Part shown: positions 1 through 64,000 of the stretch, piece after piece
Position numbering within the stretch: the first letter of the stretch is position 1
Layout: the number at the start of each line of letters is the position of its first letter
DNA from: an uncultured Acidobacteriota bacterium
Lineage (GTDB): Bacteria > Acidobacteriota > Vicinamibacteria > Vicinamibacterales > 2-12-FULL-66-21
Direction: 5' to 3'
DNA: 64,000 bases
Assembly (NCBI GenBank): GCA_963787175.1
Contig: CAWBCA010000012.1
Coordinates: 5,033 to 69,032, forward strand
Notes under the pieces: generated by a model
Told to the model about the DNA's origin: nothing
Databases searched by the model: none
The model's input: only the letters and a program-made list of their open reading frames with translations
Translations under genes and position numbers: made by a program

Positions 1-1185
1 CATCCGGCCGCGCTGGCGCTGGGCGTCGGCTCGCTGGCGCTCGTGGTGATGGTTCCGCGGTGGCTGCCGCGACTTCCGGGCTCCATCGTGGCTCTCGTCC
101 TGGGCACGGTGGCTGTCGTGGTCTTTCAATTGCCAGTGGAAACGATCGGCTCGAAGTTCGGGGCCATCCCCGGTGGCCTTCCGCCAATTCAGATACCTGC
201 CTTCCGCGTCGACCTGATTCTGCCGCTGCTGCCCGCGGCAATGACGGTGGCTCTGTTAGCCGCGGTCGAGAGTCTGCTCTCCGCTGTCGTCGCGGACTCG
301 ATGACAGGCGATCGGCACAACTCGAACGCCGAGCTCATGGCGCAAGGGGTGGCGAACATCGTCACGCCGCTCTTCGGCGGAATTCCCGTCACCGGAGCCA
401 TTGCACGGACGGCGACGAACTTCCGCTCGGGCGCCCGCTCGCCGGTCGCCGGTCTGATCCATGCCGCGACGCTGCTGGTCATCGTTCTTCTGTTGGCCCC
501 GCTCGCCACGTATGTGCCGTTGGCGACACTTGCAGCCGTGCTGTTCGTCGTGGCCTACAACATGGGCGAGTGGCGGGAGATCTCTGGCATCTGGCGTCTT
601 GACTGGGCCGACAAGTCGGTCTGGATGATCACCTTCGCGCTGACGGTGATGGCCGACTTGACCCTAGCCGTCGAAGTGGGCATAGCGCTGGCCGCTCTGC
701 TCTATATCTACCGCGTCACGGACACGACCAGCATCGCGACCGTCACGCCCGAATACATAGAAGATGGCCGCGCCCACGTCTTGCAGGACAAGCACGTCCC
801 ACCGTACGTCACGATTCTGCGCATCCACGGGCCGTTTCTGTTCGGGATGACGGACAAGCTCGCGGACGTGACTACGGACCTGTCGCAGTTTGCGCCCATC
901 GTCATTCTCCGGTTGCGGAACATGACGGCCATCGACGCGTCGGGTCTGCATGCGTTGGAAGCGCTGAGCGATCGCCTCAGGAAATTCGGTCGCACACTGA
1001 TCCTTTGCGGCGCGCGCCACCAACCCGCACAATTTCTCCACCAGGCCGAGTTCGTCAACCATGTCGGTGGCCGGAACATCGTACCGCACGTCCAGGCCGC
1101 GCTGGCGCTCGCTGAGGAGCTGCATTCGCGCTTTTCCCTTGTGGGTGAGGAGACCGCGCGCGATCTGGCAACCGCGTCGCTCTAA
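1..1185 (+). CDS. SulP-family anion permease with C-terminal STAS domain (5' end outside window)
   Basis: The frame of ORF 43..1185 stays open back to base 1 (HPAALALGVGSLALVV...). Hydrophobic SulP core includes GGIPVTGAIARTATNFRSGARSP. STAS-like tail follows (ILRIHGPFLFG...LRLRNMTAIDASGLHALE). Confidence 0.85.
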   Translation, partial: HPAALALGVGSLALVVMVPRWLPRLPGSIVALVLGTVAVVVFQLPVETIGSKFGAIPGGLPPIQIPAFRVDLILPLLPAAMTVALLAAVESLLSAVVADSMTGDRHNSNAELMAQGVANIVTPLFGGIPVTGAIARTATNFRSGARSPVAGLIHAATLLVIVLLLAPLATYVPLATLAAVLFVVAYNMGEWREISGIWRLDWADKSVWMITFALTVMADLTLAVEVGIALAALLYIYRVTDTTSIATVTPEYIEDGRAHVLQDKHVPPYVTILRIHGPFLFGMTDKLADVTTDLSQFAPIVILRLRNMTAIDASGLHALEALSDRLRKFGRTLILCGARHQPAQFLHQAEFVNHVGGRNIVPHVQAALALAEELHSRFSLVGEETARDLATASL

Positions 1186-1305
1186 CTGCGCAGCGAATTA
1201 CCAAAACGTAGTCGCCAATATGGTTGATGCACCGCGGACAGGCTCTGGAAGCCTGGAGAGGCGCTCCTCAGAAGAAGCTCGTGCACCGTCCCACCAGCCG
1301 ACGGT

Positions 1306-1644
1306 CTACGGAGTCGCCGTGGGCCGGCGGTACAACATGTAAGTGAAACGGCCATGCAACCAGGCCTCGCCCGCGGCGTCGTCATGCTTGGGGCTGATTG
1401 CCTCATCGTGCACGTGTGCATAGTGTCCGCCGAGGCGAGCAACCTCTTCAACCAGACGGTTCTGCGTGTTGGTCATAAGCTCTCCGTAGCACTGGTCCCA
1501 TAGCTCGTCGCGGTGAGCAAGCGTCCCGGAGATTCGACTACTGCTGGCCTCAACAGTGTGTTCGGCTACAAGTTCCGCATCGAGTGGCGGCAGATCTCGA
1601 TGCCAGTAGACGATGATCGCGTTGTTGTCGTGGCTGCCCGTCAT
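1306..1644 (-). CDS. hypothetical protein (112 aa)
   Basis: ATG at 1644 lies inside ORF 1306..2094. Only the last 112 codons look protein-like (MTGSHDNNAIIVYWHRDLPPLDAELVAEH...HGRFTYMLYRRP). No family recognised. Confidence 0.45.
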   Translation of the reverse strand: MTGSHDNNAIIVYWHRDLPPLDAELVAEHTVEASSSRISGTLAHRDELWDQCYGELMTNTQNRLVEEVARLGGHYAHVHDEAISPKHDDAAGEAWLHGRFTYMLYRRPTATP

Positions 1645-2493
1645 TGGCACTCCCTGATAACACGTCGAGCCCACAGGCCCAATCGCACTCACCGGTGCGT
1701 GTCGGAGCAACGATAGCACCCGAGGATCATCACACAGCCGTCTTTTCGCCTCCGTGCGTGGCGCGCGACCTTGATGAACCGACGGCGATCGCCATCCATC
1801 CCACCGCGTTCGGTCAAAATTACGGGGTACACGTTTGATGATTGACGGCTGCGCGCTGGAGATGTCGAACGTCGGGGGCGCGCCCGAGATGGCCACGACG
1901 ATCGAGGAGTGGCACACCATTATGACGGACTTGGGCTGGGGCTGAGCGCCAGACGGCGCAAATACGGCGCCAAGGGCCGTTGCTGACCGCTGGTCCCTCT
2001 GCACAAGCCACGAGTCCTGGCAGTAGACGACACTGGTGCTCCGCCGCGCGGTGCTCGTACGGTTAGGGCGAGCGGAGTGCCGCGGCAGCTTCATCCCTGA
2101 GAGTCGTCGAATGTCGAAAGATCCATCACCCCACCAGACTGCCCATCACCCGAGCGCCGCAGTCCCACCCGCGGACCCGTGCCCGCGTGTCCACGCTGCC
2201 AGAACGCACTGACAGCCGTCACGAGCCACACCACTCGTCATGCTGCGCGCGCACACGCGCCAACCTACGCGCCCGGACGCGGAGTCCGAGCAGACACATC
2301 ACCACTGTGAATGGCTAGACGAGGACGACCGGGAGGAGGACGTGCTTGGGCCGCGGAGTGACGGTGGGCCAGCCTCATTCCATCCCAAGCATGCTCAGCG
2401 GCGACCGCTGTGTCGAACGCGACGAGTCGCCGACAGCGGGTGAGGCCGTCAGCCCCCAGACTCGCGCCGTCTGGGCTGCGATCGTTCGAGTCA

Positions 2494-2940
2494 TCAAGCG
2501 CGTGCTCCACGTTTCATGCCCCAGGCAAGGCCACCGGCCGCTCCGAGGTCATACGCGAGACAGAAGGCCGGCCACCAAACTGGCACACCTGAATTCTCCA
2601 GAATATTGCCGTGAAGGGCATCAAAGACGCCATGGCCAGCAAGTCCACCAACGACGATCCACGCACTCGACTTGAACCCGACGACGGCAGCGATGGAGAA
2701 ACCGGCCATCACCATGGACTCGAAGAGCACCGTTTGAACCGAGCCGCTCATCGCGGCAAACAACACGTAATACAACGCAATCACGATCAGCACCGTCGGA
2801 TAGAACGCTCGGTCACGATCGAATCCAACGCGCCTCGCGAACAGTGCAACACTCAGCGAGAGCACAATTCCGATCACGTATGGCACGGGTAAGTCCTTCT
2901 TGGAAATACACAACAGCTCTTGACCCTGGAGCGATTCCAA
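2494..2940 (-). CDS. integral membrane protein, unknown function
   Basis: 148-aa ORF with about four hydrophobic helices (VIGIVLSLSVALFA, VLIVIALYYVLFAAM, MVMAGFSIAAVVGF, WIVVGGLAGHGVF). No overlapping better ORF. Confidence 0.55.
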   Translation of the reverse strand: MESLQGQELLCISKKDLPVPYVIGIVLSLSVALFARRVGFDRDRAFYPTVLIVIALYYVLFAAMSGSVQTVLFESMVMAGFSIAAVVGFKSSAWIVVGGLAGHGVFDALHGNILENSGVPVWWPAFCLAYDLGAAGGLAWGMKRGARA

Positions 2941-3693
2941 TCCGTACGGCGCACATGGGAGGTCGCGTGCGGCTCATTACCGTACTGTGTGTGCTCAGTT
3001 CCCTACTGTCCGTGCAGTGTCGCTCACCGCGAACGGGAGGGCTTAGAAGTCTACACCGCGATCGACCTCGAGCCAGGCACGCAGCCGCTGCAACCCGTCA
3101 CGCGTGACTTGTCCGTTGGCGGACAGCTCCGTCAGGAGTGCGATCAATTCGCGCCCTACGGACGTATTGCGGTCAGCCTTTGACAGCGTGACCCGCTGCG
3201 GCGAGTGATCCATGAACGGAGGCCTCCACCGAGTGAAGGCCGGCGGGCCTGCGTGCGACAATTTACGCAGCAGGCCGGCAGGCTATCGCTGCTGACTGGC
3301 TTAGGAGCGCTTACGCGTGCCTGCCCGACTCCATCAGCTTCCGCACGCCGTCCGCCTTGTATTGCCGCTGCCCGTGCGGCGAGCGCTGGACGGAGCAGAG
3401 AAGCACTCCCGAAGATGAACCACAACAGCAACGGACGGCGTGAAGGACTCGACGAAGCTGCGAATCGATGCGCCCCGGCAACATGACGGAGAGCGCTGGT
3501 TGGAGCGCGCGACTGTAAGTCGTGCGCGTCATTCCGGGCCGGTTCCCGGGTGCCCTTCGCTCCCCCTGACAGTGGTCGCTACGGCCACAGATGACCCAAG
3601 ACGCCCCAGCTGCCCAAGTTCTGATCTTCGACTGATGCCGGGGGCCCGCGGACGTTCCTGATAGCGCGTGATGAGCTCGAGGTCGGTGGTCGA

Positions 3694-4179
3694 CTACTTC
3701 ACGTGCTCCCGTAGATAGTCCGCGACGTCGGCGACGAGGCGATGGACGGATGCCTCGGCGATGCGATGCCCCACCATGGCATCGAGCGCACCGCCGACGA
3801 TGCCGAGCGGCGGTGCGTAGCGGCCCAGAAAGTCGAGCTGGGTTTCCGTTGCCGTCAGCGGGTACAACGACAACTCGGCGTTCATGATGGGAAACAGTGC
3901 GGCGCGCTGGGCCGCCGACCATTCGATCGGGATGCGCGTGACCCGCGACATCGGCGCATCGTGCGACTCCTCGCTGATCGTGCCCACCCTGACGTCGACC
4001 TCCGCAGCGACATCGAGTGGCCCGATCTTCACGCGCAGCGCCGTGGCGACAGCCCTCGCCCGCGATGCCGCAGCGTTCGTCGCCGCGCGCAGCACGCCCG
4101 CCGGGTCCCTCACGAGCGCATCACGTACCGCCGAATAGGGGTGGTTGACGTAGTCAAATGTGCGGATTTCGCGGTTCAT
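3694..4179 (-). CDS. hypothetical protein (SRPBCC-like by composition)
   Basis: ATG at 4179 (MNREIRTFDYVNHPYSAVRDAL...) within ORF 3694..4230. Non-repetitive, balanced composition. Family assignment is a guess. Confidence 0.55.
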   Translation of the reverse strand: MNREIRTFDYVNHPYSAVRDALVRDPAGVLRAATNAAASRARAVATALRVKIGPLDVAAEVDVRVGTISEESHDAPMSRVTRIPIEWSAAQRAALFPIMNAELSLYPLTATETQLDFLGRYAPPLGIVGGALDAMVGHRIAEASVHRLVADVADYLREHVK

Positions 4180-4586
4180 GGGCGGGTCCTTGAGATCACA
4201 ATCGTGGAGCGCGGAGCGCGGACCCATCATAGCCGACCGCTGACGTCGCGGCGGCGGAGACCGTCAGGACATCTCGGGGGTTGCAACAGGTGCGCCCGCT
4301 TCCCCGGCGCAGGGTTGCGACGGAATGCCCGCCAGTCGTGAACTCCGCAATGTCGGCGAAAATCCCATGCCGTCGGCGCGGCCCACGCCAGTGCGCATGC
4401 CGGCACGTCTCGAGAACACGCGGAACCGACCGCTGACGATCGGGAGACCGTACCTCGCAGGCGTCGGCTCGTCGCCGCAAGCCGTTGGACGCACAGCGGC
4501 TCGAAAAGCGGGTGGCACGGGCCGACGCGCAATTGTCGCGCACCTGTGGGATAGTTCGCACGTGATCCTATTTCCGGGGTTCCGGC

Positions 4587-5639
4587 GTGCGCCCGGCCGC
4601 TGAGCGCGTCTCCAGGCCGGCCGGCACCACGACCGCACGGCGCGGGTTTCTGACCGCGGTCGGCCGCGGGCGCCGCGAGCCTCGTCCGCGGACCGAGGCA
4701 GGCGGCTACTGGATCCGCGTGCACCGCCGCGCGATGGCATGCCGCTTCGAGATCACGCTCGCGGCCGAAGATGCTGCGTCAGTGGCGGCGGCGGCACGCG
4801 CGCTCGACGAGGTAGACCGGATTGAGGACGAGCTGAGCGTGTTCCGCGCCACGAGTGCGGTTTCCGAGGTGAATCGCCGTGCCTCCTGCGGGGCCGTGGC
4901 GGTGCCGTCGGACCTGTTCGATTTGCTCGCAGTTTGCCGGCGCCTGCATCAGGATACGGGCGGCGCGTTCGACATCACGAGCACCCCGCTCAGCCGCTGC
5001 TGGGGTTTCCTCCGGCGGGAGGGACGGCTCCCTGCGCCGGACGCAATCGCTGCCGCTCGCGCGATGGTGGGGTTCGATGCGGTGCGGCTGGGTAGCGCAG
5101 ACGCATCCGTCAGCTTCAGCCGCCCCGGCACCGAGCTGAACCTCGGCGCGATCGGCAAGGGCTACGCGCTCGATCGCGCGGGCGCCGGGCTCCGGCGTGC
5201 GCGCGTGGCCCATGCCCTGCTCTCGGCCGGCCAGAGCAGCCTGCTCGCCGTCGGCGGACGCGGCCAGGGCTGGCGGGTGGACGTCGTGTCGCCGTTGGTG
5301 ACCGGACACCCGATCGCCGCCCTCTGGCTGCAGAACGCCGCCCTCGGCACGAGCGGCGCCGGAGAGCAGTTCGTCATCGCCGACGGCCGACGCTACGGCC
5401 ACGTGATCGATCCCCGGACCGGGTGGCCCGCCGCCGGCATCGTCAGCGCAAGCGTCATCGCCTCCGACGCAGCGACCGCGGACGCGCTCTCCACCGCGTT
5501 CCTCGTGGGCGGCGTCGGCCTGGCAGAGCGCTACTGCGCCGGACACCGTGACGTGCTCGCGCTCATCACGCCGGACGACGGGTCCGGCCGGCCGGTTGCG
5601 ATCGGCGGCCATCCCGGCGCCCGATTCGTCCGGCTTTGA
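4587..5639 (+). CDS. apbE: FAD:protein FMN transferase (ApbE family)
   Basis: ApbE-like strings: MACRFEITL..., FDITSTPL, LNLGAIGKGYALDRA, YGHVIDPRTGWPA, DALSTAFLV. N-terminus has an RRGFL Tat-like motif. Exact start uncertain. Confidence 0.85.
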   Translation: MRPAAERVSRPAGTTTARRGFLTAVGRGRREPRPRTEAGGYWIRVHRRAMACRFEITLAAEDAASVAAAARALDEVDRIEDELSVFRATSAVSEVNRRASCGAVAVPSDLFDLLAVCRRLHQDTGGAFDITSTPLSRCWGFLRREGRLPAPDAIAAARAMVGFDAVRLGSADASVSFSRPGTELNLGAIGKGYALDRAGAGLRRARVAHALLSAGQSSLLAVGGRGQGWRVDVVSPLVTGHPIAALWLQNAALGTSGAGEQFVIADGRRYGHVIDPRTGWPAAGIVSASVIASDAATADALSTAFLVGGVGLAERYCAGHRDVLALITPDDGSGRPVAIGGHPGARFVRL

Positions 5640-5657
5640 CTCGACCGGGTTCTCATC

Positions 5658-6197
5658 ATGCTCACGATGCGCTTGTCGCGTTTCCAGCAGACCGCGCTCG
5701 TAGTCCTGCGGACACTCATCGGCTGGCACTTTCTCTACGAGGGCTACACCAAGCTCCTGCATCCGGCGTGGAGCCAGAACGGGGTGCCCCTCCAGCCCTG
5801 GTCGTCCGCCGGGTACCTCAAAACGGCGACCGGTCCGCTGGCGCCGCTGTTCCACCGGCTGGGCGAGGCGTCGTGGATCGGCTCGCTCGATCTTTTCGTG
5901 GCGATCGCGCTGACGGCGATCGGGGTCAGCCTGATACTCGGCGTGTTCACGCAGTCCGGATGCGCGGGCGCGATGACGCTGCTGGCGATGTTCTATCTCG
6001 CGGCGATTCCCACCGGCCGGGCTGACGCCCGCGCGGAGGGAGCGTATCTCCTCGTCAACAAGAACCTGATCGAGGCGTGTGCGGTCGCCGTGCTGTTCGC
6101 ATTTCGCACCGGCACGATTGCAGGGCTCGATCGCTTGTGGATACCGTCACGAACCGCAGCAGCGGGCAACGCCGGCATGAAAGAGGCGGCGGTATGA
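5658..6197 (+). CDS. DoxX-family membrane protein
   Basis: [17 protein letters not shown]... plus four hydrophobic segments typical of DoxX. The stop overlaps the next ATG (ATGA at 6194-6197). Confidence 0.85.
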
Positions 6198-7482
6198 ACC
6201 TGACACCCGAGCAGATGGACCGGGGACGGCGGAACTTCCTCAGGGTTCTGGCAGGCACGCCGGCAATGGCGGCGCTGGGGGTGGCGGCGGGACTGCGCGG
6301 GCCGATGCCCGGCGGGCGCGTGCGCCTGGCATTCGTCGGCGTCGGCGCCCAGGGCCGCGCGCTGCTCGGGAACGTCGACCCGGGATACAGCGAGGTGCGC
6401 GCGCTCTGCGACATCAACCCGGCGCAACTCCGGCTCGCCGACGCGGTGCTCGAGAAGAACGCGATGCCTCCGGGACGGCACTACGCGGACTGGCGGGAAA
6501 TGCTGCAGAAGGAGGACGTCGAGGCGGTGGTGATGGCGCCCCCGTTGTGGGCGCACGCGGAGCTCGCCACCGGGTGTCTCGACGCCGGCAAGCACGTGCT
6601 GTGCGAGAAGATGATGGCGTGGGACGTCGAGGGCTGCGAGCGGATGCGCGCCGCCGCCGAACGGAACGGCAGGGTGCTCGAGATCGGCTACCAGCGTAAC
6701 TACAGTCCGATGTACCAGGCCGCCTACGACGGAATCATCAAGGCCGGCACTCTCGGCGACATCTATCACGTCGCGGCTGGCCTGGCACCGCAACGGCACC
6801 TGGCGGCGGAAGGGCGAGCCGCCGGCGCCCGACTACGATCCGTCGCCGTGGGGATACCCGACCTTCGATCACCTGTTCAACTGGCGGCTGTACTGGAAAT
6901 ACTCGCAGGGGCTGATGGCCGAGCTGTGCAGCCATCAGGTCAATGTCGCCAACTGGTTCTTCGGGGCCGCCCCGGAAGCGGTGGTCGCGTCGGGCGGCCT
7001 GTATCGTTTTACCGACCGGCGCGAGGTCTACGATCACGTCTACGCGACGTTCGAGTACCCGCGGCGGCCGCACCGCGGTGTTCTCGTCGATCGAATCCAA
7101 CGCCTTTGACGATTACTACGAGATCTACTTCGGCACGAAAGGGACGCTGATCATGCTCCACGAGCGTGACGCGCTGCTCTTCGAAGAGAGCGGCGGACGG
7201 CAGACCGGCATCGAGGTGACGCCCGCGGGCGCCGGCCCGGCGGCGCAGTCGTCCGAGACGATGTCGTCCAACACCAGCCAGGGTGCTGCCGCACCTGCAG
7301 CGGCGGCGGCAGGCGAGGCGGCCAGCCGTCCGGCCGCCACACGCATCGAGCTGCAACGGTTCTGCGCGGCGATCAGGGTCGGCACACCGCTCGCGTGCGG
7401 CCCGGAAAAGGCCTTCGGCTCCGCCCGCGCGTGCATCCGGGCCAACGAGGCCATCAAGGGCAAAACCCGCCTGACGATCTGA
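6194..7482 (+). pseudogene. Tat-exported Gfo/Idh/MocA-family oxidoreductase, frame broken twice as assembled
   Basis: [21 protein letters not shown] (twin-arginine signal) and a Rossmann fold (VRLAFVGVGAQG). The product continues in a second frame from ~6778 (AWHRNGTWRRKGEPPAPDYDPSPWGY...SHQVNVANWFFG). It continues in a third frame from ~7062 (GGRTAVFSSIESNAFDDYYEIYFGTKG...). Confidence 0.8.
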
Positions 7483-7645
7483 ACGCGGCCGGTCGCGCCC
7501 GCGTTCAAGCGGCAGCGAGGACGACGAGGCGTGGGACTGGGCGTCGCCGAAGTGTCGGGGCAGGAGATTCCCATCTGTTGTCGTGCCGACGAGATGAACA
7601 CCGCTCGGGCTGACAGGCGGCTCTGGCGGCTGCAGGTCATCGTCG

Positions 7646-8575
7646 TCACTGCTGCCTGACCGCATCGGCTTGCGGCGGGTAGGCGACCAGGAAGTCATAC
7701 GCCGCGGCCAGTTCCTCATCTCGCAGGTAGTGAAAGACCGGCATCCGTCCGCGGTAGTGGAACGACTGTCCGGCAACCGTCACCGGCGCGCCGCTGCGGA
7801 CCTTCCTGATGAAGAGGATCCGCGGATTGTCCGCGAGCAGGACGCTCATGGCGGGGATGGCGCCTTGCAGCATGGCGTCGCGAGCCGGACGCGGACCCGC
7901 GGCGTCGTGACAGATGTGGCACGTGCCCTTGACGACGTGTTCCCCCAACCGGCCCCAGCTGACGGTCCGTGCAGACAGCCGCTGCGCATCGGGATTCCCG
8001 GCGAGTTGCGTCAGGTAGGCGTAGAGCACGTCGACCTCCGCTTTCTCGAGATGGGCGAGCGGCGGCATCCGCTGCCCGCCCTTCTCGATTCGGCGGTAGA
8101 GATCGGTGCGCGCCTGGCCGGCCTGCGTCCTGGCTGCGGCGCTCGCAGCCTTGCCGCCCGGCTGCAGCTGCCGGCTCACCATCGCCACGGACGACCCCTC
8201 GGATCGAATCGAGAACCGACTTGATTTCCCCTGTGGCTCCGGTGCCCTCCGCCCGGTGACAGGCCTGGCAGTTGAGCCGGTCACAGGTCGGCGCCGGTCA
8301 GCGCGACGGAGTGCGGGGTGATGCTGGACCGTTGCATCGGCCACGGCGGGGGGCACATCGTTCGGAGCAGGGCCGTAGCGGCCGGCGCCGCGACCGAGGC
8401 TGGTGTCGCGGTACCTGGTGTTCAGGTGGGACAACCAGCTCGGGCCTGCGACCGGCGTCACGGCCGGCTCCGCCGAACGACCGGGCTGTGCCTCGCTTCC
8501 GGCGACGGCTGCCGCCAGCGCGCTGGCAATCGAGGCAGCGACAAAGACTGCGTGAAGGGCGGACGGCGCTCTCAT
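7646..8575 (-). pseudogene. c-type cytochrome (two CxxCH motifs), frame broken as assembled
   Basis: Signal peptide MRAPSALHAVFVAASIASALA. CHICHD lies in the long ORF frame (plus 7907-7921). A first motif, LNCQACHRAEGTG (plus 8256-8270), lies in a different frame of the same strand. This implies at least 2 indels between ~8215 and ~8300. Confidence 0.65.
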
Positions 8576-8910
8576 CTGCGTCCCTCCCGTAACCGAATCA
8601 TGAACCTGGTGTGCCCTCTACTATACAGAGTTCTTCGACTTGCCTGGCTGCTTCATCCCATCGCTCCCGCGGCGTACGCAACCCGTCTCCAGCCTGCTTT
8701 GTCGCGAGTGCCGGCAACGAGTCGGTGCGGCGATTACGGCACCCGGAGTCAGGTACGGCAGGAGCGGATCGGACTGGCATGTGGCGTCCGATGGCCAGCA
8801 AGTCCGCCAACCGCCAGCAAGCCGCCCACGAGATCGCAAACGCCAAGCCCGCGTAGATCGGAGCCGGGTGGCGGTTCGACAGGGCCTGCATCCTGCGCAT
8901 GGTGGACCTC

Positions 8911-10110
8911 TCATGACTTGCCGAGCGCGGCATACAGCGCGTCTCTGAGCGCCACGTCTCGCGGATCGCCGGTCAATGTCGTCCCCATCTGGCTCGTCAT
9001 GTACGCGTAGCCGATGCCGGCCCGCGGGTCCGCAAAGCCGAGCGAGCCGCCCGCCCCGGGTGACCCGAACGAGCTCGCGCTGCCGAACGGCCAGGCGGGG
9101 CTCGGCTTCATGAAACCGAGCGAGAACCGCACACCCTCGCCCTTGAGGCATTCGTCATACCAGCCGCGTGCCGGAGGGAGCGCCTCGGCCGCTAACAGGT
9201 CGAGCGTTCCCTGGCGCAGCCCGAGCTCGCGGCCGCCCGTGGCGAACACGCTGTATGCGTGGGCGATGGCCCGAGCCGTGCCGACGCCGTTGCCGGACGG
9301 CACCTCGAGGTTTCGCGCGTAGATGCGTTGCGGGTCGAGATACACGGCGGTGCCCGGATTGATCTCGAGCGCCCGGTAGATGTTGGATCGTCGATTCATC
9401 GCGTCCACGGCCAGGCGCAGCGGGAAGCCGACGAGCATCTCGATTCGCCGGGGCGGCGCGAGGGTCGCCAGGCGGGAATTCGGGACGTCCGCCGGCAGCC
9501 CGATGTACACGTCCAGCCCAAGCGGCGACGCGATCTCCTCCTGGAAGAACTGTCCCAGGCTGCGATGCTGCGGCTCGACCCGTCGTAACAGTTCGCCTTC
9601 ATAGAACCCGAGCGTGAGCGCGTGATAGGCCTGGCGTGTGCCGGGCTCCCACGCGGGTTTCTGACGCGCCAGAACGACCGCCAGGCGATCGACGTCAGCG
9701 ACGACGCTGCGATCGACCGGCTCGTCGATCGCAAACAGCCCTGCCTGGTGTGCGAGAAGCTGCCGGACAGTGATTCGTTCTTTGCCCTGCTGCGCGAACG
9801 CAGGCCAGTACGTGCACACCGGCACCTCGTAGTCGAGCCAGCCGCGCGAGTGGGCCACGGCGAGCGTCATGGCGGCCAGGCCTTTCGTGGCCGAGTGGAC
9901 CACGACCATCGTGTCCCGGACCCACGGCTCACCCGTCCGTCTGTTGCGGATACCGCCCCAGAGATCCACGACCTTCTCGCCGTGGTGGTACGCGCAGCAC
10001 GCGCCGCCCAGTTCACGTCGTTGGGCGAAGTTTTCCGCAAAAGCCTCGCGCACACCTTCGAAGCCGGAGCTGACATGTCCCTCTACCGCGTGTGATGCGA
10101 GCGCCAGCAT
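8911..10110 (-). CDS. serine hydrolase (beta-lactamase/esterase family)
   Basis: ATG at 10110 (MLALASHAVEGHVSSGFEGVREAF...). S-x-x-K nucleophile motif in VVVHSATKGLAAM. Typical length of ~400 aa. Confidence 0.85.
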   Translation of the reverse strand: MLALASHAVEGHVSSGFEGVREAFAENFAQRRELGGACCAYHHGEKVVDLWGGIRNRRTGEPWVRDTMVVVHSATKGLAAMTLAVAHSRGWLDYEVPVCTYWPAFAQQGKERITVRQLLAHQAGLFAIDEPVDRSVVADVDRLAVVLARQKPAWEPGTRQAYHALTLGFYEGELLRRVEPQHRSLGQFFQEEIASPLGLDVYIGLPADVPNSRLATLAPPRRIEMLVGFPLRLAVDAMNRRSNIYRALEINPGTAVYLDPQRIYARNLEVPSGNGVGTARAIAHAYSVFATGGRELGLRQGTLDLLAAEALPPARGWYDECLKGEGVRFSLGFMKPSPAWPFGSASSFGSPGAGGSLGFADPRAGIGYAYMTSQMGTTLTGDPRDVALRDALYAALGKS

Positions 10111-10162
10111 GTGTCCCTCCCGGCCACCACGTGGCGGCCTCGATAAGCTGCCAAGGACGGTG

Positions 10163-11383
10163 TCACGCCGCATCCCGGCTGGCGGTCGGAGCAAGCACGG
10201 TCTCTAGCCGGCGCCCAGCCGGTTGCCGTTCAGCGCGTGACGCGATTTCGAGCAACTGCTTCCGCTGCATGATGAAGTGCACCATCCGGACCACCAGTCT
10301 GGTCAGCGGCAACGGCAGTCCATGGAATCGGTACCCGGGTCCACCGCGGACGCGGACGAGCAGGCGCGTCACGCAGGGCGCCACCTCGTCGAGCACGAAG
10401 GTCCACGTCACCTCTGGCGAGCCGTCCGGCGCCATCCACCCCAGCGTCAACACGCGCTCTGGATCGAGAGCGAGCAGGACGAATCCGTCCGTCACGCCGG
10501 GCAGCGCAGGGAAGATGGTGCCGACGGTTGGATGCTGGCGTTCCGGCAGGATGTCAGTCGCGCTCGGTTGCCCTCGGTTGTCGAGCCAGTCGTAACTGTA
10601 CCAACCGCCGCGGCTCCCGGCGCCCATCTGCACGAGCCACGGCCAGACGTCTGTCGGTGCCCGTCGAATCGTCACGCCGTGTGTCAACGTTTCCATGACC
10701 TGCGGAATTCGCTCGTCCCCTGGCAACACGGACGTGCGTTCCTGCCGACTGGCCCGAACCGATTGCCAGACTCGGGCGCAGCGAGAAGTGCCAGCAGGAC
10801 GTTCGGCGCGTCGGCGGACCGCGCGCAGGAGCTGCGAGGTGACAAACGCGCCCATCGGCTTGATCACCCGCCAGAAGCGTGCGAACTGGCACTCCGCGAG
10901 TGGCGACAGCGCTCGCGTCGCGTGCTCCAGGACCAGCCTGTGCTCACCCGGGCGGCCGGTGGGCGCCACGCGGATGCTCATGAACAGCTTCTCGTAGCCG
11001 GGATCGTCGAACGCCTCGAAGGCCTCCCGACTGGCGAATTGCTGCGGCCGCTGATGAACGCGATGCAGCTGGGCGGCGGATCCGGTGATCACCTCGCGTG
11101 GCGCCTCGTCGCGCAGGACAAGCGTGCCGCTCGCTGTGAGCGTCACCAGGAAGGGCCGCCCCGAGTCGCCCGGCGGCATGTGGCCGGCGAGCCGCGAGGG
11201 CAGGTAGCGAAGCTCCCCCAACAGCCAGGCCAGCTTCATGTCGCGCAGCGTGACCTCGCGAAGAGCCTTAAAGATTCTGTCCGGCGACGCCCGCACCACG
11301 ATCGCAATCCGGTCGCGGAACCGGGCGCCGCGCGCGATGACTTCGAATGTCGGAGATACCGGAACGGCCTGACGGTGCGCCAT
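10163..11383 (-). CDS. hypothetical protein with two tandem SRPBCC-like halves
   Basis: 406-aa ORF. The N-half (..[14 protein letters not shown]...[11 protein letters not shown]) and C-half (..[14 protein letters not shown]...[10 protein letters not shown]) have the same layout. The N-half resembles the product of 29005..29745. Confidence 0.65.
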
Positions 11384-11800
11384 GACGAGACCTCGCTGGG
11401 CTCTCTATCCGAGACGCATCAACCTTGCCGAGTTCCTGCGTGTCGAATCGCGCCATATCCGAGCGCTCGCGCCAGGACGTGGTCCCTCTCGGTGGGGACA
11501 AATGCCGGGTCGAGTGGCAATTTTCACCATCACCCGCGGGGTCATCGAGGGGGTTCACGCTACGCGCCGGCTCGAGGTTGCGAGCAACATTGCGATCAAC
11601 ATGTGTGTCGGATCGCTCCGCCACGTGATCAATGACGCCGGCTGGAGAACGACGTGGCGATGGTGACCGCGGCTCGTCACGTTCCAATTGGACGCGCGCT
11701 CACACCTGAGGAGCGGAAGTGTCCCCTTCGAGGCCGGTAAACGACTCAGTGTCGAGTTCCGCTTGCGGGGGCTTGTCCTTATCACACCGCTTCCCGTGTC

Positions 11801-14640
11801 TCATCGGTTTGATAACTGTCGACTAAGGTGAGCGTCCTGCGTCGGCGAGATTGGCTTGGTTTGATCCGCTCGTCGCCGCAGCAGCTTCTCGATCTCCACG
11901 GCGGCAAAGACGGCGCACGCCAGAAGCGTCGCCAGTGCCAAATCGATGCTAGACAACGGAACTGTCTCGAACACTCGGTTGAACACAGGGACGTAGACGA
12001 CCACCAGCTGTAGCAACACGGTTCCTGAGACAGCGGTCGCCAACCACCGATTCGACAGCAGACCAATGGTGAAGACCGAATCGGTGCTCGACCGAATCGC
12101 GATCACGTGCGCCATTTGTGAGAACGCCAGCGTCGTGAATACCATGGTCCGCCAGCGGTCGTCATTCGCGTGCCAATACCCATAGCCCACTCCTAGCGTG
12201 AGCATCGCCATGAGGATTCCCACCCATACGACATGCGACCCGAGGGCACGCGCGAAGATGCTTTCTTTCGGTGGATACGGCGGCCGTTGCATCACGCCGC
12301 GTTCGGCCGGCTCGACGCCAAGCGTCAGGGCGGTGGGACCGTCCGTAATTAGGTTGATCCACAGGATTTGCAAAGGCAGGAGGGGCAGCGGCATCCCCAC
12401 GAACGGCGCCACCAACATCAGCCAGAGCTCGCTGGAGTTCGTGGTCAACAGGTATTTCACGAACTTGCGGATGTTGTCGTAGATGACACGGCCTTCCTCC
12501 ACGGCGGCCACAATCGTCGCGAAGTTGTCATCAAGCAGCACCATGTCGGCGGCTTCCTTCGACACGTCGGTGCCGGTAATGCCCATGGCCACACCGATAT
12601 GCGCTCTCTTCAGCGCCGGCGCGTCGTTGACCCCGTCCCCCGTCATGGCGACCACATCGCCGCGCTCCCGCAACGCATCAACGATCTTCAGCTTGCACTC
12701 CGGCGACACGCGCGCGAATACTCCCACCTCGCCCACAGCGTCGGCCAGCTCTTCGGGTGTTAGTTGCTCGAGCTCGGGCCCCGTCAGAATGCGATCGCCG
12801 GTCCCAATGCCGAGCGCACGCGCGATGTACGCCGCCGTCAGAGGGTGATCGCCCGTGATCATGACAGGCCGGATCCCTGCCGCCACGCAGGTTGCGACCG
12901 CGTCACCCGCTTCTTGACGGGCCGGATCCAGAATGCCGACGAGCCCGACGAACGTGAGGTCCTGCTCGATGTTCTGGTGGGTCCTGTCATCGGGGAGGCT
13001 ATCGAGCAGGCGGAACGCCACGCCGAGCACCCGCATCCCGTCGCGGGCGAGGCGGTCAGTCGCGCGCATGATCCGGGACGTCCATTCAGCGTCGAGTTGT
13101 TCGCATGTCGGGCCCACCCACACGTGCCGCGAAATGCCGATCAGTTGGTCGACACTCCCCTTCGTGAATGCGACATGACTCAGCGGCGTGCCGGTTCCAT
13201 TGCTGGTCCACATCAACCGAAGCGCAGTCCCGAGCGGTATCGAGTCGGCGCGCACGTTGTGGATCGTCGTCATCCGCTTCCGCTCGGACTCGAAAGGCAC
13301 TTCGGCCTCACGCGGAAAATGGCGGTCGAGTTGTGCCTTCCAGATCCCGGCCTGCGCGGCGGCCGACACCAACGCGGTTTCCGTGGGATCACCGACCGCG
13401 ATCACAGGTTCGAGGCATCGGTCCCGTCCCCTTCGATCGCCGCATCGTTGCAGAGCGCGCCACCAGCCAGGAGCAGTACGACACCAAGGTCCGCTTCGGG
13501 GCTGACGTTCATTCCCGCACTCGGTTCAGTTCCGGCCCGCGTCCACGTGCCGAGCCGCAACAGCGCGCCATTCGTAAGTTCCACCCGCCGCGTCGCAACG
13601 TCCAAGATCGCCGCACGCATAAGGTTCTCGGTGAGCGTGCCGGTCTTATCGGAGCAGATGACGGTCACCGAACCGAGAGTTTCGACGGCCGCCAACTTTC
13701 GGATCAGGGCATGTCGTCGCAACATCCGCTGCGCGCCCAACGCCAGGGCGATGGTGACAACGGCAGGCAATCCCTCTGGAACCGCCGCCACCGCCATGCT
13801 GACGGCCGTCAGGAACATCATCCTGAGGCCCTCGCCGCGGGCCAGGCCCAGCACGAACATCACGGCCCACGATGGCGAGGGCGGCAAGGGCCAGCCGTCC
13901 ACCAAGGTGATCAACCGCCGCTGAAGCGGTGTCGGCTCACGGCGGACAGCTTGAAGCATCGTCGCGATCGCGCCGAGTTGCGTCCGCATGCCGGTGTCGG
14001 TCACGACAGCGTGCCCGCGTCCATAGCTCACTGCCGTACCCATGAAGACCATGTTGCGCCGATCGCCGACGGCGGTCGCCGAGCCATCCTGCGATGCCGA
14101 GAGCGTTGCAGGGTCCTTCTCCACAGGCTGAGACTCACCGGTCAACGCGGCTTCCTGCGCGCGGAGATTCGCCGCGCCGATGAGGCGTCCGTCCGCCGCC
14201 ACGATGTTTCCCGCCTCCAAGAGCATAATGTCGCCGACGACGAGGTCGCGGGCGGAGAGCTCCAGGACATGTCCGTCGCGCCGCACTTTGACGTGTGGGA
14301 CAGCGAGTTTTTTCAGTGCGGCGATCGCCTTCTCCGCCCGGAACTCCTGGTAGAAGCCGAGCACGGCGTTCAGCACGACGATCGCGAGGATGGCAATGGC
14401 GTCTTTGTAGTCGCCCACAGCGGCCGAAACCGCCGCCGCCACGATGAGAAGCACGACCATCGTGGCCGTGACTTGCTCCCAGACGATCACCCACGCGCTC
14501 CGCGTGCCGCCTTCAACGAGCTCGTTTGGCCCGTCGGCGGTCAATCGGCGTGCGGCTTCCGACGGCGTCAGTCCCCGCTCGGGGTCGGTGCCGAGCTGCG
14601 CGGCCGTGGCCTGCGAGTCAATTTCCCACCAGGGTTCCAT
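11801..14640 (-). pseudogene. P-type cation-transporting ATPase (type IIA, SERCA/CtpF-like), one frameshift as assembled
   Basis: Motifs: [59 protein letters not shown]. The N-terminal ORF (13402..14703) ends ...GDGTDASNL* and the C-terminal ORF continues [12 protein letters not shown] from 13405 in another frame. Start chosen at MEPWW (14640), which has AGGA upstream. Confidence 0.9.
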
Positions 14641-14765
14641 TGGCATTCCTACTCTGCTCGACATGCGGAAGAACTCTGTGCGGGTCCGACTGAAAGAGAA
14701 CAACGGTCACTGGATCGCAGCAGGAGGCTCGATCCTTCGACACGAACGATCAGGTCACGCAGTCG

Positions 14766-14780
14766 CAAAAGCGGGGCCAC
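14766..14780 (-). promoter_or_regulatory. candidate sigma-54 promoter (TGGCCC-N5-TTGC)
   Basis: Plus-strand gcaaaagcggggcca is the reverse complement of TGGCCCcgcttTTGC. GG and GC are at the canonical spacing, ~125 nt upstream of the ATPase start. Confidence 0.45.
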
Positions 14781-15101
14781 CGGGGTTTTCCTCTAACCAC
14801 GGACGATGATGCCGGGCCATCCGTGCTAAGCCTGCCTGCGAGATAGTTCCCCGAGATGCGGGAGCTTCGGTGGCTCTCCCACGCGGGTTTTGTCGAGCCG
14901 GAAAACGGCCTGTTCTTCGGAATACTGCCCTTGGGCGGCTGTCCACCCGCGGACTCCTGTCGGATTCAGGACCGCGTCGTCTCCCCAAGCAAGAACAGGC
15001 GGAGGCCTAGCGAAGCGGGCCAGTGCGAGAGTTTTCGCTTCGGTGGGAACTAATCCGCGCCTCTCTTGGCAGAGATTCGAACGCATCATGAAGGTCGGTG
15101 C

Positions 15102-15117
15102 TGGTTCGCTTGTTGCT
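15102..15117 (+). promoter_or_regulatory. weak candidate sigma-54 promoter (TGGTTC-N5-TTGCT)
   Basis: tggttcgcttgttgct. GG/GC spacing is correct but there are two mismatches in the -24 box. It lies ~260 nt upstream of the BON gene. Confidence 0.3.
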
Positions 15118-15377
15118 ACTTCAATTGAGACCGCCAGAGTTCTTGAGGGAGTCGGTGGCCGGAGATGCCCGGATTGACGCTGACACTGCCGTAGCGGCAC
15201 GACTCCTTAATCTGGAACACGCGCGGTGCGAGCGCGTCCTCGACACCCTCGTGGACGCCGGCGCCCTCTCGAGCGATGGGAAGACCTTTCGTCCAAGCCG
15301 GCGAGGGGCGCGCTGGATCTGAAACGCAACGGCCCGGCCTCCCTGCGCCCGGTGGACTCGACCAAGGATCTGCTGTC

Positions 15378-16037
15378 ATGACCACCACACTGAGCACTCA
15401 TGATCAATCGCTGCGAGAGAATCTTCTGAGACAGCTGGCCTGGCACCCGGAACTCGACGCCAGTATGGTCGCTGTCTCCACGCAGGAAGGAATCCTGACG
15501 CTGACTGGATACGTCGACACGTACGCGGCAAAGCTCGCGGCGGAGCGACTCGTGCGGGGCATCGACGGCGTCAGGGCGGTCGCGAACGAACTGGTTGTCA
15601 AGCTTGCGCAGGAGCGGATAGACCCGGATCTTGCCAGCGATGCGGTTCAGGCAGTGAAGAACCGTGTCAATGTGCCGAGCGGCATCCTGGTGACCGTTCG
15701 GGACGGTCACGTCTCGCTGTCGGGCACGGTCGAGTGGATGTTTCAGAAAGTCGCGGCAGAGCGGGCCGTGAAGCACCTGCGGGGAGTCCGTGACGTCGAC
15801 AACCAGATCGCTGTGAAACCGACCGAGGCACCTGCAGACGCGGAGAAGCGGATCGTGGCGGCGCTGTACGGCCACGCCAGTCTCGACGCGCGCCGGATTC
15901 AAGTGACGGCCGAGGGGTCCCGAGTGATACTCACGGGGAGCGTGCACTCCTTCATCGAGAAGAACGAGGCAGGACGCGCTGCCTGGGCCGGGCCCGGTAT
16001 CACGTTCGTCGAGAACCTTATTTCGGTCGTTCCGTAG
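15378..16037 (+). CDS. BON-domain protein (three BON repeats, OsmY-like)
   Basis: ATG at 15378. Three repeats of the pattern ..V.V..G.V.L.G.V......ERAV..(I/L)(R/D)GV..V.N.(I/L).V. Confidence 0.85.
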   Translation: MTTTLSTHDQSLRENLLRQLAWHPELDASMVAVSTQEGILTLTGYVDTYAAKLAAERLVRGIDGVRAVANELVVKLAQERIDPDLASDAVQAVKNRVNVPSGILVTVRDGHVSLSGTVEWMFQKVAAERAVKHLRGVRDVDNQIAVKPTEAPADAEKRIVAALYGHASLDARRIQVTAEGSRVILTGSVHSFIEKNEAGRAAWAGPGITFVENLISVVP

Positions 16038-16085
16038 CACTCCGTGGTTGTGCCGACGCAGGTCACCCAAGAGCGCTGACCCGGG
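15717..16085. repeat. direct repeat copy 1 (BON 3' third plus downstream ~50 nt)
   Basis: Homologous to 48965..49330. The first ~33 nt are identical (ctgtcgggcacggtcgagtggatgtttcagaaag). The rest is clearly alignable with many substitutions. Confidence 0.8.
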
Positions 16086-16294
16086 CTAGTAGGGAGACAT
16101 TCAGGTAGAGTCCCGCCAGGTGGCGACCCTGACGTTCACTGTCCGTCTTCCGATAGAGTCTGACATGGTAAGCAGGTCCACCCCACCAGTAAGCGTCGCG
16201 CGCTGGGGTCGAGATCGTAGAACAGGACCGGCAAGAGGGCGAATTCGCGGATCGACAATGCCGTGTTGGCCATCACGTCGCTGAAGGGTGCTCC

Positions 16295-16747
16295 ATGCTG
16301 ATCCACGAGTTGGACGCGGACACGTGTGCCGAGTTCCTCAGCAGAAATTACCTCGGCCGACTCGCCTGTGCCCTGTTCAACCAGCCATACATCGTCCCCA
16401 TTCATTTTTCGTTCGACGCCGACCGAACCTGCCTGTACGCCTTTTCAGTGGTCGGGCAGAAGATCCAGTGGATGCGCAAGAACCCGAAAGTTTGTCTGGA
16501 AGTCGAGGAGATTGTTGACAAGGACAACTGGACGACCGTGCTCGTGTTCGGGCGATACCACGAAATGCAGCGTCGGCCGGAGGACGCGGAGGAGCGGCGT
16601 CGCGCGGAACAGCTGTTCCAGCTGCGGCATGAGTGGTGGCTTCCCGGTGCGGGAACGGTGCCGTCACAGGAACATCACGCGATGGTGATCTACCGTATCG
16701 ACATCGACCGGCTGACTGGTCGGAGAGTCGCACGCCCAACCGGCTGA
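16295..16747 (+). CDS. pyridoxamine 5'-phosphate oxidase-fold (flavin-binding) family protein
   Basis: MLIHELDADTCAEFLSRNYLGRLACA..QPYIVPIHFSFD...KIQWMRKNPKVCLEVEE...WTTVLVFGRYHEM matches the Pyridox_ox_2-type pattern. Confidence 0.85.
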   Translation: MLIHELDADTCAEFLSRNYLGRLACALFNQPYIVPIHFSFDADRTCLYAFSVVGQKIQWMRKNPKVCLEVEEIVDKDNWTTVLVFGRYHEMQRRPEDAEERRRAEQLFQLRHEWWLPGAGTVPSQEHHAMVIYRIDIDRLTGRRVARPTG

Positions 16748-16860
16748 CTCGACCAACAGCGATGACGCGCGCAATTCCCGGCCGCCGCTGAATTTCCGGC
16801 GCTCACGACACGGACTGGGGCCTCGCCCGGCGACAGGAAGGCTGCTAACAAAGCCGCGCG

Positions 16861-17110
16861 TTGACCCTCGGCGATGACTATGCGCCGGACTGTGAGATGC
16901 GCGGCGGCGTCTTGTGGCAGGCCCTAGCCCATGAGGCGGGGATCGTCCACCGTGATCTGAAACCGGACAACATCAAGGTGTCGGAGGACGGGCTCGCGAA
17001 AATTCTTGATTTCGGGCTTGCCAAACGGGTCCGGCCGAGCCTTGCCAATGCCCTCGCGCATACGCAGACGGCACTGGAGACCAGCCCCGGTCTGGTCGTC
17101 GGTATTTCAC
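16861..17110 (+). pseudogene. Ser/Thr protein kinase fragment (catalytic loop to DFG only)
   Basis: [30 protein letters not shown]. There is no N-lobe upstream and no APE/C-lobe downstream, and no plausible start codon. Confidence 0.6.
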
Positions 17111-17171
17111 CAGGGTGCGGGAAAATTCCCGTCCGCGGGGCAACCAGACGCACGTGGGCCCGTCAAACGGG

Positions 17172-17187
17172 AGGCGCATCGCTTGCA
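17172..17187 (+). promoter_or_regulatory. weak candidate sigma-54 promoter (AGGCGC-N5-TTGCA)
   Basis: aggcgcatcgcttgca, ~35 nt upstream of GTG 17222. GG/GC spacing is correct but the -24 box is degenerate. Confidence 0.3.
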
Positions 17188-17221
17188 GTTCCCCGCCCTG
17201 AACAGAATTCAAGGAGGCACC

Positions 17222-17845
17222 GTGGGCAGAATTCAACGGACCGCACTGGCATTGCTCGTTCTTGCCGCTGCGCAGGGTCTGACGGCGCAGGCCCGGTCGA
17301 CTGTCGCCTACCCGAGTCAGGCGGCGCTTTCCCCTCAGGACCGCACAGCTCAGGACCTCGCTGCGGCACGGACGTTCGACGAGCGGGTTACTCAGTACGT
17401 CGCCTCACATCGCATGCTCGAACAGAGCGCACCAGTGCTGCGGCCGACCGCGAACGTGCATGAGATTCAGGAGGCGAGGCGTGCACTGGGGAGGCGCATC
17501 CAGAAGGTACGGCACGACGCGAAGCAGGGGGACATCATGTCACCCGATGTGGCGCTGATGTTCAGGCGTCGCATAGCTACTTGCCTGGCGCCGGAGGCCT
17601 GGGCGGCTCTGATCGCGGAAATGGCTCAAGACGAGCAGGGGCGCCAAATCGCGTGGCCGAGAGTCCGGGTAAACCAGGCCTGGCCATCAGAGGCCCTTTA
17701 CAACTTCGTGCCTCCGGAGCTGCTCCTCGTGCTGCCGCAGCTTCCGCCAGAGCTTGAGTATCACATCATCGGGAGAGCGTTGGTTTTGTTCGACATGCAC
17801 GCCGACCTGATAGTCGACTTTCTGCCCGATGCGTTCACGACGTAG
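17222..17845 (+). CDS. secreted hypothetical protein
   Basis: GTG at 17222 is preceded by AAGGAGG. Signal peptide [24 protein letters not shown]. Same frame as ORF 17006..17845. Confidence 0.6.
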
Positions 17846-18207
17846 CATCGATGCGCAGGCGACCCGCGGCGACGCACCGGCATCATGGTCTGGCGCGTGG
17901 CCTGACCGCCGCGTGCGTGTGCCTTCAGCGCAGACGTTCGACACACGGGCCGAAAGAACGACAGACATTTGCCGTCAGTCCAAGGCCGCTCGAGGGCCCG
18001 CACGGCGGAATGAGGCCGTGGGCGCCTACGGATTCGTTCGCGAACTCCGAGGAATCGTTGACTCTCCGCCCGACCGCGCCACACCGAGGCGAGGCGTACG
18101 AGCACAGAATCCTGCGCCATGGACGACACGAGCATCACTGATGCGACCGAATACCGGGAGCTCCGCCGCGGCAACGCTGGGCGTTTTGAGCCTTTAGGAG
18201 GCTGTTG

Positions 18208-18759
18208 ATGCGGCGCTCTCTGCACCAGGAACCGGCGGGCGCGGCGGCTATCGCGCGACACTACGTTCGGGATCTCGTCTACGGCGCCAACGATGGATTG
18301 ATCACGACGTTTGCCGTGGTCGCTGGGGTCACCGGCGGGCAGCTCTCCTCGCGCGCCATTCTCATCATCGGCGCGGCCAACCTGGTGGGTGACGGCCTGT
18401 CCATGGGTGTCGGAAACTACCTGAGCATCCGCTCGCATGAAGGGGTGCGTGCGGCTCAGAACCTCCCTGAAGAGGAGGCGCGCCCCGTACGTCATGGGCT
18501 CGCGACGATGCTGGCGTTCATAGCGGCGGGTGCGGTGCCCCTCCTGCCGTTTGCGGTGCCGGTGATCGCCGACTTTGGCGTCGAGTTGTCCGTGGCGCTC
18601 ACTTTCCTGGCGTTGTTCGCTGTGGGTGCGCTGCGGGCGCTCATCACCGTCGACCAGTGGTGGACGGCCGGGCTCGAGATGCTATGGCTTGGGTTAGCTG
18701 TCGCTGGGGCGGCGTATGGAAGCGGCGCACTTGTCGCGTGGCTGCTCGCGGCTCCGTGA
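18208..18759 (+). CDS. VIT1/CCC1-family iron/manganese transporter
   Basis: YVRDLVYGANDGLITTFAVVAGVTGG...GDGLSMGVGNYLS. AGGAGG lies 6 nt before ATG 18208. Confidence 0.85.
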   Translation: MRRSLHQEPAGAAAIARHYVRDLVYGANDGLITTFAVVAGVTGGQLSSRAILIIGAANLVGDGLSMGVGNYLSIRSHEGVRAAQNLPEEEARPVRHGLATMLAFIAAGAVPLLPFAVPVIADFGVELSVALTFLALFAVGALRALITVDQWWTAGLEMLWLGLAVAGAAYGSGALVAWLLAAP

Positions 18760-19167
18760 ATGACAGAATCAACAAGCTCGTCTGCAGGACAGCGAAGATC
18801 GTGCGCAGGTCCCTCATCGTGACGACAGGGTCGCAGGGAAGGAGTAGGGGATCGGGGCCACGGAGGTCGAGATTGAAGAGTCCTGCTGGTCGCGTTCGCC
18901 GCGATGGCAGATGCGATCGTCCACCACTGTGAGCTTGGCTACGCTCCCTAGCCGCACGACCTACGCCAAGGGATTGTGGTCCGGGAGCCCCGTGCTCGCA
19001 AGCGCAACTGTGCGGGCACCGGAATGCAGCGCTACGCCGGACGAGGACAGGACGCGCTCCAGCTCGGGTACTACGCGGCCGGACCCGTCTTGCGCAATCG
19101 GCTGTTCCGTGTATCCTAGCGGCGCACACCCAGTTGACTCTGCGCGGCTGACGCGAGAGGAGGCCCC

Positions 19168-19308
19168 GTGCTCACCCCGTCATCGTCCGTAGCCCGCTAT
19201 CCCGCGTTACTGCGCGGCCTGTGCATTGTCGTGTTCCTGGCCATGCTGCTGGCCGTCGGCTATGCGGCATGGATCAGCATTGCGAACTTCGGGCGCATCG
19301 GCGTGTGA
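19168..19308 (+). CDS. small single-pass membrane protein (46 aa) upstream of norC
   Basis: Below the ORF-track cutoff. GTG at 19168 sits 5 nt after GGAGG. Product VLTPSSSVARYPALLRGLCIVVFLAMLLAVGYAAWISIANFGRIGV*. Confidence 0.45.
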   Translation: MLTPSSSVARYPALLRGLCIVVFLAMLLAVGYAAWISIANFGRIGV

Positions 19309-19399
19309 ACCCGTGCGTCGGCCGAACCTCGACTCGTAACGAGAGCCCTCGTCGCCCGTAGGCGCGTCCCATGGAACCCTCGACGAACGCGAGGTGAGC

Positions 19400-20213
19400 A
19401 TGACCAGACGGCAGACCCGCCTCTTCTTCATTATCGGCACCGCGGTATTCGCGCTGGTCTTCGTCGGGATGACCATCCACAGCCATACGAAGTTCGGCGA
19501 GCTGACCAATGCCGACAAGCTCACGCCGCAAGTTGTCGCCGGCAAGCACGTGTGGCACCGCAAGAACTGCATCAACTGCCACACGCTGCTCGGAGAGGGC
19601 GCGTACTTCGCACCGGACCTCACGAAGATCACGCAGCATCGCGGCGAAGCCTATCTCCGCTCCTTCATGCAGGATCCGTCCCGCTACTACTCGGAGGAGC
19701 TTCATGGCCGCCTGATGCCGAACCCGAACCTCTCGGAGCAGGAGATTACCGACGTGATTGCGTTTCTCGACTGGGTCTCGCACATCGACAATCAGGGGTG
19801 GCCGCCGCGGCCGATCATGGTCACGGCGGCCACGCCCCAGGGCATTCTCCTGGGCACGCGTCCGCCTGAGGCGGCGTCGTCGGATCCGATCGCACTCGGC
19901 CAGTCGCTCTTCAGCCGCTCGCCTCCCGCCTGTTTCAGCTGCCACTCTCTGCAAGAGGGGGTCGTGCTCGTCGGCCCGTCGATGGCCGGCCTGGCGAGGC
20001 GCGCGGGGGAATCGATCGCGAGCCCGGATTACCGGGGACAGGCCCGGACCACCGAGGAATACATCCGCGAGTCCATCGTGAGTCCGAGCGCGCATATCGT
20101 GCCCGGGCAGACGTTCTCAGCAGGGGGGCAGTCGATCATGCCCTCGGTACGAAAAAATTCTGACGGCCGAGGAGATCGGCCACCTCGTCGGTTATCTGGC
20201 GACCTTCAAATGA
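19400..20213 (+). pseudogene. norC: nitric-oxide reductase subunit C fused to an extra C-terminal mono-heme cytochrome c domain; one frameshift near the 3' end as assembled
   Basis: NorC core: GKHVWHRKNCINCHTLLGEGAYFAPDL...MPNPNLSEQEITDVIAFLDWVSHIDNQGWPP. Second heme motif: ACFSCHSL. After ...QSIMP (~20145) the product continues in another frame as YEKILTAEEIGHLVGYLATFK*, with the stop at 20211-20213. Confidence 0.85.
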
Positions 20214-20226
20214 GAGGAGCCATCGG

Positions 20227-21591
20227 ATGCGCTATCGCACGCAGGCTGTAGCCTACCCGTATTTCGTCGTCGCCATGCTGCTCTACGGGCTACAGATGGC
20301 GTTCGGCCTGCTCGCCGCCGTGAAGTACCTCGGCCCGGATCCGATCAGGGACTGGCTGCCGTTTGATGTCTCGAAAGCCATTCACACGAACCTGCTCGTG
20401 GTGTGGACGCTGACCGGCTTCATGGGCGCTGCCCACTGGCTCGTGCCTGAAGAGTCACGAACGGAGCTGCACAGCCCGAAGATGGCCTACGCGGCACTGA
20501 CGCTCTGGACCGTGATGGGCGTCGCGACGATCGTGGGATACCTCTTCGGCTTTACAGCGGGAAACAAGTTCCTGGAACAGCCGATGCTGGCGAAGCTGAC
20601 CATCGTGGTCGTTATGCTCATGTTTCTCTACAACTTGGGGATGACCATCTGGAAGGCGAGGCGCCTGACGACCACCGAAGGCGTGTTGATGGCCGGACTG
20701 GCACTGACCGCGATCCTCTATCTGCCGGCCCTGTGGGAGTTCGACAACTACACGGTGGCCATTTTCTACAGGTGGTGGACGATTCATCTGTGGGTCGAAG
20801 GCGTGTGGGAGATGGTCCAGGGGGGCCTTCTCGCGTATCTCCTCATCCGGCTGTCGGGTGTCGACCGCGAGGTCATGGAGAAGTGGCTGTATGTGATCGT
20901 GGGCCTGACGTTCATTTCGGGGCTGCTCGGCACCGCGCATCATTACTACTTTGTGGGCGTGCCGTGGTACTGGCTTCCACTCGGCGGGTTCTTCTCGGCG
21001 CTCGAGCCGCTCGTGTTCTTCGGCATGGCGATGTATGCCTACCTGGCCATCAGGCGGTCCGGCATGGCCCACCCGAATACGCTCGCGCTGCACTGGACGC
21101 TGGGCAGCGCCATCTTCTCCGCCATCGGCGCCGGCCTGCTGGGCCTGGCGCACACGTGGCCCGCCGTGAACAAGTGGACGCATGGCACGCTCATCACGCC
21201 GATGCACGGACACTCTGCGTGGTTCGGCGCCTACGTCATGATCGTCCTGGCGATGATCACCTACGCCATGCCGGGGCTCATGGGGCATTCGGAGTCCCAG
21301 CGCGAGTCCAAGGTGGGGATCTGGGCGTTCTGGCTGCAGGTCAGCGGGATGATGGGGATGACGATGGCGTTCGCGGCCGCCGGCATCGGGCAGGTGTACC
21401 TCGAGCGGGTGTTGGGCTTCGGGTATCTCGAAACACAGGCGAAGATCCAGGTCCACTTCCTCATGCTCGTCGCGACAGGTGTCCTGTTCAGCGTCGGCGT
21501 GGCTCTGTTCCTGTGGGACTTCTTTTTCCTGGCCCCGCGCGAGCGCGCCCGGATCGCCCCGGCCGTCCAGCCGGCGGCAACCGCCGTATGA
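20227..21591 (+). CDS. norB: nitric-oxide reductase large subunit (cNOR NorB, heme-copper oxidase superfamily)
   Basis: 454 aa, 12 TM-like segments. Motifs WWTIHLWVEGVWE, GTAHHYYF and HGHSAWFGAY. GAGGAG RBS upstream. Confidence 0.95.
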   Translation: MRYRTQAVAYPYFVVAMLLYGLQMAFGLLAAVKYLGPDPIRDWLPFDVSKAIHTNLLVVWTLTGFMGAAHWLVPEESRTELHSPKMAYAALTLWTVMGVATIVGYLFGFTAGNKFLEQPMLAKLTIVVVMLMFLYNLGMTIWKARRLTTTEGVLMAGLALTAILYLPALWEFDNYTVAIFYRWWTIHLWVEGVWEMVQGGLLAYLLIRLSGVDREVMEKWLYVIVGLTFISGLLGTAHHYYFVGVPWYWLPLGGFFSALEPLVFFGMAMYAYLAIRRSGMAHPNTLALHWTLGSAIFSAIGAGLLGLAHTWPAVNKWTHGTLITPMHGHSAWFGAYVMIVLAMITYAMPGLMGHSESQRESKVGIWAFWLQVSGMMGMTMAFAAAGIGQVYLERVLGFGYLETQAKIQVHFLMLVATGVLFSVGVALFLWDFFFLAPRERARIAPAVQPAATAV

Positions 21592-22439
21592 GCGAACGCT
21601 CGGCAGACATGGCATTCAGCCACGGGCGCATGCCGAACCGACACGACGGCCGGCGCTGGCCGGCCGGCAACGGACCGTTCTACCTCCCGACAGGAGAGGA
21701 GGTGGCCGTCTTCGAGCGGTGTCATGCGCGAGGCCTGCCCGTGATGCTGAAGGGGCCGACTGGCTGCGGTAAAACCAGGTTCGTCGAGCACATGGCGTGG
21801 CGGCTGGGACGGCCACTCGTGACGGTGGCCTGTCACGACGATCTCTCCGCGAGCGACCTCACCGGCCGATATCTCATCCGCGGAAGCGACACCGTCTGGA
21901 TGGATGGTCCCCTCACGCAGGCGGCACGGCTCGGTGCCATCTGCTACCTGGACGAGATCATCGAAGCCCGGTCCGACACTGTCGTCGTCATTCACCCGCT
22001 GACCGACGACCGCCGCATCCTGCCCCTGGACAAGACAGGGGAACTGGTCGACGCGGCCCCGGGGTTTCAGCTGGTCATCTCCTACAACCCCGGTTACCAG
22101 CACGGGCTGAAGGACCTCAAGCCCAGCACCCGGCAGCGCTTCGTCGCCTTGGAGTTTGGCTTCCCGGCTGCGGAGCTCGAGGCCGCCATCGTCGAGCACG
22201 AAGGGGGCGTGGAGAGGGACACGGCCGTCGCGCTCGTGAGCCTGACCAGGCGGCTGAGGAATCTCGGCGACCGGGGGCTCGCCGAGGTACCGAGCACACG
22301 GCTCATCATCGCGACCGCGCGCCTGATCGCCAGCGGCATCCCGGTGCGGTCCGCCTGCGGCGCCGCTCTCCTCGGGCCGCTCACCGACGATCCCGATCTG
22401 CTCGCAGCCATGCACGATCTGGTGACCGCGACGATGTAG
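21588..22439 (+). CDS. norQ: CbbQ/NirQ/NorQ-family AAA+ (MoxR-like) ATPase
   Basis: ATG overlaps the norB stop (ATGA at 21588-21591). Walker A GPTGCGKT, Walker B ICYLDEI, and LVISYNPGYQ. Confidence 0.9.
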   Translation: MSERSADMAFSHGRMPNRHDGRRWPAGNGPFYLPTGEEVAVFERCHARGLPVMLKGPTGCGKTRFVEHMAWRLGRPLVTVACHDDLSASDLTGRYLIRGSDTVWMDGPLTQAARLGAICYLDEIIEARSDTVVVIHPLTDDRRILPLDKTGELVDAAPGFQLVISYNPGYQHGLKDLKPSTRQRFVALEFGFPAAELEAAIVEHEGGVERDTAVALVSLTRRLRNLGDRGLAEVPSTRLIIATARLIASGIPVRSACGAALLGPLTDDPDLLAAMHDLVTATM

Positions 22440-22482
22440 CCGGTCTGGGCCCGCCGCTTCGCGGGTCCCCGCCTCCATACCC

Positions 22483-24498
22483 ATGGCCGAACCTGAGGAG
22501 CTGATCATCGAGGGCGCGCATCTCGCGACGCGCGTCGCGAGGGACGCGTGGCGGCGGTATGGACCGCCCGCGCCTGCCTCGAGTGTGTCGCTGACCTCGG
22601 TGCGGGTTCGGCTCGAACTGTTCCTGACCGCCCTCTTCGCTCGTTCCCTGAAGATCGTGGGCACCGATCCGCCGCCTCCGCAGACATGGCTGTCGCGACT
22701 CGTTCGAGGCCGCTCGCCGGAGATGGACGACGACACGCTGCGCGCCGGCACCGACGGCACCCACGTGTATCTTCCCCCGTCGCTGCCGCGGGACGGCTCC
22801 GACGAGGCGACGATGGCGTTGTATCGGCTGCTAGCCGTGCAGCAGGCATCCCGGCTCGTCCGCGGCACGCCGCAGGTGTTCGCCGGCATCGGAGTCGCCG
22901 AGGTACGGGACTGGTTTCTGCTCGCCGAGGCCGTTGCCACCGATCGCTGGATTGCGGCGCAGGTCCCCGGGCTGGCGGACACGCTGCGAATCGTGCGGGC
23001 ACGCGCGCTCACGCGGCGGACCAGGAGCGGCGCACGCGGACCGACGCGGCACCCCGTCGAAGCGCAGGTCCGTTCCATGTTGGCCGCCGATCCTGCAGCG
23101 TGTGAGTCGGAGGTCCGGAAGTGTGGCGGGCCCACGGCGTCCCTCGCCTGGGCTCGGGCCCAGCTCGCACGTCAGCCTGCACCGGGCCGGTATCAACCGA
23201 TCACACCGGTGGGGTATTGGGGCCGTATGCTGGACGCGTCGTCGATCAGGGCCTCAGGAGGGCCCGGCTGGGCCGGGCAGGCGGCCGCTCCTCGGCCGGC
23301 GCGCCCTCGCGTGTCAGAGATGCGCCGCCGGCCGCGTGCCCGTGAAGCGCCAGAGGACGAGGATGACCTGGGCACGGGCACCTGGATCATCAGGGCGGAC
23401 GAGCCTCAGGAGAGCGTGGAGGATCCGTTCGGCCTGCAGCGGCCCGTCGATCATGACGATGACGCCGATCCGGAAGGGCTCGCGGATTCGCTCGCTGATT
23501 TGCCCGAGGCACGGATGGTGCGCACGCCCGGGCAGGCCCGCGAGGTCCTGCGCAGCGGCGAGGAGATACACAGCGAAGGGGGTCCAGCACCCGCAACGAC
23601 TCGACCGCACGGCGTGGTGTACCCGGAGTGGGATTGCCGTGTTGGTCGATACCGCGAGCGCGGGGCAGTTGTGCGGGAGCGAGCGGCGGCCCTCGGAGAT
23701 GCCCGCTGGGTGGCCGCTGCCCTGACCCGGCATGCGGGGCTCGTGCGCCGCGTTCGCGCACGATTCGAGCGACTGCGTCCGCGTCCCGTACGTCTGGCGG
23801 GCCAGCCGGACGGCTCGGAGGTGGACATTGCGGCGTACGTCACGGCCCTCGCCGACGCCCGTGCCGGCACCTCGGCTGACGAGCGTATGTACATCGCGGT
23901 GCGGCCCGCACGACGTGAACTGGCTGTCGCCTTGCTGGTGGACGTCAGCGCCTCCACCGACAGCTGGGTCACCACCGATCGTCGCGTCGTCGACGTGGAA
24001 AAAGAGGCATTGCTCGTGGTCTGCGAGGCGCTCGATGCGCTGGGCGACCGTTACGGCATCTCCGCCTTTTCTGGCGAGAGCGCGGATGACGTGTCGGTGA
24101 TCTCCCTCAAAGGATTCGGCGAGCACACCGGGTTGGGCGTGAGGCGACGGATCGCGGCGCTCGACTCCGACAGGTACACGCGGATGGGTGCGCCAGTCCG
24201 ACACCTGACCGCGGCGTTGTGCCGCGAGCGGTCGCCTCGACGACTGCTCCTGATTCTCTCCGACGGCAAACCGAACGATGTCGACCTGTACGAAGGCCCA
24301 TACGGCGTTGAAGACACACGCCACGCCGTCGCGGAGGCTCGTCGGCAGGGGGTCGCTGTGTTCTGCCTGACAGTGGATCGCGAGGCGCCACGGTACGCGG
24401 GGCGCATCTTCGGGCGTGGCGGGTTCGCCGTCTTGCACCGGGCCGAAGCACTCCCCGCCGTGCTCATTGACGTGCTCCGGCACCTGGTCCGGGCCTGA
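22483..24498 (+). CDS. norD: NorD-type VWA-domain activation protein
   Basis: 671 aa. C-terminal VWA/MIDAS domain (LLVDVSASTDSW...ILSDGKPND). Located directly after norQ. Confidence 0.85.
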   Translation: MAEPEELIIEGAHLATRVARDAWRRYGPPAPASSVSLTSVRVRLELFLTALFARSLKIVGTDPPPPQTWLSRLVRGRSPEMDDDTLRAGTDGTHVYLPPSLPRDGSDEATMALYRLLAVQQASRLVRGTPQVFAGIGVAEVRDWFLLAEAVATDRWIAAQVPGLADTLRIVRARALTRRTRSGARGPTRHPVEAQVRSMLAADPAACESEVRKCGGPTASLAWARAQLARQPAPGRYQPITPVGYWGRMLDASSIRASGGPGWAGQAAAPRPARPRVSEMRRRPRAREAPEDEDDLGTGTWIIRADEPQESVEDPFGLQRPVDHDDDADPEGLADSLADLPEARMVRTPGQAREVLRSGEEIHSEGGPAPATTRPHGVVYPEWDCRVGRYRERGAVVRERAAALGDARWVAAALTRHAGLVRRVRARFERLRPRPVRLAGQPDGSEVDIAAYVTALADARAGTSADERMYIAVRPARRELAVALLVDVSASTDSWVTTDRRVVDVEKEALLVVCEALDALGDRYGISAFSGESADDVSVISLKGFGEHTGLGVRRRIAALDSDRYTRMGAPVRHLTAALCRERSPRRLLLILSDGKPNDVDLYEGPYGVEDTRHAVAEARRQGVAVFCLTVDREAPRYAGRIFGRGGFAVLHRAEALPAVLIDVLRHLVRA

Positions 24499-24678
24499 CA
24501 GGGAACCGCCCCGTGGCGGGCGGCTGCCTCTCGTCGACTTCACGGGGCTTACGGTAGTCTGCGCAAACCCTCACGAACGCACGTGCAGGGCGGCCGAGCG
24601 TAGTCTCGGCTGCGATCGGCCGATGCACGTCCGGGAAGCGCACGTCGGATACCTTCGGACAACCTTGGAGCGGTACGA

Positions 24679-25243
24679 TCACCAGCGATACAGCAGCCGC
24701 AGCCAGCCGGGGATTCGCGGTGTACGGGCGATAGAGGTAGCCCAGAAGCAGTAACTGAGCCGCAGGTCCACCTTCCCGGCGATTCGCGTCACGTCGGCGC
24801 TGGCGATCACGGAGTGCGTGCGATCGGCGTTGTCGGCGGCCCAGTTCCGGGACGGGTCGGTGAACTGCACGCCCGGATTGGCCTGGCGCGATCGGGAGAG
24901 CGCGTCGTACTCCTCGAACGAGTACCGACACCCCGACGTTCACGCGCTCGCCGCCGACGACATCGGCGCCGGCACTGTGGACCGTGTGCGTGTTGTCGCG
25001 AAGGCCAAACTCGCTCTCGAGGTAGTCATCCTTCCCGGCAGCAATCGACAGGCTGGTCGTCAGGTAAGCCGCAGGGGTGATGGAGCCGATGATCGTGACG
25101 TAGTCCCGGTCGCGGTTGGCGACGTCGAAGTGCCTCATGCCGTCCTGCTCGCCTATCGCCGTCAGCTCGGCGATCCGGTCCTTCGATGCCCTCGCCCCGC
25201 CGTTGCGCGTGCTCGTACTTGGCGCGGACCGAGATGCCGTCAC
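24679..25243 (-). other. coding signal in two frames ending in a beta-barrel-like C-terminus (...VDLRLSYCFW...LRLLYRW*)
   Basis: ORF 24464..25243 reads ...DRIAELTAIGEQDGMRHFDVANRDRDYVTIIGSITPAAYLTTSLSIAAGKDDYLESEFGL... The product continues in ORF 24679..24870 (...GVQFTDPSRNWAADN...LRLLYRW*). No own start seen. Relationship to the upstream L,D-transpeptidase is unclear. Confidence 0.3.
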
Positions 25244-26119
25244 CCGTCAGGGCCAGGAGGACGGGGGCGTACACCAGCAGCCCTGGAGTGCCGATCTCGA
25301 CTTGCGCAAACAGCGCCGCGATGTCGTCCGGGTGCAGGCGGATGCAGCCATGCGTGGCGGCGCTGTAGATGCTGGAAGTGGCGGGCGTTCCGTGTATTCC
25401 GATTGATGGGAGACTCAGGCGCAGGAAGTAGTGGCCCAGCGGATTCTCTGGACCTGGCGGCACCACCGTGACGACGCGCTTTCTCGAGCGGCGCATCTCT
25501 GCCTGAATCGAAACGGGGACGTCCCAGGTGGGGTGCGCCTCCTTGTCGGCTATGGTGAACGCACCGAGCGGTGTGGCCCAATCCCGAGTCCTACAGCGAT
25601 GCGATAGGCGGACGGGAGGGTGCCGGCGCGGCGGGAAAACAGCATGCGCTGCGGAACATTGATCACCAGCGGGACGTCGGCGAGCGCCGGGGGCACGATG
25701 TGCCGGGTGTCGATGCGCAGCACCTCTCCCTCCGTGAGCGGGGCGGCTGCCTTGCGCCCGCTGTCAGCGGTGATGGTCGACGAGTCGACACCATATCTGG
25801 CCCCGAGTTGTCGGAGGGTCTCGCCGCCGACGACCTGGTGCTTGATGACTCGTCCGACCACGAGCGACGACACGATTCCGTCTTCAGACTGCGCGAGCAC
25901 CGCTACCCTGGCTGGGGTCGCGAGTATGAGCATCAGCGGCAGAAGCCACAGTCGTGGATCCTGACCGTGCCATCTCGCGAGCGTTGGCCCATCATGAGCG
26001 CCGGTCCTGCCGTGGAGGCCGACGGACCGTGGGCCGCCACAAGCGCCCAGATTGATGTCCCGGTTCAACGGCGCCGCAGCCGCGGGGATCGATACGGTGG
26101 GCCTTTCAACGGTGTGCAT
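25026..26119 (-). pseudogene. LysM-domain L,D-transpeptidase (YkuD), frameshift as assembled
   Basis: LysM: HQVVGGETLRQLGARYGV. After ..AYRIAVG (~25580) the product continues in another frame: WATPLGAFTIADKEAHPTWDVP...GIHGTPATSSIYSAATHGCIRL (YkuD catalytic H...C). The N-terminal start (26119) is tentative. Confidence 0.75.
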
Positions 26120-26507
26120 GGCCGGTTCCAGGGCTGAACTCCGAGACTGCGACGCGACCCTTGAAGTCACCACGCCAGAGCCGTGCCACGTCCGCGCGAG
26201 ATCTGACCGGAGTGAATGCGCCGTCTCAGTGCCAGGATGCCCTTCCAACCTAGATGCGTCGGGGTATTTCTGCGCTCCGCGGGGAATATTCCCCGCCGGC
26301 GCCAGCCTGCTGCAGACGGCGGCTTGCATCACGGCTTGATTCACGTCGGGTACTCTGCGGGTACGACTGTTGCCTTTCACGCCATCGACATCTCGAAGGA
26401 GCCCAGTCGCTCGTGCCCCGGGAACCACAGAGGTACGAAGCGACCTTCAAGGGGCGTCCGAGGGCACGCTTGGGCGGATCGCTCGTTACCAGCCTGCGAG
26501 GTCTGCG

Positions 26508-26854
26508 ATGAGGGTGCTCGTGATAATCGCCGCCGTCCTCCTGCGGGGGTTAGGAGTGCCCGGTGCGGCCCGCAAGAGGCGCAGCAGCGGGTGACCGTCT
26601 CGGCGCGACGATACACGTTCACTCCCGCTCGGATCGAGGTTCGCCGGGGGACATCGTGACCGTACAGGCTCGAGACCGAGGACATCCCGCACAGCTTCAC
26701 GATCGATGCGCTGCGGATCTGCAAGAGGGTTACTCCCGGAGCGCCGGCGACCTTCGAGTTCCGAGTCGACGAAGCGGGGACATTCCCCTTCTACTGCAAT
26801 TTGATCGCGGAGGAGAGGTGCCGCAACATGCGGGGCGAGCTGGTGGTTCGCTGA
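26508..26854 (+). pseudogene. small secreted cupredoxin-domain protein, three frame breaks as assembled
   Basis: Signal MRVLVIIAAVLL.. Then QQRVTVSARRYTFTPARIEVRRG | DIVTVQ | LETEDIPHSFTIDALRICKRVTPGAPATFEFRVDEAGTFPFYCNLIAEERCRNMRGELVVR* is read across three frames. Breaks at ~26565, ~26650 (G5 run) and ~26668. Confidence 0.65.
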
Positions 26855-26993
26855 CTCGCTGCGCACACACGGTGTCGTGTATGAGCAGCTCGCGTCGGCT
26901 GCCGACGTTCAGAACGGCCGGGTGCTTCCTGTCGCGTGTGCTGACGTGACACGGGCGGGAGGGCCAATTTCAGGCTCACAAGGGAGAACCAAG

Positions 26994-27593
26994 ATGTCGC
27001 GCACCTCGTTGCTGGCATCCTTCGTCCATCTGGTCAGCGTGGCGACGCTTGCCGCTCAGTCTCCTTCATCCGGCACGCCGTGGCCGATCCGCGACGCCCC
27101 GCCGGCGTTGCACACGGTGATCTCGCGGGCGGATCTGATCATCGTGACGATGCATGAGGCCCTGCTGCGTGAGTTGCAGGAAGGACTGGCGCGCGGCGGT
27201 CCGGCCTCCGCAATCATGTCGTGCCACGTGGACGCGGTTGGTGTGAGTCAGCGGCTCGCGCGCGGCGAAGGCATTGCTGCAGGGCGGACGAGCGATCGCC
27301 TCCGCAACCCGACGAACGCGCCACGACCCTGGGCGGCGGCCTTGGTGAAGGCCAACGCCGGGCGGCGCATGCGTGATGTGGAGGGATTCGCCGTCGACCT
27401 TGGCGACAAAGTGGGTGTCCTCCGCCCGATCGCACAAACCAGCACGTGTATCAGCTGCCATGGGCCTGTCGAGCGGATGAGTCCTACGATGCGGCAGCTG
27501 TTGGCGGAGCGGTATCCGGCCGATCGCGCGGTCGGCTTCGAGGAAGGCCAGATCCGCGGCTGGTACTGGGTGGAGATGCCGAAGCCGCGCTGA
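26994..27593 (+). CDS. secreted heme-c protein (DUF3365/Tll0287-like)
   Basis: ATG at 26994 after AGGGAG. Signal peptide present. Single CISCHG heme-c motif near the C-terminus. Family name is from memory. Confidence 0.6.
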   Translation: MSRTSLLASFVHLVSVATLAAQSPSSGTPWPIRDAPPALHTVISRADLIIVTMHEALLRELQEGLARGGPASAIMSCHVDAVGVSQRLARGEGIAAGRTSDRLRNPTNAPRPWAAALVKANAGRRMRDVEGFAVDLGDKVGVLRPIAQTSTCISCHGPVERMSPTMRQLLAERYPADRAVGFEEGQIRGWYWVEMPKPR

Positions 27594-27924
27594 CAGGCAC
27601 GTTCGACTCTCGCGGCTGCGAGAGGCCGCTCGTCGCTGGCGCGGGCGTGGTCTAAGCCATTGGACCCGGCCAGCCTGTATGCGGCAGCGCGGCCGGGGCG
27701 GGCTGTTCACGAACGAACTCCCGAACATCGCCAGCTGGACCCGCCGTCTGTCACGGCGAGCCGCTACGCCGACCACGCCGACCACGCCGGGGAATCTCCC
27801 GCAGTCCGCGTCTATTTTCCCACTCGCAAACGGAAGTTGGCGGAGGAGCGCCGTCTAGGCCGGCGAGATCGGCGTCTTCAGTCGCACGACGGCTGGTGAT
27901 TCTCTTGCACTGGGTACCTGCGTC

Positions 27925-28143
27925 ATGCGCAGCGAAAGCCGCACCGAAGGCCTCGTCATGATGGCACCGGCTGCCGACGAGGATCGTGTCCTCCTTGCCG
28001 GCCCTCACTCTCGAACCAAGGAGCTTCGACTGGTACTCCAGGTCGCTGCAGAGTTCATCGGAGGGTTCCGAACGCTGCATTTCGTCGGCCCTTGTGTCAC
28101 GGTGTTCGGATCGGGGCGCTTCCCTGCCTCTCACCGCTACTAC
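27925..28143 (+). pseudogene. N-terminal fragment of a LOG/TIGR00730-family Rossmann protein
   Basis: ELRLVLQVAAEFIGGFRTLHFVGPCVTVFGSGRFPASHRYY matches the family N-terminus (..aEfveGF..l...gp.vtvFGSaR....h.yY). The fragment then stops, and the next gene starts at 28171. Confidence 0.5.
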
Positions 28144-28170
28144 GTCCGGCACATGCGAAAGGAGATCGCG

Positions 28171-28731
28171 ATGGCTCGAATCCTGATTCTCTACGGCACG
28201 ACCGAGGGACAGACTGCAAAGATCGCCAACGCCATTGCCCAATCCCTGCGCGCGCAGGGTGACGGCGTCGAGGTGGTGGCCGCCGGCGCAGGGGCACCGG
28301 ACCCCGCCGGCTTTGCGGGCGTGCTCGTCGCTGCCTCGGTTCACGGCGGTCGGTATCAAAAGCCGGTCGAGCGGTGGGTTCGAACGCACGCTCCGCAACT
28401 GGCCCGTCGGCCCACGGCGTTCGTATCCGTCAGCCTAGGGGTGCTGCAGCACGAACCAAAGGTGCAGCAGGAGGTGGCGGCGATCGTGGATCGCTTCCTG
28501 ATCGCCACCGGCTGGACGCCCGCCGTGACCAAGAGCGTGGCTGGCGCGCTGGTATACACGAGATACAACTGGATCAAGCGCTGGGTGATGCGCCGCATCG
28601 CCAAGGCTGCCGGCGGGGAGACCGACACCTCGAAAGACTATCGGTACACGGATTGGCAGCAGGTCGAGGAGCTGGCCCGAACATTCAGCAGGATGGTGCG
28701 CGAGCGGTCCGTGCAGGCACCTGCTGCGTGA
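28171..28731 (+). CDS. flavodoxin-domain protein (HemG-like)
   Basis: MARILILYGTTEGQTAKIANAIA... with GGAG upstream. ~186 aa. Confidence 0.8.
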   Translation: MARILILYGTTEGQTAKIANAIAQSLRAQGDGVEVVAAGAGAPDPAGFAGVLVAASVHGGRYQKPVERWVRTHAPQLARRPTAFVSVSLGVLQHEPKVQQEVAAIVDRFLIATGWTPAVTKSVAGALVYTRYNWIKRWVMRRIAKAAGGETDTSKDYRYTDWQQVEELARTFSRMVRERSVQAPAA

Positions 28732-29004
28732 CGAATGAGGAGCCGCGCGGGACTGGCCCGGAAGCAACGCCGCCCGTGCTGGGGCTGCGTGAACTGTGCA
28801 CGGAGTGTTGGAGTCTATCGAGATAACACCCTTTCCGTCGCCGGCAGCGTTGATCACCGGCGGACGGCGGACTCTCGCGGTGGTCATTTGCTGCACCAGA
28901 TGGTTGAGATCATCGTCCGGCTGGCAGCTGTGCACGCGGTTGCTGAGAAAACAACCGTTGACCCGAGACAAGGTGCGCTTCACGACGAGAATCGAGAGGA
29001 GGAC

Positions 29005-29745
29005 GTGGTGCGGAGATGTACGGCACAGGGGCTGGTGCGAACGCTGAAGGGCGCAGCACGACTCGTCGGCACGGGCGCCGGTGTCGCGCTGGCCGGTTAC
29101 GCTCTCTACGCGGGCCATGCGTTTCTGCGCTACGGGCGCATTCTCATACCGCCTGAGGGCGGGTCAACGGACCCGATCATGGACCGCTTCATGCCAATCT
29201 ACGACGTGGTCGAGCGGCACCACATCGAGGTCGCCGCCCCGGCGGAGGTCACGCTGGCTGCAGCAAAGGAGCAGGAGCTCACGCAGGTGCCCCTGGTCCG
29301 CGCGGTGTTCAAAGCGCGCGAGCTGGTGATGGGAAGCGACCCGGGCGAGGAACCCATGCCCGCCGGTTTGCTGGACATGACGCTCTCCATCGGATGGCGG
29401 ATTCTGCACGAGAGTTCCGGGCGGGAAGTTGTGCTGGGGGCGGTCACAGAGCCTTGGGAAGCCAACGTCATCTTCAGGGGACTGCCGCCAGAACAGTTCG
29501 CAGCCTTCTGGTCCCCGGGGCACGTCAAGATCATCTGGTCGTTACGGGCGGATCCGCTCGGCCCGAATCGGTCCGTATTCCATACGGAAACACGCGCGGT
29601 GGCGACGGACCGCACGGCGAGGACCCGGTTCCGGCGTTACTGGTCGCTTGCGTCTCCGGGGATCTGGCTGATTCGGTGGCTTTCGCTGCGCCCCCTGCAG
29701 GTCGCTGCCGAGCGTCGTCAGGCAACCGTGGGACCGCCAACGTAG
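29005..29745 (+). CDS. hypothetical protein (paralogue of the N-half of 10163..11383)
   Basis: GTG at 29005/29008 after GAGGAGGA. One N-terminal TM (GTGAGVALAGYALYAG) followed by an SRPBCC-like body. Confidence 0.55.
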   Translation: MVRRCTAQGLVRTLKGAARLVGTGAGVALAGYALYAGHAFLRYGRILIPPEGGSTDPIMDRFMPIYDVVERHHIEVAAPAEVTLAAAKEQELTQVPLVRAVFKARELVMGSDPGEEPMPAGLLDMTLSIGWRILHESSGREVVLGAVTEPWEANVIFRGLPPEQFAAFWSPGHVKIIWSLRADPLGPNRSVFHTETRAVATDRTARTRFRRYWSLASPGIWLIRWLSLRPLQVAAERRQATVGPPT

Positions 29746-29860
29746 AGCACCGCAAGGGTCAGAGCGCGACGCCGCGCGGAGCTATCCGGAAAGTGGCCCA
29801 AGTCAGGCGAAGCGGCCCTCGCGCGAGAGGATACACCACTGCGCCTCATCTAAACGTGAG

Positions 29861-30367
29861 TCATGCACAGACCGTTGCCTCGCCGACGGCGCGGGTCGTC
29901 TTAACTTCTCGAGTCTCGCGGACTGCCAGCACCGGACAATGCGCGCTGCGAATGACGCGCTCTGCCACGCTGCCGAGCACCAGGTGCGGCACCCCGCTTC
30001 GGCCGTGCGTGCTCATCACAATCAGATCCGCGAGGCACTCCCCTGCTGACGTCACGATGCCCTCAGCGGGTGCCCCGTAGGCTACGCCGGTCGTCACGGA
30101 GAGACCCCGCTCGATGAGGCGGTCAGCGATCTTCGAGAGCCGGGCCAGGCTGTCGGACGTCAGTTTCTCCCGCACGGCGCGCGCACTCGGGATGTACCAC
30201 TCCCACCCGCCTCCGGCCAGGAACGGCTCTTCGACAACGTGCAGCAGGTGAAGCGTGGCGCCGAAGGGGCTCGCGAGCGCTGCTGCATAGTCGACCGCAC
30301 GGTCGGAGGCCGGGCTGAAGTCCGTGGGAACCACAATCGTCTGAATCCGGGGGATCACGGCTGCCTC
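29861..30367 (-). CDS. universal stress protein (UspA family)
   Basis: GTG at 30367 sits 5 nt after AAGGAGG. IQTIVVPTDFSPASDRAVDYA...LHLLHVVE...DLIVMSTHGRSGVPHLVLGSVAERVIRSAHCPVLAV. Confidence 0.85.
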   Translation of the reverse strand, partial: EAAVIPRIQTIVVPTDFSPASDRAVDYAAALASPFGATLHLLHVVEEPFLAGGGWEWYIPSARAVREKLTSDSLARLSKIADRLIERGLSVTTGVAYGAPAEGIVTSAGECLADLIVMSTHGRSGVPHLVLGSVAERVIRSAHCPVLAVRETREVKTTRAVGEATVCA

Positions 30368-30436
30368 CTTTTCCGTCGAGTTCACGATGGTCAGGCGCGC
30401 TGTACGACGCGAGCTTGTCATGCGATAAACGAGGCT

Positions 30437-30451
30437 GCAATTCGTAAGCCT
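30437..30451 (-). promoter_or_regulatory. candidate sigma-54 promoter (AGGCTT-N5-TTGCA)
   Basis: Plus-strand gcaattcgtaagcct, ~75 nt upstream of usp GTG 30367. GG/GC spacing is correct, the -24 box is weak, and the -12 box is perfect. Confidence 0.4.
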
Positions 30452-30602
30452 CACTGGTCGTCCCGCTGCCAGAGCGATCGCGTGCCGGCGCGGCAGAATC
30501 ACGAGAATTTTTCCTCACGGGGGGCGAAATTCTACCCAAGGCTGCTGTCGCTCGGCTGCCCGGAAGGCACGCGTTCTCGTGCACGAGGGCAGACTTCGGG
30601 TA

Positions 30603-30618
30603 TGGCAATGACGTTGCT
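30603..30618 (+). promoter_or_regulatory. candidate sigma-54 promoter (TGGCAA-N5-TTGCT)
   Basis: tggcaatgacgttgct has one mismatch to TGGCAC-N5-TTGCW. It lies ~75 nt upstream of ppsA ATG 30693. Confidence 0.65.
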
Positions 30619-30692
30619 GTCGTCGATCAACGGTGCTGCACTCGCCTGCCCGCGCCGGGCACAGCGATTAGGCGATCAGACGAGGAACTGCC

Positions 30693-33117
30693 ATGACCAA
30701 TCCAGCCGCAACCCCCACCTACGTCCTGGACTTCTCCGATATCACGCTTCAGGACGTCGGCCGCGTCGGAGGCAAGAACGCCTCGCTGGGTGAGATGTTC
30801 AGAACGCTGAGGCCGGCTGGCGTGGGCGTGCTCGACGGATTCGCGACGACGGCGGACGCCTACTGGCGGCTGCTCGGCACCGGCGACCTGAAGGCCACGC
30901 TTCGAACGGCGTTCGCGTCTCTCGATCCCGAGGATCTCGCGCAACTGGCGGTCTGCGGACACGCTGCACGCACGGCCGTTCTCGAAGCGGCGCTGCCTGA
31001 CGAGTTGCGCGCCGCAATCCTTGCGGCCTACGACAGGCTGTGCGCCCGGCTCGGACGTGAGCCGGAGATGGCGGTCCGTTCCTCGGCGACGGCGGAAGAC
31101 CTCCCGGAGGCGTCGTTCGCGGGCGCTGGCGAAACGTTCCTCAACGTACGGGGACGGGAGGCGCTGCTGAGGGCGGTGCAGGCCTGCTGCTCGGCTCTCT
31201 TCACCGATCGTGCGATCAGCTACCGGGCGCGCCTCGGCTACGACCAGCTCTCCGTCGCCCTCTCGGTCGGTGTGCTGCCCATGGTCCGGTCCGACCGGGC
31301 CAGCTCTGGCGTGATCTTCACGCTCGACCCCGAATCAGGATTCCGTGATGTCGTCACGGTCTCCGGCGCGTACGGGCTCGGCGAGTTCGTCGTCCAGGGA
31401 GTCGTCACGCCCGACGAATGGACGGTCTTCAAGCCAACCCTTGCGACAGGCCATCAAGCCATCGTCGGGCGCCGGCTGGGCACGAAAGAGGTGCGCCTCG
31501 TGTATGCCGACGGCAGCAAGGGGACCAGGAGCGAACCCGTGCCTCCAGAGGACCGCGCGCGTTATTGTCTGTCGGACAACGAGGTGCTGAAACTCGCCCG
31601 ATGGGCGGCCCTTATCGAAGACCATTACTCCACGGCTGCAGGTCATCCACAACCCATGGACATCGAGTGGGCGAAGGATGGTGTCACCGGCGACCTGGTG
31701 ATCGTCCAGGCCCGGCCGGAGACGGTGCACTCCCAGAAACCACGCGGAGGCGCCGCCGAGGCGTACCGGCTGACGGCAGCGCCGGGCACACCGCGCGTCA
31801 CGGGGCAGGCCGTTGGCGAGAAGATCGCGGTCGGCCGCGTGCGTGTCGTCCGAAGTATCGATTCGCTCGGGCGCGTCCAGCCGGGCGAGGTCCTCGTGGC
31901 GGAGATGACCGATCCCGACTGGGAACCCGTCATGCGCCGCGTCGCCGCCATTGTCACCGACAAGGGGGGTCGCACGGCACATGCGGCGATTGTGTCCAGG
32001 GAGTTCGGCCTCGCCTGCATCGTCGGCACAGGCGTCGGCACAAGCCGGCTTCGCGATGGCGACGAGGTGACCGTCTCCTGCGCCGAAGGGGCCGAGGGCC
32101 ACGTCTACGCCGGCGCCCTGCCGTACGAGATCGATCGCATCGACGCCGCGGCTGTCGCGCAGACGCGCACGAAGGTCATGCTGATCGTCGGAGACCCGAG
32201 CCGTGCGTTCGCCCTCGCCAGCGTCCCTAACGCCGGCGTGGGGCTGGCCCGGACCGAGTTCATCGTCACGAACCACATCGGCATCCATCCAATGGCCTTG
32301 GCGCGTTACCCGGCCTTGTCCGACCCGGCCGCCGTGGCCGCGATTGCCAAGAAAATCGGGGCCGAGGACGCCAGAGCCTTTTTCGTGCAGCGGTTCAGCG
32401 AGGGGGTCGCACGCATCGCGGCGGCGTTCTATCCCAAGCCGGTGATCGTTCGCACGAGCGACTTCAAGAACCAACGAATACGTTCGGCTCCTCGGTGGTT
32501 GCGAGTTCGAGCCTGACGAGGAAAACCCGATGATCGGCTTCCGGGGCGCGTCCCGGTACGTACCGACACACGGTACGCCGATGGGTTTGCACTCGAATGC
32601 GCGGCTCTGCGGCGGGTCCGGCTCGACATGGGACTCACCAACGTCAAGGTCATGATCCCGTTCTGCCGGACGGTCGCAGAGGGGCGTCGCGTGTTGGGAG
32701 ACGATGGCTGCCAATGGACTGCGCCAGGGGGAACAGGGCCTCGAGATCTACGCGATGTGCGAGGTGCCCTCGAACGCGGTGCTGGCGGAACAGTTCCTAG
32801 AGGTGTTCGACGGCTTCTCGATCGGATCGAACGATCTGACGCAGCTGACGCTGGGGCTCGATCGCGATTCCGGCACCGTGGCGCATCTGTTCGACGAGCG
32901 GGACGACGCGGTGCGCTGGCTGATTGCGCGGGCCATCCACGCCGCTCACAAGCTTGGAAAGACGATCGGGATTTGCGGGCAGGCACCGTCCGACTACCCG
33001 GAGTTCGCGGTGTGGCTGACGCAGCAAGGTATCGACTCCATCTCCCTCAGCCCCGACGTGGCCATCGCGACGGCCACACGCGTCGCGGCTGCCGAACGCG
33101 AGCTGGTGTCCCGATGA
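30693..33117 (+). pseudogene. ppsA: phosphoenolpyruvate synthase (pyruvate, water dikinase), three frame breaks in the last quarter as assembled
   Basis: VGGKNASLGEM, PMDIEWAKDG, TDKGGRTAHAAIVSREFG (phospho-His region) and ARTEFIV. After ..RTSDFK (~32469, extra a) the product continues as [30 protein letters not shown] shift at ~32565 gives [44 protein letters not shown] shift at ~32702 (extra c) gives [23 protein letters not shown]...GSNDLTQL... Confidence 0.9.
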
Positions 33118-33390
33118 TCCCGGCTTGCCGAACCGAGTGCCAGCTGTCCTCGCCGCCCGGCGTTCATGGTGCGCGCCCGGGGCATTTTGCCGACCAACAA
33201 TGCGACCTGAGTTCGACCGCCGCTCGGACCGCCCGTGCGGCGACGAACGTCCAGGTGATCGCCAATTTCCCACACGCACATGCCGTGAGGCACAATCAGG
33301 CTCCAGACCTGTCCTGCGCGTGGACTGGGCGACCGCAGAAAGGCCGTCCAGTTTCTGGCACCAGAACACAGCTGGGTTCGCGATCACACT

Positions 33391-34749
33391 ATGGCCAAAG
33401 CCACAATCCTCGTCGTTGATGATGAAGCGCTGATTCGGTGGTCTCTTGCGGAGCGCCTGAAGGCGGAAGGCTATGACGTGCTGGAGGCGGACACCGGGCG
33501 GGGCGCTCTGGAACGGCTTCCGGAGGGCGTCGACCTGGTCCTGCTCGACTATCGGCTCCCCGACACCGACGGCGTCACCATCCTGCGCAAGATGAAGGAG
33601 TTCGACCAGGACATCCTGGTCATTCTCCTGACCGCGTATGCCAGCGTGGAAACCGCCGTCGAGGCGATGAAGCTGGGCGCCTATCATTTCGCCAACAAGC
33701 CGTTCAACCTCGACGAGGTCGCGGCGACCGTCGAGCGGGCGCTGGAGACGACCCGGCTGCGCCGCGAGGTACGGCAACTCCGTACGAGTGCGGCGCGTCC
33801 CTACAGCCTCGACCGCATCGTCGGCGCGTCTCCGGCCATGACCACGCTGCGGCAACTCGTCGCCCGTGTCGCCAGCAGCCCGGCGTCGACAGTGCTGTTG
33901 ACTGGTGAGAGCGGAACCGGCAAGGACCTGGTCGCGAAGGTGATCCATTACGGCAGCGACCGGGCCGCCAGGGCGTTCATGAACATCACGTGCTCCGCGC
34001 TCCCCGAGCAGCTCCTGGAGAGCGAGCTGTTCGGGCACGAGCGTGGCGCCTTCACCGATGCACGGCTGCAGAAGAAGGGCCTGCTCGAAACGGCCAGCGG
34101 TGGCACCGTCTTCCTCGACGAGATCGGCGAAATGACCCCGGCCCTCCAGGCGAAGCTGCTGCGGTTTCTCGAGGAGAAAAGCTTCAAGCGGGTGGGCGGC
34201 GCCAGCGACATCCGCGTGGACGTGCGGGTGATCGCCGCGACCAATCGCGACCTTCAGGAAGCCGTCGCCAAGCACCAGTTCCGGGCCGATCTGTTCTACC
34301 GGCTCAACGTGCTCCCCCTGCCCCTGCCGCCCCTCCGTCAGCATCCAGAAGACATCCCCGCGCTGGTCGAGTTCTTCATCGATGGTTTCAATACGGAGTT
34401 CAGGAAGCGGGTGCTGGGCGCGACGCCGGCGGCCCACGCCGTGCTCCAGCGCTACGGATGGCCAGGTAACGTACGCGAGCTCCGCAACCTCGTCGAACGT
34501 GCCATGCTCCTATCTGATGCCGACCGGCTCGATGCGCGAGACTTCGCGTCGCTCAACACCACTACCGCCGCGGGCGACGGGTTCGAGCTACCCTCCACCG
34601 GCGTCGATCTCGAGAAGCTGGAGCGAAGTCTGGTCATTCAGGCGCTGCAACGCAGCGGGGGGAACCAGACTCGCGCTGGAGCGCTGCTCGGTCTGAACAG
34701 GGACCAGATTCGCTACCGGATAGAGAAGTTCTCCCTCAACACCGCCTGA
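33391..34749 (+). CDS. sigma-54-dependent response regulator (NtrC family: REC + AAA+ + Fis-type HTH)
   Basis: REC: [11 protein letters not shown]...[13 protein letters not shown]. Walker [15 protein letters not shown] loop (variant of GAFTGA). [18 protein letters not shown] tail [23 protein letters not shown]. Confidence 0.95.
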
Positions 34750-34937
34750 TTGCCCCTCAGCGGGAGCTGTGTCGGATCGGGCTTCTGACTGGCGGCCTTA
34801 ATGGTCCGCTTGTGCGCTGTCTTCGTTGCGGGTTGTTCTGCCCGCCGGCGCGACATTCGCGCTGCCGGTCACGGCGGTGCGCCCGAACAGAGAGCGTCGC
34901 GGCAGCCGAAAGAGGCCGTTCTGCAGAGCCGACGAGG

Positions 34938-35405
34938 TCAGGCGGCATCTGCCGCTGCGGGGTTCGCATGGACCGTCAGCACAGGACAGGGCGCGAGGCG
35001 CACGACCCGCTCGGCCACGCTGCCCAGGAGCACGCGATTCCAGCCACACCGGCCGTGCGTGCCACACACAATCAGGTCAACGCCATGAGCCTCCGCATAC
35101 TCGAGGATCTGTTCGCTGGGGTCGCCCCACGCGGTCGCCACGACAACGCGTAGATTGCGCCACTCTTCCAACGAGAGATAGTCCGTCAGCCGATCCTGTG
35201 CCTCAGCCTGCAGCCGTTCCACGGTCTCAATGAACTGCGCGGCCGGAACGTAGCCGGACCACGGCTCGCCCAGCGGCTCGGTCACCACGTGAAAGACATG
35301 CAGCGACGCGCCGAACGTGGTCGCCAGCGCTCGAGCGCGCTCCAATGCCGCACGAGCGGCCTCGCTGAAATCCATCGCCACGAGCACGGTTCTGAGAGCG
35401 ATCAT
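34938..35405 (-). CDS. universal stress protein
   Basis: MIALRTVLVAMDFSEAARAALE...LHVFHVV...DLIVCGTHGRCGWNRVLLGSVAERVVRLAPCPVLTV. Confidence 0.9.
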   Translation of the reverse strand: MIALRTVLVAMDFSEAARAALERARALATTFGASLHVFHVVTEPLGEPWSGYVPAAQFIETVERLQAEAQDRLTDYLSLEEWRNLRVVVATAWGDPSEQILEYAEAHGVDLIVCGTHGRCGWNRVLLGSVAERVVRLAPCPVLTVHANPAAADAA

Positions 35406-35475
35406 GACGTCGCCTCCTCTTGCCGGGCTGCTGCCTCAAGGATGTGGAGGCTGGCCGCCCGGTGCCTCAGCGATC

Positions 35476-35490
35476 GCAACGGCTGTACCA
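35476..35490 (-). promoter_or_regulatory. candidate sigma-54 promoter (TGGTAC-N5-TTGC)
   Basis: Plus-strand gcaacggctgtacca, ~70 nt upstream of usp ATG 35405. One mismatch in the -24 box. Confidence 0.45.
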
Positions 35491-35638
35491 GCGGAAACGG
35501 CCGGTCATTCAAGACAGGCGTAGCCGCCGTACCGAGAGTGCCCTCGAGCACCGCGAACTATTCCGCAGCACGCCGGAAGAATCACCTTCGGCAAGTTCCC
35601 TCACGAGCCTGATTTCCCAGCGTACGCGGTAGCGCGGA

Positions 35639-35654
35639 GGGCACGACTGTTGCC
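35639..35654 (+). promoter_or_regulatory. candidate sigma-54 promoter (GGGCAC-N5-TTGCC)
   Basis: gggcacgactgttgcc, ~150 nt upstream of the kinase ORF start 35806. Divergent from the 35476 motif. Confidence 0.5.
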
Positions 35655-35805
35655 ATCTCAGGCCTCGAGTGCCGCTGGTTCCTGGGAGCCACGCTGGAGG
35701 TTGCGATGATTGCGCTTACACAGATACCCCTCGCCCCCGGACTTCGGCAAACTGAGCGAGAGTTCGTGCACCCGGACACGGCAGTAGCCGCGGCGCACGT
35801 CTGAC

Positions 35806-37137
35806 ATGGAGCTCCTGCAACGACTTGGCGCGGCGCAGACTGCCGCGAAGCGATCCGCGGTCGGATTGACACCGCCACTGACGTCCACCTTCTGCCACAG
35901 CCGCGGACGTGATCTTCTCCTCGTCGCGGCGGTGCTGACGCTGCTGCTCTGGCTCGGCACGCCCCTGAGGACGCCCGGCTCGCACGTGGCGCCGTTCGCC
36001 GGTTTGTGGGCGGCCTCCGGGCTGCTTGGTGTCTGGAGCTGGAGGTACACGCGGCGCGCCCTCGAGCCGCCGCACGCAGCCAGAGGGGTGGCGGACTCGC
36101 TGGAAACGCTTCAGGAGGTCCGGTCCGCGCTGGATCAGGCCGCCATCGTCGCCACCACAGATCACCGCGGAACCATCATGTCGGTCAACGATCGGTTCTG
36201 CGCGATATCCGGTTACTCGCGCGAGGAGCTGGTCGGGCAAAACCACCGCATCATCAACTCCGGCTATCACCCATCGACGTTCTTTGCCGACCTATGGAGG
36301 ACGATTGGGCGTGGAAGCGTCTGGCGCGGGGAGGTGCGCAACCGCGCGAAGGACGGGTCTCTCTACTGGGTGGACACGACGATCGTGCCGTTCTTGGATC
36401 AGGGCGGGAAACCGCGCCAGTATCTCGCCATTCACAGCGACATTACCGTCCGCAAGGATGCTGAGGCGCAGCTTCGCAGCCAGGCGGCCCTTGCGCACCT
36501 TGGCCAACTCGCCGCCGTGGTCGCACACGAAGTGCGCAACCCCTTGGCAGGCCTCCGCGCGTCTCTGCAGGTGCTGGATGGCCGGTGCTCCAACGAGCTT
36601 TCAGCGCGACAGGTCATCGGGGCCATGATCCAGCGCATTGATGAACTGAACGAGAAACTCGGCGATCTGTTGCTCTATGCGCAGCCGAGGCCCGCGCGAT
36701 TGCAGGCTGTGGATGTGCGATCGATCGCGCTGGACGCGGCCGCCGCCGCTCGCGCAGCCATGGGTGAGGCTCACCCGCCCGTCCCCGTGCTCGGCCAACG
36801 GACCGTCGCTCGTGCCGATCCCGACATGCTCCGCGCGGCCGTGCTGAACTTGACGCTGAATGCATGTCAGGCCGCCGCACGCGCCGGGGTCGAGCTCCAG
36901 GTCGAGGGAGACGAGCGTGTCTGCCGCATCTCCGTGCGTGACCGCGGGCCTGGCATCCCGGCCGACCTGCGGGATCGGTTGTTCGAGCCGTTCTTCACCA
37001 CTCGCCCGGGCGGCACGGGTTTAGGACTTGTTGTCGCCAGGCGTCTGCTCGACCTCCAGGGAGGCGCGGTGGCATTGAAAGACCATCCGGAGGGGGGCAC
37101 GGTGGCCGCGGTCACCCTGCCGGCAGCACCAGAATAG
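35806..37137 (+). CDS. membrane-anchored PAS-domain sensor histidine kinase
   Basis: Two N-terminal hydrophobic segments. PAS (TDHRGTIMSVNDRFCAISGYSREELVGQNH...). H-box VAHEVRNPLAGL. N/G boxes (RDRGPGIP, GGTGLGL). Confidence 0.85.
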   Translation: MELLQRLGAAQTAAKRSAVGLTPPLTSTFCHSRGRDLLLVAAVLTLLLWLGTPLRTPGSHVAPFAGLWAASGLLGVWSWRYTRRALEPPHAARGVADSLETLQEVRSALDQAAIVATTDHRGTIMSVNDRFCAISGYSREELVGQNHRIINSGYHPSTFFADLWRTIGRGSVWRGEVRNRAKDGSLYWVDTTIVPFLDQGGKPRQYLAIHSDITVRKDAEAQLRSQAALAHLGQLAAVVAHEVRNPLAGLRASLQVLDGRCSNELSARQVIGAMIQRIDELNEKLGDLLLYAQPRPARLQAVDVRSIALDAAAAARAAMGEAHPPVPVLGQRTVARADPDMLRAAVLNLTLNACQAAARAGVELQVEGDERVCRISVRDRGPGIPADLRDRLFEPFFTTRPGGTGLGLVVARRLLDLQGGAVALKDHPEGGTVAAVTLPAAPE

Positions 37138-37213
37138 CTCCGGACCGGCGGGAAACCTAGCGCGCTCGTCGCACCATGTCTGTTGAGGAATGTGTGACGA
37201 CTGATCGTGACGG

Positions 37214-38653
37214 TCAGGCTGGCAGCTGCACGGTCACCGTCGTGCCGCCACCCGGCGGGCACGACACGCTGATCGTGCCGCGATGCGCCTCGACGAGGCG
37301 CTTGGCGGTCGGAAGCCCCAGGCCGGAGCCGCGAGACTTGGTGGTGAAGAAGGGCAGAAAGATTTTGTCACGCATCTCGGCGGGTATGCCTGGGCCGCGA
37401 TCGATGACGGCGATCTGGCACGTGCCGTCCACCGCCCCGACTTCTACCTGCAGCGTGCCGGCGTCGTTCATGGCATGCGCGCCATTCACGATGAGGTTCT
37501 CGAACACGATGCGGAGCAGGTCAGCGTCGGCCAGGATCGGCGGGTGCGAGCCACGGACCTCCACATGCAAGCCTGCGAGGGCGGGATTCCGGCTGAGCAG
37601 GTCGGCCGTGAGCCTGACGAGTGTCTCAATCTCCACAGGAGCCGACTTCGGCCGGGGCGGACGGGCAAAGAGCAGCAGGTCCTGCATCAATCCGTTCAGC
37701 CCGTCTATGCGCGCCACAATCTCCTGAACGATGGCGGTGTCACTGCTCTCCTTGGGCAGCCGGGCACCAACGACCTGGACCGCACCCCGCACGCCTGCGA
37801 GAGGATTCCTTACCTCGTGAGCGATGACGGCGGCCATCTCGCCCAGCCTGGCCAGGGCCGCCTGCTCCCGGAGCTGCGCCTCGAGGCGCACGCGCGTCGT
37901 CAGGTCGTGGAGAATCCCCGAAAACCGACGTTCCTGCCCGATCTTCATTTCCCCAACGGCGAGGTGGGCGGGAAACGTCGTCCCGTCCTTTCGTAAGCCG
38001 GTGACCTCGCGGCCGATCCCGATGATCCGTGGGACGTCCGTAGACAGATAGCGGGCGATGTAGCTGTCGTGCTCCTCGCGGTGTGGGGAGGGCATCAGGA
38101 GGCTCACGTTACGGCCGATTACCTCCGACGCCTCATATCCGAACATCCGCCCCGCACTCGGGTTGAACTCTTCGATCCGACCCTGCGCATCGATGACGAT
38201 GATGCCGTCGACCGCCGAGTCGAATACGGCGTGCCAGCGCGCCTCGCTGACCCGGCGCGCAGCCTCCGCCTGTTTCTGTTGCGTGATGTCATGCGCAGTC
38301 GCCGAGGCGCCAATCACACGCCCGCTCGCGTCACATACGGGCGCAACCGTCAGCGACATCTCGATCAGTTCGCCGTCCTTCCTGCGGCGCAGCGTGTCGT
38401 AGGGACCGACGCGCTCTCCCGCCGCAACGCGCCGGATCACGCCCGGAAGCTCGTCGGCGCGATCAGCGGGAATGAGGATTGAGACTGATCGTCCGGTGAT
38501 GTCAGGCCCGGAATAGCCGTAAAGGCGTTCGGCACTCCTGTTCCAGGTCAGAACGACACCGTCCAGATCCGTGCCGATGACGGCGTCGGCGGACGAATCG
38601 AACAAGGCCCCGAGAAAGGCCGCCGCGTCGTCGTTGGGCGTAAAGGCGGACAT
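37214..38653 (-). CDS. soluble double-PAS sensor histidine kinase; second PAS is FixL-like (heme-PAS)
   Basis: PAS1: AVIGTDLDGVVLTWNRSAERLYGY. PAS2: IIVIDAQGRIEEFNPSAGRMFGYEASEVIGRNVSLLMPSPHREEHDSYIARYLSTDVPRIIGIGREVTGLRKDGTTFPAHLAVGEM. H-box IAHEVRNPLAGV. ATP-lid IDRGPGIP..GSGLGL. Confidence 0.9.
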   Translation of the reverse strand: MSAFTPNDDAAAFLGALFDSSADAVIGTDLDGVVLTWNRSAERLYGYSGPDITGRSVSILIPADRADELPGVIRRVAAGERVGPYDTLRRRKDGELIEMSLTVAPVCDASGRVIGASATAHDITQQKQAEAARRVSEARWHAVFDSAVDGIIVIDAQGRIEEFNPSAGRMFGYEASEVIGRNVSLLMPSPHREEHDSYIARYLSTDVPRIIGIGREVTGLRKDGTTFPAHLAVGEMKIGQERRFSGILHDLTTRVRLEAQLREQAALARLGEMAAVIAHEVRNPLAGVRGAVQVVGARLPKESSDTAIVQEIVARIDGLNGLMQDLLLFARPPRPKSAPVEIETLVRLTADLLSRNPALAGLHVEVRGSHPPILADADLLRIVFENLIVNGAHAMNDAGTLQVEVGAVDGTCQIAVIDRGPGIPAEMRDKIFLPFFTTKSRGSGLGLPTAKRLVEAHRGTISVSCPPGGGTTVTVQLPA

Positions 38654-38820
38654 GAGAGGCGCGCAATCCGGCGTCGGACGGACAACGGCATTCTAGCCCG
38701 AGAGTGGTAAGGCTGTCCCTCTGGAGAAAGGAACGATGGGGGGAGCCTTCGGAGCGAGCGGCTGATCGCTTCTCACGAGTTCGGCCGCCACCTGTGCCTC
38801 GCCGCCAAGCTGGTCGAGTG

Positions 38821-40332
38821 TCATCTTGCGAGCGTCCGAGCGGTCCCGCCAGTGACTAGCTTCATCCGTTGGCTCATGTGCGCCTGCAAATAGGCGCCAG
38901 CGTTCCGCAGCACCTGCTCTACCGACGGCGAGGGGTCAAGACCGTGCCACTCACCTCCCGATACGCCCTGCCTGTGCTGCATCCGGACGACGTCGGCGTC
39001 GGCATCCGACGCGCGTGCTCTCGCTGATTGACGCGTGTGAGCAATGTCGGTTCGGGTGCCTCCAGCCACAGAGAGATGAACGGGACGCGTGCGAAGGCCG
39101 CGACCTGCGCAATGGTCTGCCGGTCTGCTTCCCGGCCGAACACCGCGTCCACGATGACGCTGTGACCTGCTCTCAGGATCTCGGCGGCGCGGGCGGCCGA
39201 TGTGGTGTAGACCCGCTCGGACAGGTGGGGCGCTTACCCTTGGTCCGAGTCGCTGGCGTGGTGACACCCCACAGAGGCGCTTGCGGATCTCATCGCTGCG
39301 GAGCACTACGGCGCCAGGCACGGCGCCAACATACGGGGCCAGGCCGGCCGCCACCGTGGACTTCCCTGAGCCAGACAGCCCACCAATGGCGACAAGGCAG
39401 GGGCGCGGAGGGTGCAGCATCTCTTCCGACATTGCGAGGTATTGGCGCGCCAGCTGCTCTGCTTCTCGTTGCGCACCGCTCTCTGTCTGAAGCCGCGCGG
39501 AGGTCGCGCTCGTCTTCGCCCGGACGGCAGCCCGGCACGACAGAAACAATGGGAGTAGCGCGACGCCACCCGGGTCCGCAGCCGCGTCGTAGTACCCGTT
39601 CCATACCGCGTTGGCGTGCCGGGGTAAGCCGCGACGCCAGAGGTCCATGAGCAGGAAGGCGAGGTCGTAGTAGGTGTCGGTGCAGGAGATCTCGTCGTTG
39701 AACTCCACTCCGTCGAACAGCGTGGGCTGACCCTCCAGCAGGACGATGTTGCGCAGGTGCAGATCTCCGTGACATTCCCGCACGTAGCCCGACTGCCGAC
39801 GGCTGTCCAACAACCCTGCCACCCGCTCGAGCTCGCACTGAGCTGACTCGGTCAGACGCCGACACGCAGCCGGCTCGAGGCAAGCCGTGCCGAATTCCTT
39901 GAACCCCGCCACATTGCCATCGATGACCCAGCCCATTCCGGCCTTGCCGCCATGATCCGATCTTGGGTCCGCCGACTTGTGAAATGCGGCGATGGCCTCG
40001 GCCAGCGGCGCCATCAGCGCGAGGTCGAGCTGTCCGGCTGCGGCACGACGGTCGAAGAGCGCGTCCTGAGGAAAGCGATTCATCTCGACCACCCAGTCGA
40101 GGGGTGCGCCTCGGCCCCCGAAGGCCAGCGAGCCGTCCGGTTCCCGGGTGACCGGCACGACGGCCCGGTACAGCGTTGGCGCCGTACGTCGGTTCAGGCG
40201 AAGCTCCGCTTCGCAGAAGGCCTGACGCTGCATCGACGTAGAGAAGTCGACGTAGTCGAATCGCACGGCGTGTTTTGATCCGTTCGACCTGCTGCTGGCG
40301 TAGGTGGTCGGCGAGGCCAGAAACTCGATCAC
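38821..40332 (-). pseudogene. bifunctional aminoglycoside-phosphotransferase-fold / P-loop kinase protein (Rv2004c-like), two compensating frame breaks as assembled
   Basis: APH fold: ECHGDLHLRNIVL..FDGVEFND. P-loop GGLSGSGKST. Between ~39230 and ~39015 the conserved text runs in another frame (..LSERVYTTSAARAAEILRAGHSVIVDAVFGREADRQTIAQVAAFARVPFISLWLEAP..). It then returns to the first frame (DASDADADVVRMQ..). Confidence 0.8.
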
Positions 40333-40573
40333 GGCTGTCTGTCCTCGGTGATCATCGTTGCCTCAAACTTCCTCCCGCGCAGCATCAAACGCCTTACAGC
40401 GCCCGGTGCTTCATCGCTGCCGACGAGGGACCGGCGCTGGCGCCTTGTGCCAACGCCCCGCTCGTCAGCTCTGGCTCGTCGACGAGGACTCTCGCCGCGA
40501 ACAGCACGCGATCGCTGTAGCCGCAAGCGTTGGAGCCGGCAGAACGTCCAGCGCGTCTCCCTTCCCAACGAGT

Positions 40574-41521
40574 TCACCCTGCATGACTGATCACTTGTTC
40601 ACGCCTCGCCGGCTGTGGGCGCACCACATGGCCGGGGGGGAGTGCCAGCACCAGATTCCTGGAGAGACACAGGAAACGATAGGTGACGGAGCCCATTCGC
40701 GGACCGATGAGAGGTGATCCATGAAGACCGACCAACGTCAGTCCCGCCTGGCGGTCGTGGGCAATCTTGGCGAGCTCCTCCGCGGGATCGCCATACGCCA
40801 CAAGCGCTTCGGAGTGGAGGCGCGGTGGAATCGTTGCCACCAACTCACTCAGCCGGTCTTCTGCGATGGCACGCTGGTCGGCCTCGAGCGTGATGACGTG
40901 CCGCCGCCCGGCCATGGGCGTCTTGATCGGTTCGATCACGTATGCCAGAAGCATCGGCACGTTCAGGGCCTCGGCGACCGCACGCGCGACCTGTGTCTGA
41001 TGCAGCGAGTCGGCCGACAGATCAACGGGCACCAACACCCGGCGTACCAGATGCTGTGCCTGCTCGACGGACAGCGGCCGCGGCACCACTGGCGGGGTGA
41101 TGAGCACCGGCTGCGATGTCTCGCGAAGGACGCGCTCCGTCGTGGAGCCAAAGAACAGCTTCCGCATCCCTGTGAGCCCCTGTGTGCTGATCACAATGAG
41201 GCTACATGAGCGCTCCTCGCAGACGCGCAGGATCTCGACTGCGGGCTTCCCAACTGCCACCTCGTATTCGAACGCGGCCGGGGGGCTCGAGTCATGAGCA
41301 CCGGCCCTGCGGGCAAAGTCCGCCAGTTCCTGGGTGCAGGCGCCCGGATCCCAGACGATGCCGGTGCCGAGGTCGACCGCATTTGCCAGGAGCGGGTGTG
41401 CGACCGTCAGCACCAGCACACGCGCGCCGAACCGGGTACCGATGGCGGCCGCATAGCGGAGGGCGCCAGCGGACGCTTCCGAGAAGTCCACCGGGCACAG
41501 GATCAAAGGACTGTCGTTCAT
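40574..41521 (-). CDS. tandem (double-domain) universal stress protein
   Basis: MNDSPLILCPVDFSEAS...SLIVISTQGLTGMRKLFFGSTTERVLRETSQPVLI, then a second domain RVLVPVDLSADS...LTLVGLHGSPLIGPRMGSVTYRFLCLSRNLVLAL. Start is M at 41521 or 41533. Confidence 0.85.
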   Translation of the reverse strand: MNDSPLILCPVDFSEASAGALRYAAAIGTRFGARVLVLTVAHPLLANAVDLGTGIVWDPGACTQELADFARRAGAHDSSPPAAFEYEVAVGKPAVEILRVCEERSCSLIVISTQGLTGMRKLFFGSTTERVLRETSQPVLITPPVVPRPLSVEQAQHLVRRVLVPVDLSADSLHQTQVARAVAEALNVPMLLAYVIEPIKTPMAGRRHVITLEADQRAIAEDRLSELVATIPPRLHSEALVAYGDPAEELAKIAHDRQAGLTLVGLHGSPLIGPRMGSVTYRFLCLSRNLVLALPPGHVVRPQPARREQVISHAG

Positions 41522-41605
41522 GATGGCCTCCATCTCAGACACGTTGGCGCACGCTGCTCCCGCAACCCCGCCGGAGTCACGCCGGTTCGGGGGCACCAGA
41601 GTCGG

Positions 41606-42085
41606 TCAGGCGGCACGGTGAGTCTGTGGGGTCGATGCCTCGTCGGGGCGGATCGTCAGCACGGGACACGGTGCAGCGCGGACAACGCGCTCGGCTACAC
41701 TCCCCATCAACAGCCGTGCGATGGCCCGGCGACCGTGCGTGCCCATGACCACCAGATCGATGTTCTTCTGCTCCGCCAGATAGTCCAGGATCTCCTCGGC
41801 CGGCGCGCCTGTGCGGCACACGAGCACGACGTTGTACCGTTCCCGCTCCTCGTCCGTTAACGACGTCTCGAGCAGCTTCAGGGCATCGCGCTCCAGTTGG
41901 GCAAACAGGTCCGGCGGAGGCGCATAGAACTCCATGTACCCGCCGCGCACGAAGGGATTCTCGGTGGCGTGCAGGAGGTGGAGCGAGGCGCCGAACGCGT
42001 CCGCCAGGCCGCAGGCGTAGCGGAGCGCCTGCTTCGATGCCGCACTGAAATCGGTGGGGACGAGGATGTTCTTGATGCGAGTCAT
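41606..42085 (-). CDS. universal stress protein
   Basis: MTRIKNILVPTDFSAASKQALRYA...LHLLHATE...DLVVMGTHGRRAIARLLMGSVAERVVRAAPCPVLTI. Close paralogue of 44887..45366. Confidence 0.9.
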   Translation of the reverse strand: MTRIKNILVPTDFSAASKQALRYACGLADAFGASLHLLHATENPFVRGGYMEFYAPPPDLFAQLERDALKLLETSLTDEERERYNVVLVCRTGAPAEEILDYLAEQKNIDLVVMGTHGRRAIARLLMGSVAERVVRAAPCPVLTIRPDEASTPQTHRAA

Positions 42086-42210
42086 GGTCAGCTCCTGCCA
42101 ACGGTCTTGAACTAGCGTGGCGGCCCTCCGGGAGAGGACAAGCCGGCGGCGCTCCAGTCGCCCGTTGGCCCTTGTGGAATGTCGATGGAGGCGCGGCTGA
42201 CTCGACCCAG

Positions 42211-42226
42211 CGCAACCTTAGTGCCA
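42211..42226 (-). promoter_or_regulatory. candidate sigma-54 promoter (TGGCAC-N5-TTGCG, perfect core)
   Basis: Plus-strand cgcaaccttagtgcca is the reverse complement of TGGCACtaaggTTGCG. It lies ~130 nt upstream of usp ATG 42085, in the right orientation for the usp / tandem-usp / APH-P-loop gene string. Confidence 0.7.
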
Positions 42227-42428
42227 TTGCGAAACGAGTGCGCTGCTGGGGATCCGCGCGCTCGGCGTCCGGAGAACCCGGGAAGAAATTCGCATGCGCG
42301 AGGAAATTGTCGCGCTTGCTCCAGCGCAGCACGTCGGGCTTACCAGCGACGCCACCCTCAGTGACGCGCTATAGGAGTCCAAGCGCCTGCGGCATCAGGG
42401 TTGCTCGATAGCGTGTCGGAGCACGATC

Positions 42429-42650
42429 ATGACGATTCACGATCCGCATCTCGGCGATGCGAACGGGCCGCTCGAACAGAGACTGATCGAGGAATATCTC
42501 GCGGCGCGCGGCCACACGCGACATTCCCTTGTCACGCTGGCGGGTTCGCAGGCGGGATCGCTGCTCAGAGCAGCCTCTGAGTACGCAAGCCTGAGACTGG
42601 CTGAGATGGAGGCAAAAGCCCACTACGTCCACGAGATAGGTGGACGATAG
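42429..42650 (+). CDS. small hypothetical protein (73 aa)
   Basis: The ORF has balanced composition (MTIHDPHLGDANGPLEQRLIEEYLAARGH...) but no recognisable family or clear RBS. Confidence 0.3.
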   Translation: MTIHDPHLGDANGPLEQRLIEEYLAARGHTRHSLVTLAGSQAGSLLRAASEYASLRLAEMEAKAHYVHEIGGR

Positions 42651-42934
42651 GGACCGCGATGCGGTGCTGATCTCGACGTCAAGCCGCAGGCTGCGCCATC
42701 AACACAGGGCGATCTCCGGAGTGAGGTCCTCGTTGGAAAGGCGGCCTCGGAGATCACCCGCTACGCTGCCGATGTCAAGTCGATCTGATCATTCTTGGAT
42801 CGCACGGGCGCGGCACGGTTGGGCGGACGTTTCTCGGCAGCGTCGCCGATCGAGTACTCCGCCAGGCGGCCTGCGCCGTGCTGGTCGTGAAACCTCAAGC
42901 TCGTAGCGATGCGGTCGTCAGCGACGCAGCTTGA
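42651..42934 (+). pseudogene. C-terminal half of a universal stress protein, 5'-truncated and frameshifted
   Basis: ..GDLRSEVLVGKAASEITRYAADVK | (shift at ~42780) DLIILGSHGRGTVGRTFLGSVADRVLRQAACAVLVVKPQA...*. No N-terminal USP half upstream. Confidence 0.6.
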
Positions 42935-43182
42935 CGATCACGAGGAGTTCGGCTGAATCTCACACTCGGTACAGCCGGAGTTACGTGACAGGGAACCTGC
43001 CTGTTGGGATGAGCCCTGGCCGTATCGCGTGGCCCACTCGGCGTAGAAGCCCGACTCCCGTCGTGGGCTCTTCAGCCAGCGCCTGGACATCGCTCACCTC
43101 GGGCCGTCACGCCGACGCACTGGCGGCCACACAAAAATACGCTGTTCCACCCTGCGGTTCCAGACGCATCGGCGGTCCTCGG

Positions 43183-43740
43183 TCAAGACACGGCCGGACC
43201 GAAGAACACACCGAACAGCACCGCGAAGCCGACGGCGAACGTCCAGCCGAGAAGGCAGACGGCCACGGTCCGGCCCGTTGTGCGGTAGTCCAGGGCCTGA
43301 CGCACGGCGACAACCATGTCAGCAATCATCCAGACGCTGGAAATCACAAGCACTGGAACGGCCAGCCCGGGGATGACGCCCACAATCCGGAACACCCCAG
43401 GTGCCGAGGCAAATCCCGTGGTGCGCATCAATTCTCCCAGGTCCGCTTGCGTGCGAACGTCAGGCAGCAGCCTGACACCAATTTCGAACGTCACCAGTGA
43501 CCATGCCACCCACGATAGCAGCGCAACGACGCTGAAGAATCCGACGGCGACCAGCCCGGCGGCGCCGAATCCGCGCGCCCCCACGCCTGCCGCCGCACTG
43601 GAGAGCAGGACCACCGCGCATGCCTGAGCGGTTGCGCCACGATCGGCCTCGACCTCCTCGAAAATGGCAGGACGCAACGCTGCGGCCCCTGCTGCCCGAC
43701 GCAGGAAGGACGATCCCGCGACCGCTGCTGACATACTCAC
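43183..43740 (-). CDS. Yip1-family membrane protein
   Basis: 185 aa. IFEEVEADRGATAQA followed by five hydrophobic helices, the typical YIP1 layout. Confidence 0.75.
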   Translation of the reverse strand: MSMSAAVAGSSFLRRAAGAAALRPAIFEEVEADRGATAQACAVVLLSSAAAGVGARGFGAAGLVAVGFFSVVALLSWVAWSLVTFEIGVRLLPDVRTQADLGELMRTTGFASAPGVFRIVGVIPGLAVPVLVISSVWMIADMVVAVRQALDYRTTGRTVAVCLLGWTFAVGFAVLFGVFFGPAVS

Positions 43741-43968
43741 TTGAGTCTCCTGTGTCGGATATTCCTCATCGCCGCGCCAGGCGACCCGACGTGCTTACGG
43801 CTGCATCAGCTGTACCGGTGCGAAGCCGGACGATCGCGTGCGAAGTGCGCGGCCCACGCAGGCGCGAACGCGCCCACATCAAATGATTTCGGTCAGTTCG
43901 CTCACCGAGGCGGCCGGCGCCTAAGGTGGCGTCGGCCAGTGCGACTCCCCATCGTTCGCCGGACCGAG

Positions 43969-44580
43969 CTACCGGCCTCGTACTGGCGTGACGGGATGAT
44001 TCTCGAAGTGATACACCGCGTGGACCGCAACGCTCGTCATCACGAGGCGCCGACGGTCTCGGAACGCCACCATCGCCTGCACCACAGGACGAATCGCCAG
44101 ATGTGGGTTGATGAAGACGCTCAGCCCTCCGCCAGCGAGCACCGTGGGATCGTTGAAGGTCATGCCCACCTGCGATATCCGCTGCGTCACTCGTTGCCTG
44201 TAGAAATCCGGCATGACGCCGTCGTCCGGCCCGAACGACGCACGATAGACACCGACGCCAGCTTGCACGAATGGATCGATGTTGCGTCGCCCGAATAAGC
44301 GCCTCCGGACCTGGAGTGCCCCACTGAACCCGGACGCGCCATGATCAAACGATGCCCACGCGCCGCTCCCCTCGATGGCAAGCGCCGGGGTGATTTCCCA
44401 GCCGGCGGTTCCGCCGAGCATCGAGCCTGTGGACGAGGCGGTGACTGCCGTGCCGGCAAATCCGCTCAACGTCGTTGCGTGGTGCCAGTCGTCCACGCGC
44501 GGGGCGACCTGGGCCGAGGCTGATGCGGCGACGGTGAGGGATGCGACGCTGACGAGTAGAACACGATGAATTGTACGCAT
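43969..44580 (-). CDS. outer-membrane beta-barrel protein (OmpW/porin-family-like)
   Basis: Signal peptide MRTIHRVLLVSVASLTVAASASAQ. Alternating hydrophobic pattern. Aromatic-rich C-terminal strands (VAVHAVYHF). Confidence 0.7.
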   Translation of the reverse strand: MRTIHRVLLVSVASLTVAASASAQVAPRVDDWHHATTLSGFAGTAVTASSTGSMLGGTAGWEITPALAIEGSGAWASFDHGASGFSGALQVRRRLFGRRNIDPFVQAGVGVYRASFGPDDGVMPDFYRQRVTQRISQVGMTFNDPTVLAGGGLSVFINPHLAIRPVVQAMVAFRDRRRLVMTSVAVHAVYHFENHPVTPVRGR

Positions 44581-44886
44581 TGATCACGCTCCTGCGATCG
44601 ACTACGCAACCCACATACCTTCGGAGAACCAGCGCTCGTGCGGGTCTGGTGGGAGATCCACGGGCGGGCTTGGGGATTCCTCCGCACACCCACGAAGTAT
44701 TCCGTGTTTGCCAACGCTCCAGGAGTGGACGGATCGAACTCCGGCCGAGCGCGAAATCCCCCGAGCCGCTGATCTTCTCGAGACCGCGTGAGGGAGCGTG
44801 CCGCGCGATCGGGGATGGTGAGGGCGCGGCAAAAGCGTGGGCGGGACGGCCCAGTACAGAGCCGTCCCGATACCCGCCAATCGAGG

Positions 44887-45366
44887 TCAGGCGGCGCGAG
44901 TGACGTCGTCGGACGCCAGCGTTGACGGCCGGAGGTCAGCACGGGGCACGGCGCGGCCCGTATGACCTTGTCTGCCACGCTGCCAAGCATCAGGCGTGCG
45001 ACCCCCCCGCGACCGTGTGTCGCCATCACGACCAGGCTCGATCTCCGGGTGCTCGTGAAGATAACGCAGGATCTCCTGGGCAGGGACGCCGGCCGCGCGC
45101 ACGAGCACCGCGTGGTACCGCACCTTTTCCGCCTCTGTCAGTGACTCGTCCAGATTTCTCTGGACGTCCTGGTCGATCTGATCGAAGAACTGCTGTGGAG
45201 GGACGTAGAACTCAAGGTAACCGCCCGGCATATTGGGATTCTCAGCGGCATGCAGCACGTGCAGCGAGGCGTCGAATCGGTCCGCCAGCCTGCAGGCGTA
45301 TCGCAGCGCCTCTTTGGAGGCATCACTGAAATCGATGGGCACCAGAATAGTGGTGATCGGAGTCAT
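44887..45366 (-). pseudogene. universal stress protein, two compensating frame breaks as assembled
   Basis: MTPITTILVPIDFSDASKEALRYA..LHVLHAAE... After ..YLHEHPEI (~45036) the conserved text LVVMATHGRGGVARLMLGSVADKVIRAAPCPVLT is in another frame. The frame returns at ~44932 (RPSTLASDDVTRAA*). Confidence 0.8.
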
Positions 45367-45399
45367 GACGACGTTCCGTTCCTGGATGTTGTCCCTTGC

Positions 45400-46510
45400 C
45401 TACGACACCTGCGTGGCGGCCGTGGCATCGACGCCGCCGACCAGAGGGAGCCCTGCGGGATAGATCGCGACCTTCAGCACGCCGGCATCCTGCCGGCTGA
45501 AGAGATCGAAGGCGATCGGCAGTTGTTCCAGGGTGAAGTCGTGTGTCACGAGAGACGTGAGGTCCAGGCGATCGTGGATCACCATCGCCATCAACCGCCG
45601 CATCCGTTCCTTGCCGCCGGGGCAGAGCGTGGTAACGATCCGTTGGTCGCCAAGGCCGGCGTGCAGCGCCTCATACGGCGCGGTCAGCTTGCCCGAGTAG
45701 ACACCGAGGCTCGACAGCGTGCCGCCCGCGCGCGTGGAGCGGAGCGCGGCTTCGAAGGTCTCCTGCCGGCCGAGCGCCTCAATCGCGACGTCCACACCGC
45801 GGCCCTCGGTGAGCCGCTTGATCTCCGCGACCACGTCCTGGGCGGCGGGATCCAGCGTGACCGTCGCCCCAAACCGGCGCGACATGGCCCGGCGGTCGGG
45901 GAGCATGTCCACGCCAATGATCAGACCTGCGCCGCGCAGGCGCGCGCCCACGGTCGCGCACAGCCCGATCGGGCCCTGTGCGAACACCGCCACGCTGTCT
46001 CCGACCTTGACCTGACCGCTCTCGGCGCCCGAGATGCCCGTGGAGGCAATATCGGGCAGCATGAGTACCTGCTGGTCCGTCAGGCCGTCGGGCACGAGGG
46101 CGAGGTTGGCCCTCGCGTCCGGAATCAGCAGGTACTCTGCCCAGGCACCGTCGATGGTGTTGCCGAACCGCCAGCCGCCCATCGGACCACGACACTGCGA
46201 ATGCACGCCGTTCAGGCAATAGAAGCACTGACCACAGGGCGTAATGGCACCGACAATCACCCGCTGCCCGACGGCGTACTCGTCGTCGAGACCCTCGCCG
46301 AGCTCCGCGATGATGCCGACCGGCTCGTGCCCGAGTATCAGGCCCGGTCGGACCGGGATACTCCCCTTTGACGATATGCACGTCGGTTCCGCAGATGGTC
46401 GTGGCCGTCACGCGAATGACCGCCTGGCCAGCGCGCGGGTGTGGGCGCGGGACCTCCTCGACGCGTATATCGTTGACACCGTGGAACACGACCGCCTGCA
46501 TGGTTTCCAT
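45400..46510 (-). pseudogene. zinc-dependent alcohol dehydrogenase (MDR family), one frameshift as assembled
   Basis: METMQAVVFHGVNDIRVEEVPRPHP..ICGTDVHIVKGEYP | (extra base ~46356) VRPGLILGHEPVGIIAELG...CGQCFYCLNG..VFAQGPIGL... The usp at 45366 follows 33 nt downstream. Confidence 0.85.
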
Positions 46511-46570
46511 GTGATCCTCACTTCCTGTTCGGCGCGGCACGGCAGCCGCGAGCAGCCGGTTACAGCAACG

Positions 46571-46585
46571 GCAACGCCGATGCCA
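46571..46585 (-). promoter_or_regulatory. candidate sigma-54 promoter (TGGCAT-N5-TTGCC)
   Basis: Plus-strand gcaacgccgatgcca, ~60 nt upstream of adh ATG 46510. One mismatch to the consensus. Confidence 0.6.
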
Positions 46586-46873
46586 GCCGCGAACGCCGAC
46601 ACGGGCAGGGATTTCAGGCGCGCGATGCGGAGAGAGACGCGGAAGAATCCCCGCCCGTGCGGAAGAACACGCCCGCTGCCCGCGGGACCGTGGGGCGTAG
46701 CAGAGCGGCGTGACAGGGCCGGCGGCTTCGCACCTGAGGCCCCGTGCGGCGCTGGTTGGAGAGCCCGTCGAAACACCCAACGCGTCAGAGGCGTTCCTCG
46801 GGAGTGGGAGCGGCATGACGCCCATCACCAGGGCCGTGCCTGACGCGCACGGCCCTGAGGCGAGGTGTCGATC

Positions 46874-48050
46874 ACTTGCCGGCCTGCGTGATCGTGACGA
46901 CTATGTCGCGGACGGTAATCGTTCCCACGCGGGCCGAGGCACCGTCGTTGGCAGCGACGCTGAACGCCGCCGGGTTGTCCCCCGTTCTCGGCATGCTGCT
47001 GGTAATCGTGATCCACGGCACATCGGCACGGCACTCCAGACGCATCGATCCTGTGTCGCTCCGCCGCAGGACGTGGGATCGCTCTGCTGGATGACATCGA
47101 ACGTCCCGCTTCCACCCGCCGCGGCAAACCCGAAGGCGTTGTGGCTCACAGCATAGCGGCAGCCGGCCTGCGCCACCCGCACGTTCTGCCCGGCCGTGGG
47201 CGCCGGCCAGCGGACCTGCAACGTGCCGGCCCGCGGCGCGTCGTAGTTATCTCGGACGGTCACCGAGATGCGGCCGGTACCGGTGCCGCTCCCGCCGGAC
47301 ACCTCCAGCCAGGAGGCATCGGGCGTCACGGTCCAGGTGCAGTTGGGCTGCGTCGTGACGGTGGTCGTCAGCGTCGCGCCGGCCATGCACACGCTGAGGT
47401 CCACCGGCGCGACCGAGTACTGGCAGCCGCCCGTGTCGCCGAACTGCGTCATCTTGAAGGTCTGGTCGGACGACGCTGATAGTGGCGGTCCGGTCGGCAG
47501 TTTCCAGATTGCGCGTCACCGTATACGACACGGAACCGTTGCCGGTGCCCTGCCCGCCGTCGGCCAGGACCAGCCAGGGCGCGCTGCTGGTGGCAGTCCA
47601 GCCGCATGTGGCGGGCGCCGTCACGGCGATGGCTCCGGCCGTCGCGTCTTTGTTCACGCTCGCACTCGTCGGTGAGATCCCGTAGCTGCAGTCGACCGGC
47701 CGTCCTGCCTGTGACACCGCGTGGACCTGACCCGCGATCGTCACGGAGCCCGTGCGCGCCTCCTGGGCCGGGTTGGCCGCCACAGCATACGTGGCGGTCC
47801 CGCCGCCATTGCCGGTCGCGCCGGAGATCGCAATCCACCCGGCGCTGGCTGTTGCCGTCCAGTTGCACCCGGCCGCCGTGGACACGGCGATCGCGCCGGT
47901 ACCGCCGTCCGTCTGAAAAGTGAGGCTCGCCGGGGCAACGGTCACCGTGCAGACCGGGGTGGGCTCGATGGGCGACTTGCCCCCGCAGCTACCTGAGATC
48001 AAGCCTACGCCGATGACGACGCCGAGTATGCCAATAACGGGCACTCGCAT
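46874..48050 (-). pseudogene. lipoprotein built of at least 5 Cys-pair Ig/BACON-like repeats, two frame breaks as assembled
   Basis: MRVPVIGILGVVIGVGLISGSC (lipobox-like). Repeats follow the form C..(S/T)V.P......(A/G)G.G...V....C.WTA(T/V)....W(L/I)......G.G.G.V.(Y/V)(T/A)V..N....R.(A/G)T(I/L).V.....V.Q.G. Breaks at ~47471 and ~47027. The last repeat ends ..ITVRDIVVTITQAGK*. Confidence 0.7.
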
Positions 48051-48569
48051 AAACACCTCATGGCCCGAGACAAGCAAAGATGTCCCCACGAGTCGACCTC
48101 GGCGCCCGTCGGGCCATGACTGCGGCTCGCGCGCGACGATTGTCGCCGCGGTTCTGCATGCTTCCCGACGATTCTGTCGGTGAGACGGTGTGTGCACGCG
48201 ACGCCAAGCAGGACGGCGCGGCTCGCGGGAAGAGCGGGGCGGCGGGAGCTTCTCCGCAGCGCTCGCGTGACATCGCACCCCTGGGGTGTTCCCGCGTGGC
48301 GTCCGTTCAAGACGCATCAACCTTGCAAGGTTGCCGACTTCCTTGCGTCTTGGATCCCGCCGGATCCGAGCATCGCGCCGAGATGCCGGGTCATGACGGT
48401 GGGGGAAAAATCCCGGCTGGGTGCCGATTCTTCGGCGGAGTCGACCGGGCCAGGCTGGGCCAGGGCGGCGTCACCCTGCCGGTTGAGGATGCATGCTCCC
48501 GATCACTCGCTCGTGTCGACCTGGCATCTAGCCTGCTCTCTCGCACCGTGGCCGCGAGGTCCCACTGCG

Positions 48570-48960
48570 ATGCGACTACCGTTCACGAAAGAGCAGTTCT
48601 TCGATCTGTTTGCGGCTTACAACGGGGCGGTCTGGCCCGCAATCGTGGCGTTGTGGATTGCCTCCGTCATCGTGAGCGTCCTGCTGCTCAGGTCGCAGCG
48701 TCCGCCGGACCGGTGGATCAGTGCCCTCCTGGCGGCCCACTGGGCGTGGTCCGCCCTCGCCTATCACCTCGCGTTCTTCACGCGGATCAACCCGGCCGCA
48801 TGGGCGTTTGCGGCGCTCTTCCTCCTCCAAGCGGTGGCCTTCTTTTGGTACGGAGTCGTGCAGGGGCGTTTGGCGTTCGCACCCTGACGCAATCGCTGGG
48901 CGGTCGTGGCATGGATTCTCATCGGGTACGCTCTTGTGTATCCCGGCCTTAACGCGACTC
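48570..48960 (+). pseudogene. DUF6064-like membrane protein, frameshifted (~48885) and 3'-truncated at the BON repeat junction
   Basis: MRLPFTKEQFFDLFAAYNGAVWPAIVALWIASVIV... continues in another frame as [21 protein letters not shown]. It then abuts the duplicated BON segment at ~48962. Family name is from memory. Confidence 0.5.
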
Positions 48961-48964
48961 ATCA

Positions 48965-49285
48965 CTGTCGGGCACGGTCGAGTGGATGTTTCAGAAAGCC
49001 GCGGCAGAGCGGGCCGTGAAGCACCTGCGGGGCGTCCGGGGCGTCGACAACCAGATCGGGGTGAAGCCGACGGTGGCACTCGGAGCCGTGCAGAAGCGCA
49101 TCGTGGAGGCGCTGCACCGCCATGCCGATATCGATGCGCGCCGGATTCACGTGACGGCGGAGGGGTCCAGAGTGATTCTCACCGGGAGCGTGCACTCCTT
49201 CTTCGAGAAGGACGAGGCAGGACGCGCGGCGTGGGCCGGGCCTGGTGTCGCGCTCGTGGAGAATCTTATTGCGGTCGTTCCGTAG
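48965..49285 (+). pseudogene. 5'-truncated paralogue of the BON-domain gene (last BON repeat only)
   Basis: [35 protein letters not shown]...[39 protein letters not shown]. About three quarters of residues match the C-terminus of 15378..16037 by eye. The first two BON repeats are absent. Confidence 0.75.
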
Positions 49286-49330
49286 AGTCGTGGTCGTGCC
49301 CCCAGGTCGCGCCGAGAGCGCCGACCTGGG
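48965..49330. repeat. direct repeat copy 2 (see 15717..16085)
   Basis: Same orientation as copy 1, ~33 kb away. Identity is near-perfect over the first ~70 nt and lower afterwards. It extends ~45 nt past the stop codon. Confidence 0.8.
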
Positions 49331-49332
49331 GG
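49299..49332 (+). terminator. GC-rich hairpin after the truncated BON paralogue
   Basis: cccccaggtcg (49299-49309) pairs with cgacctggggg (49322-49332). The inner cgc/gcg extends the stem. It starts 14 nt after the stop. No U-tract, so intrinsic-terminator function is uncertain. Confidence 0.4.
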
Positions 49333-49402
49333 CCGGTAGTGGCCGCGCCTTTGGAGCGCTGACGCCGAGCTCAGGACGCGACGAAGACTGAATGGAGCCG
49401 TT

Positions 49403-49795
49403 ATGCGACTCAAAGATGTCATGAGCACACGAGTGAAGACGATTGACCCGCGCGCGTCGCTAGAACGCGGGCGCAGCGTGATGACGCAGCATCACATCCA
49501 CCATCTCGTCGTTGTTGAGGGTCCGCAGGTTGTGGGACTGGTCACCGACGCCGCACTCGCCTGCGGAGAGGCAGAAGGTATCGCCCGGGTCGAGGATGTC
49601 ATGTGTCGGCATCTGATCCGGTACACCGGACACAACGATTCGGCAGGCCGCGAGTCTGATGCGGGGGCGCGCCGTCAAGGCGCTCCCAGTCTTCGAGCAG
49701 CAGCGGCTCGTCGGGATTGTGACGGTGTCGGACCTCCTCGACCTCCGCGGAAAAGGCGTTGCGAGGTCCATCGAAGCTCCCCCTGCAAGAGGTTG
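49403..49795 (+). pseudogene. CBS-pair domain protein, one frameshift as assembled
   Basis: MRLKDVMSTRVKTIDPRASLERGRSVMTQHHIHHLVVVEGPQVVGLVTDA...VEDVMCRHLI | (~49615) TPDTTIRQAASLMRGRAVKALPVFEQQRLVGIVTVSDLLDL...*. Confidence 0.8.
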
Positions 49796-50098
49796 AGGCG
49801 CCCCAGTGCGACACCTCGAGCCAGGGCATCGGCGACGCGGGGCGGGGCCAGGTAGTGATGATGAGCACAACGGACCCCAGCTGTCGCCACGTGCGGTCGG
49901 CGAGTCTCGCCGGTTCATGACCTTCAGAAATGGCCAGAACCACCAGAGCCCTTGCTCACCCGGAAAAATCCCCACCGGCGCGGAATATCATGCGCTTTGC
50001 CATCAGCGTCGCGCATAATCAGGCCCTATTTTCGCCGATTCCGGGCCTGCAGAATCGCCGCATCGACGCTCCTGTCGGCGTGCTCGCGAGTGACCCTT

Positions 50099-50221
50099 AT
50101 GCCCAGAGCCACCATCCTCGTCGCAGGCGATGAAGCGTTGCGAGCCGGGGCACTGCTCGGACTCAATCGATACCAGATCCGATACCGCATCGAGAAGTTT
50201 TCGCTCACCACGACGAGCTGA
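50099..50221 (+). pseudogene. in-frame deletion relic of a second NtrC-family activator gene (40 codons)
   Basis: MPRATILVAGDEAL|[26 protein letters not shown]. Compare the intact gene at 33391: [14 protein letters not shown]...(~410 aa)...[26 protein letters not shown]. Confidence 0.65.
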
Positions 50222-50229
50222 GCGACGGA

Positions 50230-52907
50230 GTGTCTTCGATGACTGCCGCTGTCAGCGTTGACGTCGTCGTCCGCGACGGATCCACCGTGTGCCTGCGCAC
50301 CGCTGGGAAAGACGATGTCGACGCGCTGGTGCTGTTCTTACAAGCATTGTCCGCCGGGAGTCGCTACCTCCGGTTCATGGGCTATCCGTCGTTGACACCG
50401 GCCACAGTCCTTCCGCTGGTCGAGTCCAGGGATGGCGCGACCGGCGCATTGATCGCCGAAGCCGGTGGCCGGATCGTCGCCTTTGCCGGGTTTCACCGTG
50501 AGGCTGCAGCGGCCGACCGAGCCGAGGTCGCCTTCGCCGTCGCGGATGCAGTGCAAGGCCATGGCATCGGTACCCGCCTGCTGGAGCACCTCGCGCGGCT
50601 CGCCCGAGCGCAGCGCATCACCCACTTCGACGCATACGTGATGGGCGGCAACCGCCGGATGCTCGATGTGTTTCGCGATTCCGGTTTCGTGGTCACCACC
50701 ACGATGGAGGACCGGCTCTATCACGTGGTCATCGATCTGGATGTGACACCGGTCTTCGCAGAAAGGGCGGCGGCGCGCTCGCGTGCCGCGGCCGCCGAGT
50801 CGATGAAGGGGTTCTTCGAGCCAAAAGTGATCGCCGTCGTCGGTGCGAACCGCCAGCGAGGACGCATCGGATCGGAGATCCTGCAGAACCTCGGCGAGGC
50901 CGGCTTCACGGGCAGGATCGTCCCGGTGCATCCGTCGGCCACCGAGATTGGCGGGCTGCCGGCGTATGCGCGCGTCCAGGACATCGACGGGCCGGTGGAT
51001 CTGGCGGTCGTCGTTGTCCCAGCCGCCCAGGTGCTGGCGACGGTTGACGACTGTATCGCCAAGCACGTACGGGCGATCTGCGTCATCAGCGCCGGCTTCG
51101 GTGAGTGCGACGCCGAAGGACGGGCGCGCGAAGCGGCCCTCCTGGAGCGGGTGCGCGCGGCCGGCTGCCGATTGATCGGCCCCAACTGCATGGGACTCCT
51201 GAACACCGACCCGGCGGTGCGGCTCAACGCGACGTTCTCTCCCGTGTATCCACCGGCCGGCAACGTCGCGATGTCGACGCAGAGCGGCGCGCTGGGGCTC
51301 GCGATTCTCGACTACGCGCGGCGGTTGCACATCGGGATTTCGAGCTTCGTGTCGGTCGGCAACAAGGCGGACGTCTCCGGGAACGACTTGATTCAGGACC
51401 TGGGCCGACGACCCGCGGACTGACGTCATCCTGCTCTACCTCGAGAGCTTCGGCAATCCCAGGAAGTTCAGCGAGATCGCGCGCCGCGTCGCGCGCACGA
51501 AGCCCATCGTGGCGGTGAAGGCCGGGCGCTCGGTCGCCGGATCGCGCGCGGCCGCGTCGCACACTGGAGCGCTGGCCTCGAGCGACACGGTGGTCGATGC
51601 CCTCTTTCGGCAAGCCGGCGTCATTCGCACGCAGCGCCTCGAAGAAATGTTCGACGTTGCGGCACTCCTTTCGCAGCAGCCGCTGCCCTCAGGCTCCCGC
51701 GTCGCCATCCTGACGAATGCGGGCGGCCCCGGCATTCTCGCCGCCGACGCCTGCGAGGTGAACGGCCTCGAGCTGCCGCCGCTCTGCGAGACCACCCGCA
51801 CCGAGCTTCGCTCGTTCCTGCCGGCCGCCGCCAGCGTGGCGAACCCCGTCGACATGCTGGCGTCCGCGCCGTCGGACCACTACCGCCGTGCCTTGGCCGC
51901 GATCCTTCGCGACGAACAGGTGGACAGCGTGATTACTATCTTCATTCCACCCCTCGTCACAGAGCCGGATGCCGTGGCAGCGGCCATTGCCGAGAGTGCC
52001 CGCGAGAACGGCGCCAAGCCGGTGCTTGGCGTGTTCATGCGGGCGGAGGGCGCGCCCGCGGCGCTCGGCCGCATACCGTCGTACGCCTTTCCAGAGTCGG
52101 CGGCCGTCGCCCTGGCCCGCGTGACGGCGTACGGGCGGTGGCGCCGCACGCCGCAAACGGCCCCTGTGCCGCTGCCAGGCATTGATGAAGACACGGTTCG
52201 CCGAACCGCGCAGTCGGTCCTCGCACGCGGCGGCGGATGGACGACGCCTGAGGAAGGCCAGTCCTTGCTGGGCGCAGTGGGCATCGCCACCCCGGCGTCG
52301 CGCGTCGCGTTGACCGCAACGGAAGTCGATCGAGGCGGCGCGCCAGGTGACGTACCCGGTCGTCATCAAGGCGCTCGGCCCGACTCTGCTCCACAAGACC
52401 GAACGACAGGCAGTCTGCCTGCACATCCAGAATGAAGCGGCGCTCCAGAGTGCCTATGAGGAGTTCCGCAACCGCTTTGGCCGGGACATGACCGCGGTGT
52501 TCGTGCAGCAGATGATTCCCGCCGGCGTCGAGATGCTGGTTGGCGCCGTCCAGGACCCGCTGTTCGGACCGTTGATCGCCTGCGGCACGGGCGGGACGCT
52601 CGTCGATCTCCTGCAGGACACCGTGTTCAGGCTGCATCCGATCGACGCCGCTGAGGCGGCCGCGATGATCGACGAGGTGCGTGGTGTCCGGCTACTCCGC
52701 GGATACCGTGGCTCGGCACCTGCCGACGAGCCGGCGCTGCGCGACATCCTGCTGCGGGTCTCCAGACTGCTCACGCTCGCACCGGAGATTCAGGAGCTCG
52801 ACCTGAATCCGGTCATCGTGCTCACGTCAGGCGCCTGGGCCGCCGACGTGCGCCTCCGGATCGACCATTCTCCTCCGACGAAGGCTGGCCGACGGGTGGA
52901 CTACTGA
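50230..52907 (+). pseudogene. GNAT acetyltransferase fused to NDP-forming acyl-CoA synthetase (CoA-binding + ATP-grasp), two frame breaks as assembled
   Basis: GNAT: VAFAGFHRE...AFAVADAVQGHGIGTRLLEHL. CoA-binding: IAVVGANRQRGRIGSEI..LIGPNCMGL..SQSGALG. Break at ~51398 (..DLIQ | WADDPRTDVILLYLESFGNPRKF...HTGALAS). Break at ~52325 (| IEAARQVTYPVVIKALGPTLLHKTE...ELDLNPV). Confidence 0.85.
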
Positions 52908-53401
52908 CCGCGCGGCGCATCCATCGTGTGCGCGCCCTAATCGGTCTTCACGCGAAAGCCGGACGACACCGGCTGGAGCTGCCGATCGTAGGGCGGCCAC
53001 CAGCTGCAGTGAGGGTGCACGCCGCGCACCGCCCCAAGGTGCCCACCGCATCGGTTATGGGCCCTGAGTAGTCCTGCGATTGCTGCGAAACCTTCCAGGC
53101 TCGTCCGCGCCACGGCGTGAGCGTCGTGCGGCTCCCGACCGCCGTCCTCGTGGCACACCCGTGCTCCATGGCCCTTCGAGTGGTTCTCTCATTCACGTCT
53201 TGCACGTGGTCCCGTTGCCGGGCACAGTCCCGTATGGCCCTGACATGCCTGCCGCGACGTGAACACAACCGCACCAGTCGTGGCGTATCTCGCGCGATTT
53301 TCAATGAGTTACAGGCCGGATTCGAGGAGCAGAAAAGACCCATTGCCCGCAGAGAACCCACTTGGCCATCTAAGTGGTTGAAAACAAAGGATTAATGGTT
53401 T

Positions 53402-53425
53402 CGGAGAGGGTGGGATTCGAACCCT
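53402..53425 (-). other. tRNA-Ser 3'-end remnant (T-loop to discriminator, 24 nt), att-like
   Basis: The minus strand reads AGGGTTCGAATCCCACCCTCTCCG, i.e. T-loop TTCGAAT, 3' T-stem CCCAC, acceptor CCTCTCC and discriminator G, as in GGAGAGG... tRNA-Ser. The upstream sequence does not form D or anticodon arms, and the 5' T-stem is mismatched. Confidence 0.6.
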
Positions 53426-53747
53426 GTCAGCCCATGTAGAATCAATAGCTTACGGATTCTAGAATGCCAGGGTTGCCAGGAATGCCACCGATGCCGTGGG
53501 GCCTTGCTCGATTTTGCCCGATGGAGACGCCGAATGGCCACGGTCTTTTCCTGCTGGGCGCACTCCTCTCCGATTGAAAGGGGAGAGTCGGATCTTGGTC
53601 GGACGGTCCAACACCCCGACCTCTGAGCGGCGCCACCAACCTCGGCCGGGCCGTGCTGAGAGACCTTTCGTTCGATGCGGAAAACGGATGGGTGCGGGGC
53701 GCTCGGAACCATCTGAATTTAGGTCCTTAGGGGTTCTCCGTGGGTGA

Positions 53748-54820
53748 ACGCGTAGGAGATGTGCCACGATCGTCGCCGCGGGGCTGTTCATCCGCGCGCT
53801 GAACCACGGTCAACGGATCGATCCTGGCTTCGAGATCGCAGGCGTGACGACAGCCACCATCGACCCGGAAGCGTGGGGCTACAACGAACAGAAAGCGAGC
53901 GGGTTCTATCGCACGCTGAAGGAACGCGTCGCGGCGTTGCCCGGCGTCGTCGCGGTCTCCTCGACCGGGCGTCTACCGCTCATGATGGGAAGCTCTCCCG
54001 ACGACATCACGGTCGCCGACGCCGACGTATCCGTCCATACCGGCAGCGTGGAGGTGGACTACTTTTCCACGCTGCGGCTTCCCCTGCTCCAGGGACGCGC
54101 GTTCCTCGAATCTGACGATCAGCGCGGCGAACAAGTCGCGATCGTGAACGAGACGCTCGCCCGGAAGCTGTGGCGGCACGACGCGATCGGACGGACGTTC
54201 CGGTTCCGCAACGCGCCCGGCACCGTGACCGGCATCGCACGGGACGCGAAGTACGCGACGCTCGATGAGGCGACACCGTCGTTCGTGTACTTCCCGCTCG
54301 CGCAGCGCTGGCAGCCCAACCAGGTGCTGCTCGTGCGCACGGCAGGAGATCCGGCGCAGTTCGGGCCCGAGATTCAGCACGCCATGCTGTCCATCGATCC
54401 GCCGCTGCCGAGGCCGCGCGTCACCACGCTCCGGTAGGCGACCGGGATCGTGCTGCGCCCCAGCGCACCGCCGCGATCGTCAGCGGAGCGCTCGGTGCCG
54501 TCGGCCTGCTGCTCGGCGCGGTCGGACTTACGGCCTCATGGCGTTCTCGGCCGGCCGGCGCACGCGCGAGATCGGCATCCGGTGCTCCGCATGATGATTC
54601 GCGAGGGCCTCCGCGTCGCCGCGCTCGGCATCGGCATTGGCCTGCTCCTCGCCGCGGCGGCGACACGCCTCATCTCGGGCTGCCTGTTCAACATCACCCT
54701 CTCGACGCCCCGACATTCATCGGCATGTCGATCGTCTTCGTGGTCGTCGCTCTCATCGCCAGCTATGCCTGCTCGCAGGGCTGTGGCATCCGATCCGCTG
54801 ACGGCGCTGCACGCGGAATG
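53748..54820 (+). pseudogene. ADOP/MacB-type FtsX permease remnant (5'-truncated, several frame breaks)
   Basis: The frame opens at 53748 inside a TM helix (ATIVAAGLFIRALNHGQRIDPGF). The periplasmic domain follows (..VAVSSTGRLPLMMG..LRLPLLQGRAF..VAIVNETLARKLW..). FtsX TM text is then scattered over three frames (TGIVL.., GAVGLLLGAVGL.., REIGIR, MMIREGLRVAALGIGIGLLLA, GMSIVFVVVALIASY, PARRAVASDPLTALHAE). Confidence 0.7.
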
Positions 54821-55021
54821 GGAGCGCTTGACATGTGGACACGCGAGGTCCATCCTGAGCGAAGTTTCGCTGCTCTCAAGGAGACCAGATTGGACGAGCC
54901 ACCGGGTCAGATACGGGCCTCACGGGGTTCTGCCGGCCAGTTGCCGAGCGCATCCGCCTGAAAACCGTCGCCCGGTCCCACTCTTCGCCGGCAGTTCCCC
55001 GCAAAGGGTCCTCCTCTGCCC

Positions 55022-55049
55022 GCTACCCGCTTCCTGCTACCCGCTTCCT
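55022..55049. repeat. perfect 2 x 14 bp tandem direct repeat (gctacccgcttcct)
   Basis: 55022-55035 equals 55036-55049. It lies 68 nt upstream of the multicopper oxidase start. Confidence 0.9.
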
Positions 55050-55116
55050 TGCCACGTCAGAGGCCAGCTGACGGGGTGCTATACTCCGACTCCCCGAAAT
55101 CAATCAGAGGAGTGCC

Positions 55117-56944
55117 GTGCCGATTCTGCTCGCGTCCATGCTCATGGTGGCCGCTGCGGCTGCACCGGCAGTCGCTCGTCCAATTCAGATCAACGACAAC
55201 GTCCGGCCGGCAGGCCGCACCGACGGGACTGTCCTGACGCTTCGCCTTGTGGCCGATGTTGGAACCTGGAAACCGAACGGACCGGAGGGCCCGCCTCTGG
55301 AAGTCGCGGCTTTCGGCGAACAGGACGCTGAGCTGTCAGTCCCCGGCCCGCTCATTCGTGTGCGTGAGGGAACGACGATCGCACTCACGGTCAGGAATGC
55401 GCTCGAAGCGGAACTGCGCGTGTTCGGCCTGTGCGCGAGACCCGGCACCTGCGAACCGGTCGCGATTGCCGCCGGCGCCACGCGCGAAATACGATTCGAA
55501 CTGAACACGCCGGGGACGTTCTACTACTGGGGCTCGACGACCGCCTCCACGATCACCGCACGGGCAAAGGCCGAGAGTCAGCTCGGCGGCGCGATCGTCG
55601 TCGATCCTTCTGAAGGCGCAGCCGCCGATCGCGTCATGGTGATCTCGATCTTCGACCAGGGCGTTCCCGTCGGGAACTGCGCTACGCCGGGAAAGGACGC
55701 GGTGTTCGCCATCAACGGCGCATCATGGCCGCACACGCCGAGATTCAAGTACAACGTCGGGGACACCGCACGGTGGCGGGTGATCAATCTCTCGTGCGAT
55801 CCGCACGCCATGCACCTCCATGGCTTCCACTTCACCGTCGACTCCGCGGGCGACGGCACGTCCGTCAGGCAGCTCCCACCGGAACAGCACCGCACGGTCG
55901 TCACTGAAGCGATCCCCGCCGGGCGGACGTTCACGATGTCGTGGGTTCCAACGCGCGCCGGAAACTGGCTGTTCCACTGCCATATGGTCGTGCATATGGG
56001 CGGGGCAACGGATGCCATGCACGCCGGACACGCGGCCCCGACGAATGCAGCCGGCATGGCGGGCCTCGTCGTCGGGATCGAAGTGGCGGGGTCCGATGCA
56101 GTGGAGCGGCCAGCCGCTACACCTCTGCGGCGCTTCACGCTCGGGTTGCACGAAGAGCCGAACCGCTACGGTAACGAAGAGCGGCTACCGCATGGATGTG
56201 GAAGGGATTGATGCGCCCCGTCTGAACGACGGTCCGGTGCCGGGGCCGGTCATCGTGGTGCACCGGGACGAGCCGGTCGAGATCACGATCGCCAACCGCA
56301 TGAAGGGACCAACCGCCATGCACTGGCACGGCATGGAAATCGACAGCTACTACGACGGTGTGCCCGGCTTCGGCGGCCGTGGGAACAACATCGCGTCGCC
56401 CATCGCTCCGGGGGGATCCGTCGTCGTCCGCTTCACCCCGCCGCGCGCCGGCACGTACATCTATCACACGCACTGGCACGACGAGGTGCAGCTGGCAGGC
56501 GGGCTCTACGGCGCGATGCTCGTGCTCGAGCCGGGCGAACGGTACGATCCCGCGACGGATCACGTTGCCGTCATCGGATTCAACGGCGTGGTGGTCGCCG
56601 GGCAGCGCGAGCCGTTCGCGCTGAACGGGCGCGCAGCGCCCGCAGCGATCCGGATGCGCGTCGGGAGGCCAAACCGGCTTCGCCTCATCAACATCACGAC
56701 CAATAACGTCGGCCTGACGGCATTCCTCACCGACCAGTCGGAAGTGCAGCAGTGGAAGCCCATCTCCAAGGACGGAGCCGCGCTGCCGCCGGCGCAGCAG
56801 GAACCGCGGCGCGCCCAACAGCTGGTCGCGGTCGGCGAGACGTACGACTTCGAGATAACTCCCGCACGGCCGCAGAACCTCTGGCTCGAAGTGCGCCGCG
56901 CCAACGGCGAATGGGTCCTGCAGGCGCCCGTGCACATTCGCTGA
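55117..56944 (+). pseudogene. multicopper oxidase with permuted copper-motif order, one frameshift as assembled
   Basis: Signal peptide MPILLASMLMVAAAAAPAVA. First half has DPHAMHLHGFHF and FHCHMVVHM. After the break at ~56175 (..EEPNRYGN | KSGYRMDVEG..) the second half has AMHWHGMEI and YHTHWHDE. Confidence 0.85.
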
Positions 56945-57290
56945 CCCTTCGATCGGTCCGGCAACCGGCCTCGACGGCTTCCGCCTTCCACCCTGCGCGA
57001 AGCACTCGCGCGGCTGGCACGCGAACCGCATATGCCCGCTTATGCCGGGAAGTGCACAGGGATCCGTTTTACAAAACTGTTCGCGCGTGTTCCATTGCGT
57101 CCTTCGACGGTGATGCTTACGATGTGCGTGGTGGCAGCGGCCCTCCCCCTTACGGCCAGCACCCCTCCGGCGTTCGGGGGATCGCGGGGCGCGCCACGGC
57201 GTCCAGGGCTTCGCGCGCCATGCGCGGCGCCTTCGGCGCCCCTTCACCCCGCGTCGCGCTCGTGGCCTGAAGCTCTTATCGCTAGCAAGC

Positions 57291-57330
57291 TGTCACTGCA
57301 CGCTGGCTTGCCAGCCAGCGTGCAGTGACA
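57291..57330 (+). promoter_or_regulatory. perfect 18-bp-stem hairpin 28 nt upstream of the transposase start
   Basis: tgtcactgcacgctggct (57291-57308), loop tgcc, agccagcgtgcagtgaca (57313-57330). RBS AGGAGG at 57346-57351 and GTG at 57358. Confidence 0.6.
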
Positions 57331-57357
57331 ATACAACCGACGGCCAGGAGGTCGTCG

Positions 57358-58585
57358 GTGCAGGACACGAAGCTTTTCGAAACGATTCTGGGGATTCAGC
57401 CGTGGCGCAGCAGCCGCGTGGAACTGGATACGAGCGGCGAACGCGTGGATCTGTGGGCGGAGCACGAGGATACGCGATGGCCGTGCCCCGAGTGCCAGCA
57501 GGAGCTGCCGTGTCGCGATCACGCCGAGGTGCGGGTGTGGCGACACCTCGATACGTGTCAGTCCCAGTCGTTTCTCCACGCCCGCGTGCCGCGCGTCGAC
57601 TGCCCGACGCACGGCGTGCGGCAGGTCCGCGTGCCGTGGGCCGAGGCCCGCAGTCGGTTCACGATGCTGATGGAGCGGCTGATCATCGATCTGATTCAGC
57701 AGTGCAGCACGGTGATCGGCGCCTGCCGCATTGCGCGGATCACCTGGGACGAGGCGTGGGGTGTCATGAGCCGTGCGGTCGCGCGTGGCCGCGCCCGTAA
57801 AGTCGCGCAGCCGATTCCGTACATTGGGGTGGACGAGAAAGCGTTTCGGAAGGGGCATCGCCATCACACGATCGTCTGCGATCTCGGGCGGTCGACCGTG
57901 GAGTTCGTGGCCGAGGAGCGCCGGACCGAGAGCTTGGCCGCCTACTACCAGGCGCTCACGGACGAACAGCGCGACGGCCTGAAGGCCGTGGCAATGGACA
58001 TGTGGGAGCCGTACATCAAGGCCACGCGGGACGGCCTGCCCGATGGGGGCGAGAAGATTGTGTTCGACCGCTTCCACATCATGCGCGAGATGACGAAGGC
58101 CGTCGACACCGTGCGGAAGCAGGAACATCGTGGCTTTCTGCGCGAGGGCGAGGACTCGCCGCTGACCGGCACCAAATACCTGTGGCTCTTCAGCGACGAA
58201 CGGCGGCCCGACCATCACGCGGACGCCTTCGCCACCTTACAGGCGTTGAACCTCAAAGTCGGACGCGCCTGGGCGATCAAGGAAGCGCTGCGCACGCTCT
58301 GGACCTACCGGCAGGGGGCCGCCGTCACGCGCTTCTTCTCACAGTGGTACGGCTGGGCCGTGCCGGTCGCGGCTCGACCCGGTGAAGAAGGTCGCCGGCA
58401 TGCTCAAGCGACATCTCGACGGCGTGCTCCGCTTCGTGAAGCATCCGATCACCAACGGCGTGGCCGAAGGACTGAACAGCAAGATCATGAGCATCAAGCG
58501 GAAGGCCGGCGGCTTCCGCAACCCGCAGAACTTCACGACGGCGATCTATTTCCACTGCGGAGGGCTCGACCTCTACCCACGCTGA
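57358..58585 (+). pseudogene. ISL3-family transposase, one frameshift as assembled
   Basis: Zn-finger-like WPCPECQQELPCRDH...VDCPTHG. DDE region (IGVDEKAFRKGHRHHTIVCDL...VAMDMWEPY). After ..WYGWAV (extra c ~58363) the product continues as RSRLDPVKKVAGMLKRHLDGVLRFVKHPITNGVAEGLNSKIMSIKRKAGGFRN..*. Confidence 0.85.
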
Positions 58586-58611
58586 TCCCGGAAGAGGCTG
58601 AATTTAGAGTT

Positions 58612-58676
58612 CTGTTGGGCAGCGGCATAGGTCTGCAAAACCTCCATCCCCGGTTCAAATCCGGGCGGCGCCTCCA
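58612..58676 (+). other. 5'-truncated tRNA-Cys(GCA) gene (D-loop to CCA, ~65 nt)
   Basis: Anticodon loop CTGCAAA. T-arm CCCGG-TTCAAAT-CCGGG. Acceptor 3' strand CGGCGCC, discriminator T, encoded CCA (58674-58676). The required 5' strand GGCGCCG is absent, and the sequence upstream is the IS flank. Confidence 0.7.
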
Positions 58677-59013
58677 ATTTCTCAGTTCCAATTCGATCGT
58701 TTGTTCCGGAGTAGCCCAAGCGAGCGCTTCCAATTGGACTACGACGGACTACAGATCGTCATTCGCTACGTTGTCCGGGTGACGTAAGGCGCTGATCCAG
58801 AGGTAGTTGACGGTTCGCCCGTTGAAAAGGACGGAGTTTTTCAGGACCTCCACCTCGAACTGCAAGCCCGCGCGCAGTCGGGACGTGACCCGCGGATTGT
58901 CGTCCTCGGGCTCAGGCTTCGTCGATGCTCGTCGCGGCAGGCAACTGCTGCCTGTCGGTAGCCTGCACGCGGGTGTCGAGAACCGCGTTCGTGGCGAACT
59001 CCTTCTCAAGTGC

Positions 59014-60867
59014 TCATTCGAGCGTCATCTCGCGATCCAGGGCAGCGCACAGCGCCACGTACCCTGGGTGCGCATCAAGAGGAATGCGGTAAATCGGATC
59101 ACGGGTGATCTCCGCGGGTCGCAGACCCGGCCGCGCGCGCTCGATTGCCTCGAGCAGATCGACGGCGCGTTCCTTCGCGTTCCCCCAGGCAAACACCCGC
59201 GCCGCAATCGCCGCCGCGTATCGCCAGTGAATGAGGTTATTCGCGCGCTCAACCGCTGCTAACGCATGGCTGGCCGCGACGGTGGCCTCTCCATGGCGGC
59301 CGGTCATGAGCAGGCCCTCCGCCTCGAGCAGCTTCAAGTACCAATCGTTCCAGCGCGTCGGCCGCTCCTGGGCGACGAAGGCGAGCACCTGTTTGCCTGC
59401 CTGAGCAGCTGTCGCGTTGTCACCGACGAGGAGTGCGGCCCAGCCCCGGTACTCCGCAACTGGACGGGTCCCGACACAACACAGGGGCAGGCTGTTGAAT
59501 GTCCCGGCGCTGACCACGGCGCGGCGTTCGTTCTTCAGTAGCTCCAACAACTCGCGTTCGCGCCGCTCGTATCGGAGCAAGTCGAAGGACTCCAGCAGTT
59601 GCTGATCGGGCGTCAGGTTTGCGGCGGCACGCTCGAATGCCTCGCGCCACGGAGAGGTCCTTCCCGAATAGGCGAAGACCAGGCGGGCATGGGTCAGCTG
59701 GGCGAACGGTTCTCGGGGAAAGCGCTCACGCACCAGACGGCTCATTTGAAGCGCCTCGTCCGGTCGCCGGGCGAACGAGAGAAGAACCGCGGTCATGCTG
59801 ACGAGCACGAAATTGTCGGGGTCGAGCGCTGCCAGCCCGCGGTGCGCCGCAATGGACTCCTCGAGACGATTTACGACGACCTGCTGCATGGCGCGCGTTC
59901 GGAGCAACGTGGGATCGGACAGTCCGGATGCCTGCGCCTCGTCGAACCGCGCCATCGCCCGGACATGGTCCCGGCCGCCGATCGAGGCGTACATGGCGTC
60001 GACCCCGGTAAACATCGCGTCGCGCGCCCCCATGATGCGGGCGGCGTGCTGCAGGTCGCGCTGCATGTCTGCGAGTCTGGCCTCGGAGGCATCGACGTTG
60101 AAGACAATCGCCATGCCGGCGGCTGCGGCGCGCACGAGATAGGCAGCACCGAACTCCGGGTCGCGACCGATGGCGGCAGAGGCGTGCGCCAAAGAGCCAA
60201 GCCAGTCACCGTCACGGTAGGCGAGGCGTGCCTTCAAATACGCGTCGTACGCGGCGGGGTCTCGTGTTGGAGGTTCCACCGCGTGTGTCGAACCTCGCGA
60301 GGAGGGGATTTGCGAGCCGGTGTCGCGAGCCACCTCGACCTTCACGGACGCCAACCTGCTCGTCGCCGTCCAGGTGGACCCGACGAGCGTGAGCACCCCG
60401 ACGGCCAGCGTCGCGAGCGCAGCGCATCGCTTGGGGACAGACGGGGGATTCGCGAGCCCTGTCAGTGGCGCTGACACGTGATCGGGGCGATCCGTAGCGG
60501 TCGCCGCATCGCGACCCGCCGTGACGGCGCGCACCCCTTGCCCTTCGTGCTCCGACGGTGCCTGTCCCACGTAGCGGTATCCACGGCGCGGGATCGTTTC
60601 GATATACCGAGGGTCCTCCGCGTCGTCGCCGAGCGCGACGCGCAACTTCCGGATCACCGCGTTTAGGCCGGCTTCGTAGTCGACGACCGTGTCCGGCCAG
60701 AGGTCCTCGACCAGTTCCTCGCGAGCCACCAGCTCTCCAGAACGGCGAAGCAACAGCAAAAGAGCCCGAACCGCCTGAGTCTGGAGACGGCGTCGCGAGC
60801 CGTCGCGCCACAGCTCGCCGGTCGCCGGCAGCAACGTCCACCCGTCGAATTCGATGCGTGTCGCCAT
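59014..60867 (-). CDS. CadC/OmpR-type winged-helix transcriptional regulator with one TM and a C-terminal TPR-like domain
   Basis: N-terminus: FDGWTLLPATGELWRDGSRRRLQTQAVRALLLLLRRSGELVAREELVEDLWPD...IETIPRRGYRYVG. TM: AALATLAVGVLTLVG. Long helical-repeat C-terminus. Confidence 0.85.
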   Translation of the reverse strand: MATRIEFDGWTLLPATGELWRDGSRRRLQTQAVRALLLLLRRSGELVAREELVEDLWPDTVVDYEAGLNAVIRKLRVALGDDAEDPRYIETIPRRGYRYVGQAPSEHEGQGVRAVTAGRDAATATDRPDHVSAPLTGLANPPSVPKRCAALATLAVGVLTLVGSTWTATSRLASVKVEVARDTGSQIPSSRGSTHAVEPPTRDPAAYDAYLKARLAYRDGDWLGSLAHASAAIGRDPEFGAAYLVRAAAAGMAIVFNVDASEARLADMQRDLQHAARIMGARDAMFTGVDAMYASIGGRDHVRAMARFDEAQASGLSDPTLLRTRAMQQVVVNRLEESIAAHRGLAALDPDNFVLVSMTAVLLSFARRPDEALQMSRLVRERFPREPFAQLTHARLVFAYSGRTSPWREAFERAAANLTPDQQLLESFDLLRYERRERELLELLKNERRAVVSAGTFNSLPLCCVGTRPVAEYRGWAALLVGDNATAAQAGKQVLAFVAQERPTRWNDWYLKLLEAEGLLMTGRHGEATVAASHALAAVERANNLIHWRYAAAIAARVFAWGNAKERAVDLLEAIERARPGLRPAEITRDPIYRIPLDAHPGYVALCAALDREMTLE

Positions 60868-61090
60868 CGACCGCCTCCGCCTGAACGGTTCTCAAGCCAG
60901 GGAATGCCGGAATTACACCAGAGCGCCCCATGATCAGCAACAGATCAGCGCCAGATCAGACGCGTAACTTCGACTGCTGACGCGACGCAGCCTATCATCG
61001 CCCACGTTGGCATTCGGAAGGAGCGGCCGCCACGGCGGCTGGCGCTCACGAGTGTCGAACCGGACAATCACGATCGATAGGAGTGACGCG

Positions 61091-61588
61091 ATGAGAACTG
61101 CTTTTTGGATCTTCGCGGTCAGCGGCGCGCTGGCGCTCGGCATCGCGCCGGTGTCGCGTGCGGGCCAACCACCGGCCCCCACTTGTCGCCCTGAGTCCTT
61201 CGACCTTTTCCACAAGGAACTCATCGCTGCCCAAAATGCCTTTCAGCTCGGGAACGCCGAACCGCTGAAGGCCTTGTGGTCGAACGCTGAAGACGTGACT
61301 CTGATGGGGGCCTACGGAGGCCACGAGCGCGGATGGGATCTGGTGGGCGCGAGGCTCTCGCGTGTCTCCGGCATGGCTGGGAAGTCAAAGCACGACCCCG
61401 CCAAGGTTGTATCGAAGGTGATCGGGTCGAACGTGGCAGTGGTCGTCCAACTGGAGCACATCGTCACGCCCGACGCGCCTCCATCCGATCTTCGCGTCAC
61501 GCATGTGGCCCGCTGCGAGGGATCGAGCTGGCGAGTCGTACATCGCCACGCGGACCCCCTAGTGGAAACCACGATGCCGGCGAGATGA
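61091..61588 (+). CDS. secreted SnoaL/NTF2-like (DUF4440-type) protein
   Basis: ATG at 61091 after TAGGAG. Signal peptide MRTAFWIFAVSGALALGIAPVSRA. ..WSNAEDVTLMGAYGG...SWRVVHRHADP is typical of NTF2-like folds. Confidence 0.65.
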   Translation: MRTAFWIFAVSGALALGIAPVSRAGQPPAPTCRPESFDLFHKELIAAQNAFQLGNAEPLKALWSNAEDVTLMGAYGGHERGWDLVGARLSRVSGMAGKSKHDPAKVVSKVIGSNVAVVVQLEHIVTPDAPPSDLRVTHVARCEGSSWRVVHRHADPLVETTMPAR

Positions 61589-61843
61589 GCGCCATCGTAG
61601 CGGGCATGTTCAGGTACGTCAAGACGATGTCGGATGGGTCACGATGCACCAGCTCGAAGCCTCGTCACCGTCTGACGCATCCCGCGGGTCGACCATGGGT
61701 GTCCGGACGCGTAATAGGACTTGCGCGGCAACGCAGAGAGTCAAGATCGGGGGCATGCCTGAGTCCGAACGTGGTCCAAACGCGGCCGGACCCGAGGCAA
61801 AACGGGGGAGTCGACAGGCGGCTTGAAGATTCGAGACAGATAA

Positions 61844-62400
61844 CGCCCAAACACCACGGAAAACCGACCATCATCCTGGACCAGAGGACAAGGCCAGCGG
61901 CTCGCAGCACTCGCGGATGTCCACGATCCGGACATCATCCGTCATCTTCTCGCGACGGGCGTTACGGATCGGTGGACGTGCCTCGAGGTCGGCGGCGGCT
62001 TGGGCACGATCACCCGTTGGCTGTCGCAACGTGTGGGCTCGAGCGGTTACGTACTGACCACCGACATCGACACGCGGTGTCTCGAGACACTTGGCCTTGC
62101 CAACGTCAAGGTGCGACGCCACGACATCATCGCAGGCCCACTTCCCGACAGGACATTCGATCTCGCGTACGCCCGCCTCGTCCTCGAGCATCTGTCCAAC
62201 CCCGACGTGGCGCTCGATCGGATGACGGCGGCGATCAAGCCGGGCGGCTGGCTCGTGGTCGAAGACTTCGAGACCCTGCCTGCCATTCCCGGCTCCGAAG
62301 AACAGGCCAATCGCGTGTCCAGGACCACGGCGGCAATGCGACGAGTGGCGGCCGGCGCCGGCGCGCCGAAGCGACCGGATACGCTCGACCCACACGGGGA
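61844..62400 (+). pseudogene. class I SAM-dependent methyltransferase lacking an in-frame start (partial)
   Basis: ..RLAALADVHDPDIIRHLLATGVTDRWTCLEVGGGLGTITRWLSQRVGSSGYVLTTDID...AYARLVLEHLSNPDVALDRMTAAIKPGGWLVVEDF. The frame opens at 61844 with no ATG/GTG/TTG before the SAM motif. The 3' part overlaps unrelated minus-strand coding signal. Confidence 0.55.
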
Positions 62401-62779
62401 AGTCGTAATTGATCTTTACGGCGGTTCGCGCGGAGAAAGGGTTTCTGGAATGCAGGACGGCGCTGCAGGCGTCATACAAGAACGCGAAGTCGTCACGGGT
62501 GAGGTATCCATCCTTGAGGACGTTGTACCGCGCACGTTCCCTGCCTGACGCTTGCGGTACTGGCCCACGACCAGTGCTGCCCAGCCTCGCGGCAACGGCT
62601 CTTGGTCGCAGGCGATGACGTCGCTCGCCAAATGTTGCGCCATGAAGGCGGCGGTTCAAGAGACTGCTGTAGAGGGTTAGCCGGCACCAGGCGATCCAGA
62701 AGTTGACCGTAGGAACGTCCCAGGATCGTTCGCACCGTCGCAGCAAAAGGCCGGGACGAGACGGCGTTCGGTGCGCGGG

Positions 62780-63040
62780 GCGCACTGTATAGCCTGTTCG
62801 TCGCGAGCGCCCGGACGGAACAGGCTGAGGCCGACGCGAACGTGCGGTGGACGCGCGACTTCTGGAGGCGATGCGGCGGTTCGAGGGCGAGGCGGCCTAT
62901 GTCAACCACGTCGACGCTGACGAACAGGACCGAACCAGAGCCGTCTACGGCGGAGGTACGAACGGCTCGCCGCGCTAAAGAAGAAGTACGACCCGACCAA
63001 CTTCTGCCGCCTGAACCAGAACATCAAGTCGGCTGGCTGA
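62780..63040 (+). pseudogene. C-terminal fragment of an FAD-linked oxidase (BBE domain), frameshifted
   Basis: ..EADANVRWTRDFW..(shift)..FEGEAAYVNHVDADEQDR..AVYGG (shift) YERLAALKKKYDPTNFCRLNQNIKSAG*. No FAD-binding N-terminal part upstream. Confidence 0.6.
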
Positions 63041-63193
63041 CGGTGGCCATGTCCTCGCACCTCTGTCGAAGGGGCAACGCTGACCAGGGCCGAGGGCGCG
63101 TCATGCTAACCTCGAGACAGTCCTAATGCTTCCTTGTATCGTCAGCAGCGGCTAGCCGGATCTGGGCCTCCGCGTTAGGCCGCGGCGTTGCGT

Positions 63194-63864
63194 TCACAGC
63201 TTTTTCAAATCCTCGAGCGTCGCCCAAAATCGTTCGCCGTTCGCCCTTTGAACCCGGGACTGAGTGAATTGATTGCTGGGGAAACACTGCGCTCCCACAA
63301 CCGTGCCATCTCCCAATGCGCCCCTGACTCGATCTCCCATGCGAAGCTTGAAACAGCTCGAAACGCTCTCGGGACTGGAGACTGTGACCCAACGGGTGAT
63401 CCTCCCATGACACCCGCGCCAGCCGCGGTCATCACATAACTTGGATCGACCAGGTCGACTGAGAAGGGCCCGACACCGTGCACTTGAATGATCGTTTCCG
63501 TCTTTGAGAGGCAGTAGTGAGCCATCTTGCCCGGGACGAGACCGTACGCACCAACTTCGAGGGGCTCGACTGTTGGGAGGGCAATTCGTGAACCCATGCC
63601 GACACCCCAGCTTCCCTGAACGACAACGATGTTCTCGTCCGTGGGGTGAGTATGTGGTGCACATACATAGCCCGCGTCGTTATGGATCCGCAGCACGAAC
63701 GGCACACCCGGCTTGCTCGGATCACCGGCGAGTACATTGATCCACTGCTCTGATGGCATCGGTCTGAGAGGGACGACCTTATGCGATGCAGCCTGCTGCG
63801 CACTGACATTCGCGGCGACGGCCAGTGCCAGGATGGCCGAAGACAACGCGCGTGATCCGAGCAT
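63194..63864 (-). pseudogene. secreted cupin-domain protein, probable frameshift (~63410) as assembled
   Basis: Signal MLGSRALSSAILALAVAANVSAQ. Cupin: FVLRIHNDAGYVCAPHTHPTDENIVVVQGSWGVGMG. The more protein-like C-terminus (..FKLRMGDRVRGALGDGTVVGAQCFPSNQFTQSRVQRANGERFWATLEDLKKL*) is in the frame of ORF 63194..63664. Confidence 0.55.
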
Positions 63865-64000
63865 TAATCCTCTCCTTCACCCGCTTCGGCGGCGGTAGTT
63901 CATTGCTGGGTTACGTTGACAGCCTCACGCGTACCGCTTCACCGCGGCGGCTCAGGATCGCACCAGCGGCGGACGGCTGCAAGCGGCTGTCTGTTTAGGG

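Follow-up and report, generated by a model that had tools for sequence, protein, structure and literature searches.

Paired palindromic boxes and candidate sigma-54 promoters in a stress-gene cluster of Vicinamibacterales (Acidobacteriota)

The NmpRSTU system of Myxococcus xanthus (McAllister et al. 2025, PMC11841059) has an NtrC-like regulator, sigma-54 promoters and two tandem palindromic upstream sites. It is autoregulated, receives input from a haem-based oxygen-sensing kinase, includes a USP in its regulon and belongs to a soil organism. Regulation of the NtrB-NtrC/glnAp2 type involves a REC-AAA+-HTH_8 activator and tandem dyad sites on one helix face, followed some 80-140 bp downstream by a GG-N10-GC promoter. 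The kinase of rhizobial FixL-FixJ has a tandem-PAS architecture with a haem-PAS sequence. The DosRST regulon of Mycobacterium tuberculosis and the lxa locus of Burkholderia cenocepacia (PMC3721108) contain many USPs, alpha-crystallin/Hsp20, Zn-ADH and a cation P-type ATPase; the genes are clustered and co-regulated via a repeated upstream motif, the regulators being the NarL-type DosR and an Anr/FNR-like factor (TGA-N6-TCA) at sigma-70 promoters.

A cluster at about 14.7-49.3 kb of the 64-kb stretch of DNA from a soil acidobacterium analysed here (the window) shares these features in part. By analogy, its proposed mechanism is like that of NmpRSTU, and its genes recall those of the DosR and lxa regulons. 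However, the NmpR site is GCGCA-N5-TGCGC with a 14-15-bp gap, whereas the boxes here follow GCGGAAWWTTCCGC at 20-21 bp, and the NmpRSTU sensor is a globin-coupled kinase in a multi-step phosphorelay, whereas the candidate sensors here are FixL-type haem-PAS and FAD-PAS kinases. Moreover, the phylum is different, the activator shares only about 50% identity with its best Myxococcota homologue, and the putative regulon is far richer in USPs and adds PpsA, ADH, BON and Hsp20. Compared with the NtrB-NtrC/glnAp2 type, the box sequence, the likely signal and the targets differ, the activator has GAFTDA instead of GAFTGA, and the enhancers are frequently bidirectional. The kinase at 37214-38653 is of the FixL kind, but it seems to be paired with an NtrC-type sigma-54 activator rather than a LuxR-type FixJ, and the predicted output is stress genes rather than the fixK/nif cascade.

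An earlier sequence-only reading of this DNA had placed an NtrC-type activator in the cluster, and its sigma-54 interaction domain is indeed found by Pfam. The GAFTDA variant occurs in 24 of 84 homologues. The second PAS domain of the FixL-like kinase is a haem-PAS; its alignment with FixL spans the haem pocket, and the proximal-His motif is conserved. Among the window ORFs scanned, a subset of the total, the only other regulator was a Trans_reg_C protein at 59-61 kb, far outside the cluster, and no FixJ-like gene was found. No rpoN gene lies in the 64-kb window.

All seven -24/-12-like motifs of the same reading are present, with coordinates right to within 1 nt, and the observation is confirmed. 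The positions of 42211-42226(-), 30603-30618(+) and 35639-35654(+) were exact, three minus-strand spans fell short of the full 16-mers (46570-46585, 35475-35490 and 30436-30451), and the ATPase motif lies at 14764-14779, 1 nt from its reported place. The distances to start codons also hold (75 nt for ppsA, 60 nt for adh, 126-141 nt for usp). Background comparison, proposed there as a check, gave no excess of the bare motif: with TGGCACN5TTGCW and up to 2 mismatches, the window has 34 matches against 25.5±4.9 in dinucleotide shuffles, and 34 was reached in 6 of 100 shuffles. Thus the motifs as bare consensus matches are not above chance, whereas their association with tandem palindromic boxes is. 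Alignment of 35 promoters yields the canonical sigma-54 consensus with G at position 7 in 19 of them, a preference not imposed beforehand. At operon starts the form is YGGCAY-N5-TTGCY; several promoters depart from it at conserved positions (e.g. AGGCTT, GGGCAC, TGGTAC, and TGGCG at -12).

The shared upstream element consists of two palindromic 14-bp boxes with the above consensus. The sequence-only reading had recognised no common activator motif, and the local palindromes it noted at 30483-30495 and 30576-30587 are not common to other sites. Upstream of sigma-54-like matches, six-mers such as AATTTC and GGAAAT are over-represented (13 of 64 against 1.3 expected, p = 6e-10), and EM run without a seed or a palindrome constraint arrives at GGAAATTTCCCGC and CGCGGAAATTCC. 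The window and seven orthologous Vicinamibacterales loci (199 kb) contain 25 box pairs. The centre-to-centre spacing of boxes peaks sharply, with 7 pairs at 20 bp and 9 at 21 bp; Markov controls give at most 0.1 at these distances. This spacing corresponds to two helical turns. A GG-N10-GC element lies 70-125 nt outward of 18 of the 25 pairs (random placement: 0.46 anywhere, 1.85 intergenic), the observed distances being 76-119 nt. Conversely, 23 of 66 motif matches lie 70-125 nt outward of the pairs, against 0.49 for random placement anywhere and 2.1 for intergenic-only placement, none of 2000 trials exceeding 9. The offsets from box to promoter cluster at 77, 87, 97-100, 107 and 118 nt with a period of 10.4-10.5 bp (R = 0.77, Rayleigh p about 1e-6); only integral-turn spacings occur. 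The centre of the proximal box falls some 76-117 bp before the predicted start. Initial training of the box matrix used DNA upstream of sigma-54-like matches, which makes the approach partly circular; this is eased by the spacing peak, by the unseeded EM and by a hold-out test with a matrix trained on other loci only, where 4 of 5 window pairs carry a match (P = 5e-5). Gene calls are our own and GC3-based, and because of indel errors and frameshifts in the window the offsets could be off by 1 nt.

Table. Regulators, box pairs and candidate promoters in the window (offsets are box-to-promoter distances in nt; scores are box matrix scores)
Feature	Position	Strand	Sequence	Remarks
NtrC-type response regulator / enhancer-binding protein	33391..34749	+		Pfam: REC, AAA+ sigma-54 interaction domain, HTH_8
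FixL-like PAS-PAS histidine kinase	37214..38653	-		E 1e-35 to 4e-42 vs FixL structures
FAD-type PAS histidine kinase (MmoS, Aer, NifL type)	35806..37137	+		3ewk E 1e-52; Aer, NifL PAS also match
Weak candidate, P-type ATPase	14764..14779	-	TGGCCCcgcttTTGCG	sub-threshold pair 14838/14858 (scores 12.0, 4.8); offset 92, out of phase
Enhancer between P-type ATPase and BON gene	15025..15058	.	GCGAGAGTTTTCGC + GGGAACTAATCCGC	20 bp apart; scores 14.7, 10.1; in hold-out scan
New promoter, triple-BON protein 15276-16037 (Pfam BON)	15102..15117	+	TGGTTCgcttgTTGCT	2 mismatches; offset 77
Single strong box + candidate (17172), secreted protein	17117..17187	+	GCGGGAAAATTCCC + AGGCGCatcgcTTGCA	50 nt before GTG 17222
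New candidate, ORF 25550-26119	26173..26188	-	TGGCACggctcTGGCG	2 mismatches; offset 106
Enhancer	26259..26294	.	TCGGGGTATTTCTG + GGGGAATATTCCCC	22 bp apart; scores 7.6, 15.3; in hold-out scan
New candidate, small cupredoxin-like gene (about 26509-26856, frameshifted)	26359..26374	+	GGGTACgactgTTGCC	offset 100
Box pair 27789-27821 + candidate (27894), flavodoxin-like gene ending at 28731 (Pfam Flavodoxin_5)	27789..27909	+	TGGTGAttctcTTGCA	pair score 18.5; offset 105; 3 mismatches
Promoter candidate, usp 29861-30367	30436..30451	-	AGGCTTacgaaTTGCA	3 mismatches; offset 86, in phase
Enhancer (UAS) common to divergent usp, ppsA promoters	30503..30537	.	GAGAATTTTTCCTC + GCGAAATTCTACCC	21 bp apart; scores 14.6, 11.0; recovered by matrix trained on other loci only
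Promoter, ppsA (30693-33117, frameshifted)	30603..30618	+	TGGCAAtgacgTTGCT	1 mismatch; offset 100 from distal box; predicted start about 30629
Promoter, usp 34938-35405	35475..35490	-	TGGTACagccgTTGCG	2 mismatches; offset 76
Enhancer	35532..35566	.	GCGAACTATTCCGC	strong box at 35553, weak partner 35532; more weak boxes 35574, 35589, 35607
Promoter, FAD-PAS histidine kinase 35806-37137	35639..35654	+	GGGCACgactgTTGCC	2 mismatches; offset 107
Promoter, usp 41606-42085, tandem usp 40574-41596, APH-like kinase 38821-40332	42211..42226	-	TGGCACtaaggTTGCG	1 mismatch; offset 87; predicted start about 42200
Enhancer	42280..42313	.	GGGAAGAAATTCGC + GAGGAAATTGTCGC	20 bp apart; scores 10.8, 13.8; in hold-out scan
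New candidate, 73-aa ORF 42429-42650	42390..42405	+	CGGCATcagggTTGCT	2 mismatches; offset 110
Box pair 44672-44705 + weak candidate (44620), outer-membrane beta-barrel 43969-44580	44605..44705	-	AGGTATgtgggTTGCG	offset 85; 4 mismatches
Promoter, Zn-ADH (45400-46510, frameshifted in window) + usp 44887-45366	46570..46585	-	TGGCATcggcgTTGCC	2 mismatches; offset 87
Enhancer	46639..46672	.	GCGGAAGAATCCCC + GCGGAAGAACACGC	20 bp apart; scores 10.7, 7.5
Tentative: box pair 48403-48436 + candidate (48522), DUF6064 48570-48887, BON 48986-49285 (Pfam)	48403..48537	+	TGGCATctagcCTGCT	offset 119; second box weak, 4.3

With these corrections, the sigma-54 interpretation of the motifs is supported. Six of the seven sites (42226-, 30603+, 46585-, 35639+, 35490-, 30451-) lie in phase with a tandem-box enhancer, whereas the P-type ATPase site is weak, with a sub-threshold box pair and an out-of-phase offset. 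The strong enhancer nearby faces away from it, toward the BON gene via 15102+. Both proposed divergent promoter pairs are real in the sense that a single central enhancer serves two directions, and the same arrangement exists in loci L004 and L005. One small soil RNA contig extends to about 42175 and no farther, which is weak evidence for the promoter at 42211. Several further promoters had been overlooked, the best additions being 15102, 26359, 26188 and 42390. The 26359 promoter is nearly identical in sequence to that at 35639.

Motif discovery across orthologous loci, suggested in the sequence-only reading, recovered box pairs in seven Vicinamibacterales loci. Their targets are USP (5), PpsA, ADH, P-type ATPase, Hsp20 (2), BON and OsmC genes, which typically start 38-70 nt downstream and in most cases have a Shine-Dalgarno sequence. 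Elsewhere in the Vicinamibacterales the architecture is kept upstream of orthologues of usp, ppsA and adh. For ppsA it is found in all three Vicinamibacterales genes examined, including the orthologues in L005 and L098, and is missing at all eight next-closest ppsA loci checked (seven acidobacterial). In L005 the usp/ppsA divergent pair is mirrored, and CGGCACgctccTTGCC lies 38 nt upstream of the adh start. The BON/ATPase divergent layout around a box pair recurs in L003, as does the AGGTAT...TTGC form of the 44620 candidate (at 15157). The secreted-protein homologue of L004 (3565-4164) has a box pair and a sigma-54-like element upstream. The activator gene always adjoins a FixL-type or FAD-PAS kinase gene plus USP genes, and around distant activator homologues box pairs are about 7-fold sparser than around orthologues.

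Overall, the cluster is probably best explained as a sigma-54 regulon with paired-box enhancers, an adjacent NtrC-type activator and a low-oxygen or redox input. Each operon start has a -24/-12 promoter served by a two-box enhancer; as the boxes are palindromic, a single enhancer often serves two divergent promoters. Adjacency and homology suggest that dimers of the regulator 33391-34749 bind both boxes. After phosphorylation by one or both of the neighbouring kinases (FixL-like haem-PAS, FAD-PAS), the regulator would form an AAA+ ring and remodel the sigma-54 holoenzyme. The enhancers would then probably be activated by the adjacent oxygen/redox-sensing two-component system. Given the sensor types and the gene content (USPs, PpsA, Zn-ADH, BON, P-type ATPase and flavodoxin-like proteins, with Hsp20 and OsmC in orthologues), low oxygen or a reduced redox state is the most likely signal, and the output may be a survival programme for dormancy or hypoxia. 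The regulators are likely to be under positive feedback, as regulated operons include the kinase genes and probably that of the activator. The 30603 promoter possibly drives the activator gene at 33391 too, and the 42211 promoter the FixL-like kinase gene 37214-38653.

A real regulon of this architecture with some input other than oxygen or redox, or with boxes bound by another activator, is conceivable but rather unlikely. General energy, nutrient or desiccation signals, or a paralogous activator elsewhere in the genome, could be considered. PAS domains are versatile, and USP, Hsp20, BON and OsmC genes answer many stresses; furthermore, L002, L004 and L006 each have two paralogous activators, and the window retains a deleted remnant of a second one. 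However, the haem-PAS domain matches FixL over the haem pocket including the proximal His, in L003 the FixL-type kinase gene directly precedes that of the activator in the same orientation, and the gene content overlaps known hypoxia regulons (PMC3721108, PMC11841059).

We consider it improbable that the -24/-12-like strings are chance occurrences in GC-rich DNA, with sigma-70-type or ECF promoters in their place and the boxes bound by a repressor or by a CRP/FNR-, Rex- or DosR-like factor. The unenriched global count and the 2-4 mismatches of several sites speak for such an explanation. The boxes also loosely resemble other dyads of the GGAA/TTCC or GGGAC type. Nevertheless, the GG-N10-GC elements keep fixed, helically phased positions with respect to the boxes, facing outward on both sides, and their alignment recovers the canonical consensus, including the position not imposed. 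The boxes lie 150-250 nt from the start codons, a distance too great for classical class I/II activation or repression, and the scanned ORFs, a subset of those in the window, offer only the NtrC-type activator and the distant Trans_reg_C protein. Least likely of all is that the cluster is decaying and its promoters are functionless relics: ppsA, adh, the ATPase gene, one usp, the cupredoxin-like gene and the acetyl-CoA synthetase gene are frameshifted and a deleted activator remnant is present, but the regulator genes are intact, as are most usp genes, the motifs are well preserved, and an Illumina contig from a related population, lacking the extra base at 46358 and so restoring the adh frame, and another contig differing by 1 nt within a usp gene point to assembly indels or strain variants.

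The palindromic box pair appears to be a previously unrecognised enhancer element. In our reading, it would define a lineage-specific sigma-54 regulon responsive to low oxygen or redox state, in which a gene set akin to those of DosRST and lxa appears to have been wired to sigma-54 in these Acidobacteriota.

The seven candidate sigma-54 promoters that the sequence-only reading placed upstream of the operons of a stress cluster are all present in the window, with coordinates exact or shifted by 1 nt. In promoters of this class, the GG and GC doublets are separated by exactly 10 nt in a YTGGCACG-N4-TTGCW-like context, activator sites lie approximately 80-150 bp upstream of the start, and transcription begins ~12 nt past the GC and requires rpoN. 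The GG-N10-GC spacing is retained at all candidate sites listed below, with 1-4 mismatches per site. Enrichment over a shuffled background is not significant for the bare motif: the window contains 34 TGGCACN5TTGCW matches with at most two mismatches, while dinucleotide shuffles contain 25.5±4.9, with 34 or more in 6 of 100. This count is unremarkable, and thus the case must rest on the context of the sites.

The best promoters are preceded by a recurring bipartite element, although no shared upstream motif had been recognized in the sequence-only reading. The element is supported by three independent checks. Hexamers such as AATTTC, GGAAAT and GGAATT are strongly enriched within 125 nt upstream of sigma-54-like matches (13/64 against 1.3 expected, p = 6e-10). 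Motif discovery upstream of the candidates across orthologous loci, proposed earlier as a check, recovers the same signal: seeded palindromic EM yields GCG(G/A)AAWWTT(C/T)CGC, and non-palindromic EM without a seed, begun from 500 random starts, arrives at this motif as well. The resulting box, a 14-bp palindrome with the consensus GCGGAAWWTTCCGC, is new. EM matrices were used in place of hand-made patterns, of which TTCCTCRCG-N-GAWTTC had no matches and TYCCKCRCG occurred at the chance level; plain GGAA-Nx-TTCC regular expressions were too strict to be useful. The local palindromes at 30483-30495 and 30576-30587, pointed out previously, do not recur at other promoters.

The boxes were scanned for in 199 kb, comprising the window and seven orthologous Vicinamibacterales loci (L001-L007). 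The box-to-box distance, a property unknown to the matrix, peaks sharply at 20 bp (7 pairs) and 21 bp (9 pairs), whereas Markov-1 controls give at most 0.1 pairs at these distances and do not exceed about 0.5 whatever the spacing. The boxes are therefore arranged in tandem, in pairs separated by two turns of the helix.

The box pairs are linked to the promoter-like elements. At 18 of the 25 pairs in the 199 kb, at least one GG-N10-GC element with at most two mismatches lies 70-125 nt outward, and these box-linked elements make up 23 of the 66 elements of this kind present in the same DNA. Pairs placed at random have 0.49 matches if placed anywhere and 2.1 if restricted to intergenic DNA, and none of 2000 trials exceeds 9. 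As the first matrix was trained on DNA upstream of sigma-54-like matches, the test was repeated with a matrix derived from L001-L007 only. With this matrix the window contains five pairs, each spaced at 20-22 bp, and four of them have a promoter-like element (P = 5e-5, random intergenic placement). The offsets from the distal box to the T of TGGCAC form classes of 76-77, 85-87, 97-100, 105-110 and 118-119 nt with a period of 10.4-10.5 bp (Rayleigh statistic 0.77, p ~1e-6), where indels or frameshifts in the window may move some offsets by a base. This phasing is the face-of-the-helix dependence expected of an enhancer close to its promoter.

Candidate sigma-54-like promoters in the window, with offsets from the distal box
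Site	Strand	Offset (nt)	Downstream gene	Assessment
42226	-	87		supported
46585	-	87		supported
30603	+	100		supported
30451	-	86		supported
35639	+	107		supported
35490	-	76		supported
14779	-	92, out of phase	P-type ATPase	weak; sub-threshold pair (scores 12.0, 4.8)
26359	+		small cupredoxin-like gene	further candidate
26188	-		ORF 25550-26119	further candidate
27894	+		flavodoxin-like gene	further candidate
42390	+		73-aa ORF	further candidate
44620	-		outer-membrane protein gene	further candidate
17172	+		secreted protein; L004 homologue behind box pair and sigma-54-like element	further candidate
48522	+		DUF6064 and BON genes	further candidate

Six of the seven proposed promoters have in-phase box-pair offsets, while the ATPase site is weak and out of phase at 92 nt. 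A strong enhancer near the latter, at 15025-15058, is directed to the BON gene through the candidate 15102(+) at offset 77, and the same divergent BON/ATPase arrangement around a box pair is found in L003. The two divergent regions hold up, each having one central enhancer common to both promoters. Such divergence is also seen in L004 (3349-/3521+) and L005 (3464-/3612+, the mirrored ppsA and usp). The promoters at 26359-26374 and 35639-35654 are almost identical, GGGTACGACTGTTGCC and GGGCACGACTGTTGCC, and their downstream genes are unrelated. The targets of weak AGGTAT-type promoters, the outer-membrane protein gene of the window and L003 15198, are not homologous. The intergenic region 16900-17060, flanked by a weak box pair (16770-16802) and by the box at 17117, contains a fragment of a Ser/Thr protein kinase catalytic loop (...DFGLAK...) without a complete ORF.

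Alignment of 35 box-associated promoters yields the consensus YGGCAY(G)-N4-TTGCY, with C4 in 27, A5 in 29, C or T at position 6 in 28, T12 in 30, and T13 in 33 of the 35. G at position 7, which was neither imposed nor selected for, occurs in 19/35. The upstream activator sites of sigma-54 promoters correspond here to tandem boxes at helically phased offsets. A search for transcripts of the window produced one 216-nt soil metatranscriptome contig over the usp 5' region, too little to map starts, and no other RNA match. The rpoN gene is absent from the 64-kb window.

The window has G+C content of about 66%; gene calls are home-made, and domains in the cluster were assigned by Pfam scans of the window ORFs. 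The cluster encodes four single-domain universal stress proteins (USPs) and one tandem USP, PEP synthase, Zn alcohol dehydrogenase, an APH/AAA-type kinase, a P-type (type II) cation ATPase, two BON proteins, a flavodoxin-like protein, an outer-membrane beta-barrel protein, one NtrC-type activator and two PAS histidine kinases. Several genes are split by frameshifts: Zn-ADH (46358), a usp (44934), ppsA (32470-32720), the P-type ATPase (13306-13618), the cupredoxin-like gene (26509-26856) and the GNAT/ADP-forming acetyl-CoA synthetase gene (50230-52907). A rhizosphere-metagenome Illumina contig has one base fewer at 46358, which restores the 369-aa ADH, and another contig has an additional C after 44934. 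The splits look more like assembly indel errors or strain variants than true pseudogenes. Within the cluster, the region 19394-21591 contains genes for cytochrome c and haem-copper oxidase subunit I (COX1, with a weak NorB-like cytochrome c match), accompanied by VIT1, a PNPOx-like flavoprotein and a Tll0287-like protein; no box pair was found for the genes of this region. An ISL3-family transposase gene (57325-58782) lies downstream of the cluster.

The NtrC-type activator noted in the sequence-only reading (33391-34749) is confirmed by Pfam matches to Sigma54_activat (3e-67), Response_reg (6e-26) and HTH_8 (1e-11), that is, the REC, AAA+ sigma-54 interaction and HTH_8 domains of the NtrC subfamily. 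The GAFTGA loop, by which NtrC-type activators contact sigma-54, reads GAFTDA in this protein. The same sequence is present in 24/84 homologues from many phyla and in most orthologues, and is treated here as a natural variant. A 40-codon ORF at 50099-50221, with a box pair upstream (49960-49993), consists of the first 13 residues of a receiver domain fused in frame to the last 27 of an HTH_8 tail. It is the remnant of a second, internally deleted activator paralogue; two intact copies are retained in L002, L004 and L006.

FixL-type sensors have a haem-PAS domain that contains a proximal His and distal Arg residues and precedes HisKA and HATPase_c. The kinase 37214-38653 is a FixL homologue, whose second PAS domain aligns with the haem-PAS domain of B. 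japonicum FixL (E ~1e-35; HREEHDSYIARY...IIGIGREVTGLRKDGTTFPAHL against DRSRHDSYISRY...IIGIGRIVTGKRRDGTTFPMHL). The alignment covers the proximal-histidine segment ...H-DSYI-RY... and the stretch IIGIGR-VTG-R-DGTTFP-HL, with the residues known in FixL as His200, Arg206 and Arg220. By sequence this kinase has the features of a FixL-type haem-PAS sensor, and haem binding is predicted. The kinase 35806-37137 contains a FAD-type PAS domain similar to MmoS (3ewk, E 1e-52), and the PAS domains of Aer and NifL also match.

Orthologues of the activator with 64-76% identity were found in the seven Acidobacteriota/Vicinamibacterales MAGs that carry L001-L007, and the next best matches, from other phyla, have at most 50% identity. 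USP genes adjoin the activator in all seven loci, and a FixL-type or FAD-PAS kinase also adjoins it in L002-L007; in addition, L005 contains ppsA and adh, and L003 the BON/ATPase pair. The promoters themselves are conserved in these loci. Box pairs with sigma-54-like promoters precede USPs (5), full-length PpsA, Zn-ADH, P-type ATPase, Hsp20 (2), BON, OsmC, DUF4136, a TonB_C protein, a TPR protein and a paralogous activator. The promoters typically lie 38-70 nt before the start codon, with a Shine-Dalgarno sequence in most cases. In L001 such a promoter with an upstream box pair immediately precedes the activator gene, and in L002 the promoter is likewise present with weak upstream boxes; in the window, no sigma-54 promoter was found directly upstream of this gene (33118-33390).

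A ppsA gene on a 4.35-Mb Vicinamibacterales contig (L098, 73% identity) is preceded by TGGCACcggacGCGCA at in-phase offsets 76, 96 and 116, with three boxes at exact 20-bp steps (1312, 1332 and 1352, within 1312-1443). Hence box arrays larger than two do occur. The architecture is absent at the eight other closest ppsA loci examined, among them those of Bryobacteraceae, Acidobacteriaceae, Pyrinomonadaceae and Chloracidobacterium. Therefore the wiring of ppsA is lineage-specific rather than ancient.

The density of box pairs is about sevenfold higher around the activator orthologues than around 73 more distant activator loci. In two Thermoanaerobaculia loci (L036 and L078) with homologues 46-48% identical, the same pair occurs with a promoter at offset exactly 100. 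Related pairs next to activators of about 46-48% identity in Thermoanaerobaculia, an Anaerolineales MAG and an unclassified MAG are a hint that the module extends beyond a single order. In an Anaerolineales MAG (L009, ~1-2711), the only locus where an RpoN box (ARRTVAKYR) was seen, rpoN lies directly upstream of a 48%-identical activator homologue, and a box pair GTGCAAATTTCCCC-N6-GGGAAATTCCCC just after it. This may be a compact module of sigma-54, activator and enhancer in another phylum.

The original observation is thus real, and better supported than could be known from the first reading: what it describes is a sigma-54 regulon that depends on enhancers and is mechanistically of a standard type. 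The two boxes would be bound by dimers of the NtrC-type regulator, which is the likely binder because it has the only sigma-54-activator domain in a motif scan of the window, an HTH_8 domain and a conserved adjacency to the boxes. It would be phosphorylated by the FixL-like kinase, the FAD-PAS kinase, or both, and such wiring is plausible. The most likely trigger would be low oxygen or a reduced state. Targets would include the kinase operons themselves, and probably ppsA with the activator, which would create positive feedback.

The closest characterized analogue is the Myxococcus NmpRSTU system, in which an NtrC-like regulator acts on sigma-54 promoters through two tandem palindromic sites; the system is autoregulated, uses a haem-based oxygen sensor and has a USP among its targets (PMC11841059). 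However, the NmpR site of M. xanthus, GCGCA-N5-TGCGC, differs from GCGGAAWWTTCCGC, and the NmpRSTU sensor is a globin-coupled kinase (NmpU) within a phosphorelay, whereas the window kinases are PAS-type. Thus the window system is an analogue rather than a member of the NmpR regulon. In gene content, though only in that, the cluster is also similar to the DosR regulon and to the lxa locus of Burkholderia, which contain USPs, alpha-crystallin, Zn-ADH and a cation ATPase (PMC3721108). The regulators there are NarL-type or Anr-type (Anr/FNR) with a box of their own, different from that of the window, and as the ORFs scanned in the window include neither a NarL-type DosR nor an Anr/FNR regulator, membership in a DosR/lxa-type hypoxia regulon is rejected. 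Rex, DosR and FNR are rejected as box binders, since their boxes differ from GCGGAAWWTTCCGC and such regulators were not found among the ORFs scanned.

The main text of a 2025 survey of sigma-54 regulons makes no mention of Acidobacteria (PMC12316311), and our literature searches found no published account of the system reported here. Our tentative interpretation, which has a real chance of being correct although we stop short of favouring it outright, is a Vicinamibacterales dormancy/hypoxia regulon with DosR-like content, in which FixL-type haem and FAD-PAS kinases feed an NtrC-type activator acting through undescribed bidirectional GCGGAAWWTTCCGC pairs strictly phased to sigma-54 promoters.

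Vicinamibacterales are abundant, among the commonest soil bacteria, and rarely cultured. To our knowledge, almost nothing is known about gene regulation in this poorly studied lineage. The result is a concrete regulatory code of box consensus, spacing, phasing and promoter set, usable at once for regulon prediction in hundreds of MAGs, together with a candidate sensor-regulator pair for riding out oxygen or redox fluctuations in soil. The phased, bidirectional enhancers form a clean natural data set on the geometry of activator-promoter contacts. The system would exemplify a USP/Hsp20 persistence gene set under sigma-54 control and, if the interpretation is true, a dormancy/hypoxia regulon converging on the content of mycobacterial DosR with entirely different wiring.

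Follow-up and report, generated by a model that had tools for sequence, protein, structure and literature searches.

Gene content of the block and its flanks

The window analysed here, a 64,000-nucleotide stretch of DNA from an uncultured, Vicinamibacterales-like soil acidobacterium, carries a stress, dormancy-type and energy-metabolism gene cluster that appears to stand under one sigma-54 activator. A first-pass annotation had placed six USP genes in a block at 29.8-46.6 kb, together with a PEP synthase, a Zn-dependent alcohol dehydrogenase (Zn-ADH), an APH/P-loop protein, an NtrC-type activator and two PAS kinases, and profile searches of each product (Pfam and NCBIfam) bear out every one of these family assignments. 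The six USP calls resolve into five genes, of which four are intact (one a tandem) and the fifth is disrupted by a frameshift, and a single remnant.

USP1 (29861-30358, minus strand; Pfam Usp, 1.4e-34) starts, on inspection of the sequence, at a GTG at 30358 rather than at 30367, with an AAGGAGG ribosome-binding site preceding it. The divergent ppsA (PEP synthase/pyruvate, water dikinase; 30693-33117, plus; NF005057, 717 bits) is disrupted by about three frameshifts at 32470-32700. USP2 lies at 34938-35405 (minus; Pfam Usp, 2.6e-36). A fusion of an APH fold and an AAA_33 P-loop kinase (38821-40332, minus; Pfam) has more than 7500 homologues, to which their sources give the name 'aminoglycoside phosphotransferase family enzyme/predicted kinase', and appears to share the architecture and length of Rv2004c. 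The tandem two-domain USP gene (40574-41521, minus; two stretches matched by Pfam Usp, 3.5e-40), whose orthologue in the closest relative (L081) encodes 315 aa, begins 84 nt downstream of USP4 (41606-42085, minus; Pfam Usp, 4e-36), and the C-terminal region of USP4 holds, by eye, the ATP-binding motif G-2x-G-9x-G-S. On the plus strand, the USP remnant (42651-42934), which is split among two or three frames, comes after a conserved 73-aa ORF (orf42429; 42429-42650) that is also called in L081. A Yip1-like membrane protein (43183-43740, minus) is named from a weak Pfam Yip1 match of its L081 orthologue; its homologues adjoin USP genes in related loci L003 and L007, the L007 copy with a -24/-12 element. 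The block ends with USP6 (44887-45366, minus; 1-nt frameshift near 45030) and the Zn-ADH gene (45400-46510, minus; frameshift near 46360), the orthologues of which are unbroken in L081. Frameshifts affect many genes in the window, several of the proposed regulon genes among them, and are probably long-read assembly errors.

The family calls made for the flanks likewise hold in profile searches. To the left lie a type-IIA (SERCA/PMR1/CtpF-like) P-type ATPase (11801-14703, minus; frameshift near 13402), a BON protein with three domains (15378-16037, plus), a PNPOx-fold protein (16295-16747), an ORF with an unnamed product and, by eye, a hydrophobic, signal-peptide-like N-terminus (~17222-17845, plus), a VIT protein (18205-18759), norCBQD (19394-24498) and a Flavodoxin_5 protein (27925-28731). 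To the right are a truncated DUF6064 gene (48570-48887, plus), which in L081 is divergent from the ADH gene, a frameshifted CBS protein gene (49403-49855) and a GNAT/ADP-forming acyl-CoA synthetase in three pieces (50230-52907).

A sigma-54 activator with two candidate input kinases

The gene at 33391-34749 (plus) encodes an NtrC/AtoC-type enhancer-binding response regulator with REC, AAA+ sigma-54 interaction and HTH_8 domains (Pfam Response_reg 6e-26, Sigma54_activat 3e-67, HTH_8 1e-11). Its best NCBIfam match is AtoC, under the cut-off (459 vs 714), and its loop reads GAFTDA instead of the canonical GAFTGA, as it does in 24 of 73 homologues. Relatives of the activator are encoded in all of the stretches examined (600/600); its orthologues, at 64-76% identity, are limited to Acidobacteriota/Vicinamibacterales MAGs. 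The USP density beside the activator is not due to chance: 6/7 orthologous loci have USP genes no more than 5 kb from the activator, compared with 2/73 more distant homologues (Fisher p = 6e-7). A haem-PAS and/or FAD-PAS kinase adjoins the activator in L002, L003, L005, L006 and L007, and in L003 the kinase lies directly upstream on the same strand. Two tandem activator copies occur in L004 and L006, and in the window a second copy survives as a remnant. The L001 activator gene is preceded by a dyad and a -24/-12 element of the kinds described below; the intact activator gene of the window has no canonical -24/-12 element upstream, with a TGGCAC at 33357 lacking a proper -12 part. Neither the window nor the related loci examined contain an rpoN gene.

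The kinase HK2 (37214-38653, minus) is a soluble FixL-type protein composed of PAS-A, a haem PAS-B, HisKA and HATPase domains. Residues 139-263 match the haem domain of B. japonicum FixL (E = 1e-35), and the equivalents of His200, Arg206, Ile215, Arg220 and Leu236 are conserved in the alignment, so the FixL-like call made earlier for one of the kinases was correct. Haem-PAS kinases adjoin the activator in L003, L005 and L007. A sigma-70-like promoter lies upstream of HK2 at 38719-38690. The second kinase, HK1 (35806-37137, plus), has a PAS-HisKA-HATPase architecture with an MmoS/NifL/Aer-like (FAD-type) PAS and an N-terminus that, read by eye, is hydrophobic and probably membrane-spanning. Over residues 115-224, its PAS domain is similar to the MmoS structure 3EWK (E = 8e-44), whose PAS-A binds FAD, and Aer and NifL were matched too; homologues of this domain (64-66% identical) adjoin the activator in L002, L005 and L006. 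Judged by sequence, the transmitter modules of both kinases look ZraS/AtoS-like rather than FixL-like; for HK2, ZraS scores 125 bits and FixL-core chimeras 87 bits or less.

Placement and conservation of -24/-12 elements and a dyad

Good -24/-12 elements lie 24-152 nt upstream of seven genes, and all seven are kept at orthologous positions in L081, three of them identically. The ppsA element, TGGCAATGACGTTGCT (30603-30618, plus; 75 nt upstream; score 19.5 of 21), is identical in L081, and its L005 counterpart reads CGGCAAGAACCTTGCT. USP2 has TGGTACAGCCGTTGCG (35475-35490, minus; 70 nt upstream; TGGTACAACCGTTGCG in L081), HK1 has GGGCACGACTGTTGCC (35639-35654, plus; 152 nt upstream; GGGCACGACTCTTGCG in L081) and USP4 has TGGCACTAAGGTTGCG (42211-42226, minus; 126 nt upstream; score 19.5; TGGCACTGAGGTTGCG in L081). 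Before the 73-aa ORF, at 24 nt, stands CGGCATCAGGGTTGCT (42390-42405, plus), identical in L081; before the ADH-USP6 pair, at 60 nt, stands TGGCATCGGCGTTGCC (46570-46585, minus; TGGCATCCGCGTTGCC in L081), and the ADH gene of L005 likewise has a -24/-12 element. The DUF6064 gene is preceded by TGGCATCTAGCCTGCT (48522-48537, plus), again identical in L081. Across L002-L008, such elements precede USP, ppsA, ADH and BON homologues.

Other elements are weaker. USP1 is preceded by a weak one, AGGCTTACGAATTGCA (30436-30451, minus), and the P-type ATPase by TGGCCCCGCTTTTGCG (14764-14779, minus); the ATPase, the upstream element of which is less clear, counts as a weaker regulon member. The BON gene has a weaker -24/-12-like element, TGGTTCGCTTGTTGCT (15102-15117, plus), and in L003 its homologue is preceded, at 260-390 nt, by -24/-12 elements and also by the dyad CGTGGGAAATACCACG. 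A further -24/-12-like element, AGGCGCATCGCTTGCA (17172-17187, plus), precedes the ~17222-17845 ORF, the start of which was picked after the promoter had been seen, and two more (26173-26188, minus; 26359-26374, plus) flank the palindromic dyad CGCGGGGAATATTCCC (26278-26293), with poorly defined genes downstream.

Of the 24 top-scoring -24/-12 matches in the 64 kb, 12 fall 15-280 nt before a co-oriented gene start, against an expectation of 2.3 (p = 7e-7); the count drops to 10/24 without two post-hoc starts. Counted over the whole window, -24/-12-like matches show no excess over shuffles, and placement alone stands out. The sigma-54/activator wiring suggested by the first-pass annotation is supported by placed and oriented elements before USP, ppsA, ADH, kinase, ATPase and BON genes and by their conservation in relatives. 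The same reading had set this wiring against DosR/FixJ-type control, of which we saw no sign: box scans found no FNR/Anr, DosR or NmpR box at the block's -24/-12 promoters, and no NarL/FixJ-type regulator gene was seen within the window. The block has just two sigma-70-like sites, and no USP gene is preceded by either of them.

A 16-bp dyad (approximately CGTGAGGAAAAAyyCG, core GGGAA-N2-TTCCC) recurs 60-125 nt upstream of the -24/-12 promoters. In a de novo motif search of 17 upstream regions the 16-mer reached an LLR of 172, compared with 136.8 ± 1.2 in shuffles; the promoters were hand-picked, which introduces some circularity, mitigated by two-way cross-validation. With a matrix built from the related loci only, five of the seven best matches in the window lie beside -24/-12 elements, four of them 71-122 nt upstream (ppsA, ADH, USP4 and DUF6064) and the fifth abutting the ATPase element. 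With a matrix built from window sites only, the density of dyad-promoter pairs per 10 kb is 1.41 for orthologous loci vs 0.21 for control high-GC loci, and the window itself holds 18 such pairs vs 5.3 in shuffles.

The candidate dyad CGTGAGGAAAAATTCT (30504-30519, minus), second-best window match of the related-loci-only matrix, lies between USP1 and ppsA, 99 nt upstream of the -24 element, where three GGAAGAAT-like boxes are grouped at 30492-30536; the total count of such boxes is not above shuffles. USP2 has dyad-like boxes 79-130 nt upstream. A candidate dyad, CGCGAGGAAATTGTCG (42297-42312, plus), is common to the divergent USP4 and orf42429 promoters, and in L081 the first box of this USP4 dyad is poorly conserved. 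On the ADH side lies the candidate dyad CGTGCGGAAGAACACG (46656-46671, plus), the third-best match of the related-loci-only matrix, with a second box, GGAAGAATCC, at 46641. The DUF6064 promoter is preceded by TGGGGGAAAAATCCCG (48400-48415, plus), and the best dyad in the window, TGCGGGAAAATTCCCG (17116-17131, plus), stands before the element at 17172-17187. From this co-location we infer that the activator is the dyad-binding protein.

A predicted low-oxygen regulon and its relation to known systems

We think it probable that Vicinamibacterales-type Acidobacteriota have a conserved stress and low-oxygen regulon dependent on sigma-54, the core of which is this block, with a two-kinase activator mechanism, the steps of which we infer from the observed domain content, haem-pocket residues, synteny, and promoter and dyad positions and their conservation. 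Two predicted sensors, HK2 with its haem domain for oxygen and HK1 with its flavin domain for redox state, would both feed the activator at 33391-34749. By analogy with FixL, deoxy-haem HK2 would be the active kinase, so that the activator would become phosphorylated as oxygen falls; it would then oligomerise on the dyads 60-125 bp upstream of the -24/-12 promoters and remodel the sigma-54 holoenzyme there. Seven transcription units are well supported, namely ppsA, USP2, HK1 (feedback), USP4 with the tandem USP, the 73-aa ORF with the remnant, ADH with USP6, and DUF6064, and the USP4-tandem USP unit possibly extends into the APH/P-loop protein and HK2. Support is weaker for five units: USP1, the P-type ATPase, the BON protein and two genes of unknown function. 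Judging solely from the sensor domains, the regulon would be induced by low oxygen or NO.

A regulon under real sigma-54 and activator control might instead answer chiefly to another signal (energy or redox starvation, NO/CO, stationary phase), the haem and FAD sensors reporting respiratory state and not oxygen itself. NO and CO are further ligands of FixL-type haem, and many stresses elicit a response of USPs, BON proteins and ppsA. HK1 appears to sense redox state through a flavin, and norCBQD lies 5 kb away. NtrY-type haem-PAS kinases, too, have been described as redox sensors (PMC7240162). We nevertheless regard this reading as unlikely, given that HK2 retains Arg206 and Arg220, FixL residues that couple oxygen binding to kinase inhibition, and that the gene content mirrors the hypoxia regulons DosR, Lxa and Nmp.

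A smaller chance still attaches to the idea that promoters and dyad are real but served by another enhancer-binding protein, with the adjacent activator controlling a subset such as ppsA or its own kinases. Dyad-promoter pairs are seven times denser in loci chosen solely for an activator orthologue, USP linkage is specific to that orthologue group, and the L001 activator gene itself has a dyad and a -24/-12 element, all of which weigh against it, although the dyad-activator pairing is a prediction from co-location, activator paralogues are many in Acidobacteriota (all 600 stretches examined encode relatives), and tandem copies or a remnant occur in L004, L006 and the window. That the elements and dyad reflect chance or the composition of AT-richer intergenic DNA, which favours motif words, while sigma-70 and an outside FNR/CRP- or NarL-type regulator control the genes, is very improbable. 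The unremarkable totals of -24/-12-like and GGAAGAAT-like matches fit such a reading, and a regulator, DosR/FixJ-type included, may be encoded outside the window; the placement statistics, the conservation of elements in L081 and more distant loci, the cross-validated dyad, the lack of FNR or DosR boxes at the promoters and the scarcity of sigma-70-like sites, with none before a USP gene, argue against it.

Our preferred reading, a sigma-54-dependent low-oxygen regulon, predicts a variant of survival programmes known in other bacteria. As in the DosR and Lxa programmes, the products would help the cell survive while it respires little, and they would include nucleotide-binding USPs, enzymes of gluconeogenesis and fermentation, ion pumps and envelope proteins. 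With DosRST (DevRS) and OsdKR it shares single and tandem USPs, a ctpF-like type-IIA ATPase, an Rv2004c-like APH/P-loop fusion, a CBS-pair protein, a PNPOx-fold protein and haem-based kinase input; the Dos systems, however, are actinobacterial and use GAF-haem instead of PAS-haem kinases, sigma-70 promoters and a NarL/LuxR-type regulator whose GGGAC-N4-GTCCC box is absent here. Rv2004c has phosphotransferase activity (PMC8701281). The B. cenocepacia lxa locus, a gene cluster for low-oxygen survival that is needed for anoxic persistence, encodes six USPs together with a Zn-ADH, a cation ATPase and two-component systems (PMC3721108). Its control runs through an FNR/Anr-type TGA-N6-TCA motif, and P. 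aeruginosa has Anr-controlled USPs (PMC3721108), whereas the promoters here have no FNR boxes.

HK2 is collinear with B. japonicum FixL across PAS-A and the haem PAS-B and shares its predicted logic of deoxy-haem as the active state. Unlike in FixL-FixJ(-FixK), the partner is an NtrC-type sigma-54 activator, the transmitter is nearer ZraS/AtoS, and the targets are stress and dormancy genes, not a fixK/nif/fix cascade. E. coli AtoSC and ZraSR are the closest named families for the activator and both kinase cores, but scores here fall under the NCBIfam equivalog cut-offs, the sensor domains differ, and neither ato nor zra target genes occur here. The reported AtoC site is, like the dyad, an A/T-centred inverted repeat.

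The first-pass annotation was not aware of any description of this wiring, a statement that proves too strong in view of NmpRSTU (PMC11841059) and Brucella NtrY/NtrX (PMC7240162). Brucella NtrY is a haem-PAS kinase partnered with the NtrC-family regulator NtrX, and the NtrYX systems of Brucella and Rhodobacter share with ours this pairing and an oxygen/redox response (PMC7240162). They differ in the periplasmic/HAMP architecture of NtrY and in targeting denitrification and envelope genes. NtrX is generally thought to be sigma-54-independent. The logic of a haem sensor, a sigma-54 activator and USP output has a precedent in M. xanthus NmpRSTU, where a haem-sensing kinase pathway acts on an NtrC-like sigma-54 activator, where hypoxia raises NmpR-dependent expression of the CBS protein gene mxan_4236, and where a P-type ATPase/cbb3 operon and one USP gene are further targets (PMC11841059). 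The Nmp activator binds dyad enhancers that occur in pairs upstream of -24/-12 promoters, much as is predicted for the activator here. NmpRSTU, from a different phylum, works through the globin-coupled kinase NmpU and the hybrid kinase NmpS in an inverting phosphorelay, whereas FixL-type haem-PAS and FAD-PAS kinases appear to act directly here, and none of the promoters here has the NmpR site GCGCA-N5-TGCGC. The cbb3 oxidase and hemN are central to the Nmp regulon, which has a single USP, whereas the present one is USP-rich and includes ppsA, ADH and the Rv2004c-like protein.

Gene content of the USP-rich block

The G+C content of the window is 62-71%, and its raw ORF lists consist mostly of spurious frames. 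Genes were called from codon-position G+C, followed by profile searches and tblastn against related loci. A strict GC3 filter missed many genes and a relaxed codon-position GC filter miscalled several loci (taking the wrong strand at 15.2-16.1 kb, for example); Pfam and tblastn comparisons with relatives were used in their place. On this basis, the core block opens with USP1 (29861-30358, minus strand; GTG start at 30358 behind an AAGGAGG ribosome-binding site), the PEP synthase gene ppsA (30693-33117, plus), a REC/AAA+/HTH_8 activator (33391-34749, plus), USP2 (34938-35405, minus), the PAS kinase HK1 (35806-37137, plus) and the PAS-PAS kinase HK2 (37214-38653, minus). It continues with an APH+AAA_33 fusion protein (38821-40332, minus), a tandem USP (40574-41521, minus), USP4 (41606-42085, minus), which by eye carries the G-2x-G-9x-G-S motif of ATP-binding USPs, a 73-aa ORF (42429-42650, plus) that has its own -24/-12 element (42390-42405) and no match in Pfam or NCBIfam, and a decayed USP (42651-42934, plus). 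The block ends with a Yip1-like membrane protein (43183-43740, minus), USP6 (44887-45366, minus) and a Zn-ADH (45400-46510, minus). Between the Yip1-like gene and USP6 lies a gene for a beta-barrel outer-membrane protein (43969-44580, minus); no counterpart was called at the matching position in L081, a 39-kb metagenome contig that was reached by homology search with the APH protein and is the closest relative.

The flanks encode a type-IIA P-type ATPase (11801-14703, minus), a three-domain BON protein (15378-16037, plus), a Tll0287-like (haem-PAS-like) protein (26877-27593), a flavodoxin_5 protein (27925-28731), PNPOx-fold, VIT and norCBQD proteins, a CBS protein and a GNAT/ADP-forming acyl-CoA synthetase. 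The first-pass annotation had assigned families by eye in proposing that a sigma-54 activator and a FixL-like kinase run a DosR-like gene set rich in USPs; profile searches against Pfam and NCBIfam bore out all of its family calls, and its FixL-like kinase, HK2, indeed has a haem PAS with the proximal His and equivalents of Arg206 and Arg220. Rfam and tRNA scans gave no matches. Part of the catalytic domain of a Ser/Thr protein kinase ('DFGLAK') lies in an otherwise non-coding-looking ORF at 16861-17463 (plus), and an ISL3-family transposase gene (57325-58782, plus; DDE_Tnp_ISL3, HTH and zinc-ribbon) lies about 8 kb downstream of the block.

Several genes are broken in frame. In ppsA the frame changes about three times over 230 nt (32470-32700), and ADH (46360), USP6 (45030) and the P-type ATPase (13402) have a single frameshift each; the CBS protein (49403-49855) is also frameshifted, and the GNAT/acyl-CoA synthetase (50230-52907) is in three pieces. 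Because all of these are single-base indels without accompanying nonsense mutations, and because L081 has ADH and USP6 intact and its own, different set of split genes (DUF6064, CBS and the activator), indel errors of (long-read) assembly are likelier than the alternative, real decay; the 'contig_N' name of L081 suggests a long-read assembler. Three other features are genuine rearrangements: the USP remnant, a remnant of a second activator copy and a BON/DUF6064 fusion. In the activator remnant (49952-50221, plus), which looks like the product of an internal deletion, the N-terminal 'ATILVAGDEAL' is fused straight to the C-terminal HTH, and dyad-like boxes lie just upstream (49961-49992). At 48570-49285 (plus), a DUF6064 gene breaks off at roughly codon 100, covering positions 2-97 of the 210 in the model; behind it stands a 99-aa copy of the C-terminal part of the BON protein (15378-16037), a junction that looks like a deletion or rearrangement.

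Sensor kinases, activator and their linkage in relatives

The haem PAS of HK2 matches the haem domain of BjFixL at E = 1e-35, and the protein aligns collinearly with B. japonicum FixL across PAS-A and haem PAS-B (E = 4e-42). HK2 keeps the equivalents of His200, Arg206, Ile215, Arg220 and Leu236 ('HREEH-DSYIAR-Y...IIGIGR-EVTG...FPAHL'), and from these haem-pocket residues it is predicted to be a haem O2 sensor. The likeness stops at the transmitter, which does not look FixL-like: the DHp-CA core of HK2 scores 125 bits to ZraS versus at most 87 bits to constructs with a FixL core, and in NCBIfam the FixL model reaches 251 against a cut-off of 850, with AtoS ranked first. HK2 is preceded by a sigma-70-like promoter. 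Profile searches of the window showed no gene for a FixJ/NarL-type regulator, and the regulator beside HK2 is NtrC-type. The PAS of HK1 matches MmoS PAS-A (3EWK) at E = 8e-44, with Aer and NifL also matched; since the 3EWK domain is FAD-binding, a flavin redox sensor is the likeliest role for HK1, whose N-terminus, judged by eye, appears to span the membrane.

The activator has a receiver domain (Pfam Response_reg, 6e-26, residues 6-114) with Asp at the expected phospho-acceptor position, a full-length AAA+ domain (Sigma54_activat, 3e-67) and a C-terminal Fis-type HTH (HTH_8, 1e-11). Its loop reads GAFTDA rather than GAFTGA, a variant found in 24/73 homologues, including most orthologues. Identification of the activator and kinases as AtoSC or ZraSR was rejected; they fall below the equivalog cut-offs, and there are no ato or zra targets. 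No RpoN-box ORF was found in the window or in loci L001-L008. A perfect TGGCAC (33357-33362, plus) lies 29 nt before the activator start codon, with no GC at the -12 spacing; the orthologue in L001 has a canonical TGGCACTCTTGCTGCA together with the upstream dyad described below. The missing -12 element could be an indel error or a loss of autoregulation.

In a scan of one genome per species, orthologues of the activator (64-76% identity) occurred only in Acidobacteriota/Vicinamibacterales MAGs, at seven loci (L001-L007); the next match was down to 50% identity. Looking up the exact sequences of the window's activator and APH protein retrieved no recorded contig. USP genes and PAS kinases adjoin the activator in every orthologous locus. 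USP genes lie within 5 kb of the activator in 6/7 orthologues versus 2/73 more distant homologues (Fisher p = 6e-7); the exception is L005, where they are about 5.5 kb away and where the set is that of the window (ppsA, tandem USP, USP, HK2, ADH, HK1 and activator). Kinases with haem PAS domains flank the activator in L003, L005 and L007, and kinases with FAD-PAS domains in L002, L005 and L006. The FixL-like kinase of L003 (8506-9921, plus) is directly upstream of the activator orthologue on the same strand and has two tandem haem-type PAS domains, with 63% and 55% identity to PAS-B of HK2. L004 and L006 each carry two intact tandem copies of the activator. The gene order of L081 is that of the window (ADH, USP, Yip1, 107-aa ORF, 73-aa ORF, USP, tandem USP, APH, HK2, HK1, USP and activator), with a few extra genes besides.

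Predicted sigma-54 promoters and a shared upstream dyad

We scanned the window and shuffles of it with a weighted TGGCAC-N5-TTGCW matrix. The number of -24/-12 matches is not above that in shuffles, and the signal lies in their placement: 12/24 best matches have a co-oriented gene start 15-280 nt downstream, against an expectation of 2.3 (p = 7e-7), or 10/24 without the two gene starts that were fixed after the promoters were seen. Good elements precede ppsA (30603), USP2 (35475), HK1 (35639), USP4 (42211), the 73-aa ORF (42390), ADH (46570) and DUF6064 (48522). Weaker ones stand before the ATPase (14764), BON (15102), a gene of unknown function (17172), an ill-defined gene (26173) and USP1 (30436).

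L081 keeps all seven good elements at the orthologous positions, three without any change (that of the 73-aa ORF included). Because intergenic DNA of L081 is 84-90% identical to that of the window overall, footprinting has low power at this distance and the conservation adds only modest weight. Homologues of USP, ppsA, ADH, BON and Yip1 in the more distant loci L002-L008 have -24/-12 elements upstream as well. The first-pass annotation had asked whether the linkage of activator, kinases, USP genes and ppsA and the -24/-12 motifs are conserved in related genomes, and both are, with ppsA kept in L005. An alignment of the ppsA and ADH upstream regions with those of L005 was uninformative, the sequences being too diverged. 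In L081 the ADH and DUF6064 promoters share one 456-nt divergent intergenic region, and in the window BACON-domain ORFs (46901-48320, minus) lie between the two; this difference points to an insertion in the window lineage or a loss in L081.

A de novo motif search covered 185 nt upstream of each of 17 promoters, 7 in the window and 10 in relatives, and yielded a 16-mer, CGTGAGGAAAAAyyCG, whose best sites are near-palindromic (for example TGCGGGAAAATTCCCG). Its log-likelihood ratio (LLR) is 172 versus 136.8 ± 1.2 for shuffled inputs, and most sites are 60-125 nt away from the -24 element. The words GAAATT, GGAAAT, CCTCAC and GGAAGAAT are enriched upstream. The signal appeared only with clustering and a proper matrix: single-word searches of the whole window were not above chance, and exact 8-mer sharing between upstream regions gave nothing. 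Because the input promoters were hand-picked, the motif was cross-validated in both directions. With a matrix built from relatives only, 5/7 best window matches lie beside -24/-12 elements, four of them 71-122 nt upstream (ppsA, ADH, USP4 and DUF6064) and the fifth abutting the ATPase element; for the remaining two, a -24/-12-like match lies no more than 105 nt away. With a matrix built from the window only, dyad and promoter pairs occur at 1.41 per 10 kb in orthologous loci versus 0.21 per 10 kb in high-GC control loci. The window itself has 18 such pairs versus 5.3 in shuffles (maximum 11). The dyad is a candidate binding site of the activator itself.

Boxes of known regulators were also sought. 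FNR/Anr boxes are absent from the predicted promoters. The DosR box, GGGAC-N4-GTCCC, has one match with one mismatch, inside a gene at 54092, which is fewer than chance expects, and the NmpR site, GCGCA-N5-TGCGC, has 9 matches with at most one mismatch versus 13 expected, none placed as an enhancer. A near-perfect palindrome, GGGGAATATTCCCC (26280-26293), has -24/-12-like elements on both sides and both strands and lies upstream of the Tll0287-like (26877-27593) and flavodoxin_5 (27925-28731) genes, which could be further regulon members in a stretch of unclear gene models.

A proposed regulon and its precedents

The domain architectures, the haem-pocket residues, the positions and conservation of the promoters and dyads, and the synteny were all observed directly. 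We propose that HK2, sensing O2 through haem, and HK1, sensing redox through flavin, would phosphorylate the adjacent activator, which would then bind the dyads and activate sigma-54 holoenzyme at some 7-12 promoters. A sigma-54 switch stays tightly off in the absence of activation; in analogy to FixL, the 'on' condition would be low O2. The output would comprise ATP-binding-type USPs, ppsA, ADH, the APH/P-loop protein and a Ca/Mn-type ATPase, with the BON, DUF6064 and Yip1 proteins as an envelope part, and together these products may support survival at low respiratory activity. We consider this mechanism as a whole probable; sigma-54/activator control of these genes is its best-supported part, and O2 as the main signal is less certain.

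At the domain level the repertoire matches that of DosR (several USPs including tandem ones, a ctpF-like ATPase, an Rv2004c-like protein and a CBS pair), where the APH+AAA_33 protein is presumably Rv2004c-like, judged by architecture and length. The DosR regulator is NarL-type, a kind for which the window has no gene. In gene content the closest systems are Mtb DosR and Burkholderia lxa, which have NarL-type and Anr-type regulators, respectively (PMC8701281, PMC3721108).

In logic the closest system is NmpRSTU of M. xanthus, in which a globin-haem kinase signals through a hybrid kinase to the NtrC-like NmpR; the sigma-54 promoters at which NmpR acts carry paired dyads, and the NmpR regulon includes a hypoxia-induced CBS gene, a P-type ATPase/cbb3 operon, a USP and hemN (PMC11841059). 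The window likewise has an NtrC-like regulator and predicted sigma-54 promoters at USP and P-type ATPase genes, the promoters preceding five USP-containing units and the ATPase; none was found before the nearby CBS gene. It differs in sensor type, enhancer sequence, regulon content and phylum. NmpRSTU has a phosphorelay and the window system does not: both of its kinases are PAS-HisKA-HATPase proteins, and no globin-domain or REC-containing kinase occurs in the window. NtrYX pairs a haem-PAS kinase with an NtrC-family regulator (PMC7240162). Given the NmpRSTU and NtrYX precedents, the suggestion of the first-pass annotation that such wiring had not been described was too strong; in the literature searched, we found no description for Acidobacteriota of a USP-rich island whose sigma-54 activator receives its input from FixL-type and FAD-PAS kinases. 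Because an oxygen-responsive sigma-54 activator regulon has already been shown experimentally in Myxococcus, the finding is incremental.

The fuller proposition is that FixL-type haem-PAS and MmoS-type flavin sensors on NtrB/AtoS-type transmitters converge on one enhancer-binding protein, which places a DosR-like, USP-rich persistence programme under sigma-54 control through its own enhancer code (GGGAA-N2-TTCCC core) across the Vicinamibacterales; we hold this conjunction to be evenly balanced between true and false. If true, Acidobacteriota would have their first defined low-oxygen regulon, and the dormancy-type gene set would have a third independent regulatory solution, after NarL-type DosR and FNR/Anr. 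Recurrence of the survival genes (USP, ATPase, Rv2004c-like, ADH and PEP-dikinase) across phyla under different regulators argues that these genes form a functional module in their own right. Acidobacteriota, the Vicinamibacterales included, rank among the most abundant bacteria of soils and have few cultured members; to our knowledge, little is understood of their survival under fluctuating oxygen. The model, with two sensors, one activator, a predicted enhancer motif and about 12 predicted sigma-54 promoters, could be used to predict the whole regulon in genomes of the order and to read metatranscriptomes.

Beyond the Acidobacteriota, a 2025 survey noted an enrichment of USP (COG0589) among the sigma-54 regulons predicted for Planctomycetia (PMC12316311). 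No instance of the Acidobacteriota dyad was detected at a locus of a Myxococcota MAG (L008, 2651-5992), whose activator, at 50% identity, has GAFTDA and its own -24/-12 element and is adjoined by four USP genes behind a -24/-12 element.

Follow-up and report, generated by a model that had tools for sequence, protein, structure and literature searches.

A predicted FixL-type heme-PAS kinase with an NtrB-class transmitter, and its proposed sigma-54 circuit, in a Usp-rich stress island of a Vicinamibacterales-like acidobacterium

Introduction

In Mycobacterium tuberculosis, the kinases DosS and DosT, of which one is a gas sensor and the other a redox sensor, signal to the regulator DosR, whose regulon includes Rv2004c and Rv2005c; it has, in addition, been argued that DosS responds to heme oxidation state. 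A pathway that begins with a heme O2 sensor kinase and ends in an NtrC-like activator is represented by NmpRSTU of Myxococcus xanthus and by AfGcHK of Anaeromyxobacter, and the NmpRSTU activator, which is autoregulated, works through sigma-54 promoters and paired enhancers situated before USP, CBS and oxygen-use genes (PMC6211767, PMC11841059). For the heme-PAS kinase NtrY of Brucella, the reported signal is the oxidation state of the heme (PMC7240162). What should be expected, then, of a FixL-type heme-PAS kinase found next to a sigma-54 activator? In the literature searched, the coverage of which was incomplete, we found no published account of such a kinase with a sigma-54/NtrC regulator, whether in general or for Acidobacteria or Vicinamibacter in particular.

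Soil and rhizosphere abound in Acidobacteriota of the Vicinamibacterales type, hardly any of which have been cultured, and little is known of how these bacteria deal with soil oxygen gradients that are steep and fluctuate. Here we describe a histidine kinase gene, HK2, and its surroundings in a 64-kb stretch of DNA from such an organism (the whole of this stretch is called the window below). We consider it rather probable that HK2 encodes a cytoplasmic heme-PAS kinase that would pass a low-O2 signal to an NtrC-type sigma-54 activator of a Usp-rich stress regulon, an interpretation supported by sequence, fold and context. The locus offers a concrete, testable circuit, complete with a heme O2 sensor, a flavin redox sensor, a sigma-54 activator, promoters, candidate boxes and target genes, each of them as predicted below.

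Layout of the kinase HK2 and identity of its second PAS domain

Pfam assigns to HK2 two PAS domains, a HisKA and a HATPase_c domain (Table 1), and the protein is taken to be soluble, with no membrane segment, because its highest 19-residue Kyte-Doolittle hydropathy is only 1.19. Parts of the gene are confirmed by independent short contigs from rhizosphere metagenomes (pieces of 150-540 nt, with 2-6x coverage over 30600-38700), which show zero differences over 38033-38574, including the His195 codon, and over 37228-37706; the exact HK2 sequence has no record in the contig index, and its gene context was drawn from the loci of homologues. The initial annotation of this DNA needed a single correction, namely that the kinase ORF 37214-38653 lies on the minus strand. 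The 71-residue peptide that it quoted is exact (residues 182-252, nt 37898-38110), its span 37889-38236 does correspond to the second PAS domain (residues about 140-255), and translation places the His195 codon at 38069-38071 and Arg201 at +6, just as it had them.

The first PAS domain, PAS1, lacks a counterpart of the proximal His and, judging from its sequence, is likely the counterpart of FixL PAS-A; the alignment with BjFixL PAS-A plus PAS-B (8js5) covers HK2 residues 28-264. The second, PAS2, matched the heme domain of B. japonicum FixL (1dp6/1drm) with E=6e-37 and that of S. meliloti FixL (1d06) with E=4e-34 in a phmmer search of all PDB sequences, the next-best match being the heme-PAS of E. 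coli DosP at about 1e-13; NtrY was not among the PDB sequence matches, and its PAS structure may not be deposited. With BjFixL, 62 of 125 aligned residues (49.6%) are identical, a resemblance that, as a matter of sequence, is far beyond chance. The proposed comparison with both rhizobial FixL proteins thereby came out gapless, with the proximal His and the Arg residues at equivalent positions.

Table 1. Features of the HK2 locus in the window, with nucleotide positions, strand and basis of assignment
Feature	Position	Strand	Basis
Sigma-54-like promoter 14765-14779 and box pair 14897-14929, upstream of the P-type cation ATPase gene	14765-14929	-	
Sigma-54-like promoter 26174-26188 and box pair 26260-26294, upstream of ORF 25550-26068	26174-26294	-	
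Box pair 30503-30537 and sigma-54 promoter 30603-30617, upstream of the PEP synthase gene (30693-)	30503-30617	+	
NtrC/AtoC-type response regulator: REC, sigma-54 AAA+, Fis-type HTH	33391-34749	+	Pfam, NCBIfam, REC search
Usp gene between regulator and HK1, own sigma-54 promoter	34938-35405	-	Pfam Usp E=2.6e-36
Divergent sigma-54 promoters, 35476-35490 (-) for Usp and 35639-35653 (+) for HK1	35476-35653		
Single box pair common to both divergent promoters	35553-35586		box at 35552, 17.9 bits (PWM)
HK1, second soluble kinase, 443 aa, convergent with HK2	35806-37137	+	PAS matches MmoS FAD-binding PAS-A
HK2, soluble PAS/heme-PAS/HisKA/HATPase_c histidine kinase, 479 aa	37214-38653	-	ORF list, translation, Pfam
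HATPase_c catalytic domain, residues 376-478	37220-37528	-	Pfam E=8.7e-25
HisKA/DHp, residues 270-331, H-box AHEVRNPL	37661-37846	-	Pfam HisKA
His279 codon, predicted phospho-acceptor	37817-37819	-	H-box
Helical linker, residues 253-278, DLT motif to phospho-accepting His	37820-37897	-	alignment
PAS2, predicted FixL-type heme-PAS, residues 139-252, ending in conserved D250-L251-T252	37898-38239	-	homology, AF2, Foldseek
Arg215 codon, equivalent to BjFixL Arg220 (O2-switch residue)	38009-38011	-	alignment; 49/49 relatives
Arg201 codon, equivalent to BjFixL Arg206 (heme-propionate partner)	38051-38053	-	alignment; Arg in 42/49 relatives
His195 codon, predicted proximal heme ligand, equivalent to BjFixL His200	38069-38071	-	alignment; 49/49 relatives
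PAS1, non-heme PAS, residues 16-123	38285-38608	-	Pfam PAS
Genes upstream of HK2, presumed operon ending in HK2	38821-42085	-	Pfam; order same in related locus L001
APH-like and P-loop kinase fusion	38821-40332	-	Pfam
Tandem Usp	40574-41596	-	Pfam
Usp	41606-42085	-	Pfam
Perfect -24/-12 element TGGCACTAAGGTTGC, 126 nt upstream of first Usp of HK2 operon	42212-42226	-	
Candidate enhancer box pair GCGACAATTTCCTC / GCGAATTTCTTCCC, 20 nt apart, 53 nt upstream of -24	42280-42313	-	
Sigma-54 promoter 46571-46585 and box pair 46639-46672, upstream of the Zn-alcohol dehydrogenase gene	46571-46672	-	

All pocket residues checked are kept in PAS2 (His195, Arg201, Ile210/211, Arg215, Leu231 and Val233). 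His195 sits within a predicted helix (model residues 57-71), at the place of the proximal His on F-alpha; the basic residues that hold the heme propionates in BjFixL, Arg206 and His214, are matched in the alignment by Arg201 and Arg209, the latter position being Lys or Arg in 47/49 relatives; and, in addition to the switch residue Arg215, the FG loop retains the Ile-Ile pair as Ile210 and Ile211, aligned with BjFixL Ile215/216 and kept in 47 and 48 of the 49 relatives, respectively. The distal pocket, formed in BjFixL by Val188, Leu191, Met192, Leu236 and Ile238, is made up here of Val183, Leu186, Met187, Leu231 and Val233, which are kept in 45-49 of the 49 relatives (Leu231 and Val233 in 47-48), and His195, Arg215, Leu186, Met187, Pro190 and Tyr198 are invariant throughout. 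The AF2 model of PAS2 (pLDDT 86, pTM 0.78) dips in confidence only at residues 205-214, the FG loop. Its fold matches FixL heme domains, which account for all of the top 20 Foldseek matches in the PDB (TM 0.8-0.9, rmsd 1.7-2.1 A), followed by EcDos, and the best structural matches are heme-binding PAS domains in 28 of 28 cases.

Could PAS2 nonetheless be merely FixL-like, degenerate or adapted to another ligand? The residue at the Arg206 position does differ in a few relatives, and P0066, which at 78% identity is the nearest homologue, reads HDRYMAAL, with no equivalent of this Arg. We find this reading hardly credible, given the high and gapless identity to BjFixL, the preservation of the proximal His and of the whole pocket under purifying selection in 49 relatives, and the uniformly heme-binding character of the structural neighbours. 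We thus infer that PAS2 is a FixL-type heme-binding gas sensor, so that the original proposal of such a domain is borne out by sequence, fold and residue equivalence, heme binding being a prediction. The heme iron would be held by His195 of the F-alpha helix and the propionates by Arg201 and Arg209, the distal pocket would be lined by Ile210, Ile211, Leu231 and Val233, and Arg215 would swing in to hydrogen-bond the bound O2. Most relatives of HK2 carry two heme-PAS domains, and this large family represents a resource for the biochemistry of heme sensors.

A transmitter of the NtrB/AtoS/ZraS class

The transmitter of HK2 tells another story than its sensor. Taken alone, it scores 125 bits (E=2e-35) against ZraS, its best match in the PDB, versus 59 bits against the FixL transmitter of YF1-type chimeras, so that by these bit scores HK2 has no FixL-type transmitter, and its H-box, AHEVRNPLAG, fits the AHE[IV][RK]NPL type of the NtrB/AtoS/ZraS class. 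The best NCBIfam model is AtoS, which matches residues 142-478 with 274 bits; since the equivalog cut-off is 646, HK2 is to be regarded as a member of this class, not as an orthologue of AtoS or ZraS. The FixL equivalog NF041777, whose cut-off is 850, reaches 251 bits, and the match is confined to residues 111-293. By these comparisons, HK2 is not a FixL orthologue, and its transmitter is of the NtrB/AtoS/ZraS class.

One alternative has to be weighed here. JGI pipelines name many of the relatives 'two-component system, LuxR family, sensor kinase FixL', and HK2 might accordingly be an ordinary FixL orthologue with its FixJ partner elsewhere in the genome. Yet the FixL equivalog match is far below its cut-off and limited to the PAS region, the similarity of the transmitter to ZraS is double that to FixL, and a FixJ-type partner, i.e. 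a receiver with a LuxR/GerE HTH, was found neither among the receiver ORFs of the 64-kb window by phmmer, in agreement with the earlier statement that no FixJ-like gene is present, nor beside any of 83 relatives; orthology with FixL is scarcely conceivable on this evidence. Receiver ORFs of 205-267 aa beside some relatives were weighed as FixJ-type candidates and dismissed: nothing follows the receiver in them, their extra length is a spurious N-terminal extension or an N-run, and they are stand-alone receivers. The label 'FixL, LuxR family' implies a FixJ output, for which the present evidence offers no support, and thus calls for correction.

How would a FixL-type sensor communicate with such a transmitter? 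From Thr252 to His279 there are 27 residues in HK2, as against 34 in BjFixL between Thr257, the equivalent of the DLT end by alignment, and the phospho-accepting His, which we take to be His291. Under the heptad rule for PAS-kinase linkers (PMC6798134), the HK2 linker, being exactly one heptad shorter, should keep the register and, by analogy, the polarity. HK2 would then be kinase-off in its O2-bound and kinase-on in its deoxy form, as is FixL. A natural FixL sensor placed on another class of transmitter through a linker one heptad shorter also amounts to a natural experiment in PAS-to-kinase coupling.

The neighbouring regulator, the second kinase and the likely acceptor

Searches of the 64 kb with phmmer found two kinases and a single receiver-domain ORF, the regulator at 33391-34749, which agrees with the assertion that the only response regulator nearby is a sigma-54 activator. 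That the output is probably this type of activator, and not FixJ, was likewise sustained, the transmitter being ZraS/AtoS-like and relatives of HK2 adjoining sigma-54 response regulators; the proposed output is deduced from the class of the transmitter, the gene neighbourhoods across the family and the layout of the promoters. A sigma-54 response regulator lies 2.5 kb from HK2 in the window, within 1 kb of the heme-PAS kinase in 19/83 related loci and, over the whole of the flank retrieved, in 29/83. In L007 and L030 the kinase and the sigma-54 regulator are on the same strand with a 4-nt gap, L008, L019 and L024 have RR-HK-REC operons, and orthologues of the window's regulator (>=750 bits) stand directly beside heme-PAS kinases in L030, L063, L068, L078, L081 and L082. 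At low O2, HK2 would thus phosphorylate an NtrC-type receiver, and most likely the one with Asp53 of the 33391-34749 regulator as phospho-acceptor.

The second kinase, HK1, shares with HK2 its transmitter class (H-box AHEVRNPLAG), its 27-residue linker and 37% identity over 343 residues. Residues 115-224 match the PAS-A of MmoS (3ewk) with E=8e-44, and NifL PAS1 (2gj3) and Aer are also matched; the predicted flavin (FAD-PAS) sensing of this kinase had gone unnoticed in the initial annotation. HK1 would probably feed a redox signal into the same regulator as HK2. The triad of heme-PAS kinase, sigma-54 response regulator and FAD-PAS kinase occurs in the window and in L030, L063, L078, L081, L082, L083, L042, L001 and L003. 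At positions H+11 to H+13 of the DHp domain, however, HK1 reads AS L against GA V in HK2, and so the two kinases need not have a common partner.

This difference at three positions of DHp helix 1 bears on an alternative in which the cognate acceptor of HK2 is a stand-alone receiver or another regulator outside the window and the neighbouring activator is served by HK1 alone. The regulator is not adjacent to HK2, Usp and HK1 lying in between, and is nearer to HK1, whose own sigma-54 promoter faces away from the Usp gene beside the regulator. Moreover, a stand-alone receiver is found within 300 nt in 31/83 relatives, in 27 of them downstream on the same strand, and it replaces or accompanies a sigma-54 regulator there; as the 64-kb window contains none, the first acceptor, or even the sole one, could be a receiver encoded at another place in the genome. 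There is also a precedent, in that the heme kinase NmpU of M. xanthus does not directly phosphorylate the NtrC-like output (PMC6211767). Against this alternative stand the relatives within 1 kb of a sigma-54 response regulator, some of them in RR-HK-REC operons or separated by 4-nt gaps, whose DHp helix 1 is identical to that of HK2 (its motif is invariant across the 83 family loci, operonic relatives included), and the orthologues of the window's own regulator beside heme-PAS kinases. The stand-alone receivers, too, have the NtrC-type alpha-1 motif DDExLIRWS[LI]AE in common with the window's regulator, which means that both could be acceptors. An outside acceptor therefore appears to us unlikely, though deserving of weight, and the neighbouring activator is retained as the favoured target.

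Sigma-54 promoters and candidate enhancer boxes

The 64-kb window was scanned for TGGCAC-N5-TTGC with at most one mismatch. The total of sigma-54-like matches is not above chance (8 versus 4.8 expected, and 73 versus 68 with two mismatches), so only the placement of the sites is informative, and this is non-random: six of the eight matches, or seven when the true ATG of the Zn-alcohol dehydrogenase gene at 46510 is used, are non-coding and lie 20-250 nt upstream of genes on the same strand (binomial p=1.3e-6), all seven being correctly spaced, oriented and placed. One of them precedes HK2's own presumed operon, a sigma-54-type promoter that had previously gone without mention. As an intergenic filter, the demand for a stop in each of the six frames proved too strict at 66% GC, keeping 2/7 of the window sites. 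In the region 33000-42600, sigma-70 promoters (1 versus 1.0) and intrinsic terminators (3 versus 3.7) are at chance, for which reason a -35/-10-like site upstream of HK2 (38719-38690) provides no evidence of a separate promoter.

Pairs of boxes accompany six of the seven promoters, with the boxes 19-21 nt apart and 52-71 nt upstream of -24; they were first noticed by visual inspection, and a strict WWTTCCS pattern is not matched at three promoters. The pair at 26260-26294 includes a perfect palindrome, GGGGAATATTCCCC; the PWM score there is 19.6 bits. With a matrix built only from other loci, 7/33 matches in the window fall within 200 nt of these promoters, as against 4.4% expected, and around 176 sigma-54-like sites in 82 sequences WWTTCCS occurs 0.65 times per site upstream versus 0.11 downstream, with a peak 60-100 nt upstream. 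In the six upstream regions, a search for 9-mers with one mismatch found nothing and one for 8-mers only TTCTTCCG, with a modest 6.4-fold enrichment. Phylogenetic footprinting against L001 was abandoned in favour of distant GTDB loci, the intergenic DNA being 89% identical and without discriminating power. The paired GGAA/TTCC boxes are candidate sites of a sigma-54 activator, of which related loci often have extra ones that lack a receiver. In the proposed circuit, the regulator at 33391-34749 would bind such GGAA-N2-4-TTCC-type pairs 50-70 nt upstream of the -24/-12 promoters and switch on the Usp genes, PEP synthase, alcohol dehydrogenase, the P-type ATPase, the HK1 gene and the HK2 operon; activation of the operon that contains HK2 would constitute positive feedback.

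The stress-gene island and the nature of the signal

The surrounding island contains six Usp genes, a BON gene and norCBQD, and relatives of HK2 adjoin genes for HSP20, CBS, nitroreductase and erythromycin-esterase. Presumably, the APH plus P-loop fusion protein (38821-40332) resembles Rv2004c. The gene for the P-type cation ATPase (11801-14703) is split. The PEP synthase frame appears broken in the window.

Is oxygen really the signal? The norC, norB, norQ and norD cluster for nitric-oxide reductase (19394-24498) lies 13 kb from HK2, the heme of FixL binds O2, CO and NO in crystals, with all these forms among the structural matches, and heme-PAS NtrY has been described as a redox sensor (PMC7240162); it is conceivable, then, that PAS2 binds heme but has NO, CO or iron redox state as its physiological signal. 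Nevertheless, the residues of the O2 switch are invariant or nearly so (Arg215, Ile210 and Ile211, as detailed above), the region before norC yielded neither a sigma-54 promoter nor a box pair, and the island consists mostly of Usp and other stress- or hypoxia-type genes, not of genes for NO detoxification. A signal other than O2 is accordingly improbable in our estimation, and O2 is the signal that we favour for HK2.

Comparison with known systems

In broader terms, and more tentatively, it may be that uncultured Vicinamibacterales of soil rewired a FixL heme-PAS, usually as a tandem pair, onto an NtrB-class transmitter, which together with an MmoS-like flavin kinase drives the sigma-54 regulator, often with a stand-alone receiver as branch or sink, of an autoregulated Usp-rich island. 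This would be the third independently assembled hypoxia/dormancy circuit of the type 'two sensors, one regulator', after DosS/DosT-DosR and NmpRSTU, and its carriers would number in the hundreds of genomes, within a soil lineage that ranks among the most abundant.

Of the two sensors, HK1 resembles by sequence the FAD-PAS redox sensors MmoS (Methylococcus capsulatus) and NifL, from which it differs in that it has just one PAS domain and its transmitter is ZraS-like; its binding of flavin is a prediction. HK2 agrees with FixL of B. japonicum and S. meliloti in its heme-PAS with the proximal His, the propionate-binding basic residues, the Ile-Ile pair, the switch Arg and the distal Leu/Val, and with BjFixL in the soluble layout of PAS-A, heme-PAS-B and kinase and in the DLT motif, behind which a coiled-coil linker continues in heptad register. 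Unlike FixL, it has the H-box HEVRNPL, a transmitter nearest to ZraS/AtoS and no FixJ, its likely acceptors are NtrC-type receivers, and its host is an uncultured Vicinamibacterales-like acidobacterium and no rhizobium. The heme-PAS of E. coli DosP (EcDos) has the same fold with a proximal His and forms the second-best class of matches (TM about 0.75-0.8), but it is only about 25% identical, has Met as distal ligand and feeds a c-di-GMP phosphodiesterase output.

As regards the circuit, NtrY-NtrX of Brucella and Rhodobacter similarly joins a heme-binding PAS kinase to an NtrC-family regulator in low-oxygen physiology (PMC7240162), although NtrY, unlike HK2, is a membrane protein with HAMP. NmpRSTU and AfGcHK likewise connect the heme kinase of a soil bacterium to an NtrC-like output, with paired sites before Usp-type genes; their sensor, however, is a globin (protoglobin) and not a PAS domain, the multi-step relay of NmpRSTU from NmpU to NmpS to NmpR with its inverted logic departs from what we propose for HK2, and its enhancer is GCGCA-N5-TGCGC in place of the GGAA/TTCC boxes of the window. 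Closest in its manner of working is DosS/DosT-DosR of M. tuberculosis, where two soluble kinases and one regulator control a Usp-rich regulon for survival at low O2. There, the sensors are heme-GAF domains, with no homology to the heme-PAS and FAD-PAS domains predicted here, and DosR is of the NarL/LuxR type, with no homology to the sigma-54 enhancer-binding protein that would take its place in this acidobacterium.

A FixL-type heme-PAS domain in a soluble kinase

The kinase studied here (HK2; 479 amino acids) is encoded by positions 37214-38653 on the minus strand, the strand being the only point on which the initial annotation of this gene has to be corrected; its coordinates stand, the peptide that it quoted is found exactly (HK2 residues 182-252, nt 37898-38110), and the proposed proximal histidine is indeed residue 195 (codon 38069-38071), with Arg201 at +6. 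Pfam places two PAS domains (PAS1 and PAS2), HisKA and HATPase_c along the protein (see the table), which lacks a membrane segment and hence is soluble, its highest 19-residue hydropathy average being only 1.19. Short contigs from independent rhizosphere metagenomes are identical to the window over two stretches, 37228-37706 and 38033-38574, the latter containing the His195 codon; since these agree at every position, the HK2 sequence is not an assembly artefact.

When searched against all PDB sequences, PAS2 matched the heme domains of FixL from B. japonicum (BjFixL; E=6e-37) and S. meliloti (E=4e-34), followed by the heme-PAS of E. coli DosP (about 1e-13), with ordinary LOV/PAS domains at 1e-5 or worse. 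The alignment with BjFixL runs without gaps over 125 residues (62 identities; numbering offset +5) and equates His195 with His200, Arg201 with Arg206, Arg209 with His214, Ile210-Ile211 with Ile215-Ile216, Arg215 with Arg220, Leu231 with Leu236, Val233 with Ile238 and Asp250-Leu251-Thr252 with Asp255-Leu256-Thr257. In BjFixL, His200 is the proximal heme ligand, Arg206 and His214 hold the propionates, Ile215-Ile216 belong to the FG loop and the distal side, and Arg220 swings onto bound O2. Across HK2 and 48 relatives, His195, Arg215, Leu186, Met187, Pro190 and Tyr198 are invariant (49/49), and conservation reaches 47-48 of the 49 at Ile210-Ile211, Leu231 and Val233, and 42 at Arg201. An AlphaFold2 model of residues 135-263 (mean pLDDT 86, pTM 0.78) is soft solely at residues 205-214, i.e. 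the FG loop. A Foldseek search of the PDB with this model gives FixL heme domains for each of the top 20 matches (TM 0.8-0.9, rmsd 1.7-2.1 A), several FixL structures being named among them, with EcDos coming next. Sequence, residue map, conservation and predicted fold thus all bear out the FixL-type heme-PAS identity first proposed for this domain. PAS2 very probably binds heme in the FixL manner, and there is a good chance that O2 is the physiological signal of HK2.

The closest homologue (P0066, L001 10001-11449; 78% identical) carries HDRYMAAL in place of the window's HDSYIARY, keeping the proximal histidine but neither the Arg206 nor the Tyr207 equivalent. Two tandem FixL-type motifs (H-D-x-Y-...-I-I-G-I-G-R) occur in 100 of the 120 best homologues (e.g. 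at residues 195 and 323 of P0009); HK2 itself has one heme-PAS after a non-heme PAS.

A transmitter of the NtrB/AtoS/ZraS class

Is the whole of HK2 then a FixL? With the NCBIfam FixL equivalog model, whose cut-off is 850 bits, it reaches 251 bits over residues 111-293 only; the best full-length model is AtoS (residues 142-478; 274 bits, below its own cut-off). The transmitter alone (residues 253-479) matches ZraS with 125 bits (E=2e-35), as against only 59 bits for the B. japonicum FixL transmitter in YF1-type chimeras. The sub-cut-off equivalog score and the closer kinship with ZraS rule out that HK2 is a FixL orthologue; to judge from its sequence, it is a FixL sensor joined to a transmitter of the NtrB/AtoS/ZraS class, with the H-box AHEVRNPLAG. 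Kinases of this class serve sigma-54 enhancer-binding regulators.

The phospho-accepting histidine of BjFixL is His291, consistent with His161 of YF1, and its DLT motif ends, by the alignment numbering, at Thr257. The distance between the two is thus 34 residues in BjFixL versus 27 in HK2, a difference of exactly one heptad. In YF1, PAS-kinase linkers act as coiled coils in which 7-residue length differences preserve the response and one extra residue inverts it (PMC6798134). Because the HK2 linker is one heptad shorter, this rule suggests by analogy that polarity would be FixL-like, with the O2-bound form off and the deoxy form on.

The neighbouring kinase HK1 (35806-37137, plus strand; 443 amino acids, PAS-HisKA-HATPase) is convergent with HK2. 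Its PAS resembles the FAD-binding PAS-A of Methylococcus MmoS (E=8e-44), with NifL PAS1 and Aer also matching, and the two kinases are 37% identical over 343 residues, share the H-box and have the same 27 residues between the D-I/L-T motif and the phospho-accepting histidine. HK1 is probably a flavin redox sensor with a transmitter of the same class as that of HK2. Given this flavin-type PAS and HK2-like transmitter, the local module would combine one sigma-54 regulator with two sensors, one heme-based (gas) and one flavin-based (redox).

Candidate partners in the window and at related loci

Which receiver takes the phosphate from HK2? The view that no FixJ-like gene is present holds: a phmmer search of all six-frame window ORFs found only two kinases and a single receiver, in the regulator at 33391-34749. 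This protein combines REC, sigma-54 AAA+ and Fis-HTH, and retains the acidic pocket, Asp53 and Lys103. Its sigma-54 contact loop (residue about 218-223) reads GAFTDA versus the canonical GAFTGA.

At E<1e-10 the HK2 family numbers over 6,900 proteins, and JGI gives many of them the label 'sensor kinase FixL'. GTDB species representatives hold 302 loci, almost all in Vicinamibacterales/Acidobacteriota MAGs and commonly with several paralogues per genome; the window's own species is missing from them, because the nearest match is just 67% identical. Among 83 non-redundant related loci, 19 have a sigma-54 response regulator within 1 kb of the kinase (same strand in 11) and 29 have one anywhere in the fetched flank; the gap is 4 nt in L007 and L030, and L008, L019 and L024 have operons ordered RR-HK-REC. 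In 31/83 loci there is a stand-alone receiver no more than 300 nt away, downstream and on the same strand in 27 of them, and 43/83 have one or the other type of partner. Downstream examples of the NtrC type are L008 9505-9948, L019 9447-9953 and L010 9461-9904. These stand-alone receivers, none of which occurs in the window, suggest that the pathway branches or that they serve as a sink for phosphate. Some receiver ORFs were longer and could have passed for FixJ-like; they were rejected as stand-alone receivers with spurious N-terminal extensions, and no LuxR/GerE output was seen on receivers beside the related kinases of the census. Receiver-less sigma-54 activators (345-494 aa ORFs) recur near related kinases (L005, L008, L017, L023, L024, L044, L052, L058, L072), so more than one enhancer-binding protein may act on such islands.

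An NtrC-type alpha-1 motif, DDExLIRWS[LI]AE, is common to the window's regulator and the stand-alone receivers. DHp helix 1 (GEMAAVIAHEV[KR]NPLAG[IV]RGA[IV]QVIG) is essentially invariant in 83/83 related kinases, whatever their neighbours, and occurs in HK2 as well. The regulators closest to the window's (at least 750 bits) directly adjoin heme-PAS kinases (L030, L063, L068, L078, L081, L082), usually with an HK1-like kinase as third gene. The acceptors of the family are, we infer, NtrC-type receivers. The window's regulator is rather likely to be an acceptor of HK2, and would be the most likely one; a receiver encoded outside the window is a less likely candidate.

Gene island and predicted sigma-54 promoters

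Between about 11.8 and 52.9 kb, the island comprises norCBQD, six genes for Usp and two for BON-domain proteins; it also encodes a Tll0287-like and a flavodoxin-like protein, a GNAT/acyl-CoA synthetase, PEP synthase, an alcohol dehydrogenase and a P-type cation ATPase. Neighbours of HK2 relatives include Usp, HSP20, CBS, BON, nitroreductase, erythromycin-esterase and PEP synthase genes. This composition recalls hypoxia/dormancy regulons, with which an oxygen input fits. The locus was detected in rhizosphere and soil metagenomes.

The pattern TGGCAC-N5-TTGC with at most one mismatch has 8 matches in the window, in total not above chance (4.8 expected). Six of them are non-coding and 20-250 nt upstream of a same-strand gene, where 6.1% of positions qualify (p=1.3e-6), and one more precedes the true ATG of the frameshifted alcohol dehydrogenase by 60 nt. 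All seven predicted promoters have paired AT-rich GGAA/TTCC-type candidate boxes 19-21 nt apart, the proximal one 52-71 nt upstream of the -24 element in 6/7; the divergent promoters at 35476 and 35639 have one common pair, symmetric between them. Because this pattern had been spotted by eye, it was checked on other loci (176 sigma-54-like sites in 82 sequences). The top upstream hexamers were GGAATA (10.8-fold, p=2e-27), GGAAAA, GGGGAA and GCGGAA, and WWTTCCS boxes numbered 0.65 per site upstream versus 0.11 downstream and 0.10 in background, with a sharp peak 60-100 nt upstream of the -24 element. A matrix derived without the window (consensus CGGGGAATATTCCGCGC) placed 7 of its 33 window matches within 200 nt of the seven promoters, versus 4.4% expected. 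Its further candidates (15.9-17.6 bits; boxes in the table), which lack a sigma-54 element at one mismatch or fewer, mark possible further regulon members.

Features of the kinase HK2 and of the surrounding gene island
Feature	Position	Strand	Remark
PAS1	HK2 residues 16-123	minus	Pfam
PAS2	HK2 residues about 139-252	minus	Pfam
HisKA	HK2 residues 270-331	minus	Pfam
HATPase_c	HK2 residues 376-478	minus	Pfam
Predicted promoter	42212-42226	minus	perfect match; Usp, tandem Usp, APH/P-loop protein, HK2
Predicted promoter	35476-35490	minus	Usp
Predicted promoter	35639-35653	plus	HK1
Predicted promoter	30603-30617	plus	PEP synthase
Predicted promoter	46571-46585	minus	alcohol dehydrogenase
Predicted promoter	26174-26188	minus	ORF 25550-26068
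Predicted promoter	14765-14779	minus	P-type ATPase
Candidate box	17117		upstream of ORF 17183-17845
Candidate box	48400		upstream of DUF6064-BON; two-mismatch sigma-54 match at 48522
Candidate boxes	49958/49978 (to 49994)		upstream of GNAT/acyl-CoA synthetase
Broken gene	30693-33419		PEP synthase
Broken gene	45400-46510		Zn-alcohol dehydrogenase, frame change near codon 52
Broken gene	11801-14703		P-type cation ATPase
Broken gene	50230-52907		GNAT/acyl-CoA synthetase

The nor cluster (19394-24498, plus strand) looks complete (norC-like cytochrome c, COX1-type norB, CbbQ/NorQ ATPase, VWA-domain NorD), and neither a sigma-54 promoter nor a box pair was detected in front of it. The Tll0287-like (26877-27593, plus) and Flavodoxin_5 (27925-28731, plus) genes lie between it and the Usp/PEP synthase genes, with a weak box (9.7 bits) at 27787. 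Directly upstream of HK2, after a tandem Usp, stands a 503-aa protein in which an APH-like phosphotransferase domain is fused to a P-loop kinase (AAA_33/Zeta-toxin-like; 38821-40332, minus), a trio also found in L001; together with Usp, the fusion may resemble the Rv2005c-Rv2004c pair of the M. tuberculosis DosR regulon. The four broken genes occupy two or three frames in the window and single ORFs in related loci, reflecting either assembly indel errors or real pseudogenes. An ISL3-family transposase (57358-58782, plus) adjoins a 617-aa protein (59014-60867, minus) with an N-terminal OmpR-type winged helix (Trans_reg_C) and no receiver domain.

Comparison with known systems

Overall, the analysis supports the interpretation of HK2 as a kinase with a FixL-type heme-PAS put forward in the initial annotation. 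The kind of sensor is known and the architecture is new: the evidence supports a FixL sensor, often duplicated, on a transmitter of the NtrB class, with acceptors of the NtrC type, a flavin sister kinase and a sigma-54 stress island that regulates itself. Reshuffling of PAS sensor domains is common. In a soil lineage that is abundant but uncultured, this architecture is widespread, and the circuit around HK2 is concrete, testable and ecologically relevant. In a non-exhaustive literature search, no published account emerged of a FixL-type heme-PAS kinase that feeds a sigma-54 regulator, or of such a system in Acidobacteria.

With FixL, HK2 shares membership of the heme-PAS family in its sensor, although the whole protein is not an orthologue. 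In Brucella, the heme-PAS kinase NtrY has an NtrC-family regulator as its partner; NtrY resides in the membrane and has been described as sensing redox state (PMC7240162). The nearest functional precedent is NmpRSTU of M. xanthus, in which a heme O2 sensor kinase acts through an NtrC-like regulator on a sigma-54 regulon with USP and CBS; it uses a globin sensor, a relay and another enhancer motif (PMC6211767, PMC11841059). DosS/DosT-DosR has no parts homologous to those of the window's module, yet comes closest to it in logic: two sensors serve one regulator, and the regulon is rich in Usp genes.
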